DNA of 64,000 nt from Octopus vulgaris. Taxonomy: Eukaryota. The notes under the pieces were generated by a model that saw only the letters and a list, made by a program, of their open reading frames with translations, made no database searches and was not told the origin of the DNA. The DNA is taken from contig OX597816.1 in NCBI GenBank assembly GCA_951406725.2, positions 179,552,001 to 179,616,000 on the forward strand, in the 5' to 3' direction. The translations under genes and the position numbers were made by a program. This document shows, piece after piece, positions 1 to 64,000 of the stretch (positions within the stretch are counted from its first letter, which is position 1; each line of letters opens with the position of its first letter).

Positions 1-134
1 TGTAGGGAATTAGACGGTGAATTGTTAGATTTTCAGTGTTAAAAGAAGACGGAAATAGAGAGATGACTTGGTGCTTATTTTCCTAATATATTCTGTTTTA
101 ACTCGTCGACGCATACTATAGAATACAGTTCCCG
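1..134 (+). other. Probable non-coding (5' UTR) first exon of the Kelch-like gene; 5' boundary unknown
   Basis: Consensus donor CG|GTAAGT at 134/135 in a locally CpG-rich stretch. The first coding exon starts with an acceptor (TTTTCAG, 5467-5473) 3 nt before the ATG, so an upstream exon is expected. Confidence 0.5.
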
Positions 135-629
135 GTAAGTTGAATTCTCGACCCGGTTTCGATTTTTTGTCGTAGCCATCTCGATTCATTTACATTCCTA
201 ATATCTTACAGGAAGAAATGACCGTCGCACAGACTCCTGATGCAAACGAATTGTTTCATACGGTCGAATATTCCGTGTGTATTTACCCCTCCAAAACAGC
301 TTAAAGATTCAATTTGTGGAAATTCTTTTTTGGAAAACTATTTCAAATCATTTATGACTTAACTCTCACCATACACCAAAGAATGAAATCAAATTCTTTT
401 ATAAACATTTTCAAATTTATAACTTTATATTACAAAGATTTTATTTATTTTGTTTAGAAATTCATAGAATAGAAATATGCAAAATTTTATTCATTCTATC
501 TTTATGGGATGTTAGACCAATTTACATTAATACACACCTGACATTGTCTTCTCATAGCTACACTTTGTATATTACATAGTTTATAATACTGACCTTTCAA
601 CCCTATGTCATCAGCTGGCATTTAGTATC

Positions 630-2040
630 ACTATAGAGCGCCGTACAATGGAATACCAGCACAATTTGAACACGAAAAAACAATGTTTTGCTTTATCATT
701 TTCATGTCAAACTTTTTTCCATGGAAAATTATATATCATTTGAAAGCTTTAGATGAGAACTTTCTTTTCATATAGTTCTAATTAAAACCCGACTGCTACA
801 TATCACGTCAGGGTCCTTTAAACACCCTGATATTTTCATGCATTTTCAAAGTTTGTCCCAGTTTATTTTTGTTTTTTCTTTCTTGTCTGTTGAACGGTAG
901 CACTTGTTCTAGATCAATACACTCGAGCGCCATAATGTGTTAAAAATCATATATGCATGTAGAGGAATTCTTTAGCTTTATTTTGATATAAAACTTGATG
1001 AGGGTAGGTCAGATAATCGTTACGAAATAGAAAAGTGAAAATTTTATCGTTAATTTTCACTTCGAAAAAAAAAATAAACAAAACATTTCTTCAAGATAAG
1101 AAAAATTTATTGCTAACTCCTGGTCATCGCCGATTCTGGCCACGACTTGGCAAAAACAGTGCAAAATTCAAAAAGTGGGTGGTATACTGACACTTTTTGT
1201 ATGCGAACACATTGACTCTACTCGTCAAACTGATGTATTGGCGAGAGATCATACAGAAGACCACTTCAAGGCTTCAGATATCGATTTTGATCCAGAATTT
1301 CAAGAAATGGACAAATTGATTGGTAAGCAAACATGTTTCTACGAGAATTCATACTAGACTGACTTAAACAGGGTCGCCAGAAGCCAAAAACTAGCATGGA
1401 ATCATATTAATAATGTTTATTCTCTCATTCATACCGAGCGACGTACGAATTTTACCTCGCACATATTCTTGTACAAATGAATTTCGTGTTTCCTTGAGAA
1501 ATATTGGTCTGTTTTTGTCAATGAAAATTATGTGCAATGAATATTAATTTGTTGGCTATTAAAGTCCGATGTGATGTTTTTTCTTTTTTTTTAAATTTTT
1601 TTTTCTCTCGATTTTGAATACAGTCGCGTAATGTTTACATTTTCACAAGTGCTGATTTTCACTCTTATATTTCGTAACGATTGTCTGATCTATCACCATC
1701 GAGATTTATATCAAAATTCATCTAAAAAAATTCATTCATGCTTGTATGATTATCAGCACTACTGGAGTTATAACGCTCAAGCGCATTGAACTAGATCGAG
1801 GGCCACCGTTCAAGCAGTCGAAAGGGGTGGGTGGGAAAGAGGTATAGATTTTTAGAAATACCAGGTTGTTTGAGAGACACTGTCAACATAGGTGTCAGAT
1901 TTTGATTAAAACTATGCGAGAACAAAGTTCTCATCCAGAACTTTCAATGAAAACAGTTATTTTGTGATGAAAATGATGTACCAGAAAATGTTTCTGCATG
2001 GTCAAACTGTCACCCCTTCAACAGAGCTCTCCAAGGATAC
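630..2040. mobile_element. Degenerate foldback / non-autonomous DNA transposon with long inverted arms (~630-1045 vs ~1655-2040)
   Basis: Matching inverted blocks, e.g. tcagataatcgttacgaaatagaaaagtgaaa vs ttttcactcttatatttcgtaacgattgtctga, and gatgagaacttt vs aaagttctcatc. Boundaries approximate. Confidence 0.6.
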
Positions 2041-2179
2041 TTATTAAATTTATTGTAAAGCTCCAAACTTAGATTCAGTTTTATACCCCAACAAATGTTT
2101 CAAAACAGGGACCCCTACACATAACATCGTAGTATAACCATGTCTCAATATAGATAGCAATCTAATTTCATTAATTTGT

Positions 2180-2795
2180 AGGGCTGAGTTTTGGATCAGG
2201 ACGCCCACATAAGTTAGATTTTCTCCATTTTCGACGATTTTTACATTTTGTTGTCACTGCAGCCCTGGAAATGAAGAAGGGGAAGCTTTTTATAGAACAA
2301 TTTTCAAAATTTTACAATTAACCCCCCCCTCCCGAACTGATTGAGGCCAATTGCTTTGGCACTAGACTCTTAAACAGCAATGGAAGAATCCTTTATGATG
2401 AGAAAAAAATTATGAAAATATTTTGAGACACAAAGGTATGGGATTTAAGGGAGATTTAGCTGCCGTTTCTAGCGTGTTACCAGGTCATCATGGGATGTGC
2501 AATAGAAACAGCTAAACCTCCCTTAAATCACATGCCTTTTCATCTCAAAATATTTTCAGAATTTTTTCCCTACTATAAAGGTTTCTTCCACTGCTTTTTA
2601 AGTGTCTAGTGCCTAAAAAACACTGGCCTAAATTGGTCCAGAGGGGTGAGAAAAATCACAAATCTTCCAAAGGATTTTTTTCATAAAAAAAAAACCTCAT
2701 TCCTTTCCAAGGTTGGGGTCAGAAAAATGGAAAAATCCCTATCAAAACAGAAAATCCAATTTATGTGGGCATTCTGATGTGAAATTCTGCCATTT
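2180..2795. mobile_element. Degenerate palindromic MITE-like element centred near 2485
   Basis: Inverted blocks: gcccacataa vs ttatgtgggc; ggcactagac vs gtctagtgcc; gaaaatattttgaga vs tctcaaaatattttc; gatttaagggagatttagctg vs cagctaaacctcccttaaatc. Confidence 0.7.
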
Positions 2796-3900
2796 GTAGC
2801 CATTTTTAATAGTCTATTAAAATTTTATTGAAAGGATGTCATGTCCAAACTCTCATGATTTATTTAATCTCATGATTTATCTACCTCCATACTAACTACA
2901 AATGTGCCAAAACTCAAGTTCCTGTGGCTTGTAGCTTTGAATTTAGCTAGGTCTGAAACATTACAAAATTGACCATTTGTTACACCTAACAAAATAGGCT
3001 TTACACATATAAAATATTGCCAAAAAAAAAAGTTTTTTCCTTGACCATTTGAAATTGTCTTGTGCTTAGGTGTCGTCTGTACTGAAGGCTAGTAACTTAC
3101 AAATTGCACACTGTGTCCATTTAAGAAAACAACTCTCCCCATTTCTGTGTTTCATGCAAAATGTTTTCTTGGTAACTAATGGTCAAATAATGTAAGAAAA
3201 AAAATCTCTCATTAAACAGTTTGGTACAAGACCCTTTCAGCTATACCTGCAAATTTCTTAGCATACTTTATATCCATCTGTATGCTATCTAGTCTTCTAT
3301 ACACCTGAATCCTTGTACTGTTTTTCAATAGTCTCTTGTTCTACTACAGCAGTTGGGGGAACTAGATAAAATTTAACAAAGCCGACAGTGTTCTGTTTAT
3401 GTTGATCTGTGTAGATCATTTCCTATCAGGTACAATGAGATACCACTGCTCAAAATAAAGGTTGCAACACTGTTTTGTTAAACTTCTGTGTAGGAAATCC
3501 TTTTCTTCCCCTCTTATGTTTACAAAATGTTTCCTTTTTCTTCTATCATTGTCTTCATTATCCGACATTTGTCTTCCTACTGTTATTATTGCCAATGCTT
3601 AGTGTTTCCATTACTTTTTCTCTAACGGAATTTTGGTTTTTATCCATATCAACTTTTATAAATGTGAAGTAACAAATTCACATGTTGGGCACTGTGTGTG
3701 TGTATGCACGCATATTCGATCCTGGGCCCCATTTATTTATTTTTTTTTATTTATGAGATAGGCATATCCTTCTACATTATTTGATATAATCTTCAGTTTA
3801 ATATCTTGATCCTTTAGCATTCATTCTCCCTCTTATGTTAACACTGTCAGAATCTGGTCTCTTACATCTACCCTACAATGTCATTCTACAAATAAACAAT

Positions 3901-4075
3901 AGGCACAGGAGTGGCTGTGTGGTAAGTAGCTTGCTAACCAACCACATGGTTCCGGGTTCGGTCCCACTGCGTGGCACCTTAGGCAAGTGTCTTCTGCTTT
4001 AGACCTGGGCCGACCAAAGCCTTGTGAGTGGATTTGGTAGACGGAAACTGAAAGAAGCCTGTCGTATATATGTAT
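3901..4075 (+). mobile_element. tRNA-derived SINE, family A (5' part)
   Basis: Head AGGCACAGGAGTGGCTGTGTGGTAAG with a B-box-like GGTTCGGTCCC. Near-identical to the copy at 56449-56850. Confidence 0.85.
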
Positions 4076-4751
4076 ATATATTCTTTTCCCTTCAGTATAT
4101 AAATTGATCCAATAAACTTGACTACACCCACATATACATGTGGGTAATGACCTTATAACATGCTTTCCTAAGCTCCTCTGTGGGTGTTGGCTATCATATG
4201 CTATAATACAGCAGGAATTCTCCTTTTACTGGATATATATATGTAGAAATCTGTTAGTGTATACAGAATTCATACAAAAAATAGTTATACAAGTGGGATG
4301 AAGAGGCTTTAATTCAAATGACAATTGTTTCTGTCAATTGCTGAGTGTTTCACATTTACATATTATATAAATATTATGTGAATATGATCCAGCAGTAGCT
4401 GTGTGCCTGCATGTCATTGTTGGTGTCACATAAGGGCACCCATGCCAGTGGCATGTAAGAAGCACTCAGCACACTTAAGTGGTTGGCATGTTAGGAAGGG
4501 TGTCCAGCTGTAGAAACCATGCCACAACAGATAATTGCAGTCTGGGCAGTTCCAGGTCAAACCATCCGGTTCATACCAGCATGAAAATTGGATATTAAAC
4601 AATGATTACCCCCCCCCACACACACACAAGTAGAGGTTAAAATAGCCTCATTAAGGGATAGTAATACCTAATGAATTACTGGTTCATTACCTAATATTTT
4701 TGTGAATTATAAAATAGGTCTAAATATAAATCTTGGTTTATAAATATTCAA

Positions 4752-5046
4752 AAGAAAATGGAGATATAGCATTAATATAATTTATTATCTGCAAAAATTC
4801 AACATATTCTCTTACAGCTGTTTCAATTAAGCCTAAAAGATTAAAATAGCAACAATTAAATCATTATATTAGGCAAATTCTCATCAGAGGGGTAGAAAAG
4901 AAATACCATTAGGTTATTAGGTGTTGTGTTTATATAATGATTTAATTGTTGCTATTTTAATCTTTTAGGCTTAGATGAAACAGCTGGAAGAAAATATGTT
5001 GAATTTTTGTGGATAAATTATATTAATGCTATATCTCCATTTTCTT
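4752..5046. repeat. Fold-back palindrome (arms ~4752-4869 and ~4932-5046), probable Penelope-like terminal repeat remnant
   Basis: aagaaaatggagatatagcattaatataattta...tcattatat is mirrored by atataatga...taaattatattaatgctatatctccattttctt. Contains a hammerhead fold on the - strand. Confidence 0.8.
4808..4892 (-). ncRNA. Minimal type I hammerhead ribozyme (C3-G8 core), degenerate stem I
   Basis: Minus strand reads cccct-CUGAUGA-g-aatt-t-gcctaa-[loop]-ttaggc-tt-aatt-GAAAC-AGCU-GUA-agaga. Stem III (ACAGCUGU) is palindromic; stem I is only partly paired. Confidence 0.6.
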
Positions 5047-5476
5047 ATAAAAATTCACATTTCCCTTAGTTTCCTTTTAGCTGTTAGTAAACTAGGGTGC
5101 AACAGTTTATGTTTATCTTTTTAATGCAGTATATTGTACAGATATCAGTAAATATAAATTCAATTCTGGCAGTTATTTTTTTTTTCTTTCACAGTATAGC
5201 TAAATAGAGTACTGTGTTTAAAATATTTAGACATCTGCATTTGGGTGTATGCGATTTCTCATTTTATTGGTTTTATTTATAAATGAATATAGTTTCTCAA
5301 CAATTTTATGTCTGTGTGTTATTCTAATCCAATTTATTTCTTGCAATCATAAATAAAATTGCTCTTGTGAATTTGCTTTATTTAAAATTTTTTTAATGAT
5401 TTGGTCAGAATATACTGTGAAATATTTTGCTTAAAAATTCTAATTTAGTACATTTTTAAAATTTTATTTTCAGTTT

Positions 5477-6515
5477 ATGATGCTCTTTGAAAGTGAAGTA
5501 GAGACAGCAACTGAAGTTTGTCCAGAATCGGCAGAGAAGGATGGACCACCAGTTGTTGAAAGATTCTGCGATGAAACTGAACGTTCACGGACAATGCTCA
5601 CAGGCTTTGCCAAATTGTATGAAAAAAATCTATTCACTGATGTCATATTATGTGCTGGACGTAAAGAATTTCCTTGCCATAAAAATGTTCTTGCTATTTC
5701 AAGCCCTTACTTTATGGCAATGTTTACCAATGACATGGCTGAAAAGAATCAAGAAAAGATCACTTTACGATCAATTGATTCTCAAACAGCTCAGTTGGTA
5801 TTGGACTACATTTACACTGGATCAGTTATGCTTTCTAAAGATACAGTTCAGGAGTTACTATCGGCAGCAAATATATTTCAGCTGGTGTCATTAAAGACAG
5901 GTTGTGCTTCATTTATGAAGAACCATGTGGATGTTAGCAACTGCATTGGTGTCTACTTTTTTGCTCTTGCTCATGGATGTATGGCGCTATCAAATGTTTC
6001 GAAAACTATTATTAATCAGGAATTCTCTCGTCTCTATCGTGAAAATGAATTTTTGAATCTTCCTGCTGACAAAGTTGTTGAAATTATTAGTGATGATAAC
6101 ATTTGCATAAGTCAGGAAGAAGTGGTTTATGAGGCATGTATGGCTTGGCTTAAGCATAACATAAATGAACGAGTAGGCTCTTTAGATGTCATCTTGAACC
6201 ATGTTCGCTTTGCCAATATCAACTCCTACTATTTCTGTGATAAAATTGATTCTGATCTGTCTCTTTTAAGTTATGAAAACGTCCAAAAGACTCTACACTC
6301 TGTTCGTCTGTATTATATGCTCAAAAACCGTCATTTAGAACTGGGGCTCAATCTGATGCCACGCAGAGGTATGGACTTTAAACGAGGTATAGTAATAATT
6401 GCCAATCCGTATGCAGAAGATCCACAGAGGAAGTATGGTGTGATGGAAATACTCTTTCCTAAAACTGGTAATGTTCGTTATGTATGTAAACTCCCTCAAG
6501 GTCTTTGCACACCAG
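5477..6515 (+). CDS. Kelch-like protein, coding exon 1: BTB/POZ and BACK domains plus start of the Kelch propeller
   Basis: ORF with BTB motifs (FTDVILCAG..FPCHKNVLAISSPYFMAMF; LDYIYTG) and BACK motifs (NCIGVYFFA; EEVVYEACMAWLKH; VRF). Acceptor AG at 5472-5473; donor CAG|GTAAG at 6515/6516, phase 1. Confidence 0.95.
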
Positions 6516-6892
6516 GTAAGTTCAGTATTGAAGTCTTTCATTGAAATTGTGAAATGTACTTATTATAAGAGATTCACTCTCAGTTTCTCTTGATTAAAAG
6601 TTATTTCATTTTCACCTGAAGAAAATTATGGTCCATATAATTTTATATTTCTTTGTATTTGTTGTATATTAAGAAATATTTCTATATCTCTTTGATATTT
6701 TTAAATCTAGGAAATAACTATTCAATTATGTCTAAAGAGTTTGGCAATCTTGACATATTAGGAAGGGTAGAGTGTTCCAACCTGAATTAAATTTTATCCA
6801 ATTTGCGATCCAATCTGTTTTTTTTTTTTTTTTTTTTTTTTCAATTGTAAGAGGCTGGATCTACTTTGTAGGTGAATGATAGGATTGTTTAA

Positions 6893-8980
6893 CCCCATGA
6901 CAATGGATTTCTTTTTTCATCAAGCAACTAGGTTGCATTGATGGTAATCATCTCAGCTGAGATAAGCAATCAGTGCAGGGCAACGATTCCTTGTATATTG
7001 ACATCAACTGCTTTAACCAGTTTACGGCAGTGATTCATTCGGTTGCCTGTGCGCAGCAATGGTAATCATGCTGATGGAGGTCAGCACTCAGTGCGAGATA
7101 ATTTTCAATGTATATTTATGTGAACTGCTTTAGTGCAAGTGCGGTTTATTGATCTCGACTCTATCCCTGTGCAGGACCCTCATGCAGTGTTGTTCCTGAA
7201 TGAGATCACTCAACAGCACAAGCAAGATCAACTTCATGTATCTACAATCACGTGAATTCAAAAATTGACTTTGGTTTGGTAGTTCAAAACAGGGTACCAC
7301 ATACAATGGTATATCATACTGTGAACAATGGTAGCTTGCACATCTCTTTGAAGCATTTGTCTTCTTGGTGGTGGGGGGAAAGTCGTGGAAAATGTCCACA
7401 TCCCTTCACCATGCAGTGAGGAGAGTCTGGTGTGGGGATGTCCACACATTCTGTACTTTGTCAGGTCTGATGTTTCTATCCTAAATGTCAGTCCATCTTC
7501 CACACCGTCAAGCATCTGCCAAATCAGATGTGAGTTCATGACAAACATCAACTATATACAAGAAAACTTTTTTTTACCATTTCACAAATTTCCTCCCCCA
7601 TTTGTGTGTTGTCACCAGCTGATCTGAGCGATTGACCCTGCCCATCCCTTCATTGTATGAAACATCTACACTTGGTTTCATTATGGCATTACCATCCACA
7701 TCTTGTTCCCTAGTGTCCTTCATGCTTGTAGAATGCATTGCAGATAACATGCAGACATTTTTCTTGTCGCACCACACTAGAGCGAGAATGCTACTCTCGG
7801 TGCATCGGGATGCTGTTTCCTCCTTTCAAAGTTTTATCTTGTGAAAATCAGACTGCATGTTTTTTCCTGTAGCTGTTGTCAGACAAGTTTTCATTCAGCA
7901 ACATCATGGCATCAATTGATGCTAGAGTAGATGCTGGAAGATTCAATCTATCCTGACCACTGTAGATTTTGTAATTCCACATCTACCCACAGGCTCTGCC
8001 AGCTGACTGGCATACTTTATAAACCTTGACTCCAATGCAGGCTTGTTGGGTTGGGTTGTATTGTTTGAATCAGGGCCTTCCCCTGAATTTCCACAAACTC
8101 TTGTCTGTACAAATGTACTGAGTTGGGGACATACACTGTTCTGAAATTTTCTGCTACTTTGCCAACTCTAGGACATATTTTGTGTAGCTTGTCATTCTGG
8201 TTCTCGCCTGAGTTGAAATGTAGATTTATTGATCACGTGGCATCGTTTCTGGAAAGAAGGGTGTCAACGTGGCTGGGTTCAGATTCCAATATGATGCCAG
8301 TGTTAGTTTCTTCACGTTGCCCATCAGTATCAGCAGGCAAACAGAACTTTGATCCCCCCCCCCTGTGCTTGGAAATCGATCATCGCCATAGCTGGGTCTG
8401 ACATGCTGGAGATGGTTTTCAGCAGTCATTCATTTCATCCACTTTATATTGGAACATTTCGTTCGTCAAAAACTTGTGGAGGATTTCCAATGGTGAACTT
8501 ACAGGTTCAAGGTTTTCCTTTATGGCAGGCATACCAGTAAATCCATGCAGTCAGATGAAATTGCTTCTTGTTCACCATATAATATTCTGTTGCCCAGGGC
8601 CGTTCCCTGCTACCCACCTGATTCATTAGAATATCATCATTGCTATGGAATCATCTGATTCTGAACTAGGAAAATATTCACTCTCTGAGTCGTCGTCTGA
8701 ACTGGAAGAAAGAACTAGCGAGGTGGTGGAGCTTGGTGCGATGACCATAAATTCGAAACAGGACGTGATGACAAAGTTGACATGACAACTGTAAATTTGA
8801 CAAAACAGGACATGACGACGAAGTTGATAGAGCTGGAGTTGCAGGACCAGCCTATCAGGTAGTAAATATTTACATGAAACATCTAATTGGCCCATCAGTT
8901 GGCAGGTGGATTGGTACTCATGTGACAGGTTCAGAAAGGATGACAAAGCATTTAGCATTCTTATGTCAAGTTTCATCAGT
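6893..8980 (-). mobile_element. Decayed piggyBac (PGBD4-like) transposon; transposase remnants ~7258-8748
   Basis: Fragments on -: acidic N-terminus SSSSDDDSESEYFPSSESDD; ICTDKSLWKFRG..FKQYNP; GVKVYKVCQS..WNYKIYSG; WCDKKNVCMLS..KPSV..YNEGMGRVNRSDQL..RKFVKW; Cys-rich C-terminus. TTAA-CCC end at 6889-6895; the other end is not visible. Many stops and frameshifts. Confidence 0.85.
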
Positions 8981-9277
8981 CAACTCTGCTTTCATGCCAC
9001 TAAATCTATAAAAAAACAGTTATTAGCAATATGCTGTAAATTTATTTGATCGTCTCTGCCCCAACTTACTTCCCTAAATATTCCTGAGCTTGTGCCAGTG
9101 TAAGAAATTGTTTTTGACAACTGAATTTCTGAATGTATTTTATTAAATTGTTAGTTTCTACTTTACTATGCATACAGGTAAATCATGTCTTTCACTAGTC
9201 TATTATTGTTTATAGTTACTAGTGCATGACCAGTTGTTTTATGATTGTTAATAACTATTACTTTGCTTCATGGAGAA

Positions 9278-9284
9278 ATATATA

Positions 9285-9331
<47 letters not shown>
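9278..9331. repeat. (TA)n microsatellite
   Basis: Direct reading; adjacent to the hammerhead-bearing element. Confidence 0.95.
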
Positions 9332-9333
<2 letters not shown>

Positions 9334-9442
9334 AAGTATCATTAGAGAACAAATCCCCATAAAATTCAATAAATCAGAATATAAATCCAACCATGTCATT
9401 GAGCATGAATAGTAAGTATTAAATATAATATTCTAAGTTGTC

Positions 9443-9536
9443 GACTACATGTGTTTCATGAGGTTGTATACTATGTTCCTGAGGCACACAGTCTTTTACA
9501 GAACCTCTCCTTATATACAACCCCAATCTTCAGGTC
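9443..9536 (-). ncRNA. Minimal type I hammerhead ribozyme (C3-G8 core) in a probable Penelope-like terminal repeat
   Basis: Minus strand reads gac-CUGAAGA-u-uggggttgtata-[loop]-tatacaacctca-u-GAAAC-ACAU-GUA-gtc. Stem II is 12 bp, stem I is gac/gtc, cleavage triplet GUA. Confidence 0.75.
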
Positions 9537-10004
9537 CACCTATCCCCTGTTTATAACTTTATCTGTCATTATATATTCCAACTTAAAAGTATGTCAAACT
9601 AAACAGATGTATAAATAAATTCCTAGTATGTCAAAACATATAAATGAGTAAATAAATTCATTGAACCCTGCAGTTTAAGCCATAATTAAGAATTAAGCCT
9701 AAAAGAATATATATAAATGAAAAATATATACGAATGTGGAAAAAATTTATACTAATAAGAAAATATAACATAAGAATAAAAATTTAAAACATCTATATCC
9801 AAATGAAGAGCATGATTAAGAGACGAATGGAAACTAATACGAATGACAAAAATTCTGGTGAATGTTATGCGTAAAATATGAATGAAGATATGCAAAGATA
9901 TGGAAAAGATAAAAATGAAAAAATTATATATACAGGAATTAATTTATAAATTAATATAATTAGAATTAATGTATTAAACTTAATTTAAAATGTAAAAGTC
10001 AAAA

Positions 10005-10430
10005 TCATCATCATTTAACGTTCGTTTTCCATGCTAGCATGGGTTGGACGGTTCAACTGGGGTCTGGGAAGCCAGGAGGTTGCACCAGGCCCAGTCTGAT
10101 CTGGCAGCGTTTCTACAGCTGGATGCCCCTCCTAACGCCAACCACTCCGAGAGTGTAGTGGGTGCTTTTTATGTGCCACCTGCACAGGTGCCAGACGAGG
10201 CTGGCAAACAGCCATGATCAAATGGTGCTTTTTACATGCCACCTGCATGGGGGCCAGACGAGGCTGGCAATGGCCACAATCGGATAGTGCTTTTTACGTG
10301 CCACCGGCACGGAGGCCAGTCGGGGCGGCGCTGGCAACGGCCATGTTCGGATGGTTCTCTTACTTGCCACCGGCACTGGTATCACAGCTACAATTTCCAT
10401 TGATGTTGAAAGATTTTGATTTTGATTCAA
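10005..10430 (-). mobile_element. RTE LINE 3' UTR fragment with (ATG)n tail and internal ~55-bp repeats
   Basis: catcatcatttaacgttcgttttccatgctagcatgggttgg and repeated gtgctttttaygtgccacc motifs, shared with the RTE at 28869-29909. Related fragments at ~4405-4605, 13590-13930, 22645-23020, 32160-32350 and 44555-44760. Confidence 0.75.
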
Positions 10431-10920
10431 AATGTAAAAGAATATTTTCCATCTACCCCTGGATACCATGGCACTAAATTCAGCTAGTTAGAATTTACAG
10501 TGCAATGGTCTGTGAAAATATTTATACTCATACCAACTGTTTCATTTAAACTATTATGTTATTAGCATATCACTGACAGTGGGACAGGAAATAAATTCAT
10601 TATGGGAAGAATTCTTCCTTTCTTTCATTTATATTCACCCACCCTCCTACCAGCACCCAACCATTGCTCCCCAACTCAAATAGTAAGTTAAATTTAAATA
10701 ATAGTATCTAATAGTAATTTCTAACAATTTGTTTATTTGCTTGAAGGTTAGATTTTATTAATTAGCCACTTCAGTTTGTGATTACATTTAATTTTTCTTT
10801 CATCCTGTACATTAAGTAGTTTAGTTTTTGCCCATAATATATCTCCATGAATTCATGGGTACACAACATAGTCTATTCCCAATTCTATACAATTTGGTTT
10901 TTCTTATTATCTCCCACTTA

Positions 10921-10958
<38 letters not shown>

Positions 10959-11619
10959 GAACGAATGAACGAACGAACGAACGCTTTTATAGATCAAAAT
11001 ACTTTTTTTTAACATCCTCTTTACATTACTGTCAAACACAGTCTCTTTAGAGTGAATTTAGTTTTTGAGTGATTGATGGATATAAAAATGACTAGTTAAA
11101 TAATCATTCAACTATTTTCCTGGGATGATTGAATGGAGGAAAGTGTCTGTGAATTGTCTAGTTTACTTGTGCACTGGGTGAGAGCTCAAGGTAAAAATCA
11201 GTGATAGATAGGTAGCTAGATACTTCTTTTAGAAGAAATATTACTACATTGGAAAAAAAAAATATGAATCTCAATTTTGGCTTTCTCTCCAACAGTGTTA
11301 TGTCTCTCAGTATATATGGATGTATGTACACAGATAAATGCATAAATTTCTTATTTTATATGATTGTCTTAATACATTATCTTTAACAATCCTGTTGAGA
11401 AACTAAGGTTAATGTAGTGATAGACAGGATGTGATGTTTGGAAATGTTAGAGGATATAGGCTTCTATATAATAGATGGCCTTTTCTTGAATGTGCTCTAC
11501 CACCTTCACTCAACATTCCTGTTCCTCAAATTAGAAAGCAATTCTGTTGCTGGGATTTGAGTTTACTGTTTCTTTGTTTCTGAGATTTTTAATTTGAAGA
11601 AACCTAAAAATAACCTTTC

Positions 11620-11825
11620 TATATATGCACAAGTCCTGAAATTAGAGGGATGGGGTCTTGTTGATTACATTGACCCCACTGGTCAACTGGTACTTATTTT
11701 GACTCCGAAAGGATGAAAGGCAAAGTCAACCTCAGTGGAATTTGAACTCAGAATGTAAAGACAAACAAAATGCCACTAAGCATTTTGTCTGGTGTGCTAA
11801 CAATTCTGCTAACTCTCCATCTTAA
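11620..11825 (-). mobile_element. tRNA-derived SINE, family B
   Basis: Core gaaaggatgaaaggcaaagtcaacctcagtggaatttgaactcagaat. Repeated at ~15843-16825, 19110-19300, 21870-22085, 48505-48720, 49130-49330 and 49425-49612. Confidence 0.8.
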
Positions 11826-12639
11826 ATGTGAAAATATGACTAAAACCATTTGCAAACATAACACTTGTATATGTTATATGTAGCTATAAAGGAAATGAAA
11901 ATAAAGGTCAAGGGTTAGTGTGTAATCATTAAATGAATTTATATACATATACTTACTGTATGTATAATGTATTTTTTAAGTTTTGGTTTAACAACTAACT
12001 AGGACAAGAATCTATTTAAATTGTTAGATTTTGGTCTGGTTGTACATGGGGAGTACAAATGAGTACAATTTTGTCTTCCTCACAGTGCAGTTCTCTTCAA
12101 CATAGCTCACAATTCAATTGTTTTGCTTTCTTTTAGAAACATACATTATAGATATATTGTTTCTTGCTATATTTAACTGATTTTATTAAATTGTTGAGTT
12201 TTTTAAGTGGTTTCTGCTACATTTCTTGTAAATTTACTCTAAGAATGTCTGATCTTTATTTTGTTTTTTATCTGTTTAATTAGCTGAGAAATTTAAACAA
12301 AGCAATTTTTATAATCTTTGCTGGGGCTATGACATGATTTAGATATTGAGAAGCAATATCCCCTCTTAAACATGGATATTCTGTTGGAACAAAATTTTAC
12401 TGCAGTGGTTACCATGAGAGAAACTCTCACATTTTTTTTGTGCAAAATGCCAAAGCCGATTTAAGATGAAAGCCAATACGAGTTTCTTTCATTGTAACTA
12501 CTGCAGTAAAGTTTGTACTAATAGACCATCTATGTTTAAGTGGGGGTAAATATTACCTCTCGGTATTAATAATACCTTTGTTTTTAATATATATGGTTTA
12601 GATATTAAATTGAATTTTAGGACCCCTTATAATTTGAGT

Positions 12640-12950
12640 GAAGGCATCTGGCTTAGTGGTTAGATAATTGGCTCATGATGGTAAGGTCATGAGTTTGATT
12701 CCCAGTGGCACACTGTATCCTTGAGCAAGATACTTTATTTCACATTGCTCCAGTCCTCTCTGCTGGCAAAAATAAGTTGTACTTGTAATTCAAAGGGCCA
12801 GCCTTGTCACATTGTGTCACACTGAATCTCCGAGAACTACACTAAGGGTATGCATGTCTGTGGAGTGCTCAGCCACTTGCATGTGAATTTCACAAGTAGG
12901 CTTTTGCTGATTGTATCAATTGGATCTTCGTCATTGTAACTGAAGTCCCA
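12640..12950 (+). mobile_element. tRNA-derived SINE, family C
   Basis: A-box TGGCTTAGTGG, B-box GAGTTTGATTCC, body ttgagcaagatactttatttcac. Related copies at ~14485-14765 and ~57990-58235. Confidence 0.75.
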
Positions 12951-15247
12951 GTTAATTTATTGAATTCAGAAGGTTGGGAAATATCTATTTTGAAATGCAG
13001 CATTATTGATGTTTAAGCAGACAAAAAGCATTCCAGTTATGGCCATCCCATTTTTCTGAGTTATCAAAGCTTATTGTATTTGTATCTTTAATGGTTATGT
13101 GATTTGCAGGAAGTTACTTTTTTTTTTCTCTAGAAAGATATTGCATAGAAGCTCTTTTGTTGGCTTGCAATGTGCAATGTTGTCAGTGACAGACTTTCAA
13201 GAGTCTTTTTGGTTTTTTTTTGTTAACAGATAGTTTACTGAAGATGTCATCACTGTTTACAATAGATAGTTGTCTGTTGTAAAATCAAGTTATTGTTTAG
13301 CTCCAAAGTGAGTTCTGGATGGGCACACTTATAACCAAAAGCACACTGGCTATGCTCATTTTGTTTTTGTTTCAGACAGTATATCTAATACTGTTATTCT
13401 ATGTGCTAGGATGTGATTTAAGGGAAATTTGGTTGCTATTTTCAGCAGGCCAAGTGGCCACTTAGGGCCTCCTTGTTAAAGTAGTTTTAAATGGCAGACA
13501 TGTCATACTGTTATCTATACCACATTTTAAAAATATTTAGTCAAGTTTCAACAGTTTCAGAACACTAAATCACAACTTGGAATGGGAGATGCTGGTGTCA
13601 CCTAACTGGCACCCATACTAGTGACACGTAGAATAATGTGGCACAGAGGCAATGAGAAATAACCAAGACACTTTGACAATATGCTGTGCTTGAGAAGACA
13701 TGTCAAACCGAGTGAAATTGTAGTTGTGGCAGATACTGGTGCCACACAACTGGCACCTGTGCTGGTGGCATGTAAAAGCACACATTACACTCTCGGAGTG
13801 ATTGGCATTAGGAAGGGCATCCAGCTGTAGAAACCCTGCCAGATCAGTCTGGTGCAGCTCTTTAGCTTGCCAGCCCTGGTCAAATAGTCTAACCTATGCC
13901 AGCATGGACAACCGACATTAAATGATGATGATATAAACAGAAATGATTGTAGTGGTTGGTTTCCTTTGATTTTCTTTTGTAAAGTTTTCCATTAAAATTT
14001 TAACTTAATATTATTTGTACATAATCAAACACTTTGCCATAAATTGAACTTAGAACAACAATGTCATAATATTGTACAAATTCAAATTTACTAATGTTCT
14101 AAATTTTATAGAATTTTGTTTGTTTAAAACTGACGATTTATTGTCTGTTATAAACATGACCATTCCATGGCTTCCCAACATTCAAAAGGTGACATTTCAA
14201 TGTCCTTTGGCATCATGTTTGCAAAATGCTGGCGTAAAGGATATCTATAAAATTCCAAGAATCAAGACTAGCGTCATTAAAATAGTAACTACTTGTCGAG
14301 ACACTATTTCATTATGCAACCATAATATTCTACAAAGTATATTAAATGCTTTATAAGTCAATACTATATCCTACCTTGATATCAGTTACTATTAAATCAT
14401 CTTTTATAATGTATGTATTTTTTAATATGCCAGAAATGTGTTTAATAGGTAAAATGGGTTTATCCAATAGTGCTACAACACTGTGAAGGCACATGGCTCA
14501 GTGGTTAGAGCATTGGGCTCAAAATCACGAGGTGCTGAGCACGATTCCTGGACTGGGCTATGCATAGTGTTTTTGAACAAGACATTTTATTTCATGTTAT
14601 TGCAATTCACTCAGATGTAGAAATGAGTTGCGATGTCAGGGGAAGCTGGTATACTTGGGTGACTGCTGGTCTTCTATAAACCTTGCTTGGACTTGTTCCT
14701 TCAAAGGGAACTTTCAAGATGCAATCCTATGGTCATTCATGACTGAAGAGGTCTTTACCCTTTACACCACTATATTTAGTAGCTATTTAAGCAATGAATG
14801 TGTGGATGGTTGATTGGATGTGGTGCTTAATAGAAGGAGCAAGAACTCCTGAAATATGCAGAGACACCCATTGCCCATTGCCTATTTTCTCATCTTAGAT
14901 CACACTTATTTACATTAGATGTATTTGGGAAGGAAACTTCATAAATCAGTGATGGCTATAATCTTTATAGAAAATCTGTAGAGATAACCTTAGTCATTAA
15001 AATAGGTGTGGGTATGTCTATACCTGCACTTCATGGTCCCTGGTGCAGTCCCTCTGCATGGCATCTTGGCCAAATGTCTCCTATAACCTTGGACAGATCA
15101 ATGCCTTGTGAGTGAATTTGGTTGATGGGAACTGTGGAAACCTGTTCTTTGCATGTGAGTGAGTGCATATGCATGTCTTCATGTCAGCACCATTTGAAAA
15201 ATGCTGTCCCTTTAAACTTAGTGGTGTGATAAATAGGTGACTAAACA

Positions 15248-15406
15248 TAGGCACTGGCATGGCTGTGTGGTAAGAAGTTTACTTTTTGACCGTATGGTTT
15301 TCAGGTTCAGTCCCATTGCATGGCACCTTGGGCAAGTGTCTTCTATAGCTTCTGGCCAACCAAAACCTTGAGTAGATTTGGTAGACAGAAACTGAAAGGA
15401 GCCTGT

Positions 15407-15449
<43 letters not shown>

Positions 15450-15650
15450 CAAGCTGAAAGAAGCCTGTTGTATGTGTGTGTGCTTGACAACTGGTGTTAG
15501 TGTGTTTGTTCCCATAACTTGGCTCAGCAAAAGAGACTGATAGAATAAGTACAAGGCTTAAAAAAAGTAACTATTGGGGTCCATTCACTCGACTAAACTT
15601 CAAGGTGGTGCTCCAGCATAGCTGCAGTGTAACGAATGAAATGAGTAAAA
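15248..15650 (+). mobile_element. tRNA-derived SINE, family A, near full length with internal (TG)n
   Basis: Colinear with 56449-56850. Other decayed copies at ~36470-36825 (-), 37771-38080, 47275-47770, 53535-53670 (-) and 60110-60300 (-). Confidence 0.85.
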
Positions 15651-15955
15651 GATTAGAGCATTAAACAAAGTGTGAATCTTGAAATATGTATAGGAGTTGA
15701 AATGCTCAATGGAAACTCAAGGCTGTGCTGTGGTATGGATTCATTCTGGGGACTGAATGATTGAGTTTTCAGATGCTACTTTATAAATTTTCTTCTGGTT
15801 TAGCATTTGATTATGCATCATCTCTTCTTGCAGTCATTTAATATCGGTTTCAAATTTTGGTGCAAGGCCAGCAATTTCAGTGGAGGGGTAAGTTGATTAT
15901 ATTGACTCCAGCGCTCAACTGGTATTCATTTTATCCACCCTGAAAGGATGAAAGG

Positions 15956-16724
15956 TGCTATAGCAATAACATTTTAGCCAATTTGAAATGTGGCGCGAAT
16001 TGGCAATATGACGTAATGTCGTATTGCTGAAGAAATATCATTTTCGTTTTTTTCTTATTGGTTAATATAACTGCTCATATAAAGATTCTAGAAGTTTCGA
16101 AAAGAATGTTTGTCCTGTATTTCGATTCTTTTTGGTCAGGTTGAGCAGTTATAAAAACCCTGGATTTGGGGTTTAGTGTTCGTTGGTAGTCACTCAACTC
16201 CACGTCACTCACTCTTTTGGAGACATCGGTAATTTTTATGCCATGTTAAAGTTAATCGCAAAACTATTTTGATCTGTTGGTTAATATATTAGATAGAAAG
16301 AAGAAATTAGCTAAGGAATTTATAGTCGTTTTTCTCCACGACGAAGTTATCTTTCTTACTGTAAAAAAATATAAAATGTTATATTTATATAAATAAAATA
16401 ATTAAAAAGAAAATGTTTCTTTTCACGTTTGTTTTTCAACTGAGCATAGATAAATATGCATTTCTGTAATCTTTGATTTATGTTTCTTATAGCGGTTTAA
16501 AGGACACGATTAAAATATTCAACATACATGGTCGTTGATGTAGCGTTCCATGCGTATATGTCTATATGACGTTATAACTGCAGTTAGGGTTAAAGATATA
16601 ATGATAACACTTGAGTATAAGTGACGTTGAATCATTATAGTCTCCCTTACTCAGAGAAAAGCCTAAATAAATAATATAACCTAAGAGAAAGCTTAAGGTA
16701 GAATAACCGAAAACCGCCGTAGTG
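15956..16724. mobile_element. ~770-bp non-coding element inserted into a family B SINE
   Basis: The SINE stops at ...gatgaaagg (15955) and resumes near ...cctcagtggaatttgaactcagaat (~16732). Insert ends tgctatagc / gccgtagtg are imperfect inverted repeats. Confidence 0.6.
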
Positions 16725-19700
16725 GCATTGGCCTCAGTGGAATTTGAACTCAGAATCTGAAGAACAGCTGAAATGCTAAGTATTTTACCTGGTGTGCTAA
16801 TGATTCTGCCAGACTGCTACCCTAAATTGTCATGTCACCCAGGGAAAATTGAACTCACACACACATTTTAAAAGTGACAACTGTTCCTTAATTTTCACCA
16901 AAATAACAAGTGCAGTCATTTAATATTAAAATTTTATGATAATGGTTGGTAGGATTTGTAAAGTGTTAAGGAAAAAAGTCCAATATAGAATTTAATTGCA
17001 TCCCTTTACATTCCGTGTTCAAATCTGGCCAAGTTTAACTTTTACACTCATCTTTCTGAGGTCACTAAAATAAGTACCATAAAACCCCATGTAATTTATG
17101 ACCTTTTTTACGAAAATAAAAATATTCTTCTTTAGGGGTTGCATAAATTACATGAGTAGATCGTTTCCAGAATTTTTAAAGAATCTTTTTTGTTGATTAT
17201 GCACCATCTCTTCTTGCAGTGTGTGTGTGTGTGTATGATTTCAATTTCAGTCCCACTGTGCAAGTCTCTTCAACCATAACTTTGGGTTGACCAAAGGTTT
17301 GTGAGCATATTTGATAGATGGAAACGGACGCCCATTCTGTGTGTGTACATTTGTTTCCTTCTCTTGATATTGCACAATGAATGTCATTAATTTCCAATAT
17401 TCTGCAAGGACATGTCTGAGGAAATATTACCTTGCTTGGTAGCAGGTGAAGGTTAGCCTCAAGAAGAGCATTAGCTATTGAAAATCTGCCTCAGTAAAGT
17501 CTGACCTACATAAGCATGGAAAAGTGGACTCTAAAATGATTGTACACACACATTAGGCATGTAAGATTTTAAGTATATAATATAAAATACCTGTTGTTGG
17601 AAGTTTGAACTCATGTGATCCAGCTGGATGGTCATATTAGCCATGCTATTTAGTAGGGTTAGGTATTTGGTGAGAGCTGAAATAGGCAGATGGTGATGAA
17701 AAGATGTGAAAGTCTGAATGCAGTAACATTTAGGCTTTCACAAATAAGTGAAAATGGCAGATCTCCTGAAGTGTTTGTGACAAAGTATGGTAAAACTAAC
17801 TAAAATTGTCAATGACTCACAATTCCAAATGAGTCATAGCTATCTGAAAAATGTAAGAAAGTGCTAAAAATTGGTAGTTGTGCTTGTAGAGTGTCTGTCA
17901 ATTTTAGTCAGGTTATTTATTGACCACTGTGACAAAAAAAAAAAAAAAATATCAGAACTCGGCAACAGTGTAATATCTAGATTTAAGAGAAAGTGAGCTT
18001 GACTAATTGAATTAAATTTTGATAAATATCTTTATGCAAACCTGGAAAATAATGAAGTTTGATGGAAATAGCAATAAATCTTTGGTAAATAACTTTAATG
18101 AAAATAGTTGCAGATGTCATTGTTCTCAGCTGTTAGAATGAGAATTCTAGAATGTTGAGAATTTTTATCCATTTTGCAAGCATTGAATGACTAGGAACTG
18201 AGAAGTGTTATGGCTTCACTGCTGGATATGGTTACTGTAAGGTATTTCTATGTATGGGTTTTGAATGTTATAAGGCTGTTATTGAAAATCAAACTAAACC
18301 ATTTTTGTTGTAAGAAGTGAGATAAAAGCATTTTAAAGTCAGTTTACCAGGATTTTGTATTAATGAAGAAATATTTTGTTTCTTTATTTTACTCAGATAT
18401 GATTTATTTTAAGTGTGAAGTTTTGGATTAAGCACCCTATCTCTTTTTATCTCTTAGTAATTTTCTAAGATTACTATTTAAAAGAACAGATTAAAATTTG
18501 TTTTTAAAAAAGTCACTTTTAACTCCCATTTTGTTTTGAAGTACCCAACGGGCTATAACCTCTCCATTTTTTTATTAGTTTAAATACAGGAAATTATGAG
18601 GTGCACACACACGCATGCACGCACACATACACACACGCACGCACATACACACATGCACCCACCTTTTGAAATTTTTCTTGTCTCTCCAAACTCCTGTTTC
18701 AGACAATTCAAATGTAATGTTTACATTTATTTTTCCCAAACATTTTTTGTGAATTGGATTTCAGATTATGATTCTGCATAAGAATGTAATTTATGAAAAA
18801 AAAAAAAAAAATTTAAACCCCACCAGAATCATAATAAATTTAAAACCTCTAATTTAGTAAAATGGTTTTGAAAGAGTCAAAACAGAAAAGCTACAACTGG
18901 TTGCATACTTTAGAAGGAATGTGGGAGAGAACAAAAAAAAAAAAAAGATTTCAATTTTGGAAACTTTTTGTTTTGCTGATGTTTGAAATAAACACTCATC
19001 CCAGATTATGATTGTGCATAAAAGAAATTATTTCCAATCTTTTCAATTACACCACTTTAATTTTTGACGTTTTACAAAATTCTTTTCACAAAGATATTAA
19101 ACATAATGATGCAAGCTGGACTAAGTGTATAGTGACATATTGTCCGTCTATACATTCTGAGTTCAAATTCTGCTGAGGTCGATTTTGCTGTTCATCCTTT
19201 CTGGCTCGATAACAATAAATACCAGTTGAGTACTGGGGTTGATGTATTTGACTCATTCCCTCCCTTGAAATTGCTAACCTTGTTCCAAAATTTGCAACCA
19301 TTATTATTTTTCTTTTTTGTAGCAAAATATCCAACCAAAATAAATAGATATGTTTTAATAATGAAAGCTTTTATATAGTACCTACCCTTTGACAAGAATT
19401 TTTCCAAATATTTTCCAGAGCAAAATATCAAACTAAATAATGAAAAGCAATGTGCATTCAATAATGAAAGCTTCAATATGCTTTTCTTACATTCTAACTA
19501 CAACATAGGTGATAAAACCTATATCTTCTCTCTCTTTGAAAAAGGATGTTAGTTGTTTTTTTTTCTTTTTTCTTTCTGTCACTATTTTTGTGTCATGTTT
19601 CATAACAGTTCTAAATGACTACTACATGAATAGAAATACTGAACAATTTAGGTTTTCATAAGCAAACTACATTATTGCCAATCACAAGCTGTGTGTCTTT

Positions 19701-21869
19701 GTGTGCATGCACACTTAAAGCATTTCAGCAATCTCAAAGATATCTTATTTAGAGCTGCTCAAAGTGCTGAAAGATATTTTCTGTATGAAGTGATACATTT
19801 CTGGAAAAAATGGAATTAACACTGTCACATTTAAGTCTTTGACTTTCTGTGTAAAGCACCAGTGATCTGTTCTGCATCTACTGAAGAGTAATAATTGTTA
19901 CTGTAGTAGCAATTCAATGGTTATAATGTGAAATTTTTCACACAAGTGTAATGAGACAGTTTGTTAGTCGGTCTTAACCATGAGGTTCAGAGGGAAGCCC
20001 TTTTCATACCATATTTCTGTTGAAATACATTACTTAATGAAGAATTAAGTATCTTTGTCATTAACATAAACTAGCATGAAATTTTGATGGAAAATTTTTA
20101 GATCCCTTTGATGTTTGTATCATAGAATGGCAGACACTCTCAGGTTGGTTAGTTTCAAAATGGTTAAAAAGAAAGTGTTGGCAGGGTAGGCAAGGTTTAA
20201 CAGTTGTGTATCTTTTTGCATTTATTAAACACTTGCCTAATTGCACTACAGTGACTTAAAGCTGTGATTATTGATGACGTTGCACTTGGCTCAATCATCT
20301 CTACCAATAAGTTGCCAAGTAATAATAACCTGACTAACCAGCAGAGGTGTAGGTCATCTACCCCACCGCTTTACATTTTTCTCTTCAGATACTGATGTTT
20401 TTGACTAGGGAAATAGCAATTTTGCCAAAATAAATTAGCATATCAAAATTTTAATTCCATTTCATTCCTTTTCATTTTACACTTGTTTTAAGAAAATTTT
20501 CTTTGAAAAAAAAAAAAAAAAAAAAAAAATTGAAGCTTTCAGAGATTTTAAATGTAAATCAGGATCAACCAGTGATATGAAGCATATGTGGGTAAAGCAT
20601 TGTACAGAGAAGCTTATAGTATGACAGGTGATAAACCTATTGCTAATTCACAAGTTTTTAAAACCATAATTCTAATATCTATCCCCAATAATTTGTATTT
20701 TTTGTCTAATTCATTTATAACATGCTACAAAAAATTTTTTTTCAAAACTATCCTTTTGTATTTGTCATTATGTATTATGTTCCAAAATTTCATTAATTGG
20801 ATTACTTTCATCATATAAAGCGAAAACATTAAAGTAATACTTTCAATATTGAATACACTTGATATTTTAATCAAATTAAAAAACAAAATGCTGCATAATG
20901 AGAAGAAAAATATTTTTATCAAAAAAAATATTTTTCAGATTCTGAATCCAAAGTTGCAAAACTTAAACTCTGAAGACCATTAAAAAGTCTAAGAAAAAAT
21001 TGAAACATTTTTTTTTCCCTGCTGAATTGTAGACTGTTTAAAACGAAGAAAAATAAAGTTATAACCAGCAGTACATTTGAAATTTTGAAAAGATTTTATT
21101 TTTGCAGAATCATAATTTCCAATGTTTACTTTTAAATTTCTTCAGATTTCTATGTTGTAAAGAAAAAGAAAAAAAGCACAGTAAGGGTAGAATTACTTAT
21201 TCCAAAATGCCACCAACAGAATTTTTCAAAATTGCACTTGTTTTTCAATTACCTTCTTCCATTTAATGTATGTAACTAACCGTAACTTTTTTTTAATACT
21301 GATTTCTACCCAGTGAATGTGTTTTAAATATAGATTATTCTGGGGGAAAAATACCTTTTGATTCCCTGAAGATTAACTTTTAAAATTTACATCACATTAT
21401 GATCTGTGTTGATACAATGACTATCATCTATATATCTGGTCCAATTCTTTCACTTATCAGAGTTGATAAATATCTTTCTGGCTTCTAAATATTTAGATTG
21501 GTTTGAAAATTAATCAATGCCTAATCACCATTCAAAAACAAGGGATAACAGCAGTCAACTGCACGATAAAAAGATCGAGAAAAATATGGCATTCATCTGG
21601 TTAGAAGTGATTTTGGTTATATAAGGAATGTTATTTTTAGAAAGGTTAGGAGTTTGACACCTGGGCAGTTGGATAGGGTTATTCATTACACATAACTGTT
21701 TCACTGAAAAGATACCCTTTTCTTGATAACATTTTAGTCATTGAAATACCTTTATGGGGTTTTTTTCTAGTGCAACCAAAAATATTTGTCAGTATTTTGC
21801 CATTTGATTTGATATAAATAAATTAGTATATGAACCTGAGTATTTGTCCCTTCAACATTATTCAGGTAA

Positions 21870-22085
21870 CAAGGCAGCAGGCTGATGGAATCGTTACTGT
21901 GCTGAACAAAATGCTTAGTAGCATTTTGTTAATATTTATGTTCTGAGTTCAGATTCTGGTGAGGTCAGCTTTGCCTTTCATTCTTTCAGGGTTGATAAAC
22001 TAAGTACCCGTTGAGCACTGGGGTTGATGTAATCAACTTGCCCACTTCTCGAAATTGCTGGCTTTCTGCCAAAATTTGAAACTAA
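21870..22085 (+). mobile_element. tRNA-derived SINE, family B, near full length
   Basis: aaggcagcaggctgatggaatcgtta...ctgagttcagattc...gcctttcattctttc...ccaaaatttgaaact. Confidence 0.8.
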
Positions 22086-22147
22086 TATTATTTGGGTAGC
22101 ATTTTTTGAATAACAGTTCATTTCAAGTTTTCACAAGTGTGATGAGG

Positions 22148-22185
<38 letters not shown>

Positions 22186-23140
22186 CATAGACTTATGAAA
22201 GTATGTGAACCTAGTTAAATTGGAATTTTCTTGACTTCCATTTATTAAAACAATTTTCTCTGAGCATGTTTATAGATGCTAGTTTCTTTTGATATTTATG
22301 ATGGCTTGTGTTAACTTAGGTTATTTCTCTTTATTTTGGCAAGGAATTGTTCCGATAGCTTTTGTAATGCTTTTGAAACTGCTGTTCTATTATTCCAAGA
22401 TGTTTCGGTGGTAGAAATGATAGTGCAGTACTAAATGATTTTCTGTTAGTTACATTCAGAGTTCAAATCTTACTGGCATTGGATTTTGTTTTTTATTTGA
22501 TTTGTGGAGTGGATAAGAAGCAGCAGCAGCAGCTCAGTTGTTGAGTTGATGAATCAAATCGTCTAAAATTTGTAGCCATGTTCCTATATTAGAAACTACT
22601 TTTTACTGAAATTTACATGAGCCAAATTAACCATTTATTAGTCCTCATCATTTAATGTCTGTTTTCCATGCTGGCATAAGTTCGACCGTTGATAGGGACT
22701 GGTCAGCTGGAGAGCTGTCCAGGCTCTGCCAACCACCTTACAGTTTCTTACTCGACACCAGCATGGGTGCACACTATGCAGTACCAGCACTTGCAACACA
22801 TAGATCTCTCAGCTGAGAGGAGTCAGGGTATGGCCATAAACGACATGCCTGGATGGATGGATGGCTGGGATTTTATTCAGCTTGATGTGTCTTAAGTACA
22901 GCAAATCACCACAAATTTTGGTCCCTTGTCATCTCCTCAGTGAGGCCCAGCATCTGAAGATCCTTTCTCACCACTTCATCCCATATCTCCCTGAGTCTAA
23001 CCCTTCCAAGGTTCCCTCTATGTTGATAAAATAACTACCAGGAATATATTAGGTTTGATTCAATCAGTTATCCATACCTTTTCCCTAAATGTTTTGGTCC
23101 ATATCATAATGCAACACCACTGAATGAGGGCACAGGTTAA

Positions 23141-23196
23141 TCCTGGATATGTGGGGTTCCTTGATTGGTCCTGGATATGTGGGGTTCCTTGATTGG
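23141..23196. repeat. Perfect 28-bp tandem duplication
   Basis: tcctggatatgtggggttccttgattgg x2. Confidence 0.95.
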
Positions 23197-25072
23197 TAGC
23201 TGTCTTTTTGGTACAGCTCATTTTGTACTGTCTGTTTTCTGCATAAACTCCTAAAATCTTTGTAATTTGTCCTTGTAATGCCTCCTTATCTACTGTCCTT
23301 GTGACAAATTGTTACTATTATCATAATAGTAATCCTTTCTATTATAGGCACAAGTCTTGAAATTTTGGGGGAGGGGCCAAGTCAATTGCATCACCCCCTC
23401 CATCCCCCAGTGTTTCACTGGTACTTAATTTATCAACCCCGAAAGTATGAAAGGCAAAATACCATGAAGCATTTTGTCCAGTTTACTCCCAATTCTGCCA
23501 GCTTGCCACTAAGTGAGCTTAGGGCTATTTATGTCCATCTGTATGTTCCTGAGTTTAAATAAGTCCCAATTGAGATCTGGGCTCAATATAATCAATTTGC
23601 CTTGTGCCAAAATTTGAAATCATTATTAGTGGATGATGGAAAAAATCCTTTGTATTTCTGCTACCACTCCACATTCTGAGTTCAACTCCCATCAAGGTCA
23701 GCCAGAGGGATAGACGAAATTGATCTTGATAGAACAAAGTACCTGTGAAGTGCTGAGTTGATGTAATTTTCTAACTCCCTTTTCTCAATTACTGGCCTTG
23801 TGCCTAAATTAGAATTATCTTTATTGTACATTTGCTTTTATAAGTAATTTTCAAAATTTTCAGCATTTCTAAACTTAGCTTGTAAGAATTAACATCAATG
23901 AAATGGAAAATTCCCAAGTTGTACAGATCATATCATAAACTTTGGTTAGCTAGTTTCTTTTGTAAAGGAGAGTAAAAAAAAAAAAAAAAAAAAAAAATAT
24001 ATATATTATACAGCAAATTTATTTATAGTAAAAAATTGTAGTTTATCTACCATAAAAGTTGATTCATATTTTTATGGCTATATTCAGTATTGACTGAATG
24101 GTCAACTGCTTTGTCACCTGTTAAGTCATCAATTTAATTTTGAAATATTTTTCTCTTCATCCATCACTAAATTTTCAATGTCTATTCTTTATAATTTAAC
24201 TTTAGAAGGAATTTCTATCAGACTATTCATTTATTTTTAGCTTCTCATTTTTTAGCAAAAGGTTTTATAGGCTAGCAAATGGTTGGAATGTTTAAAAAAA
24301 TTTCTTCTTGTATTTTTGTTTAATTTCAAGTTACATTTTGCAGGGTTTGAAAGAATATTAATGATGTTCAATGTTTGGCCTTCATTGGCACATTGTCTTC
24401 ATGTTGGGTCAGTATACAACAAACAAGCCAACAAGCATTTTACTTGAGAAAATGAATGTAGATGTTATTAAGTGCAGTTGCATACAGCAGACGGCTAAGA
24501 AATTTGACAAATTTTGAAAAGTTACTTGGCAGTGAATGGGTTGACCAGTCACTATTGCAAATGGTATTTATACACCATTTGCAATACTGACTGGTCAACA
24601 GCTGTTGTATGTATTTCGAGCATACTTGAAATAAGAGCACGTGCTTTTGTTCAAGTTGGTGTTTTTGTTTTTTTAATAACCAGTTTCCTCAAATATGCTT
24701 AAATCAGACCAAACGATGAGATCACTTGTAACATTTTAGCTTGTTTCCATTTGTGGATGGGATTTATATTAGATTTCTTAGTTTCTTAGGCTTAAAATTC
24801 ATGAAACTTATGAAAACCAAGCCTGTTTTACTGGCTGTGGTATCTTGATTGTGCTGTTATTTCTTGCACAGATACTCAACCTTCCCTGTGTCATGTACTC
24901 TTTCCACCATGGTTCAGAATGTTGTTGCTCACATTCAAGGTTGTCTGAATGAAAAAGGTGCATTCCAAATAATACGCCTATACTATTAAATCTTAGTTCT
25001 ATATTTAAGAGATGAGGAATTATGTACATTATTTACATTGGACGGATATTTGTCTTCATCTTGTTTGTTGTT

Positions 25073-25118
25073 AACACAATGTTTCAGCTGATACACCCTC
25101 CAGCCTTCATCAGGTGTC
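25073..25118 (-). ncRNA. Minimal type I hammerhead ribozyme (C3-G8), slightly decayed
   Basis: Minus strand reads gacac-CUGAUGA-a-ggctgg-agggtgta-tcagct-GAAAC-AUU-gtgtt. Comparison with the other arm suggests an ancestral GAAACGUU. Confidence 0.7.
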
Positions 25119-25324
25119 TTGGGGTAATTTTGAACCTGAGTTCTCATTCCAAAGGTATTTTTCGATATTAGTTTGGTCACTGCTTGGAATCGAACTCGGA
25201 ATCTTGAGGTTAGTAGCCCGCGTTCTTATCCCCAAGATTCCGAGTTTGATTCCAAGCAGACATGAATAATAATGACATTGAAAAATACCTTAGGAATGAG
25301 AACCCAGGTTTGAAATTTCCCCAA

Positions 25325-25367
25325 GACACCTGATGAAGGCTGGAGGGTATATCGGCCAAAACGTGTT
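25325..25367 (+). ncRNA. Minimal type I hammerhead ribozyme, probably inactivated (GAAA to AAAA plus a small deletion)
   Basis: gacac-CTGATGA-a-ggctgg-agggtata-tcggcc-aaaac-gtgtt. Confidence 0.6.
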
Positions 25368-25678
25368 AACAACAAACAAGATGAGGACAAATATCCGTCC
25401 AATGTAAATAATGTAAATATTTAATCAGTTACTTGGATTAATTTTATAATTTATAGCTATAGAAAATGTTGGTTGATTTTTTTTTTTTTTCCACATCATA
25501 ATTTCTTCAGACTAAAGTTACTGAAGCATATTTCAATAAAGAGAATCTATAGAATGCTAAAATATTGAGATTTATTTTAACCTGATGGTCACATAGTCAC
25601 TGAGAAATCATTTTTTTACTTCATGAATTGAAAAGCGCTAGAAAGGACAATTTATAATTTGAATTGTTTGAATACAAA

Positions 25679-27227
25679 CAACAATGTACATAGTTGTTTA
25701 GTAGGTACTATAGCTGAATCCAAGCAACAATGAACATAGTTGTTTAGTAGGTACTATAGCTGAATCCAAGCAACAATGAACATAGTTGTTTAGTAGGTAC
25801 TATAGCTGAATCCAAGCAACAATGAACATAGTTGTTTAGTAGGTACTATAGCTGAATCCAAGCAACAATGAACATAGTTGTTTAGTAGGTACTATAGCTG
25901 AATCCAAGTAACAATGAACATAGTTGTTTAGTAGGTACTATAGCTGAATCCAAGCAACAATGTACATAGTTGTTTAGTAGGTACTATAGCTGAATCCAAG
26001 CAACAATGAACAGTTGTTTAGTAGGTACTATAGCTGAATCCAAGCAACAATGAACAGTTGTTTAGTAGGTACTATAGTTGAATCCAAGCAACAATGAACA
26101 TAGTTGTTTAGTAGGTACTATAGTTGAATCCAAGCAACAATGAACATAGTTGTTTAGTAGGTACTATAGCTGAATCCAAGCAACAATGAACATAGTTGTT
26201 TAGTAGGTACTATAGCTGAATCCAAGCAACAATGTACATAGTTGTTTAGTAGGTACTATAGCTGAATCCAAGCAACAATGTACATAGTTGTTTAGTAGGT
26301 ACTATAGCTGAATCCAAGCAACAATGAACATAGTTGTTTAGTAGGTACTATAGCTGAATCCAAGCAACAATGAACATAGTTGTTTAGTAGGTACTATAGC
26401 TGAATCCAAGCAACAATGTACATAGTTGTTTAGTAGGTACTATAGCTGAATCCAAGCAACAATGTACATAGTTGTTTAGTAGGTACTATAGCTGAATCCA
26501 AGCAACAATGAACATAGTTGTTTAGTAGGTACTATAGCTGAATCCAAGCAACAATGAACATAGTTGTTTAGTAGGTACTATAGCTGAATCCAAGCAACAA
26601 TGTACATAGTTGTTTAGTAGGTACTATAGCTGAATCCAAGCAACAATGAACAGTTGTTTAGTAGGTACTATAGCTGAATCCAAGCAACAATGAACATAGT
26701 TGTTTAGTAGGTACTATAGCTGAATCCAAGCAACAATGTACATAGTTGTTTAGTAGGTACTATAGCTGAATCCAAGCAACAATGAACATAGTTGTTTAGT
26801 AGGTACTATAGCTGAATCCAAGCAACAATGTACATAGTTGTTTAGTAGGTACTATAGCTGAATCCAAGCAACAATGAACATAGTTGTTTAGTAGGTACTA
26901 TAGCTGAATCCAAGCAACAATGTACATAGTTGTTTAGTAGGTACTATAGCTGAATCCAAGCAACAATGAACATAGTTGTTTAGTAGGTACTATAGCTGAA
27001 TCCAAGCAACAATGAACATAGTTGTTTAGTAGGTACTATAGCTGAATCCAAGCAACAATGAACATAGTTGTTTAGTAGGTACTATAGCTGAATCCAAGCA
27101 ACAATGTACATAGTTGTTTAGTAGGTACTATAGCTGAATCCAAGCAACAATGAACATAGTTGTTTAGTAGGTACTATAGCTGAATCCAAGCAACAATGTA
27201 CATAGTTGTTTAGTAGGTACTATAGCT
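25679..27227. repeat. 46-bp minisatellite, 33 full units plus 1 partial, highly homogeneous
   Basis: Unit caacaatg(a/t)acatagttgtttagtaggtactatagctgaatccaag. Three units have a 2-nt deletion. No unique spacers. Confidence 0.97.
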
Positions 27228-28428
27228 TCTTGATTGTTGTTTTCAACACCACCACTGGGATTGAACTTGACTGTTCAGATTTTCAATTGTTAGTGTTTTG
27301 CTCTATCCCAGAGATTGTATTGAAGTATTTTATTTATCAAATGTCCAGACATAGCTTATAAATGTTTTGGTTGTGAGATAATCCATCTGTGAGCATTGTT
27401 GCTTATTAAGGTTATCTAGAATTACATTGTCTTTCTCCTTTTCTTGTCTATTGATATTCACGATTTTCCTATTTGGTTGATCAGTAGAGCAACTTAATCA
27501 CTACTTATGTACATTGTGTTCAAATTTCATGATAAAAAAAAATGCTAATGCTTCATCTGTTGAAAACTTTTGTGTATAAGCTGGTGAGAGAGCCGTAGGA
27601 AATAGCAACCAAGCCTCCCATCTTCAGCAAAAGTATTAGATAATGCAGTCATAAATATCCCTAAATAGATTAGTTACACTTGCTCAATCAATTGACCTAG
27701 GTAGGGCTAAATGACAGGGACTTCATTATGGTGAGAATTTGTGTAAAAAAAAAAAAAATTGCATGGTCAAGATTAACCATTAATCATTTGATTGGTGAAT
27801 AGTTAGTCTGTATTTTCCTATTGTATGTGATATATGCTAAAGCCAATGGGCCTTGCCAGGAGGAGAGGAACAAAGGTCATGTAAACAGAAGGATGATTGG
27901 TGTGGGCTGGTTTTTGCTTTAGGGCTGTTGCTCATGACAGACATGATAGCTGTGGGAGTTGAGAGAATTTGCCATTAAGTTCTGGTTAGAGGTTAGGTGG
28001 GTAGGGTTCCTATAGATATATCCTAGCTGGAAAGGACTGACATTATGAGAGGACCCATGAAGTAGGTGAATTATTCCTTTTTTACCACCATAACACAGCA
28101 TACATCACTGCTTCAGTGTATGGGCTATGAACCAGAAATTGCACACTCTGGGACATGTGACAAACTGCTTTGTTTCAGTATGGCCCATGTGATCACCCAG
28201 CTGTGTGGGCAACTTGGAGCTGTGTTACCAGGGTGTATCTGGGCAACAATGTACTTCACCCTCTATGGAAGGGGTCTCTAACCAGCAGGCTGAGGATCAT
28301 TTGGTAACTATACACTGTATAGAATAAATTTTTAAATTTCATTTCTATTGACATGTAAAAAAAAAAACTAGATGCTGTGCAGGAGACTGAACTGTTTAAT
28401 GTTTGACTTTCTACTGAATCTTTTCCAG

Positions 28429-28618
28429 GTTGTGCAGTTACAGGAGACAATCAGATTTTTGTAGCTGGCGGGACATTGCGTAAGGTGAACTATCGTGGCT
28501 CCCAACCTGAAGGCTTATCCAGTAATCTTGTTATGTTTGATCAAGTTAGTGCTTCTTGGATAGTCAAGGCAAGGATGAAGAGTCCACGTACACAGTTTTG
28601 CCTCACCATTGTTGATGG
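28429..28618 (+). CDS. Kelch-like protein, coding exon 2 (Kelch repeat)
   Basis: TTTTCCAG| acceptor and |GTGAG donor; phase 1 to 2. Encodes (G)CAVTGDNQIFVAGGTLRK...MFDQVSASWIVKARMKSPRTQFCLTIVD(G). Confidence 0.92.
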
Positions 28619-28868
28619 GTGAGCTTTGATTTTTCTCTTATGTTTTATGGTTTTTTTTACCCTCTTAAATTGTTTGTGTACTCTTGTCTGTGCGTATCTC
28701 TATAGATTGTGTGTGTATGTGTGTGTGTGTGTGTGTGTGTGCATGCTTGTGTATGTGAGAGCATGTAACTCTTTATCTTAGCAAGATTTAATACAGTATA
28801 TATCCTAATCTCTATAATTTTATATAAGTGACAGAATAAATGAACTGTATACATCCCTGATTACTCAT

Positions 28869-29909
28869 GCTCATCATCATCATTGTTTAACGTCCGCTTT
28901 CTGTGCTGGCATGGGTTGGACGATTTGACTGAGAACTGGCAAACCAGATGGCTGCACCAAGCTCCAATCTGATCTGGCAGTTTCTACAGCTGGATGCCCT
29001 TCCTAACGTCAACCACTCCAAGAGTGTAGTGGGTGCTTTTATGTGCCACCGGCATGAGGGCCAGTCAGGTGGTACTGGCGACGGCCATGCTCAAATAGTA
29101 TTTGAGTGCCACCTGCGCAGGATCCAGTCCAGTGCCATTGGCAACGACCTTGCTCAAATGTTGTTTTCCACATGCCACTGGCACAAGTGCCAGTAAGGCG
29201 ACACTGGTAACAATCACACTCGAATAGTGCTTTCTATGTGCCACCGGCATGGGAGCCAGTCAGTGGCCCCGGCAACGATCATGCTCAGATGCTGCTTTTA
29301 ACGTTCCACTGTCAGGCGGTGCTGTCATTGGCCATGTCAGCGAATTTGATTTTGATTGTGATTTCACTTGCCTCAACTGGTCTTTGCAAGCAACACATAA
29401 GTAGGCTGGTTACACCACTGGCATAGGCCATGGGTTATGGTCTCACTTATTTTTCCAGGTCTTCTCAAGCACAGCATATTTCCAAAGGTCTCAGTCACTA
29501 GTCATTGCTTCAGTAAGGTCCAATGTTCGAAGGTTGTGCTGCACCACCTCATCCAAGGTCTTCCTAGGTCTGCCTCTTCCACAGATTCTCTCAACTGCTA
29601 GAGTATGACACTTTTTCACACACCTGTCCTCATCCATTCGCACCACATGACCTTACCAGCACAGTCGTCTCTCTTGCACACCACATCTGATGCTTCTTAG
29701 GTCCATCTTTTTTCTCAAGGTGCTTACACTCTGTCATGTATGTACACTGACATTACACATCCTGCAGAGCATACTGGCTTCATTCCTTGCAAGCTTACGC
29801 ATGTCCTCAGCAGTCACTGCCCATGTTTTACTGCCATGTAGCATGGCTGTTCATACATGCATCATACAGTCTACCTTTTACTCTGAGCAAGAGGCCCTTT
29901 GTCACCAGC
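28869..29909 (-). mobile_element. 5'-truncated RTE-clade LINE (RT C-terminus, 3' UTR and (ATG)n tail)
   Basis: Minus-strand remnants LVTKGLLLRVKGRLYDAC and GRGRPRKT..EVVQHNLRTLDLTEAMTSD..LWKYAVLEKT, typical of RTE C-termini. catcatcatcat tail at ~28872. Confidence 0.8.
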
Positions 29910-31264
29910 AAGGCATATTTCAGGTAGGTGGTGATATACTGAATGTTGTCTGCAAAAAATTGTTTGTGAAACAAATACCTTTTATCCAGAGTAATTCATT
30001 CTCATATAAATGAATATATAAATATACCATCATTGATAAATATTTATCCACACTTAAATGTGGATGTTTTGTGGTAGATACCATGAAACTGTATTGGCAT
30101 TTTGGTGCAAAATGCACTCTTGGTTATATCACAAGCAGGGAGATAAATCCCCACCCCAGTCCAGCACCGAGACCACCAGAGCATGTGATTTTGACCTTCC
30201 TTGGTCTTGTCAATGATAGTTGCCTGACTGCTAGAGACAGTAGTGATTCACACTCCCTACCAGTGATATATAGAAAAACCGTGGCAGAACAGGTGCTTGT
30301 GTCACAATTAGCCAGTGACCTTCTTTAAAATATATATATTAGCAACAGAGGCAATATTAATAACGAGAGGTATCATGGGGGAGATAGCAGGGATTTTTAT
30401 CTCTCCACTAGCACTATTTATATAAGTGTAATTCGTACCAACAGCCTATATTTGAGTTTCCCTCAGGGCATCTACTGCAGTTGGATTTATTCCAACAGAA
30501 CATTTTTAAGTGGGGATAAACATTGCCTCTCTGTTGTTTACTAGTTGCAGTATAAAATAACCAGCTGTACATGAGTATACATTTATTGGTGTAGGAAAAC
30601 ATTTTAGAAATTAGACATCATCTGCATGGAAAAAAAAAGAAAAAAAAAGGCAATCCATTGCATTAATGTATTCAATGTAATGACCATTAAAAGTTAATTT
30701 TAGTTGTCTTAAATGAGAAATACATTATGTATGGATGGATATACGTATCAGTAATTTGACAGCGAAGAGAATGAATTACTCTGGATAAAAGGTATTTGTT
30801 TCACTAACAATTTTTTGCAGACAACATTCAATATATCACCACCTACCTGAAATATGCCTTTCATCCTCTTATTTCTTTTATCTTGTTTTTTTCTAATATG
30901 TATTGGATATGGATTTATAATTGGGTGTAAGTTTATGTAACTATCTGCTTTAAACAAAATAAAAAGCTAATATAAAGAATATACATTTGAGGGAATAAAA
31001 ATGTTGGAACTTGAGGGATCCAAAGCCAACAATTACCTCAGTGTATGAGCATTATATTACACATCAAAAATTTACATTAAATTTACACTGAAGGAGTTTT
31101 TGCGGTCACACTACTGTTAGAAATAGCAGCCAAATCTTTTATGTTCAAGTTTGCATATTTTGATAAACTAAACTGCAAAGTTGTATTTTAATTTTAAATG
31201 ATTTCTGTAGTTTATTAAGGATGTGGATATCTAGGTATTTTGAAAATACCCCACAGTGACAGCT

Positions 31265-31363
31265 GTACCCTGCATAGCTACAAGTTGCTGTTTGGCAAGA
31301 TGTGGCACCCATTTGGCCACCCTGCCAAGGATACATCATGGGATTGCAGTATGGCTGATTGGG
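31265..31363 (+). ncRNA. Possible decayed HDV-like (nested double pseudoknot) ribozyme
   Basis: Elements occur in HDV order: P1 gtaccct, J1/2 hairpin, P2 ccca, P3 tgg, L3 ccaccctg, P3' cca, P1' aggatac, short P4, CUGA, P2' tggg. There are mismatches in P1, P2 and P1.1. Confidence 0.25.
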
Positions 31364-32541
31364 AAGTGACAGTGGAAGAGCTCAACTGAGCCTACATTGT
31401 TTCTTAATTTGATGCTGAGTGGAGTTGTCTTGGGTCCGTGGTCAGGATCACCAAGTTCTGTCAAGAGAGTAACTGCAACACATCCAAAGGAATGGTGTCC
31501 ATGGTTGCGTAATCAGTTAATGAAAGATTCACTCTGACTCAAGCTATCAATTCAAATATAAATAATAGAATTGGGTGGTGACAGTCATGGGACTCCATGC
31601 GAGCAGTGCTACTGGATGATGATGAACAGTTTATATCCTCTTTTAAAAATGTTTGTATAAAGATATTGATGCTAATATATATTTGTGTGTGTGCACGTGC
31701 ATGCGTGTGTGTGTGTGTGTGTGTGTGCGTGTGCGTGTATAAAATTATCATCATCCTTTAACATCTGTTATCCATGGAGGCTATCCTGAAGCAGGCAGAA
31801 TTGATAAATGAAATAATGGTGCCTCTGACGGCTGTACAATGAAAAACAACTTAGGAATTACTGAGAGTTGTATTGTTCAAAGGCGAGTTTGTCAGTTAAT
31901 ACTTGCTAGTCCTAAAAACAATAGGCAATAAGCAAAACCAAGAACCAGTTAATTTTACGTAACAATTTATTAGTTCCGCTGTTTGTTTCCTTTGATCCAT
32001 TGTTATTATTTGGCTATATTCCAGGATAACTATATTTCAATTGTGACTAACCATCTTTTATTCAAATTTGAAGTATCTATCATAAAATCATCCATTGTAT
32101 TTATTTGAAGACAGTGTGATTTGAATGAGATTTAGCTGCTATTCATAGTAGCTTAATCATAATCATCCTTTGTTTTCCATGCTGGCATGGGTTGGACAAG
32201 TTGGCCAGAGCTGGCCAACTGGAGAGCTGCATCGTCGGGTTCCGTTGTCTGTTTTGGCTTGGATTCCACCATTGGGGACCCTTCTTAATGTCAACCACTT
32301 TACAGTGGTTGGCATGACTGCTTACATGTAGTGCTGGCATGAGTGCTTTTTACATGTCACTGACATTCGATTCTTGCAGGCCAATCCTCTTCAACAGGGA
32401 GAGCAACATTAACACTTCTGCAGTGGAGGATGGGGTCTTCTTGCACACAGGTTTCCTTGTTGTCATCCATCATTATTTTACATGTATGGTTTTCCTATAG
32501 TTATTTAAGGTTATAATCTTATTTTCCTTTTTTGTCTTCAG

Positions 32542-32739
32542 CTACATGTACGCTATTGGGGGCCAAGATGGAACAGAAGTATTAAGCAGTGTGGAACAGT
32601 ATAATTTCCTGGCCAATGAATGGATATCTGTTGCAAGTCTTCCACAACCTCTACGCTGTCTCGCATCTGTTGCCTTTCGTGGTAATTTGTATGTATTTGG
32701 TGGTGAAAACAACGTCAAAATCAGTGACAAAGCTTACAA
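32542..32739 (+). CDS. Kelch-like protein, coding exon 3 (Kelch repeats)
   Basis: TTGTCTTCAG| acceptor and |GTAAG donor; phase 2 to 2. Encodes YMYAIGGQDGTEVLSSVEQYNFLANEW...GNLYVFGGE. Confidence 0.95.
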
Positions 32740-34679
32740 GTAAGAACCTGTGTGCTGTATAAATTTTGTTTCTGATAATGAATCTTAATATTCTCTTCAT
32801 TCCTGCATTATAGGATGGTGATTAATTCTTAGAAAGTCATGTTTGTGATGCAGTTTCATTACTCAAACGAGCCATTTCACTTAATTCATTTTAGCTACTT
32901 TATAGAATTCCTTCTCCATGAATGTTTTCTCTGAAATTGGATATAAGAACATTCATCTCATTTTCCTTGGAGTGTCTGAAAAAATCTTCATTATTAATTC
33001 AAAAATTAACAAGAAGTCTAAGAATGAATGAGGTGAACATGGTTAACCATTTGGTGCCGAAGCTTAATTTTCTACCTTAAAAAAAAAAAGAAAAGCGTTT
33101 TTATGAAATGCTGAGAGAAAAAAGATTTAAAATTTCTGTAAAAACATTGTTTCATCTCCTACGATAAAACAACCTCCCTTGCTACTGTAGTCCCAGTCGA
33201 TTGAAGTTGATATACAAGTCTTGCTAACCATGACAACCTCACTAGTGATGGTGCCATGAGTAGAGTACCCAACATTCTAAGTAAAATTGTTAGCATGAAG
33301 AGAATTCAGCTACTGAATCCCTGTCAAAGCTGATATTGGAGTAGGATGCAGTCCTCTAACCATAGAAACCTGTCAAACTACCCAATTCATGCCAACACAG
33401 ACCATGGCTCATGACACATTCATTCACTCACTCACTTGCTTGACCAAAAGTGATGGTTTTGATAGGTTAGCATTTAGTTTGTGCTTTTGCAAGTTTGTGC
33501 TATGGGTAGAAAAGAGTGAGAAATATACCATTTAGGAAAGAATCTGGCAGGTAAAGCATTTAGCCCCAGATGTTGGGAGTGAAGCAAAGTAATGCTGGTT
33601 CGAGGTAGAGATGCAGTCACATTGGAATGGGATTTGTGTTTTGGGAGTGAAGATTCGAGGAAAGAAATATTGTAGTAGAAATGGTAAATGTCTGAGAACC
33701 ATAATGGTTGAAGTAATAATGGTAGTTGTGTGGGAAGGAACAGTGTCCCAGGCTTCAATATTTGTGTCTATTCAGTTTGTGTGTGATTTCATGATTATAA
33801 ATCCTGTTTGTGGCTGAAACTAGAATCTAAACACATTCCTTTTGTGCCTTTTGATGTGTATGCACACAATAGCTTAGATGGAATGTGGATACATTCTGAT
33901 TTCCCCCACAGACAGGCTTTGTAATAGTGAAATTTATTTCAGTTTTTCTGATTCACACATTGTTGTGCATAATATACACATATGTCTTTATAAAAAGTAT
34001 TGAATGTTTATAAATATTGAATATGAACAATAGTGTTTATATAAATATACCCCTGTAATTATAATACAAAAGTTCAGCTTAACTCTCTCTACCATATCCT
34101 TTTATATGTAAAGCACAATGTAGATTATGTGTTTGCACTGAGCTCATTTATTGCACACTCGGTTATTTTAATAGTCTTATCTTATTCAAATCGTTTTTCA
34201 AATCCATCTATCATTGATAAAGGCAATCTATATTTTAGTCCTTATTGTTTTATGGGTTATTTCAATGTTGTCTATTAGGAACAGTCAGTTCACATATCAA
34301 AGAAACATTCTTCTAAATCTGTGTCCCCCACCCTGAACAATATGCAACTAAAATCTTTAAAGTTGCTACAAATGCTAGAACTTGTCTTCACTGAAGATTT
34401 TCCCTGGTGATCTTGCATCTTCAGCATAGCATAGATTGTCTTCCTATTCCAAGCCAGGAACTACCAGAAAAACGAAGGCCATGCTAAAGAATGTAATCTA
34501 AGATACACTATCTGAAAAAAACTGTATAGTCATGCCTAGAACATCTTTGGTCATAGGTTCAATTGAACAAGTCTGACCTGAGGATGTAAAGAAAATGCTT
34601 GCAAATTCAGTCTCAGTATTTGAAGACAATAGAAGTTAAAGAAGGAGTTAATAGTTTATAAAATATATTTATCAGTGTT

Positions 34680-35895
34680 AAGTCATCTAAAAAAATTTGA
34701 ACATAAGGTTTATTTTTCAATGTAGTCCCCTCTTGCAGTCCACACACTTCTTCCATCAGTGTTGAAGTGCTTGAATCCCATTGGTGGAAGAAACTTTCAT
34801 CCTGTTTGGAAAAAGTCATCAACAGCAGATATGTCATCACTGCAATACTGGTTCCTAACTAAGTGTTTTTCCATGTTGGGGGAACAGACGATATTGAAAT
34901 GGGGCCAAATCAAGAGAATTAGGAGAGTGATCAACCAGTTCAAAGCCACAGTCACACACAGCAGCCATTGAAGCGAAGGACTTGTGTGTTGGAGCATTGT
35001 TCTGACAAAACAAAACCTCTTTTGTCAGTTTTCCCGGGCGTTTGGTCTTGATTAACTTTCGTAACTATCTCAGCAAGTTGGCGTAGTAATCTCCATTGGT
35101 GATGTGGCCTTTTTGAAGATATTCAATGAACCCTATGCCTTTTGCATCCCTAAAATCTGAGGCCATCATTTTCCCTGCAGATGAAATGACCTTGGTCTTA
35201 TTTGGGGTGGATGAAGATAGGTGTTTCCACTCTCCATGGTTTGTCTCTTTGTCTCCGGCTCAAAGTGATGAAGTCAACACTCATCCTGGCTTAGGAAATG
35301 TTCAACAAAACCGGCTGGATCTGCCTGAAACAATGTCAAATTTTCCCATGATTTGATCAGGTATCAGAAGACATGGCACTCACCAAGTAGAAACCTATAT
35401 CATGCCAAGTTCATTGTGCAGAATATTCTAAATGCTCTCACAGGATATGCTAATAACGTTAGCTATTTGATTTATAGTTAATTGCCTGTCATCCATCAGC
35501 ATGTGGTGAACATGGTCAATGTTTTCCTTGATGGTACCTGTTTCAGGATGTCCAGACTGTGGCTTGTCTTCAAGAATCTGTTCCTCTCCTAAATTCAGCT
35601 GCCCACTTTTGCACTGTTGATAATGGTTGAGCATAACCCCCTAATGTAGCGACCATATCAACATGGATGTCCTTGAGGGCTAAACCATTTTTCCTACAAG
35701 TACTTAATAACACCACAATGCCGAATTTTTTCTATTTTCAAGAGAAGTTGCTACTAGTTATGTTTGAAGTCTTCTTTGAAGAGTGAAATGTCAGTTTACC
35801 TGGAAACAAACAATGCAATTTTAATAAGGGAAATGAAATTCCATAGCTCTATCATCACCTCTTCATAGTCATCCTATGAACTTTTCAGCCCACCA
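34680..35895 (-). mobile_element. Decayed mariner (Tc1/mariner) transposon
   Basis: Minus-strand remnants LEDKPQSGHP..ENIDHVHHMLMDDRQLTINQIA (HTH region), S.DLAP (YSPDLAP motif) and PNMEKHL..YCSDD.ISAVDDFF. TIR-like cctatgaacttttcagcccacc at ~35872-35894. Confidence 0.85.
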
Positions 35896-36041
35896 TAGAT
35901 TACTACTTATTCCCCCAAGGAATTCCCATTTTCCAAATTTTGATGGGCCTTTAAAATGTCAGAGCATTTTCTCTTCTCATTCAACTACCTTATGATAAAA
36001 GAACATCTTTTTATGTTCTCTTAAACTAAATTTACTTGCAG

Positions 36042-36142
36042 ATATTGTCCCAAATCCAATGTTTGGACAGAGCTACCATCTATGTCCAGTCCACGAGCAC
36101 TCTGTGGAAGTGTTGTACATAAGGATAAAATCTATGTTATAG
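36042..36142 (+). CDS. Kelch-like protein, coding exon 4
   Basis: TACTTGCAG| acceptor and |GTGAG donor; phase 2 to 1. Encodes (K)YCPKSNVWTELPSMSSPRALCGSVVHKDKIYVI(G). Confidence 0.93.
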
Positions 36143-37396
36143 GTGAGTTATAATCATTGAATATTCATCTACTAAATTTTACTCTCATGACTGAACTAGG
36201 GCTATGGCAGAAGACTTGCCCAAAATGCTGTACATTTGTATCAAACCAGAAACCCCATTGTTGCAAAGTGAATTTAATTACAGTCTTTTTGCTAGCCAGA
36301 CAAAAATAAAACTGTCATGGATGTGACTCGAAACACATGTTATTACTTATTAGGTAACTGTTACTGATTACTTCAGCCAGTGATATGGTTACTTGGTTAT
36401 GTCATTTGAGTTGTCATTAAATCTGTTTTTACTTTCATTCATCAGTAAGTGCTTAAAGTGTCTAATATTTTTTACTTGTTTCAGTCATTAGACTGTGGAC
36501 ATACTGAAGGACTTCCTTGAAAAACTTTAGTTGAATGTGTTGATCCCAGTACTATTTCTCTTTTTAAAGTCTAGTACTTATTCTATCAGTCTCTGGGACA
36601 TAAACACACTAGCACCACTTGTCAAGCAGTAGGGGAGGGGGAACAAACACTGACATGCATTTGTTGGCCTTCTTTCAGTTTCTGTCTACTAAATCCATCT
36701 ACAGGACTTTGGTTGGCTCAAGGCTATAGAAGACACTTGTCCAAGGTGCCACACAGTGGGATTGAACCCCAACCCATATGGTGGGGAAGCAAGCTTCCTT
36801 GTCATACAGCTATGTCTGTGCCTGTTTGATTATAATTTCTTGGTCTTAGCAGTTAATTCATAACAAAATATTTTTTAGCATTTTGAGAAATTTTTGCTGG
36901 CATCTCAATCCTGGGGTTTTGTCTGCTTCATTTTTTCCCTGTATTTCATGTTTGTCTATCTTTGAGAGTTGATAGAATGCGAACCAATCAAATACTGTGC
37001 TCATTATCTCTGACTAGCCTCCTCCCCTCAAACTGTTGGCCTTGTGCCAAAATTTGAAACCGTTTTTTTCACTTATGAAAAGCCTATGAGGGAACTTGTA
37101 TGTGGTTGTTTGTTCTGCTAGGAGTAGCAGCCAAATCTCCCTCAAAGTACACTGTCATCTTTGGAAAAAAAACAAAAATTGTTAGACTGGATAATCTTGA
37201 AAAATAAGATTATAGATTAGTGCTAAATTGGAGCTAAAAAAGATCAAGAGACCATTGCTATTTGAAATGATAGTGTGTGTGTGGCAGATTGTAATCATTA
37301 TAGATGTGTGTTAAACTGAATTCAGTTCTGTCTTTGCTTTACATATTCTAGTTGTGTCACATCCAAAGCTTTGCTGTCCAGCAAGTTAGAATTTAA

Positions 37397-37604
37397 CCCT
37401 TTAGCATTCAGATTACTCTATCAAATGCAATGTTTACTTATTCACACATTGTTTTGAATTAATCCTGCATTATCTTGTAGCTTCAAGATTTCAATGATGT
37501 GATCATACAGTTTTAGAATGACATTGTAGGGTAGGTGTGAGAGGCTAGATCTAGCCAGTTTTTAACATAAAACTGGTAAAATGTTTTGGCTAGATATGGC
37601 TGGG
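37397..37604. mobile_element. Short piggyBac-type MITE (TTAA-CCC end)
   Basis: ttaa-ccctttagcatt...gggttaa. A second copy lies in the opposite orientation at ~46812-47000 and a fragment at ~3810-3900. Confidence 0.6.
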
Positions 37605-38530
37605 TTAAATATATATTTTTCTATTTCAAAGAAAGGTTTATGGGAAAATTTGTCTGGTAAATTGGGTGGTCAAATTTGATGGATTTTTCTTTACTGGTCC
37701 TATTTTTTTACCTCTGCGTGGTAAAACACTAACACTCCTATACAATTCACCTCTGTTTATTCATATTGTCCCAGGCATGGCTGTGTAGTAAGAAGCTTAC
37801 TTCCTGGTTCAGGAAGGGTTTTCTATATCCTCTGACCAACCAAAGCCTTGTGAGTGAGTTTAGTAGATGGAATCTGAAAGAAGCCTCTGTGTGTGTGGGT
37901 GTGGGTCTTTGTTTCTGTCCCTACTCTCACTACTTGACAACCAGTGTTAGATCAGCAAAAGAGACCAATAGAATAAGTACCAGGCTTTAAAAAAATGTCC
38001 TGGTGTCAAATTGTTCAACTAAAACCTTTCAAGGCAGTGCCCCAGCACAGCCACAGTCAAATTACTGAAACAAGTAAAAGATGAGATGAGATCTTACCAT
38101 ACCTAGAGTTAAACGTCTAATTTAGTACCTGCATGACCTTTTTGGTACAAATACAGATTAGTTAAACAGCAGTTAATACCTTCAGCTACTAAACATTCTC
38201 CCTCAATTTCTATAAACACTTGGTCTGCTAGAAATAGTTGCCAAAACTCTTTTGACTTGTATCCTACTGTTTTTCAAATAAAACATTGAATAATACTGTA
38301 TCATTGAATAATGATACAGTAAACTTGAATGAAAGACTAGATTGTTTAGGTTTGCTTTAAAAAAAAAATTAGGCCTGCTAAATCAGCACTGACTCAGATA
38401 ATTACAAATACTTGAATTTCTAGAAGCATTCCATCCATACCAAAGAGGTTGACAAGTTTGATCATTGTCATTTTATATAATTCATAATTTGACTTGTATT
38501 AACAATTGGATTCAATTTGTTTATCTTCAG

Positions 38531-38668
38531 GAGGCAATGCTGCTGTTAGCGAAAAGTGGCGAAGGGAATTCATTCCAGAACACTGTGTTAGTTCTGTGGA
38601 AATCTTTGATCCAGAGACAGAATCGTGGTCAATGGGGCCTGAATTACCAAATGCATTATGTGGAGCTG
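38531..38668 (+). CDS. Kelch-like protein, coding exon 5
   Basis: TTATCTTCAG| acceptor and |GTATG donor; phase 1 to 1. Encodes (G)GNAAVSEKWRREFIPEHCVSSVEIFDPETESWSMGPELPNALCGA(G). Confidence 0.93.
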
Positions 38669-40809
38669 GTATGTGTAAATTGAGCCTTTAAACAACTTAT
38701 GTATCTAAGGCAATGATGTTATGCAAGCATACACACACACACATTCTAGACCATTTCCAAGAACATGCTAATCACCTGATTAACAATCGTTCATATATTA
38801 AACTACTCCAAACTGCTTTTGTTTTCACTTGACAAACTACAACTAATCAGATACACATGCAGTTTCTTCTACTTACATACTATTTCTTCACACCAGCTGC
38901 TGGCTCACACACACCGTTTCTTCTTTGTCTCTTTTACTGATTTTCCAACTTCTGCTGCTGTTCCTCTGAACTATTTAGGTGTGTGCATCTTTCAGTCGAT
39001 GCCATTCCATTTCTTACTAACATTATCACTGTATCTGTTCAAATTTTGTCATGGTCAACTTTGCCTTTCATCTTTTGGGGTTGATTAAATAATTACCAGT
39101 TGAGTAATGGAGTTGATGTAATTAACTCACTTTCTCCAAATTTTAGACCTTGTGCCTATAGTAGTGATTATTACCATTATATCTGACCTATCAGAACCCT
39201 GATTAAGCACTTTTTCAAGTCTTCCTTCCTGGAATTGCGACCTAGGCATGAGCAACCTATTTTGAAAAGTGAGCCACATGAAACTTTGCTTAACTTTAGA
39301 TGAGCTGCACTACTACTAGAATTCAAGTTAATTTTTTTGTTAGATGTTGCCATCCAGTAAGTCCCATAGGTCTTGGGTTACCCATCACTGCTGGTACTTC
39401 CCTTCTTGCCAGCATCTTTTCTGTTAAGATTAACCCATAACTATTGAAGCCACATAAATTTTCACTAGTCTCAGTGTCTTTATGGGCACGAATGCTCCAT
39501 TCCCTACTAATCTCCCACTCATGTTTTTCTTGTATACATTCCAAAACATAAATTCATGTGGAATATTGACCTCATCAATTTGGGAAGGCTAACAAAGGTC
39601 AGTGGGGCTGACCTTTTGGCTAAAAATATTTAAAAGCAAAAAAAAAAACTGACAAAATTCAGTATTGTGATTTGATTCTGTATTAGAAATCAGCCTTTGG
39701 CTATAATATATTTTCTAATTGCTGTTATGAAGTTGACATAGTAACGTATTGTATTAAAACTAACATTTTCTTCATACAAAAAAGAAAAAAATGTCTATCT
39801 CCTTTTTTCTAAAAATAGCTTGTCTGTTGGGATTGTATCGCTGTCTTCAAGATTAAACACTCCTCAAGTTGGTCTCTCTCAAAGTAATCAAATAAAACTA
39901 GCAAAATAAACTACACACATTCACACAGTATTTTTATTGAAACCATGTCTCATGATGTTTGTTTCAGGCTACTGCAATCATATAATTTAAAATAGTATAT
40001 TAAACATTTTGACTGTCAGCTTTCGCTCATTTACATAGCCCTGTCCAGTATAGGTTGTTACAAACTCTCTCTCTCTCTCTCTCCCTCTCTCTCGTGTGTT
40101 TGCTGATTTGGTTTCCTGTCTGTAGATAGGAGTGTGGTGAAAGATAAAGCTGGCATGGGAAGGGGTCAAAGAAATAAAGGGCCAGATATTTAGTAGATAT
40201 TTTATAAGTTTACTTTAATACCAAAAACTACACTAATTCCCTACAAATTAGGTGCAAGGCCACAACTTTCTTGGGTGAGGTTATAAATTGATCCACTGTA
40301 CTTATTTGAACTCTAAATGTAATGACTGTTTTAGTCTGTTCTGCTGCCCAATGCATCGTTTTGTAACTCTTCAAGATACTCTAAGGGAGGTAATTGCATC
40401 AGTTCTCAATTATATTTTTATTTTTTCCGGATACATAAATATTCAAAGAAAAAGAAAAATCTTCTGGAAAAAATAAAATTAACCTAGATGTCTAAAATAT
40501 AAACTTTAATATTTCTCGTATTACTGGAAAAAAAATACTCTGGGATTAAGAATTAGATAATCTAGAAAAAATGTTGTTTACTAAATTTATGAAATTTTCA
40601 TCTGAAAAATATTAATAATACTGTCTGTTTTATTACTCAGTTGTGCTAGTTAGTATAAAATTAATGGTAGAAATACGAATAGTTATAACTGCATCCAATG
40701 TTAAAATTGTAATTGAGATACTTCTATTTAATATTCTTAATGACTTTATTATTGTTCTATTTTTGATGAAACTAATTCTGACTTGAGATCTTTTCTATCT
40801 TACATCCAG

Positions 40810-41003
40810 GCTGTGTCAGCTACGACGGTAAAGTGTTAACTGTGGGCGGTGAAGATGACAAGAGTTGGATGGCAGGCCTTTGCTGGTTACAAGAGGACAG
40901 TAATGGTCAAGAAGTATGGATGGAAGGTCAAGAGTTACCAACAGTTATGAGTACCTTTGGCTGTGTTGTTGCAAACCTTATAAATCAGCTTAATTTCACT
41001 TAA
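40810..41003 (+). CDS. Kelch-like protein, last coding exon (stop TAA at 41001-41003)
   Basis: ACATCCAG| acceptor, phase 1. Encodes (G)CVSYDGKVLTVGGEDDKSW...VWMEGQELPTVMSTFGCVVANLINQLNFT*. Exon lengths 1039+190+198+101+138+194 sum to 1860 nt. Confidence 0.92.
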
Positions 41004-44000
41004 ATGCAAAGAATCAAAGAAGCCTCTTATCACTCCTCATTAACAGATTAAATCATCAAATCATCGTTATTTTGTACTTTCTGTATTCATAAAACATGGT
41101 TGTTGGTATTTGGTGTTTGTTTCTTAGTTTATTTGTAAACAATCTTTCATGAAGAACAAAACACTTTGATGCCATATTTTTTATTCTCCATGAACTAAGC
41201 AATTGTCTTAGTGTTTTTAAGCTGCCAAGTGATCTGAGTAAATACCTAAATAAATTTCTTCAAACTTTGAGTCAGTAGGTTTCATACGATTTGACTGGTT
41301 TTGTTGCAACAGAGCGCTTTATGGAATGTGTATTTATTTATACATACGTGTGTATGCATGGATGTATTTGCTGCTGTTTGGACTGAAGAAGTTGAGAGTT
41401 TAAGGAGGACATGTTGTTTAGTGTTGATACTGAAAACACTTGTAAAAAAAAATAAATGCAACATTTTTTTTTTCTTACTGAATGAGTTAAAGGATGTGAA
41501 GGTGCATCACATTGTGCACAGGGTTCAGTTTATGACAGAATTTAGTTTCATTGCTTTTGATGTTCCTTTGGCCAACATTGCATTATTTCTCACTGGAGCT
41601 GATAAAATTGGCTCCTGCAATGTGCTGGGGTTTCTCTTCATTAACCATTCCTATGTATAGTTGACCCTGTACTTAAGTAACAACTCACTGTTTAATATGC
41701 ACATAACCAGAAACAGCCAAATTGTATGAGTGTGAGAGTAAAGTAGCCTTACTTTATACTGAAATTTATGGGGTGAATATTGCATTCCTGTACACTGAGT
41801 CAGTATAGAAGCCCCAATCACTTTATTTCTCAATACAGTGTAAGGTTGTAAGGTTTTAGCATTTTTGTAGATTTTGCTGATATTTTGTTGTTTTAAAAAT
41901 AGTGTGTGAATGGTGCAACTGTTTTTAATGTTTTAGGCTTAGTTAACTAAATTTTATTTCAATTGAAGAACTTTAATTGATGATATTTTTTATTCAGTCA
42001 AATCATTGTGCATATTAATAAATTGATAACTTTGTTATAGACTGAAGAATGTCCTCTGTAGGGGTATTCTTTTTTTATTGTTTTTCTATGCTATTATTTC
42101 TTCAAATTTGGACTTTTCTTAAGATCGTCACTGCTAGCGGGACCGGTTTTAAACCAGTTAACCAAATTTGTTCAAACTGGGCTCTGCACCAAAAGAGGGC
42201 CCAGTGCACATGCTCAAGTGGAGGTCACTATGATGAATTTGTAGTATACCATTGTGGTTAATGATGGAGCCTCAAGCTCCCAATGCATTTTGACTGGGAA
42301 TGGCAGACTACAGGAAGCATAAAACACCAATCTTCAGCTCTTGTACAGTGCCCCACTGACAGGTCTCTAATTGAGCCATGCACTTCCTAGTGCTGACCCC
42401 TGTTGCTAGAGTATATGCTTTGTATATTAGGTGCTAATTCTGTATCTAAATACTTAAGTGAAGTTGTAGAACCTGCTATTGACTAGGCTTTCTGAGGCAA
42501 TTAGCATTAACTACTTTATACTGAGGTATAAATCAATATGGCAATAAGTTTCTATGTAGTCTCTTAAAGCTGCTCCAACTAATTAATAAATTTCAATCAG
42601 TATAAAGCTCTCCATATATTTGACAATTCAGTTCATTTTAGCCCCTGTCATCCCTTTAAAAAAATTTTTTTTTTTTAGATGGTTTCACTTCATTTATTTC
42701 AGTTAACATTGAAAACAGTTATGACTTAACTGCCTCTCTTTCTGTCTAAAGTGTCTCTGATTCGATTGAAAGATTTGAATGGAAATCATTATCAATAATT
42801 ATAAACATGTTTTTCTCACTTTTCTCTTTTGTAAGGTTCACCTATCATCCTTGAAGGGTTGATAAAATATAACATCTGCCAAAAACTGGGGTTGATTTGA
42901 CTAACATTATTTCTTGCTCACTAGAAAAAAAAAAAAACTCTGGCTTTTTGTCTGCTAAAAACAATTTCTTCCTCTGTTACCCATAAGGATAGGTTCTGTG
43001 AAGTTACAACCACTGATCTGCTTTTTTTTTTTTATATATGGTTTTCACCTGTAACCTCAGGATTCTTAACCATTACATTTCATATTTATGTTTGAAGTGT
43101 ATCTAGATAAGCTCTTGGTTAAAGTAACTTTTCATGGATTATATCGGGAACTAATCATAGATTTCTTGGGACTGTTCATCTATCCATATAAACAATGGCC
43201 ATATCATCACTCATAAGTTTGTGGGCTCATTGTAACTGAATAGCTGACAAGTTCAATATGGGTACAAAGCATTATTGGACAGGTGTGGTTTGAACTCCTG
43301 TGCTAATGCACAGATGGCTCTGGACTTCCATGGGTTTCTCTTCTTTTCAGCTTATCTGATCTTGGTTTTCTCCAATGTGCTGACATGTTTCCCAAGCTTA
43401 CTTTGTCATCTTAAGAATCAAAGAATCTGAAACTAGGCTTTCAGATCTGAACTGAGCTTTAACAAATATCTCTCCATGTTACACTGTCCTCATATTTGGC
43501 ATTGGATAAGATCATTGACATTGTTAATTGCTGTAGCATTGTTGTTCTGTGCTCACTGTATGTCTTTTATTGTTATGAGCACTGTTTGATTGAACATGCA
43601 CCTCTTCTACCTAAACTTATCTATTACACCCACCTATTTGCTTCTTGTCTGTCACCTGTAATAAGTTTCTTTCTCTAAGCATCATGCCACATTGCACCTC
43701 ATTTCCAAAACTGACCACTGCTGTGAAATTCTCTCAACATATTCCTTCAATACACTTATATAAGTTCCATATTATCTGCACCAACCTCAGAATGGATTCA
43801 TATGGGAATTATCTTCACTCATATGTAAAAGGAGAAAAAAATGTTATTTATTAAAACCTAACCTTTCTATCAATCAATATATACTGACCATGTAGGAATA
43901 CAGTTTTTAAAAAAAATTTTTATCTAGAATTACTTTTGGGGTTAATGGCAAGTTGACAACCAGCAAGTTCTAAGATATCTTTTGTTTTAATTCAGCACCA

Positions 44001-46432
44001 TTTGTATATAGCCTCTACCTCTTCCTTCAGCTGTTTTTCTATTGAATTTATACTAAAGATATGTTACATCTAATATCTGTTTTTGACTGGCTGCCACCTT
44101 CACATTGTTGCAGTGCAAATTATTGATCTTGTTCAATGTTCTCGCCTCACCTAATTCTCACCTGTTCCAACCAAGTCACCCAAGTTGCTACTTGAAGTTT
44201 AGAAAAATGTCAAGATTTTGTTGTCATTTCTAATCATTTTATCAGTTGTGATATTTTATCTATTGAAATAAATGACATGGTATTAAAATTGAAGGGATTT
44301 TTTTTTTCCACTTAAGATCTTTCTCATGAGCTTTAATAAGATGTTTTTTTGTGACTTATGCCAGCTGTTGAGATGTTTCTTGTGATCTACATCTAATCTG
44401 TTATTTTTCCATGTGATCTGTTGAGCATTATCATTCAGTATAGTTACTTGTAATTTGTTCAGTTTAATACAATTTCAGTTGCTGCTATTCTGCACAAATG
44501 TCCGTTTTTCTCTATCCCACATTCTTTATAAATAGAGCAGTCACCCCCACCCCGTATCATCATTTTATATTTGTTTCTCCATGCTGGCATGAAATAGGCA
44601 GATCTCACAATGTTACACCATCCATTGCAGTCCTCCATCATCAGGCATATACAACAGCTAGTTTTCTATGTTGTTTTTGGCATTTGTTTTATGTCTGGTG
44701 CCCTTATCACCAACCATTTGACAACTTAGACTGGGGTGGATTTTATCATGCTCCCTGTATTAGAGATCATCCTCAATAAGACCAAAGAGTTCCCTTTTTC
44801 CCCTTCTGTTGTCTTTGTTCATTTTTTGAAACAGCACAGCTTTTTAAGGTTTAGAGGTTTATTCAAAATTTTCAAAAAGCAGTTTTCATAAGTGAAAATT
44901 TGAGACTAGTTTAAACTCACCTGGTTTTATCATTTACCTTTTATGTACCATTGTTGATAACATGAATCTTAAAGAATGTTTATTTTTTTCTGTTAATATT
45001 TCCCAAATTTGATTTTGTTAAAATTTTAATGTTGGTAGTGTTACGATGATAAGCTTGCCCATCCCTCATCCTTTACCCGGTGAATGTTTGCAATACATGC
45101 TGTTATGCTTCATGGAGATGAGATAGAATTATCAAGCTTTCATGGAAGTTGAGGAAATGTAGTGATCTTGATGTTGTGTGTGATACGAACACTACCAACT
45201 GAATTGTTAGGATAACAGGTTGAAATTTTGTTTTTCTTTCATTAGTGCATCGTTGTGCTGCTACATAAAGGCACCTAATACTTATTGGTCCAATCCATTG
45301 AGCTGTGAATAGGTATTATGAAGAGGGACAATTTGGTCTTGTGAGCAACAGATGATACTATTACCTCATTCATGATATAAAATCCTTCCACGAGCCACTC
45401 AAAAGTTAATGGATAATCTCAGTGGCATTATTATCCAAGCTATGCAAAAGCATGAGACCTTGTTATGTATATGGTTATTATGTTCAGTATGATAACTGGT
45501 AGTGTGTTCTAGATAAACTTTATCAATGTAATGTATAGAGATGAACTACGGTTAGTTGGTTCGAAGAGAATTTTTGATAGCTGTAACCATGGTGGCCCTA
45601 TTGGAATGAAAATAAAGTATAGTTGAATACTTTTGCTGTAGATGGTTTTTTACATCACGGCTAATTTCTCCATCCTCTTTATTATGGTGAATTTTAAGTT
45701 GTTTGTACTTAGATTTTTTTTTAGCCTATCTTAGCCCAATTTAGTATTTGTTGGTTGATAGTAGAAACCAGTTAAGTGTTTGTAGTTTGAGTAGAATTAC
45801 ACTTGCTTTTCTAGTTTAACTGTAGTTTTGTTCAATAAAGATGAGATTTATTGGAAGTTTTACATACACCCTTCCCTTTAATATCTGATATATTTGGTTT
45901 AAAGTTGTAGTGTTACTGAATTTTGCTTTAGATTTACATCATTTCTTCAATGTCTAGTTAGATATTTTAAAAAAATTGATATTTAATACAACGATACTTA
46001 TTTTCCCTTCTTTCACTTTCAATATTAGTTGATTCTTACTTCACTGAAAAATAATGGCTATGTTTTTCAAACCAGAAAGTCTTCATTTTCATATTTTATG
46101 TCATTTTGAGCTGGTTCTGGGCATCTGCTTTCATCTTTCGTTCATCCCTCCATTGACCTTGATGATTTCCTTTAGGTTACACTTGCCAGTCTTGTCCTGC
46201 CTTCTCTCTATTAAATGGACCAATATTAAGTCTTACACAAAGAAGACACTTTATTTTTCACTTATTTGTATATTTGAACCAGTTTTGTCATGTATCTACA
46301 AGATTGTGTCAACAATTTTGCTTATTTACTTTTGTATCTCGTGTATATAATTATATATTTGTAAACATATTAAATTAACATATTTTATATCATCTGTGCT
46401 GGAATTTGATTTTTTTTTCTTTTGTAAATTTT

Positions 46433-46438
46433 AATAAA
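46433..46438 (+). promoter_or_regulatory. Candidate distal polyadenylation signal (AATAAA; ATTAAA also at 46369)
   Basis: Lies at the end of a repeat-poor, U-rich stretch and is followed by T-rich sequence. Other AATAAA hexamers occur upstream. Confidence 0.3.
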
Positions 46439-49400
46439 AGATGAGTAAGCATGATTTTAGTTTTTTTTTTTTTATTTATTTAAAGATGAATTTTCAAAAA
46501 TTACTTTGTTTACAAATTAGATATCTTGGAAAGCAGTTTAATTTATTAAAAGGCAAACTCGCAAGCTTTACAAGTCTAGAATTTCTTTTAGTACATTTAT
46601 TTTAATGAATAAAAAATAAATTTTATTTAGAAAATACTACCAGTGTCTTATTTTGTCATCTACCCCAATTGTATAACTGTAATTGCTTGTCAGATGACTT
46701 GTGTATTTTTTTTTTTTTTTAATGTACGTGTATGTTTGGTTGAAGCATGAGGGGACAGTATCCCTGATGTTTTGCAGTATCTTTCAGATGGTGAGAAAAC
46801 TTGTAGCTTAACCCTTTAGCATTTAAACTTGCTATATCTGGCTGAAATACCCTACTTGTTTTATGTTCAAACTGGTTACCTTACAATTTCATTCTAAAAA
46901 TTAAATCACATCATTGAAGTCTCATAGCAACGAGATAATGATTAATTGAAAACAATGTGAATAAAGAAGTATTACATTTGACAATCTGAATGCTGGTGGG
47001 TTAGGAATTCTAGAGGTTTGCATCCCTGGAAGAAGACAGTGAAATGTTTGATTTGGCTAATGGGGGAAAAAGTACACTACCAACCACTACAGAAGACCAG
47101 ATGTTATAGAAGAGGCATCCTTCTTAATCTACCAAATAGCATTTAAAAAAAAAAATTTTGATTAAAAATTTTTTTTATCTCATCTAGAATGTTAGTGTAT
47201 GTTGCAGTAACAACAGTATTCCATACATGCAAGGATTAGATCAAAGTAGGTTTCTGCTGAAGCTGGTAAAGTAGGTGTTTGCACAAGTATATCTGTGGTT
47301 AAGAAATTTGCTTTGCAATGCTGTAGTTTCAAGTTCAGTCCCACAGTATGATATCATGGGCAAGTGTCTTTGATCATCCACACACCACTTATTACTGGTT
47401 AAGTTGTATATTTTAAACTAAATTCATAGAACTAGAAATACTGTTAATATTGGTTTCAAATTTTGGGTTGGTGGTTGTAAGTTGATTACTTTGGCCCCAG
47501 TGCTCAACTGGTACTTAATGTCTTGTGAATATTTGGTTGATGGAAATTGTATGGAAGCCCATATACACATATGTGTCTGTGCTTATCTCCATTGCTTGAT
47601 AACTGGTGTGGGTTTGTTTGCATCCCTGCAACTTAGCAATTGGGTAAAAGAGACTGATAGTATAAATATCTGACTTGCATATCAAGGCTCTTTTTTTTAT
47701 TTATTTTTTTTAAGCACTTTAAGGTGGTTCCCTGGTACGGTTGCTGTCCAATGATGGAAAACAGTCTAAAAGAAAAGAGAAAATATAGCTCATATCATCA
47801 GTATTACTTTGTCTCTGGCAACATACAAACATAATAGTACCTTAGTCCAATTATTTGTATATTTAAGTAGTGTTTGTATGTACAGCTTTCAGGTAAGCCT
47901 TATGAATGCTATTTAATTAAAGTGTTGGGTTCAAATCCACTCATGACATAATCTTTCTTCAAATATGGTTCTGAACACAGATTACCTATCATTAGGATGG
48001 TTAAAATTTATAATTTTTCTTATGTATAAATTATGCAACTATCTTGTTTAGCAAACAAAATTTGGTTATTTAAACAAAACTCTTGAGGGATAGTCCAGAA
48101 AGGAATACTGAAAGTAGAAAACCCTTGTTTAGCCTGAAGTTGGCACCTTTATTTCATAATTTCTGGTGGCAGTATTGCTAGAGCAGTTGCTATGTTCACT
48201 TTAGTGCTCTGAGTTGAAATCCTATTGGAGTTGGCCTTGTGTTTTATCCTTCAGCAGAAATTGATTTAATCATGTGTATCCTCCCCACCCCCCCATACTT
48301 GTGGTCTTGTATATATTCCTTAATTGATTTTTGTCATGAGATCGTGGCCATTGTGGTCCACTTTTAACAGTTTTCTGAGCTCATTATTTCAATCTGGTAC
48401 TAATTTTATCATTCCTTTTATTGAACAAACAAGTTATTACTTTTTTTTGCATAAAGACATAACTTGGCACCAGACGGACAAAAATACTTGGCCCCAACCA
48501 AATATTGATTTCAAATTTTGGTACAAGGCTAGCAACTTCAGGGGAGGGGGAATGAGTTGATTGCATTGACCCTAGTGTTCAACTGGTACTTATTTTATTG
48601 ACCCCCGAAAGGACGAATGGCAAAGTTGAACTCAGCAGAATTTGAATTCAGAATGTGAAGACAAACAAAATACTGCCAAGCATTTTTCTTGGCATGCTAC
48701 CAATTCGACCAACTCCATACCGAGCCCCAACCAAATATTAGCGATAATTGTTGACACTCTTCCACTCTTTAATAATGAGTTCTGATTTAGGCCTGAGGTC
48801 AGCAATTTTGAGGGTATAGGTTAGTGGATTACACTGACTCCAGCACTTGACTGGCATTTATTGATTTAGAAAAGACGAAAGGCTAAATTGATCTTTTTAA
48901 TATCCCTTTTCAATCTCGACAAGCATTGTCAAAGGCTTTCACACAGTTTCCATCAGCCACCTTTTTTCTTTATTTAAAAGCTTTTTCCCATTCCTTTCTG
49001 TCCTTGATTTTCCCTGTGTTGGAAAGCGTGTTATATTTCCTTTCCTGATAAATTTTATTTTTCCACGCACCACTTATTACTGGTTAAATTGTATATTTTA
49101 AACTAAATTCATAGAACTAGAAATACTGTTAATATTGGTTTCAAATTTTGGGTTGGTGGTTGTAAGTTGATTACTTTGGCCCCAGTGCTCAACTGGTACT
49201 GAATTTATCAACCACTCCAAAAGGATGAAAGGTAAAGCTGATCTTAGTGGAAGTTGAACTCAGAATGTAAAAACAAATGAAATGTCACTAAAAATTGTAT
49301 CTGGTGTAATAATGATTCTGTTTGTCACCTTTCAGCGGTGGTGTCCCAGCATGGCTGCGGCCTTCGGGCTAAAGCATTTTTAAGGATTTAAGGATTTAAA

Positions 49401-49819
49401 TACTGCTACTAGTGCCCCTTATATAAAGTGGCAAGCTGAGCAAAATGCTTTGTGGCTTTCTGCCTGTCTTTACATTCTGAGTTCAAATTCTGCTGAGGGC
49501 TTTCATTCTTCTGGGGGTTGATAAAATAAGTACCAGTTGAGTACTGGGGCTTATGTAATTGACTTAGCCCTCCACTAAAATTGCTGGCCTTGTGTCAAAA
49601 TTTGAAATCAATATTACTCTTTATAGTTCCCTTTGGTGTTGTGTAATAAAACTTTTATATACAAAGGATCAGATGTTAAGCTAAATGGGGCTGGAAGGGA
49701 ATTAAAATTTACAGGAGGGGGTAACTTGAGGTGAGAAATTGATTGGGAGACGTTTTTGGGGCGCTACAGTGGTAGCTTGGTGTGAAAATGGGGATTTTAT
49801 TGATTTTTGGGGACACTTG

Positions 49820-52460
49820 GATGTCTGTAATCGGTGCACATATTGTGCTGGGTCAAGAAAATCTTGTGATGAAACAGGTTCGATCATCTGCCCAGGTAAG
49901 GTGAGTGCTGTGCCATAGACGAGTTCAGCCGGAGTATATCCAACTTCCTCCTTAACCGTGGATCTAATACCGAGGGAGATGTTCCAGCCAGTGAGAACTG
50001 TCTGAAGATGCTTTTATAGATGCCTTGAGTTGGCGGTGAAAGCGTTCGACCATGCCATTTGCTTCAGGGTAGTAAGCCGTAGTGCGGGTGTGTTTACACC
50101 CGAGGAGATGAGTCAGCTCGGTGAAGAGGTGGGAATCGAACTGACGTCCTCTGTCGGTGGTGATTGTTGCGGGTGTGCCAAAACGCGAAACCCATTGTGA
50201 TATCAGCGTTTTGGCGACCGTTTCTGCCGATGTATCAGATAAGGGCCAGGCTTTGGCCCATCGCGAAAAACGATCTATGCAGGTGAGCAAATGTGTATAA
50301 TTCTGCGAAGGTGGCAGGGGTCCGACGATATCAATGTGAACGTGCTGAAATCGTGCGTCGGGTTGCGAAAATGAACCGATTGTGCCGGTGGATTTTCGCT
50401 TTTTGGCACGCGACACAGCACTTGGTCCATTCTCTGATATCCTTGTTGATACTGGTCCACACAAAACGGGTCGATATCAGCTTTTGAGTGGAGCGAATAA
50501 CAGGATGTGACAGAGAATGCAGAGCGGAGAAAACTTCTCGACGATGTTTCTGTGGTACATAAGGGCGTTGGTGACCAGTGGAGATATCACACCAAATATG
50601 GGCTGTGGACGATGGTAGCGGAACATGCTGAAATTTCAGAAATGACGAATTCCGGAGCTTTAGAAGTTCTTCGTCATTCTCCTGGTCAGCTGCTATACGT
50701 GCCAGATCAATTGTAGACGTGGTGTGGATAGCATTGATCTGCGTGCGTGAAAGTGCATCGGCTGCTAAGCTGGTCGTCCCTTTGATGTGGCGTATATCCG
50801 TCGTATACTGCGATATGAAGTCGAGGTGGCAGATTTCTCTCGGCGAGTGGCTTGTGGTCGGTGTATACCGCAAAATTGGTACCTTCTAGCATGTGACGGA
50901 AATGCTTAACGGCCAGGTATGCCGCCAATAATTACCGACTGAATGTGCTGTATTTGGTTTCCGCGGGTTTTAACCGCTTAGAAAAGAAGGACAACGGTTG
51001 CCATATGCCGTCAACAAGCTGCTGTAGTACACCTCCAACTCCGGAATCGGATGCATCAAGGAGTAATCATCGTGGGGCGTCTGGTTTTGGATAAACCAAC
51101 ATGGTAGCGTTGGATAACGCTTTTTTCTGGGCAGCGAAAGAAGCGAGTTGCTCTTCGGTCAGTGCAATATCCGTATTTTTGCAAGTTCACTGACGTAGCA
51201 AATCCGTGAGCGGTTGCGCTATCTCAGCGAGGTGGGGCACGAACCGTCGATAGAAATTCGCTAGACCGAGATATTCCCTTAATTTGCGGAGAGATGTGGG
51301 TGGTGGAAAATCCACGATGGCCTTGACTTTCTTGGGAAGGGGACGAATTCCATCGTTATCGACGATGTGCCCGAGAAAATGAAGGGAAGCAACTCCGAAC
51401 AAACACTTACTGGGGTTGATTACGACACCGTATTTGCGGAGGCGTTCGAATAGCAGGTGAAGGTGTTGGTTATGTTCTTCGTCCGAGTTACTGGCCACGA
51501 GTATGTCGTCTATGTAGGCATAGACGAAAGGCAAACCTCTAGTCACCATGTCGATAAACCTTTGGAATGTCTGTGCCGCGTTGCGTAAACTGAAAGGCAT
51601 ACGCAGGAATTCAAACATTCCGAAAGGTGTAGTAACTGTTGTCTTCGAGATGTCCGCAGGTTCCACTGGGATTTGGTTGTATGCTCGCACAAGATCGATT
51701 TTTGGAAAAGATGCGAGCTCCATACAGCGAGCTTGAAAAATCTTGAAGAAATGGGATCGGGTAGGCATCACTGATAGTACTTTTATTCAGCGATCGATAA
51801 TCGCCGCAAACCCGCCAATCGGTCGATGATTTTTTGGGATGCAGTGTATCGGCGAGGACCAGTTGCTGCTGGAAGGGCGGATGATTCCGAGGTCGAGCAT
51901 GTGCTGGAATTCCCGCTTGACGGCCTGGAAACGATCAGGTGGTAACCTTCTGGGTCTTGCAGCAACAGGTGGACCGCTGGTTTTGATGTGGTGGGTAACG
52001 TCATGCTTGATCGGCTGGTTGTGGAATACTGGTCGAGCGACGTCCAGATATTCCTTCAGGATAGAACTGTGACGAGTCGTTGTTGTAAGCAATATAGTTG
52101 GGCTGACTGTGGCCATACAAGCGGCTATACCGCGCACAGTAAGCTTGGTGGTGCTGTCGACAAGTCGTCTGTTCTTAATGTCCACCAGGAGACCGAAATG
52201 ATGCAGGAAATCGGTTCCTAAGATAGGGGTCGGCAGTTTAGCGACGACGAATGCCCACTGAAAGGTGCGGCGTAGTCCTAAGTTCAGTGTTAGGGACTGT
52301 TCACCGTAGGTTGGGATGGGTGAATGGTTGACTGCCTGAAGACAGACTGGTGTCTCTTTTCTTTTTCCAGAAATGTTGGAGACAGGGATGATGCTGACTT
52401 CCGTACTGATGTCAACCAGGAAACGCGTGCCTGTTACCCGATCGCAAAAGAAACAGGTAA
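49820..52460 (-). mobile_element. Ty3/Gypsy pol fragment (protease-RT-RNase H-integrase), frameshifted; CsRN1-like
   Basis: FLVDISTEVSIIP (protease site degraded); [26 protein letters not shown] and YIDD (RT); LDASDSGVGGVLQQ and YTDHKPL (RNase H); [19 protein letters not shown] and [12 protein letters not shown] (integrase). Confidence 0.93.
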
Positions 52461-52879
52461 AGAAATTACACATAGTGGTTGTAGCAATTTTAAGCAAACA
52501 ACTTGGCTTGTTAGTTTGGAAACAGGCATCAATGTATCTGTGGCTTTCAATTGGCTAAAATTACCCAAAATTTTCAAACTTTTACCCAAAATTACCCAAA
52601 CTACTTCAAATAGCTTTTAAGCTATTAACAATTAGAACAAAACTTTAAAAATTGAAAACTGTGACATCACCAGAAAAGATCAATTTCAATTCATTTTCCT
52701 TTTTTTCACCAAACGAAACCACACAGCAAATTACTTAAAAAAGGTTTGGTTCAAGGTGTAAGAATTAACACTTCCTTCTCCAAGCCTAGATTCGAAACCG
52801 AATCCAAGAATTCTCGGTCGTCCAAACCACGACGATTAGCAGGCGCGAAAAAAGGTTTTCTTTGTCCTGTCAAAAATTG

Positions 52880-53328
52880 ATCGATCATCTCCCTTTGACC
52901 TGCGACCTCATCATGTCAGGCGAAGTTCAACTGGACAGGGCTGACCTATTTAGGTACAAACTCTGCTGCAGTATGTCTGTCTTTCTAGCTGCCACAAATA
53001 TTATAAAACCAGGTGAAACAGGAGAGGAGACAGACAGACGAGATAGATCTATCTACGACCCAAGTTATTGGCAGACCGCAGAGGCAGAGAGAAATGTTCG
53101 AAGTGCCGATAGACTACTGTTTCGAATGAAACACGAACACACGCACACACACAAACATATTCATTCCTAATATGTACTCTGTATTTCTAGCAACTCGTAG
53201 CAGTTGCCTACATTTTGTATGTAGTGTACCAATAAGAAATCAAACCCTGTAAATAAATTCCTTTCAATCATGAATCGGTTTACGTATTCATTTACATACA
53301 CACTTAACCACTACATTTGGTGACCCCG
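52880..53328 (+). mobile_element. LTR (5' boundary uncertain) ending ...CACTACA, followed by a tRNA-Trp primer-binding site
   Basis: TATAAAA at ~53002, AATAAA at 53252, CA end at 53315. TGGTGACCCCG (53318-53328) is complementary to the tRNA-Trp 3' end CGGGGUCACCA. Confidence 0.8.
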
Positions 53329-54169
53329 TCAACGAATTGCGGCCTTCCCTTGAACCAGCTTCATCAACCGCGTTGAAGAATCACAGCTTGCACATCACCC
53401 GGCAACGAAACAACTGAGAATTCCGGCGAACACAATGGCCCTCTATAGTACCTAAAGTCTGGACTTTAGTCTTAGCTAAATATAATATATTGATTATTTA
53501 TATGAACTGAACTATTACTGAAGTATAATGAATTACTCTTTTACTCTTTTAGTTGTTTCAATCATTTGACTGCGGCCATGCTGGAGCACCGCCTTTAGTC
53601 GAGCAACTCGACCCCGGAACTTATTCTTTTGTAAGCTTATTCTATCGGTCTCTTTTGCCGAACCGCTAAGTGTTTATTTTTTGTAATTTTTTGCAAAAAA
53701 AATTTCATTGAGGATATTTCCTTTTTAAATTGTTTACATGCTTGTTTCAATGTTTGTTTTGCCTTATTTATTTTATCAGACAGGAAAACTGGTGAGTCTT
53801 TTCAGTTGCTATCACATTTTTGGACACTTTAGAATTAAGTGAAAATTTTCAAACTTGTTACATTATTGTAATTTTTCTCACCGAGTCTAATTTTGTTATT
53901 CACTTTTCCAGAAAAATTTTCGAAAATTGTTCACTGAAAATATGTTACTAATTGATTAACTACAGGTCACCCACTATTCGAACTGACCCTAAACGCCAAA
54001 CTAAACCCTAATTCTAACTCTAAATCTCAACTCTAATCTTTGACTCAAACCCTGACTCTAACCCTAGTGTATCTCAAACTTTCCTGTTTGAATTTTTGCT
54101 ACAAAAAATGCATTAGTTGTTTATATGAGCTGAACTACATTTGTATAATGTAATTTTTTATTTGTAATT

Positions 54170-54204
<35 letters not shown>

Positions 54205-54937
54205 ATTCATTGAGGATCTTCCCTTTTTATATTGCCAACTTCCAAATCTCGTTTTCTGACTGGATAAAAACAATGAAACTTTAAACTTCTGTAACATTTT
54301 TCTGAAATTTTTCTCGAGCGAATGAATAACAAGATCAGATGCACACGAATTTGAAAGTTTTTACTAAATTTTAAGATTTGAAAAACTGTGACAGCAACAG
54401 AAAAGATCCAATTACAGTAATACAAGGTTCTATTTCTATGGTAGAATTGTTAGCCCCTTGCCCTACGAAAGAGACAAGGATTTGATGAAAGATTAGCCAA
54501 CAATTGCTAATGTCAAAAAAGATCTCTGATAATGAATATTTATAGTTATGAGTGTTTATTAGTAACGCATGAAATCGCTGATGTACTTATTTTTGTTTTC
54601 ACGTGTTTTTGGTAAAGAATTTGGTAGTTTCTGTTTTTTGCTTTTTTTAAATAATAGCTGCAAGGGACATAATGCATGGTAAGGGAGGTAACTTCGTTCT
54701 TTAAACAGGTTTTAATTCTCTCTGAATATTTAGAAATTCTTGCAGACATAATGCCAAAACTTTCGATTATTTTCTATTTCTTCGTATTTCTCGCCCTATG
54801 ATTGACAAGCTACATGAAATGACATATTTCCTATTTCCGTGACAAGCATTTTGCCTCAACTTCTTGGAAGACAGTCGTCACAATTTCTATTTTCTTGTCT
54901 ACATCGATCGCTTCCTTTGCCTTCGAATAGTCACGCA

Positions 54938-54938
<1 letters not shown>

Positions 54939-55018
<80 letters not shown>

Positions 55019-55050
55019 TGTGTGTGTGTGTGTCTGTGTGTGTGTCTGTG
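54939..55050. repeat. (TG)n microsatellite
   Basis: Direct reading. Confidence 0.97.
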
Positions 55051-55249
55051 TATGCGCACGCGTGCGTATATGCGCCTGTATGTGTGTGGGTGTAATAATG
55101 CGAACGCTATTCATAGATTTATGTAAGATGGCGATGTGTGTGTGTGTAGGGGGGGGGTCTGCAGATGGCATGAATATATTTTTTAAAAATATACGCAATT
55201 TTCCTCAATATTTCTTTTATGTCGTCTGAATACTATTAAGAGAAGAAAT

Positions 55250-55672
55250 GGATTTTTTCGGTTTGAACGGCATAATTTCTAGGTAACATAATTTCTAGGT
55301 AACTAAAAAATTAAAAACTTCGTATACTGGTAGAATGTGTTTATAAAACATCTTTTTCTCTTGGCTTTATTGAGAAAATTCTATAGTTTGTAAGATATTT
55401 GTTGTTTTTTTTTCTTCAGTTTCTGCAATTTCAACCAATCACTGTTTGAGGTATAAAAAAACATTCTGTGCCGTATGAATATGTCCCTCGTTTAAGAAAC
55501 AGATTGGGTTTATTTACATTTCTGAAGAAAAAAAAGATACCCTCCCTCACTAACCCTAACCCTAACCCTAAAACAGAATGAAATGCAATAGATCGACACT
55601 AGGGTCATAATTATGGGTGACAATTTCACATGACACCGCTAGAAAAAACTGCCGTTCAAACCGAATAGATCC
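55250..55672. mobile_element. MITE with 23-bp TIRs and internal telomeric (TAACCC)3
   Basis: ggattttttcggtttgaacggca vs tgccgttcaaaccgaatagatcc (21/23 match); taaccctaaccctaacccta at 55551-55570. Confidence 0.75.
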
Positions 55673-55732
55673 GAAAAAATATAATTGAGTACATTTTACT
55701 TCGTTAGTACTACAGTCTTGCAATCGAGCGAC

Positions 55733-55825
55733 CAAGCAAGCAAGCAACCAACCAACCAGCCAACCAACCAACCAACCAACCAACCAACCAGCCAACCAAC
55801 CAACCAACCAACCAACCAACCAACA

Positions 55826-55856
<31 letters not shown>

Positions 55857-56009
55857 TACTCAGTTAATCAATCAATTTCTGTGTTTCCAACCAGTGATTT
55901 TGAAAGTGATATATCTATGTGTGTGTGTATATATATGTATGCATGTATGTATGTATGTATGTATGTATGTATGTATGTATGTATGTATGTATGTATGTAT
56001 GTATGTATG

Positions 56010-56040
<31 letters not shown>

Positions 56041-56152
56041 TGTACTTATGTATGTATGTAAGTATGTATGTATGTATGTAATGTACTTATGTATGTATGT
56101 ATGTAAGTATGTATGTATGTATGTAATGTACTTATGTATGTATGTATGTATA
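55733..56152. repeat. Compound tetranucleotide microsatellites (CAAG/CAAC/CAAT)n and (TATG)n
   Basis: Direct reading. Confidence 0.95.
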
Positions 56153-56352
56153 TAAATGAAAAAAGGCAGGCAACAAGTTGCTTAGCCACATACCTGTTGC
56201 CTGCCTTTCTTATTTATATACAAAATATATATTGAACTTTTATAGAAGTTCCTACCGTTAATGGTTATATTTACATGCCGAAATCTACCAGTAAATAATT
56301 GTTGGTTTTTAAAAAACCATTAAAGCTACAGTTTACTCTTATTATATTACTG

Positions 56353-56394
<42 letters not shown>

Positions 56395-56448
56395 TATATA
56401 CTAGCCGTACCTTTCTAAATCACTGATTTTATGTATATATATATATGT

Positions 56449-56848
56449 AGGCGCAGGAGTGGCTGTGTGGTAAGTAGCTTGTTTACCAACCACATGGTTC
56501 CGGGTTTAGTTCCACTGCGTGGCACCTTGGGCAAGTGTCTTCTACTATAGCCTCGGGCCGACCAAAGCCCTGTGAGTGGATTTGGTAGACGGAAACTGAA
56601 AGAAGCCCGTCGTATATATGTATATATATATGAGTGTGTGTGTGTGTCTGTGTTTGTCCCCCTAGCATTGCTTGACAACCGATGCTGGTGTGTTTATGTC
56701 CCCGTTACTTAGCAGTTCGGCAAAAGAGACTGATAGAATAAGTACTGGGCTTACAAAAGAATAAGTCCCGGGATCGAATTGCTCGATTAAAGGCGGTGCT
56801 CCAGCATGGCCGCAGTCAAATGACTGAAACAAGTAAAAGAGTAAAAGA

Positions 56849-56850
<2 letters not shown>
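56449..56850 (+). mobile_element. Full-length, CpG-intact tRNA-derived SINE, family A
   Basis: AGGCGCAGGAGTGGCTGTGTGGTAAG head, internal (TA)/(TG) tract, tail gaaacaagtaaaagagtaaaagag. Confidence 0.9.
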
Positions 56851-56888
<38 letters not shown>

Positions 56889-57178
56889 AGTATATATATA
56901 TGTATATGTATTTTTATATCTTGTTATATTTATTTAGTTATATCTCATTATAATGATTGTAATTGTTGTACTGTATTAATGTCTAATCTTAATGCTCTTG
57001 TGTAGTGTTTTAATAAAGTATATGATTCGGTATTATCTGATAGTTGATAAGTGATTTAGATATATTTCTCCATTTTCTCATTTTGTATATATATATACAA
57101 TTGCAGCGTGGAAGGTGTTTATAAGCCATTTAAGAAACACACAAAAGCCGTTCGTTTCACTCCAACATTTAAGTTTAA

Positions 57179-57228
57179 TTTGTCAAAATATTTTCGTCGC
57201 TAAAATCCGCGACCTGTTCACTGACAAA
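57179..57228 (-). ncRNA. Minimal type I hammerhead, G3-C8 variant (mirror copy)
   Basis: Exact reverse complement of 57270-57319. Confidence 0.7.
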
Positions 57229-57269
57229 GCTGCATCTCAGTGCTGCACGGACTTTGATGCAGCACGGAC

Positions 57270-57319
57270 TTTGTCAGTGAACAGGTCGCGGATTTTAGCG
57301 ACGAAAATATTTTGACAAA
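57270..57319 (+). ncRNA. Minimal type I hammerhead, G3-C8 variant
   Basis: tttgtca-GUGAACA-g-gtcgc-ggatttta-gcgac-GAA-AAUAUU-U-tgacaaa. Perfect 7-bp stem I, 5-bp stem II, palindromic stem III. Confidence 0.7.
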
Positions 57320-57459
57320 TTAAACTTAAATGTTGGAGTGAATCGAACGGCTTTTGTGTGTTTCTTAAATGTCTTATAAACACCTTCCACGCTGCAATTG
57401 TTTTCGTTTCAGCACACGATCTCAGATCAAATTACTTGCTATGCGAGTACATCTCCGTA

Positions 57460-57521
<62 letters not shown>

Positions 57522-58236
57522 TATATAAAAATACAAAATGGGACAAGAATGCAAAACATTAAATAGACGATACAAAAAACGGACGGGTCATTCGAAGCCT
57601 CTAATCTTCAGTCAAGAACCGGATCATCCTCGCAATTTCGGCTGATTAATCTTGAGATTGCTTCGATCTGGCCAGCCCCAAGGAAAAACTAAGCTACGAG
57701 CATTAGATTTCTTGAAAAAAGGATCGAATGTATACGAAACAAAGACAGAAAAACGGACGATGTTACACGAATATAAATACAAAAAACAAAATGTAATACG
57801 AATATAAATACAAAAAACAATAATAATAATAATAATAATAACAACAGGACAAAAACAACGGTCATCTTTCGACTTTAGACAGTTCAACTTAGCTGGCGTA
57901 TTTGAAAAATAATGCCTTACGGCAGACGAAATTATCAGTGTTGTTATGGCGCTGGTCAGAAGCCGAAAGGCTATATATATACATATACACTTACGACCGT
58001 GAGGTTCTGAGTTCGAATCCCGAACCGAGCTGCGTGTTGTGTTCTTCAGCAAGACACTTTATTTCACGTCGCTCAGCTGTAGAAGTGAGTTGCGACGTCA
58101 TTGGTGCCAAGCTGTATCGGCCCCTTTGCCTTATCCCTTGGATAACAATGGTGGCCGGTATTCCATAAACAACCTTTCCCAGCCTTGTGCCTTTCTAGTT
58201 GCAATCCCATGGTCATTCGTGACCGAGGGGAGGCTC

Positions 58237-58238
<2 letters not shown>

Positions 58239-58330
<92 letters not shown>

Positions 58331-58591
58331 GTATATATATATGTATATATATATGTGTATATATATGTATATATATATGTGTATATATATGTGTATATAT
58401 GTATATATATGTGTATATATATATGTGTATATATGTATATATATATGTGTATATGTATATATGTATATATATATGTATATATGTATATATATATGAATGT
58501 ATATATATATGTGTATATATATATATATATGTATATGTATATATGTGTAGATGTATATGTATATATATATGTGTATATATATGTGTATATA

Positions 58592-58657
<66 letters not shown>
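58239..58657. repeat. Long (TA)n/(TG) compound microsatellite
   Basis: Direct reading; source of the spurious YIYI ORFs. Confidence 0.97.
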
Positions 58658-58662
<5 letters not shown>

Positions 58663-58750
58663 AATCCAAACGGGAAAACAAAAAAACAACAACACGTGGA
58701 ACAATTACAGTATTATTATTAATAGGCGCTCAGGAAATATGGAAGCAGGA

Positions 58751-58813
<63 letters not shown>

Positions 58814-58895
58814 ACAAAGTGGAGTTGTAAGGTACCGCACGAATGGAATTATATATGAAAGAAGGTTTGAAAATGCAATTTTAAAAGATGTTTAT

Positions 58896-58941
58896 TTACT
58901 TTACTGGTTTCACTTTTTTAGAAAAAGATTGTCAAAAGTAA
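58896..58941 (-). ncRNA. Minimal type I hammerhead, U3-A8 variant
   Basis: Minus strand reads ttactt-UUGACAA-u-cttttt-cta-aaaaag-u-GAAAC-CA-GUA-aagtaa. Perfect 6-bp stems I and II. Confidence 0.6.
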
Positions 58942-58950
58942 CATGTAAAA

Positions 58951-59310
58951 GCTTGGTTGTGTTAGGTACTGGTTGTCACAAAATACTATAATACATATAT
59001 ACATTCTTTGATAACAAGAGCATGTTAAGAACAGTTTACAAGGGAAAATCTTGGGAAAATACAAAAAATTTTAACTAGTTCATCAAAATATTGGGCACAA
59101 ATGCTTGGTTGTGCCAGGTACTGGTTGTCACAAAATATTACAATATACATATACATTCCTTGATAATAAGAACATGTTAAGAACAGTTTACAAGGGAAAA
59201 TCTTCGGAAAATATAAAAAAAGTTTAACAAGTTCGTTAAAATGTTGGGCACAAGAGATTACAATATATATATACATTCTCAAGAAAATGTTAAAGATAGT
59301 TTCCAGAAGG
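58951..59310. repeat. ~150-bp tandem repeat (2 full copies plus a partial one) next to the hammerhead
   Basis: gcttggttgtg..aggtactggttgtcacaaaata...ttgggcacaa begins at 58951 and at 59103. Confidence 0.85.
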
Positions 59311-60320
59311 AATTATTGAAAAGTTCTGTGGAATATTGGTATTGTATCTGTATATATATACACAGAATATTATAAGTTCAAAAAAAGTTTACATTTTAGT
59401 AGTAGGGTAGCTTTGACTGACCTGATTCACCATGTTATCGTAAAAGACTATTTTTTATTTCAAGGGACAGTGTAGGTGTGTTTGGGTGGGGGGAAGGAAG
59501 AGTAATGTGGAACTGAAAAGAAGTTTTTTGTCTCTCCTTCAAGCATCAATGATTTGGGGGATTGGTCTTTAGAGGTCGGAATGGTGCGAGTGTGTGTGTG
59601 TATATACATATACATGTGTTTGTGTGTGTGAGCCATTTTTGATTGGTCCCAGGGTTTATTGTGGTGTAAATAGATGTGTCTGTGTGTGTTTGTAAAATTT
59701 GGTAGGGTGGTGTGTGTATATATGTGACCGTTTGTGTGTGTGTGTGTGGTAATTGTGTTTTTAGTGTGTTGTGTGTGCGTTAGTGTGTGTATGTGTTTGT
59801 TCGTATGTGTGTATGTGTGCATCTGTGGGTGCGTGTGTATTCTCGTGTATTTTGTGTTGGTTGGGATGCTATGTGTGTGTAGGTGAGTGTGTGTGTAATA
59901 TGAGTGTGTGTGTGTATCTCTGTCCTAGTATGTTTGTGATTGTTATGATTGTCTCGTTATTGTGTGTGTGTGTGATTGGTATTTGTTATAGTGTTGTAAA
60001 AATTGCACGTGGATTGCTCAAGTTAAGTTTTTTTCAGGCAAACTGAGCGAGAATTCTTATGATCTGTTCACGTAAAGTTTCAAATATTCTGATCTTCTGC
60101 TTGTCCCACTCATTGAACTGCGGTCACGCTAGGGTACTACTTTTGAAAGGTCTTGTGGAACAAATCGACCCCAGTACTTATTCCTTTTTCAGGCTGGTAC
60201 TTATTCTATCGCTCTCTTTTGCAGAACGGCTGAGTTACAGGTACGTAAATAAACTAATACCAGTTGTTAAACGATGGTAGGGGAAAGCACAACACAAACA
60301 CAAAGGCACACAGACACACA

Positions 60321-60398
<78 letters not shown>

Positions 60399-60420
60399 GA
60401 TAGATAGATACACACACATA

Positions 60421-63773
<3,353 letters not shown>

Positions 63774-64000
63774 CTAGCAGTATCGCCCGGCGTTGCTCAG
63801 GTTTGTAAGGGAAATAACTATAAAGCATTTTTAGAGAGTTACTTTCCTTATATGATAGCAAAAAAATGGAAAAAAAATGATGGTAAATTTTTTTGAGAGT
63901 TAAAAAAGTTGGAGTTGCGTCCCCTAGACGGTCTGTGGTTTGGGTTTCTGATTCTCGACCCCATGTCGAATTTATCGATTTTTTTCAGAACTGGGGGAAC
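63774..64000 (-). mobile_element. 3' end of a second Helitron-family element (continues beyond the window)
   Basis: ctagcagtatcgcccggcgttgctcagg is homologous to the terminus ctagcagaggcacccggcgttgcccagg at 60421. Confidence 0.75.

Follow-up and report, generated by a model that had tools for sequence, protein, structure and literature searches.

Which elements carry the hammerhead-like motifs found in a 64,000-nucleotide stretch of the Octopus vulgaris genome (hereafter the window), and what do motifs with three different versions of the catalytic 3-8 pair do for them? A preliminary description of this DNA listed five such loci and assigned them to several non-autonomous families. Our preferred reading, to which we give a probability of about 0.7, is that these loci represent minimal type-I hammerheads belonging to terminal repeats of Penelope-like elements (PLEs), mostly present as truncated end-pieces, with a 3-8 pair that is family-specific yet complementary. 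They are predicted to cut weakly, and their copies would come from uncut RNA.

Hammerhead Loci in the Window

All five loci listed earlier are real: their coordinates and cores agree with the sequence, and every one of them is a member of a repeat family with copies across the genome (Table 1). The motif at 57270..57319 is composed of a 7-bp stem I, the core, an extra G, a 5-bp stem II, GAAA and a 6-nt A/U palindrome as stem III. Its predicted fold contains stems I and II, and the core GUGAACA is present in 43 of 45 rows of the G3-C8 family. The terminal repeat copy at 57256..57460 has the common boundary of the family as its 5′ edge, while its 3′ edge lies just past the likely start codon of the element (57441), directly followed by an A-run and then (TA)n. 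The neighboring inverted copy is its fold-back partner, and both are predicted to form a hairpin. Such fold-back pairs were considered as dimer partners and rejected: the partner lies in antisense and, with a single long hairpin predicted for the pair, would mask the ribozyme.

Four of the six core-bearing copies of the window are degraded or weak. The stem III palindrome of the 58897 copy is broken (CCAG, compared with a CCGG palindrome in 31 of 38 family rows), and the 9443 copy reads CACATG where the family majority has CACGTG. The element containing the latter extends into a decayed endonuclease-like frame, of which it retains the end (approximately 10630-10878). A strict descriptor with positions 3 and 8 left free matched two copies in the window, both G3-C8 (two strict palindromic matches, versus none in 20 shuffles); it misses the other copies because these have decayed.

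An Rfam scan of this DNA returned no hammerhead among 41 matches at E ≤ 5. This would also be expected if repetitive, AT-rich DNA had matched a relaxed hammerhead pattern by chance at these loci, and a relaxed descriptor does yield false matches (8 come from one satellite, and shuffled sequence gives 2.2 per 800 kb). However, each locus is one of a large family, the copies of which fit the pattern better than the one in the window does, and the motif is positioned as expected for PLE hammerheads. The family alignments and the element context thus refute chance, to which we assign a negligible probability.

Table 1. Hammerhead-bearing repeats and their motifs in the window.
Position	Strand	Feature	Core	Remarks
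4628..5045	both	C3-G8 copy on -, partial inverted copy on + (4932-5045)		inverted copy without core
4809-4891	-	hammerhead	CUGAUGA	weak stem I
9285..10878	-	C3-G8 element, 5′-truncated		interruption 10006-10428
9443-9536	-	hammerhead	CUGAAGA	long stem II
25002..25422	both	inverted pair of very common C3-G8 family		both hammerheads decayed
25073-25118	-	hammerhead	CUGAUGA	CA in place of CG
25325-25367	+	hammerhead	CUGAUGA	AAAA in place of GAAA, plus 3-nt deletion
57097..57229	-	partial inverted copy of the G3-C8 repeat		second intact G3-C8 core at 57221
57256..57460	+	complete short copy of the G3-C8 terminal repeat (pLTR)
57270..57319	+	intact G3-C8 minimal hammerhead	GUGAACA (57277-57283)	predicted cut after 57312
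58809..59826	-	U3-A8 family copy, 5′-truncated		long 3′ UTR, (TA)n at end
58897-58940	-	hammerhead of the U3-A8 copy	UUGACAA

Repeat Families and Their Architecture

Five families fit the minimal type-I hammerhead, three with C3-G8, one with U3-A8 and one with G3-C8. First-look candidates number at least 1581 for the G-C family, at least 1544 for the U-A family, and at least 137, 381 and 2342 for the 9443, 4808 and 25073 families, respectively; the 25073 family gave 18 matches in 800 kb sampled. Three families carry the CUGANGA ... GAAA ... UH core, and the two others differ only by a compensated 3-8 swap; as suspected, a CUGANGA search misses these U3-A8 and G3-C8 cores. The single architecture originally proposed for all loci stands at the family level, where a stem III palindrome of 4-8 nt is found in all five families. 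It does not extend to several window copies, which have decayed and in which the palindrome is broken, and the extra base of the 4808 motif is ambiguous. The G-C and 25073 families have the extra base after A9 as well as the G10.1-C11.1 pair; this closing pair is different or ambiguous in the U-A, 9443 and 4808 families.

Family copies have a fixed 3′ end, 90-240 nt past the motif, and ragged 5′ ends. A (TA)n tract is found at the 3′ end in 25 (G-C), 28 (U-A), 17 (9443), 13 (4808) and 0 (25073) of 30 loci each, compared with a background rate of 13.5%. Inverted partners accompany 14, 8, 7, 9 and 14 loci, respectively, again per 30. These figures qualify the earlier picture of fold-back pairs in (TA)n tracts: the (TA)n association is family-specific.

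Four of the five families continue 5′ into PLE coding sequence. The G3-C8 family leads into a long open frame (see below), and the U-A family has decayed PLE RT/EN remnants upstream in sense in four of six longer stretches (L225-L228). A Penelope/Poseidon-like RT/EN remnant lies upstream in sense of the 25073 family (L229), and the 9443 family has an endonuclease-like remnant only, matched to a frame without a Pfam match, which makes for a weaker PLE link. For the 4808 family, the search for a parent ORF was negative; its shared sequence of approximately 1.1 kb upstream gave no upstream protein match. Extending the families in search of RT and GIY-YIG ORFs, a check proposed at the outset, was thus successful for G3-C8 and yielded decayed remnants in three others. 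Together with the family fit, this coding sequence bears out the assignment to minimal type-I hammerheads of Penelope-like termini, but contradicts the designation as non-autonomous families, with only the 4808 family still unlinked. With four families linked to PLE coding sequence, the repeats appear to be mainly truncated PLE ends.

Retrozyme- or SINE-like ribozyme families, spread via cleaved circular RNA with a borrowed PLE enzyme, would account for the predominance of short copies without an ORF, for the uniform unit of approximately 205 nt seen in many G3-C8 copies and for the 4808 family. In addition, PLE termini are given as a source of retrozymes in the consulted part of a preprint (bioRxiv 10.64898/2026.07.22.740005). 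We nevertheless regard this as highly improbable. Besides the coding sequence upstream of four families, a direct (head-to-tail) second copy occurs at only 2 of 150 loci, the repeats do not form the ORF-less head-to-tail arrays of 170-400 nt units that define metazoan non-LTR retrozymes, and the unit ends do not coincide with the cut site.

Pairing at Positions 3 and 8

A descriptor with positions 3 and 8 free was applied to 80 evenly spaced 10-kb stretches (800 kb) and to 20 shuffles. It gave 27 matches compared with a mean of 2.2 in the shuffles, and positions 3 and 8 formed a Watson-Crick pair in 16 of the 27 versus 11 of 44 shuffled matches (Fisher p = 0.006). Without 8 matches from one AT-rich satellite, the proportion became 16 of 19, again versus 11 of 44 (p = 2e-5). 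This comparison with shuffled DNA, suggested beforehand, therefore supports the hammerhead assignment and shows enriched pairing. The claim that 3-8 complementarity is kept across families also holds, as all 12 multi-locus families pair (9 C-G, 2 U-A, 1 G-C; permutation p = 0.0015), although in all these counts families and matches are not phylogenetically independent and no tree underlies them. U3-A8 is also the pair of an intact element related to the U-A family (approximately 46-59% amino acid identity); stems I and II of the two are unrelated. No A3-U8 core was encountered in approximately 2 Mb.

Old and young G3-C8 subfamilies differ in five columns, all in loop II and none in the core or stems, where the zero core changes are not significant on their own. 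UGA, A9, GAAA and UH are preserved in both. Of 30 copies of the old subfamily, 10 have another base in place of C8 (T in 6, G in 3 and A in 1), which is partly query bias. The nearest sister element has a C at the conserved position A9, and since it amplifies, this clade can do so despite a core that should be crippled. With a predicted duplex energy of -0.2 kcal/mol, the stem III palindrome of G3-C8 is very weak, and modeled co-folding of two copies gave no hammerhead dimer.

The near-zero duplex energy, the C9 sister and the C8 variants would suit a situation in which the elements are the same, but the G3-C8 motif no longer cuts and persists as a signal to the protein, either as folded RNA or as promoter, the swap having arisen while catalysis was dispensable. 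The copy starts described below and the hammerhead mutants that have no effect on insertion in vitro (PMC11167929) point in the same direction. However, a matched double change and the pairing in all 12 families are hard to obtain without selection on the 3-8 pair, the known role of which is in the active core. The preservation of the other core positions in two subfamilies and the partial activity of the engineered C3G/G8C swap also argue against a motif that has ceased to cut, which we consider unlikely. Because the G3-C8 swap requires two matched changes, we infer selection for a folded core over long times.

The G3-C8 Element

One G3-C8 locus (L151) contains a 1025-codon open frame with RT and C-terminal GIY-YIG. 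The endonuclease was recognized by Pfam (E = 1.8e-5, above the cut-off). Pfam RVT_1 gave no match on this ORF, and a profile of 60 relatives matched a solved reverse transcriptase (E = 2.8e-6); the YxDD motif and the linker cysteines are invariant in these relatives. The translation reveals a CX2-5CxxC linker before GIY-YIG, and the hammerhead lies approximately 1.0 kb past the stop codon. At L191/L192, hammerhead repeat, ORF and hammerhead repeat follow each other in direct orientation, and the repeat includes the ORF start, which is the tandem arrangement of pseudo-LTRs. At 14 of 30 loci, 5′ truncation is accompanied by an inverted partial copy. No single fully intact ORF copy was seen, L151 being without the N-terminal start. 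Judged from its sequence, the G3-C8 family is an EN+ Penelope-like element with an RT and GIY-YIG ORF and pLTRs. Contigs from runs only guessed to be RNA span the repeat-ORF junction; they were not counted as evidence.

Copy Boundaries and the Insertion Template

To avoid the bias of queries beginning at the boundary, 39 G3-C8 copies were picked by their downstream sequence. None of the 39 starts within 4 nt of the predicted cut site, and 12 start 12-17 nt before stem I. Between -9 and +37, inversion junctions or internal deletions account for about half of the boundaries. Four rows fall before -25, two to three of them owing to misaligned simple repeats. Of the 29 short copies that end in AG, 20 show a preceding G at a position occupied by T or C in long copies. 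The 5′ boundary also resembles a 3′ splice site, and its reading as a start site is not unique. No splice donor that would account for the common AGAG before the boundary was seen by eye in the 3′ UTR; the cap reading is therefore preferred, though unproven. New G3-C8 copies likely come from RNA not cut by the hammerhead, and the boundaries speak against cleavage as the source of the insertion template.

In the mechanism we propose, transcription would begin approximately 15 nt upstream of stem I, at a start that is likely capped, as an untemplated G often precedes the boundary. The protein of the element would nick AT-rich DNA and prime reverse transcription just inside the ORF start, by analogy with the anole PLE, and reverse transcription to the RNA 5′ end may give rise to the abundant solo repeats of approximately 205 nt. 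The hammerheads are predicted to cut weakly, likely as dimers or with the protein of the element. Part of the tandem transcripts would then be processed or limited by cleavage, which would not serve to produce the insertion template.

Comparison with Known Elements

The kind of system is already known. According to the examined text and alignment rows of Cervera and De la Pena 2014 (PMC4209133), metazoan PLE min-HHRs are likewise of type I with a short stem I, an extra base after A9 and a tiny palindromic stem III, occur as solo truncated copies and close inverted pairs, and include U3-A8 cores, among them that of Schistosoma mansoni. In contrast to these, G3-C8, which is absent from the same text and rows, is fixed in a young Octopus vulgaris family with an open ORF, and among the families here some carry long insertions in stem II or are without G10.1-C11.1. 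The consulted part of Perreault et al. 2011 (PMC3088659) describes natural covariation of positions 3 and 8 to U3-A8 and names no natural G3-C8 or A9C. The variants of Lunse, Weinberg and Breaker, as far as reported via PMC6765202, share the short (small) stem III and the PLE association, and these cleave as dimers.

In PAc (Poseidon, Anolis), engineered C3G/G8C partly restores hammerhead cleavage, cleavage requires protein, and insertion mainly uses RNA that is uncut (PMC11167929). PAc and the G3-C8 element have in common a pLTR hammerhead near the ORF start, an end just inside the ORF, AT-rich targets and, here by inference, an uncut RNA template. G3-C8 is an engineered rescue in PAc but natural in the Octopus vulgaris element, which also differs by a Neptune/Nematis-type cysteine linker and a motif approximately 165 nt before the start codon. 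With the Neptune/Nematis EN+ PLEs, as described in the consulted part of Craig et al. 2021 (PMC8557442), it shares the single RT and C-terminal GIY-YIG ORF, the CX2-5CxxC linker, the EN cysteine/histidine motif, pLTRs, an inverted truncated partner and a (TA)n bias, a likeness in linker and features that makes it a candidate for these clades; that part describes no hammerhead core variants. In the papers and passages searched, G3-C8 was found only in engineered form and no natural A9C core was found. The natural G3-C8 family may thus be new as far as this search extends.

Implications

A more far-reaching view, which we put forward only tentatively, is that of a recently active PLE lineage with a natural working G3-C8 hammerhead and a sister amplifying with C9, both copied from uncut RNA. 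The ribozyme would then be a slow protein-gated switch, its core retuned per lineage, acting on something other than the insertion template. As CUGANGA descriptors and Rfam miss these families, animal hammerhead counts are underestimates. For the question of what the hammerhead does in Penelope-like elements, young open-frame elements of Octopus vulgaris offer a natural series of canonical, U3-A8, G3-C8 and A9C cores. Within this series, the natural G3-C8 family is the evolutionary counterpart of the classic rescue mutant, and as such it speaks for selection acting on the active-site pair.

Hammerhead copies in the window and their families

The preliminary description placed hammerhead motifs at five loci of the window, and both their positions and their cores were confirmed. 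When a strict descriptor with positions 3, 7 and 8 free was applied, the two G3-C8 copies (the 57270 copy and its inverted twin) were the only window matches, and 20 dinucleotide shuffles gave none. The remaining copies miss this descriptor through single changes that reflect decay, chiefly at CpG sites. In the U3-A8 copy (58897), stem III is CCAG, against CCGG in 31 of 38 family rows; CA replaces CG in the 25073 copy, while its inverted partner at 25325 lacks G12 and is three bases short; the 9443 copy reads CACATG where the family majority is CACGTG, and stem I of the 4808 copy is weak. An Rfam scan of the window returned 41 matches at E ≤ 5, none of them a hammerhead. The copies near the putative Kelch-like exon (see table) probably lie in or beside introns of that gene.

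Each locus belongs to a dispersed repeat family of the 2.8-Gb genome, with at least 1581 (G-C), 1544 (U-A), 137 (9443), 381 (4808) and 2342 (25073) first-look candidates; in each family, 40 candidates were scored and 30 were fetched. The core is GUGAACA in 43 of 45 G-C rows and UUGACAA in 37 of 38 U-A rows. In all five families the 3′ end is fixed about 90–240 nt past the motif and the 5′ ends are ragged. The loci had been described as often sitting as fold-back pairs in (TA)n tracts. Inverted partial partners were indeed observed at 14, 8, 7, 9 and 14 of 30 loci, respectively, and a second copy in direct orientation at 2 of 150; (TA)5 at the 3′ end was present at 17 of 30 (9443) and 13 of 30 (4808) loci against a background of 13.5%, but at none of 30 in the 25073 family. 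(TA)n targeting tracks the cysteine linker of the encoded protein: the 57270 and 58897 families, with linker, have 25 and 28 of 30, while the remnant reached by the 25073 family is without it.

Features in the window and in further stretches (L numbers) fetched from the same genome
Feature	Location	Strand	Remarks
Frame presumably resembling a BTB-BACK (Kelch-like) host gene exon	window 5444–6544	+	366 codons
Different repeat	window 10006–10428		62-bp internal tandem units; splits 9443 element
46-bp satellite	window 25669–27227		34 copies, 97% matches; begins ~250 nt past 25325 copy
Presumed broken LTR-retrotransposon pol remnant	window 49964–52554	−	protease/RT/integrase-like pieces
Common 5′ boundary of short G3-C8 copies	window 57240–57256 equivalent in long copies (L152:7845–7866)		fits branch point + 3′ splice site / pyrimidine-purine start site
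Tandem duplication	window 58976–59281		152 bp, inside U-A family 3′ UTR
Fragment presumably like Helitron helicase	window 62490–63008	−	
PLE with U3-A8 3′ motif	L154:2779–266 (−); L237		2-bp stem II, 7-bp stem I; 838-codon RT+EN frame
Further U3-A8 family	L311:9029, 8667 (−); L306:96 (+); L314:8363 (−); related L167:3219 (+)		6-bp stem I, 4-bp stem II; 4 matches in 800 kb sampled; ORF-less direct tandem of 362 nt, resembling a retrozyme
Further C3-G8 minimal families (at least 12)	L003, L062, L065, L266, L267, L275, L307, L319, L323, L331, L337, L382, L384		varied palindromes, long stem II loops
Sister PLE motif	L186:6886–6935; L187:6720–6765	+	ORF L186:2442–6377; many near-identical copies; stem III non-palindromic

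Pairing at positions 3 and 8

The preliminary description had proposed a search with positions 3 and 8 free, and its outcome favours pairing. In 80 evenly spaced 10-kb stretches, a relaxed descriptor gave 27 matches, compared with an average of 2.2 over 20 control shuffles, and the 3-8 pair was Watson-Crick in 16 of 27, compared with 11 of 44 in shuffles (p = 0.006; pairing counts here and below are not independent of descent). Eight of the unpaired matches lie in one AT-rich satellite (L316); with this removed, 16 of 19 are paired against 11 of 44 (p = 2e-5), the 19 comprising 12 C-G, four U-A, one U-G and two A-G. Across 1.98 Mb, the majority of copies are paired in every one of the 12 families found at more than one locus (nine C-G, two U-A, one G-C; permutation p = 0.0015), and no A3-U8 family was seen.

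U3-A8 appears to be lineage-wide; the L154 element carries its own U3-A8 motif, which shares the stem III palindrome with the U-A family while stems I and II are unrelated. An older G3-C8 subfamily (3025 candidates) differs from the young one in five loop II columns and in none of the core or stems. Position 8 departs from C in 10 of the 30 old copies, with G in three of them. The G3-C8 core also occurs in the loose-end consensus of contigs from other organisms' sequencing runs.

Parent elements

Extension of the G3-C8 family led to a reverse transcriptase and GIY-YIG frame of the kind that the preliminary description had proposed to look for: 1025 open codons in L151, the first residues of which come from an inversion junction, with a C-terminal GIY-YIG (Pfam E = 1.8e-5). 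YxDD and the cysteine linker are invariant across 60 relatives, and the profile built from these relatives finds a solved reverse transcriptase (E = 2.8e-6); the frame matched neither Pfam RVT_1 nor any entry in a single-sequence PDB search. Among the matches listed, the RT part occurs at 22 places at 93–100%. The hammerhead lies about 1.0 kb past the ORF stop. In L191 and L192 the ORF is flanked by two direct copies of the repeat, the end of which reaches into the ORF start. This layout is the terminal-repeat (pLTR) arrangement of Penelope-like elements (PLEs), and the linker is of Neptune/Nematis type by the definition in the part of PMC8557442 covered.

The families had been taken as non-autonomous, a description that does not fit four of the five, since these run into PLE or endonuclease-like coding sequence. 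Besides the G-C family, the U-A family has decayed RT/EN in sense in four of six longer stretches (L225–L228), ~42–59% identical to the 838-codon PLE frame in L154, which carries Pfam RVT_1; the 25073 family has a Penelope/Poseidon-like remnant in one of three (L229), and the 9443 family adjoins an endonuclease-like remnant, the window's own copy included. The 4808 family, followed about 1.1 kb upstream, showed no protein match there.

Copy boundaries and template

Of 39 G3-C8 copies chosen solely for sequence lying 3′ of the cut site, none starts within 4 nt of that site, while 12 start 12–17 nt before stem I, the common boundary at which the window copy also begins. These boundaries agree with uncut RNA as the insertion substrate. 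In the anole PLE, insertion uses mainly uncut RNA, and reverse transcription begins inside the ORF start (PMC11167929). A capped transcript would begin at the boundary before stem I, and reverse transcription would run back to its 5′ end. Alternatively, the boundary may be a splice acceptor, as its sequence fits both a start site and an acceptor and, in the part of PMC4209133 covered, the intron of D. virilis Penelope ends at helix I. An untemplated G often precedes the boundary of short copies: G stands directly before the boundary motif in 48 of 59, and a further G is found in 20 of 29 short copies ending in AG, at a position that is T or C in long copies.

Cleavage and the sister lineage

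According to the part of PMC4209133 covered, minimal hammerheads of PLEs show no cleavage as monomers and weak cleavage as dimers. Cleavage in the anole PLE requires the element's protein, and C3G/G8C gives partial rescue (PMC11167929). Fold-back pairs were rejected as dimer partners: folding predicts one hairpin (~−240 kcal/mol) for the window pair, with both motifs buried in it, and such pairs are therefore regarded as insertion scars. True dimers would form either between the two direct repeats within a tandem element or between two separate RNA molecules. Since the G3-C8 stem III palindrome has almost no duplex energy (−0.2 kcal/mol vs −8.3 for the U-A family), whatever activity the G3-C8 motif may have is expected to be low or to depend on protein.

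The closest sister element in this genome, a 1312-codon frame with 54% identity to the G3-C8 element, makes up 69 of the 91 matches listed for the RT part. At the same position it carries a hammerhead-shaped C3-G8 motif with C at position 9 in 16 of 16 rows, overlapping loci included. Public contigs from three runs show A9 as the rarer letter there (~11–16% of summed depth), and in those from a fourth run it makes up about half. This clade thus tolerates changes at otherwise fixed core positions, which explains how a double swap could pass via an inactive step. The same tolerance leaves some weight to a less probable reading, in which catalysis may be relaxed and the G3-C8 motif vestigial.

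Relation to known hammerheads

The preliminary interpretation was partly supported. The system is of a known kind: the parts of PMC4209133 and PMC3088659 covered already describe palindromic minimal hammerheads at PLE ends as well as the U3-A8 variant. In the supplement alignment rows covered in the former, the cores are C-G, U-A and, once, U-G, and none is G-C. In the literature covered, including parts of PMC3884650, PMC8495972, PMC10085705, PMC7229834 and PMC6765202, G3-C8 occurs as an engineered mutant only; a natural one was not found, rather than absent, in the parts covered of the literature outside the largest variant survey (Lunse et al.). What appears to be new is that a G3-C8 core, for which cleavage is predicted, occurs naturally and is fixed in a young element whose RT-endonuclease frame is open, together with boundary evidence for copies from uncut RNA and an A9C sister lineage.

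Follow-up and report, generated by a model that had tools for sequence, protein, structure and literature searches.

The window analyzed here is a 64,000-nt stretch of the Octopus vulgaris genome (contig OX597816.1, positions 179,552,001 to 179,616,000), and the coordinates below are positions within it. It contains one long inverted repeat at 25018-25422 (self-identity 84%; the left side reaches 24995), made up of a minus-strand arm at 24995-25231 and a plus-strand arm at 25227-25419. The arms are 84-86% alike and the repeat folds with z = -32 against 100 shuffles; the fold-back described in the first-pass annotation is therefore real. Within each arm, part of a tRNA-like head is followed by a short AAT tract, then by a hammerhead-like motif and a tail. 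Positions within an arm are counted from the first base of the head as 0, with the AAT tract collapsed. The features are as follows.

24984..24992, plus strand: possible 9-nt target duplication, left copy (by eye)
24995..25231, minus strand: left arm, a 5'-truncated pLTR from head +16 to the far tail end at +266 (alignment to the family majority)
25073..25118, minus strand: minimal type I hammerhead of the left arm, core retained, stem III palindrome broken (ACGT to ACAT)
25145..25147, minus strand: ATG, putative start codon of the pLTR-ORF frame in tandem copies
25175..25231, minus strand: remnant of the tRNA-Arg-like head, anticodon arm and T arm, A box lost
25187..25195, minus strand: intact B box, GTTCGATTC (sequence)
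25227..25231, no strand: inversion junction, a 5-nt overlap common to both arms, TAACC in the family majority
25227..25419, plus strand: right arm, a 5'-truncated pLTR that covers approximately +35 (in the head) to approximately +230 and stops at the inner cluster of 3' ends
25244..25252, plus strand: B box with a CpG transition, GTTTGATTC (sequence and family alignment)
25296..25298, plus strand: corresponding ATG of the right arm
25325..25367, plus strand: minimal type I hammerhead of the right arm, G12 lost (AAAAC), 3-nt gap at the predicted cut site
25418..25426, plus strand: possible 9-nt target duplication, right copy (by eye)

The repeat had been described as two nested elements, hammerhead arms enclosing a tRNA-like hairpin. 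The supposed outer and inner arms are instead parts of one unit of ~200-240 nt, duplicated head to head. Both arms carry the reported GACAC-CTGATGA and GTGTT, together with stem II; GAAAC is found in the left arm only, the right one having AAAAC. The B-box-like motifs do read toward the hammerhead on their own strands in both arms, though the right one is GTTTGATTC, and the anticodon-arm-like stretch noted on the minus strand is present there. The left arm begins at head position +16 and the right at about +35, and the A box is absent from both. An optional tail extension is found in the left arm and is lacking in the right; the left arm's tail end coincides with a sharp 3' end shared by 79 arms. 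No tRNA was predicted by ARAGORN anywhere in the window, and searching this region against Rfam matched neither tRNA nor hammerhead models. The flanking 9-mers match at eight of nine positions by eye (24984-24992 versus 25418-25426), although they are AT-rich and chance could explain them. We conclude that the fold-back is almost certainly a pair of Penelope pLTRs, both 5'-truncated.

Other repeats lie in the same window. A 46-bp tandem satellite of ~35 copies occupies about 25690-27320, starting 270 nt past the right arm, and is unrelated in sequence. A near-perfect 26-bp hairpin (96% complementary) at 24540-24599 gave weak miRNA-model matches, far under gathering scores. MITE-like fold-backs lacking a hammerhead motif are found at 57097-57401, 4743-5055, 2182-2791, 12357-12548 and 56137-56231.

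Judged by sequence, the family to which these arms belong is a Penelope/Poseidon-type retrotransposon with a single ORF for reverse transcriptase (RT) and a putative GIY-YIG-type endonuclease, the clade being assigned from domain order and similarity. The order of parts is ORF, stop codon, ~30 nt, head, (AAT)n, ATG, hammerhead and tail. Coding sequence lies upstream of the head in several loci, and of 30 loci collected with the endonuclease region as seed, 29 extend past the stop codon into the head (the 29 include the query locus and five near-identical duplicates). The majority ORF is open for 784 codons, in addition to an N-terminus encoded by the pLTR, and has DKG and YVDD motifs. Its RT domain matches Pfam RVT_1 (E 1.4e-10), has 364 relatives at E<=1e-20 and is 44% identical to an Anolis protein (P0087). 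The endonuclease region gave no Pfam match on two decayed copies; by eye it resembles the C-terminal motif of relatives, and PF01541 is carried by one relative with a similar C-terminal motif (P0025).

The pLTRs are formed by partial tandems, represented by 75 exact matches to the tail-ORF junction and also by loci L213-L216, and full-length copies have a direct piece of their own terminal repeat upstream. In the family majority for tandem copies, the frame is open from the ATG through the hammerhead and the tail into the ORF, and P0009 and P0149, two relatives, start with a comparable peptide. The N-termini of P0009, P0016, P0033 and P0149 resemble translated hammerhead cores, read in different frames. 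An adjacent inverted partner accompanied 57/93 and 63/100 arms in two sets, which is the usual Penelope arrangement according to the accessible text of PMC8557442. The 3' ends fall into two clusters, at +226..240 and +263..266.

The unit is abundant in the 2.8-Gb host genome. The window arm had 2481 candidates, and exact patterns matched 1226 times for the intact 40-nt hammerhead, 1394 times for the head and 2904 times for the tail, with no match for the reversed controls. Because the intact hammerhead was exact in 7 of the 77 tail-anchored arms that span the hammerhead, the genome probably holds at least roughly 13,000 arms. A first metagenome scan found nothing; in four runs from other organisms, contigs include the ORF end as well as the head, and one listed piece from those runs bridges the two under a 31-letter rule. 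Shared private variants numbered 1.27 per 100 nt for arms of one insertion versus 1.12 for arms of different insertions; shuffles reached 1.46, and there is thus no excess within insertions that would bear on whether the two arms derive from one or two templates.

Aligned with a tRNA-Arg(ACG) gene from this genome, the head is identical at 48/73 positions and scores 64, compared with a maximum of 41 in 2000 shuffles. Its A and B boxes match the consensus. The cloverleaf has been lost, with acceptor and T stems broken (fold -14 versus -27 kcal/mol for the tRNA-Arg gene), and Rfam gave no tRNA or hammerhead match on five family loci. The head is also 64-75% alike to several tRNA-derived SINE heads and to tRNA-Arg(TCG)-like genes in the flanks, which are further candidate donors. 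A cluster of such tRNA-Arg(TCG)-like genes adjoins a family copy at L153. The proposal that a tRNA-derived head with Pol III boxes consistently precedes the hammerhead holds family-wide, the majority sequence having the full A and B head; four control Poseidon-like loci with a readable pLTR lack it. The likely source of the head is a tRNA-Arg gene or a SINE, from which it would have been captured, supplanting an older promoter region.

Copies of the unit end preferentially at the head. In the unbiased, tail-anchored sample (the first 100 of 2904 tail-pattern matches), 37 arms reached head +4 and 26 of these stopped at -11..+4, compared with 1.0 expected from a background rate computed without the AAT bin, the tail repeats and the bins that adjoin the head or the cut site. 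Two others stopped at -18 and -20, and nine continued to -49 or beyond, into the ORF. The same boundary was seen in a hammerhead-anchored set (93 arms at 90 loci; 24/30 arms reaching the head stopped at -12..+4) and in a head-anchored set (27/30 loci stopped at -14..+16). Among 71 arms spanning the tail-ORF junction (70 loci from 75 matches), none went beyond -8; only four reached the head, stopping at -8, -2, 0 and +3. Arms lacking an inverted partner stopped at the head in 5/11 cases in the tail-anchored set and in 10/11 in another, and within the tail-anchored set the cluster was stronger in arms with an inverted partner. A second cluster of ends at +70..+89 was set aside, as by eye it consists mostly of secondary insertions of other elements into (AAT)n; these rows stayed in the hazard tables and were dropped from the background rate.

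The two 3'-end clusters agree with the two sites of internal RT initiation that define the tail in PAc of Anolis (PMC11167929, accessible text). If the octopus RT likewise starts in the tail and copies toward the RNA 5' end, the head boundary likely marks the transcription start, because 26/37 arms end there and 0/71 junction copies pass it. RNase P-type processing at +1 would be an unlikely origin for this end, with the acceptor and T stems broken. In several junction loci, the sequence passes directly from head -7..-5 to the region of the ORF start. The downstream piece of some partial tandems (L353, L385, L344, L366, L377, L390, L393, L400) opens either at head -7..-5 or at the cut site predicted for the hammerhead, which suggests template jumps from RNA ends.

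We lean toward the view that the head is a Pol III promoter that sets the start of the element's RNA, replacing the usual Pol II one. A and B boxes would direct Pol III to the place where the head boundary lies. The 2668-nt majority sense strand contains no run of four T (T4), for which codon shuffles predicted 2.6 (P=0.043) and a Markov model gave P=0.07. Metagenome controls, comprising 61 related loci (at least 1.2 kb matched; 61 of 79 fetched), had a median of 2.25 T4 per kb, and 4/61 had none. Nine decayed family copies had 0.65 per kb, and 9/38 low-T controls were equally low. T4 absence thus weakly favors Pol III (P about 0.04-0.2). Pol III RNAs are as a rule uncapped and short, which counts against a Pol III start, as does the argument by Kojima 2024 (PMC10886601, accessible text) that autonomous partners must use Pol II. 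In three RNA-seq runs, from an organism that may be of another species, the two strands were covered to nearly the same depth, and no site where RNAs start or end was seen; the pattern fits passive co-transcription and has no bearing on Pol III. None of the listed sequence sets containing the element is recorded as RNA.

Two sequences beside the head could each produce the same end cluster: a TATA-like TTATAAG over the stop codon, ~34 nt upstream of the head, and a TGCCC/GGGCA palindrome that spans the head start. With a Pol II promoter at TTATAAG, transcription would start ~30 nt on, near head -4, in agreement with the end cluster, and the head would be a captured 5' leader. Such a promoter would yield a capped, translatable mRNA, and there is precedent in the accessible literature: D. 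virilis Penelope has a Pol II-type promoter (PMC2377424) and Adineta Pen2a a putative TATA and Inr (PMC3846280). By eye, control loci L263, L269 and L272 also have TATA-like motifs, ~40-45 nt upstream of their hammerheads. TTATAAG is nevertheless a weak TATA match, partly forced by the stop codon; the sense strand lacks T4, and the A and B boxes have stayed intact and correctly spaced from the end cluster though the tRNA fold is lost. We therefore regard a Pol II start at this site as unlikely. The palindrome raises the alternative that RT is halted on a longer Pol II read-through RNA, by cDNA fold-back at TGCCC/GGGCA or by a stall at the head. A mini-hairpin does lie exactly at the head start in many junctions, palindromes at inverted junctions have been attributed to self-priming (PMC3846280, accessible text), and 6/11 tail-anchored arms lacking an inverted partner pass the head. 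When the two sets of partnerless arms are pooled, however, 15/22 still stop at the head; other palindromes in the unit do not halt 70% of arms, and no junction copy extends beyond -8. A structural stall, moreover, would be expected 3' of the structure, and the hazard at +50..+69 is low. A barrier to reverse transcription is thus a quite improbable source of the cluster.

The first-pass annotation proposed a tRNA-ribozyme SINE mobilized by a Penelope-like element. Penelope machinery is indeed involved; the independent SINE was not supported, as the head lies inside the terminal repeat of an autonomous element. Short copies with head, hammerhead and tail could still be a SINE in their own right, with Pol III transcribing solo loci and the Penelope protein mobilizing them in trans, and ~70% of head-reaching arms do start there with both boxes, on a unit whose sense strand has no terminator. 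The accessible texts on schistosome Sm-alpha, which couples a tRNA-derived SINE to a hammerhead (PMC2770079, PMC6765202), provide a parallel. Against this, 64 short arms (a set chosen partly by exact patterns) and 40 ORF-linked arms differ by no diagnostic substitution, and the unit belongs to an autonomous element. PAc RNA, moreover, must reach ~172 nt into the ORF, past the tail (PMC11167929, accessible text), and solo copies lack that sequence. No free head occurred among 30 head-anchored loci: 25 go on into the linker and hammerhead, and five stop at (AAT)n, adjoining other element pieces (context partly by eye). No separate SINE lineage was found, there being no diagnostic sites and the head lying within the autonomous element, and we consider a self-standing SINE very unlikely. 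Because there are no diagnostic differences and no free-head loci, the best reading of the short copies is that they derive from RNA of the autonomous element, with some solo transcription possible.

A start at the head set by Pol III suggests a mechanism. By analogy with anole PAc, the RNA would start at the head of an upstream pLTR, and the element's RT would start internally at the two tail sites and copy back to the RNA 5' end. Most insertions would then be cDNAs of the first ~270 nt of the RNA, the inverted partner would arise by self-priming or template switching, and tandem loci, through read-through, would supply the copies that bear the ORF. Hammerhead cleavage is predicted to require dimerization or assistance by a protein and to affect a minority of templates at most. 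Taken to its full extent, the proposal is that the whole 2.7-kb, terminator-free coding RNA is a Pol III product translated without a normal cap, that its first 270 nt are shed as about ten thousand SINE-like copies, and that the in-frame hammerhead sometimes cuts its template in vivo, leaving a 3-nt scar; we offer this combined scheme tentatively and think it doubtful, as we do a Pol III origin of the coding RNA itself.

In sequence, the family hammerhead has all the features given for minimal PLE hammerheads in the accessible text of PMC4209133, and GAAAC, lost from the right arm, is present in the family majority. Both hammerheads in the window are damaged, the left in the stem III palindrome and the right at G12 and by the cut-site gap. 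Of 399 arms, 78 have a small gap at the predicted cut site, and 58 of these gaps measure 3 nt; bins of 8 nt elsewhere hold 1-8 gaps each, and the neighboring AAC repeat holds 23. In 35/44 gap-bearing pairs, the arms of one insertion differ. Two observations argue against a pure cleavage scar: the reading frame is preserved by the gap, which is also partly linked to two other changes (17/42 versus 30/216 and 7/42 versus 7/216). An inherited variant may therefore account for part of the gaps. In three pooled, partly overlapping sets, 5' ends just past the cut site numbered 23, versus 7 and 11 in the flanking bins; in the unbiased set alone, the excess was not significant (6 versus 3.6 expected, P=0.16).

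Much of this element resembles systems already described, which we compare on the accessible parts of the cited sources. The single ORF with RT and, at its C terminus, a putative GIY-YIG-type domain and the partial tandems of the pLTR recall PAc, Pen2a and D. virilis Penelope (PMC11167929, PMC3846280, PMC2377424, PMC8557442). Other EN+ PLE traits are shared as well: an inverted 5'-truncated partner, an optional tail at one end, a hammerhead over the first codons and two 3'-end sites. In PAc the ORF starts within the hammerhead (PMC11167929), and Pen2a of Adineta has a similar ORF-hammerhead overlap (PMC3846280). The ribozyme itself is nothing unusual, having the extra base between 9 and 10.1, G10.1-C11.1, the palindromic 15.2-16.2 without loop 3 and the dimer-dependent design of minimal type I PLE hammerheads (Cervera and de la Pena 2014, PMC4209133). 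Penelope elements are already known to have this geometry, tail, ribozyme and ORF overlap. Unlike the EN+ PLEs, for which the papers describe Pol II-type promoters, the octopus pLTR has a tRNA-derived A/B-box head ~30 nt past the stop codon, with 5' ends piled there.

Outside the Penelope group, and again within the accessible texts, schistosome Sm-alpha and Sj-alpha (PMC2770079, PMC6765202) also place a tRNA-derived Pol III promoter before a hammerhead and reach very high copy number; they are, however, described as non-coding, SINE-like and often tandem, whereas the octopus unit belongs, as its terminal repeat, to a coding element and is dispersed as inverted pairs. The TRIMp3 elements Cassandra, Helenus and Ajax (PMC10886601) likewise have a promoter derived from a small RNA within the terminal repeat, but are non-autonomous LTR elements, in contrast to the autonomous PLE described here. 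Animal non-LTR retrozymes (PMC7229834; bioRxiv 10.64898/2026.07.22.740005) are similar short, pLTR-related units with a type I hammerhead; they form head-to-tail arrays, whereas adjacent direct copies were found here for only 3/93 and 4/100 arms.

A literature search, with repeat databases, subscription papers and supplements outside its scope, came up with no Penelope element that is autonomous and has a promoter derived from a tRNA; the head could already be listed in Repbase or Dfam. In their accessible texts, PMC3846280 and PMC4209133 do not contain the terms 'tRNA' and 'Pol III', the retrozyme preprint (bioRxiv 10.64898/2026.07.22.740005) does not mention a tRNA head, and the repeat annotation paper PMC13282606 does not mention a tRNA-promoter Penelope element. 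The prevailing view is that retrotransposons coding for proteins depend on Pol II, and that promoters for Pol III belong to short parasites without coding capacity. If the Pol III reading is true, a tRNA promoter in a Penelope terminal repeat breaks this split and gives an autonomous element a route to making SINE-like repeats from its own RNA start. The copies form a natural map of the RNA 5' end and the RT start sites, which adds a second animal in support of the internal-initiation model that was demonstrated in vitro with the anole element. Annotation would mislabel repeats of this kind as SINEs or as pseudogenes of tRNAs.

The family tail, at 25379-25404 in the right arm, also contains what looks like a second, decayed hammerhead (GATGAGGAC...GTC, then AAAT); some copies have GAAT, and the stretch is also read as codons. 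Other elements have inserted into the pLTR's (AAT)n tract, among them a SINE and LINE 3' ends that look Dong/R4-like (insertions at L106, L114, L117, L148, L166, L113, L149, L157, L159 and L143). A separate group of hammerhead repeats (L222-L251), examined as a control, showed no ORF, and no ORF similarity to the Penelope family was found in these loci. They have stem II GAGC/GCTC, are T-rich, lie beside TA microsatellites without a tRNA head, and match a loose pattern 506 times versus 25 for controls.
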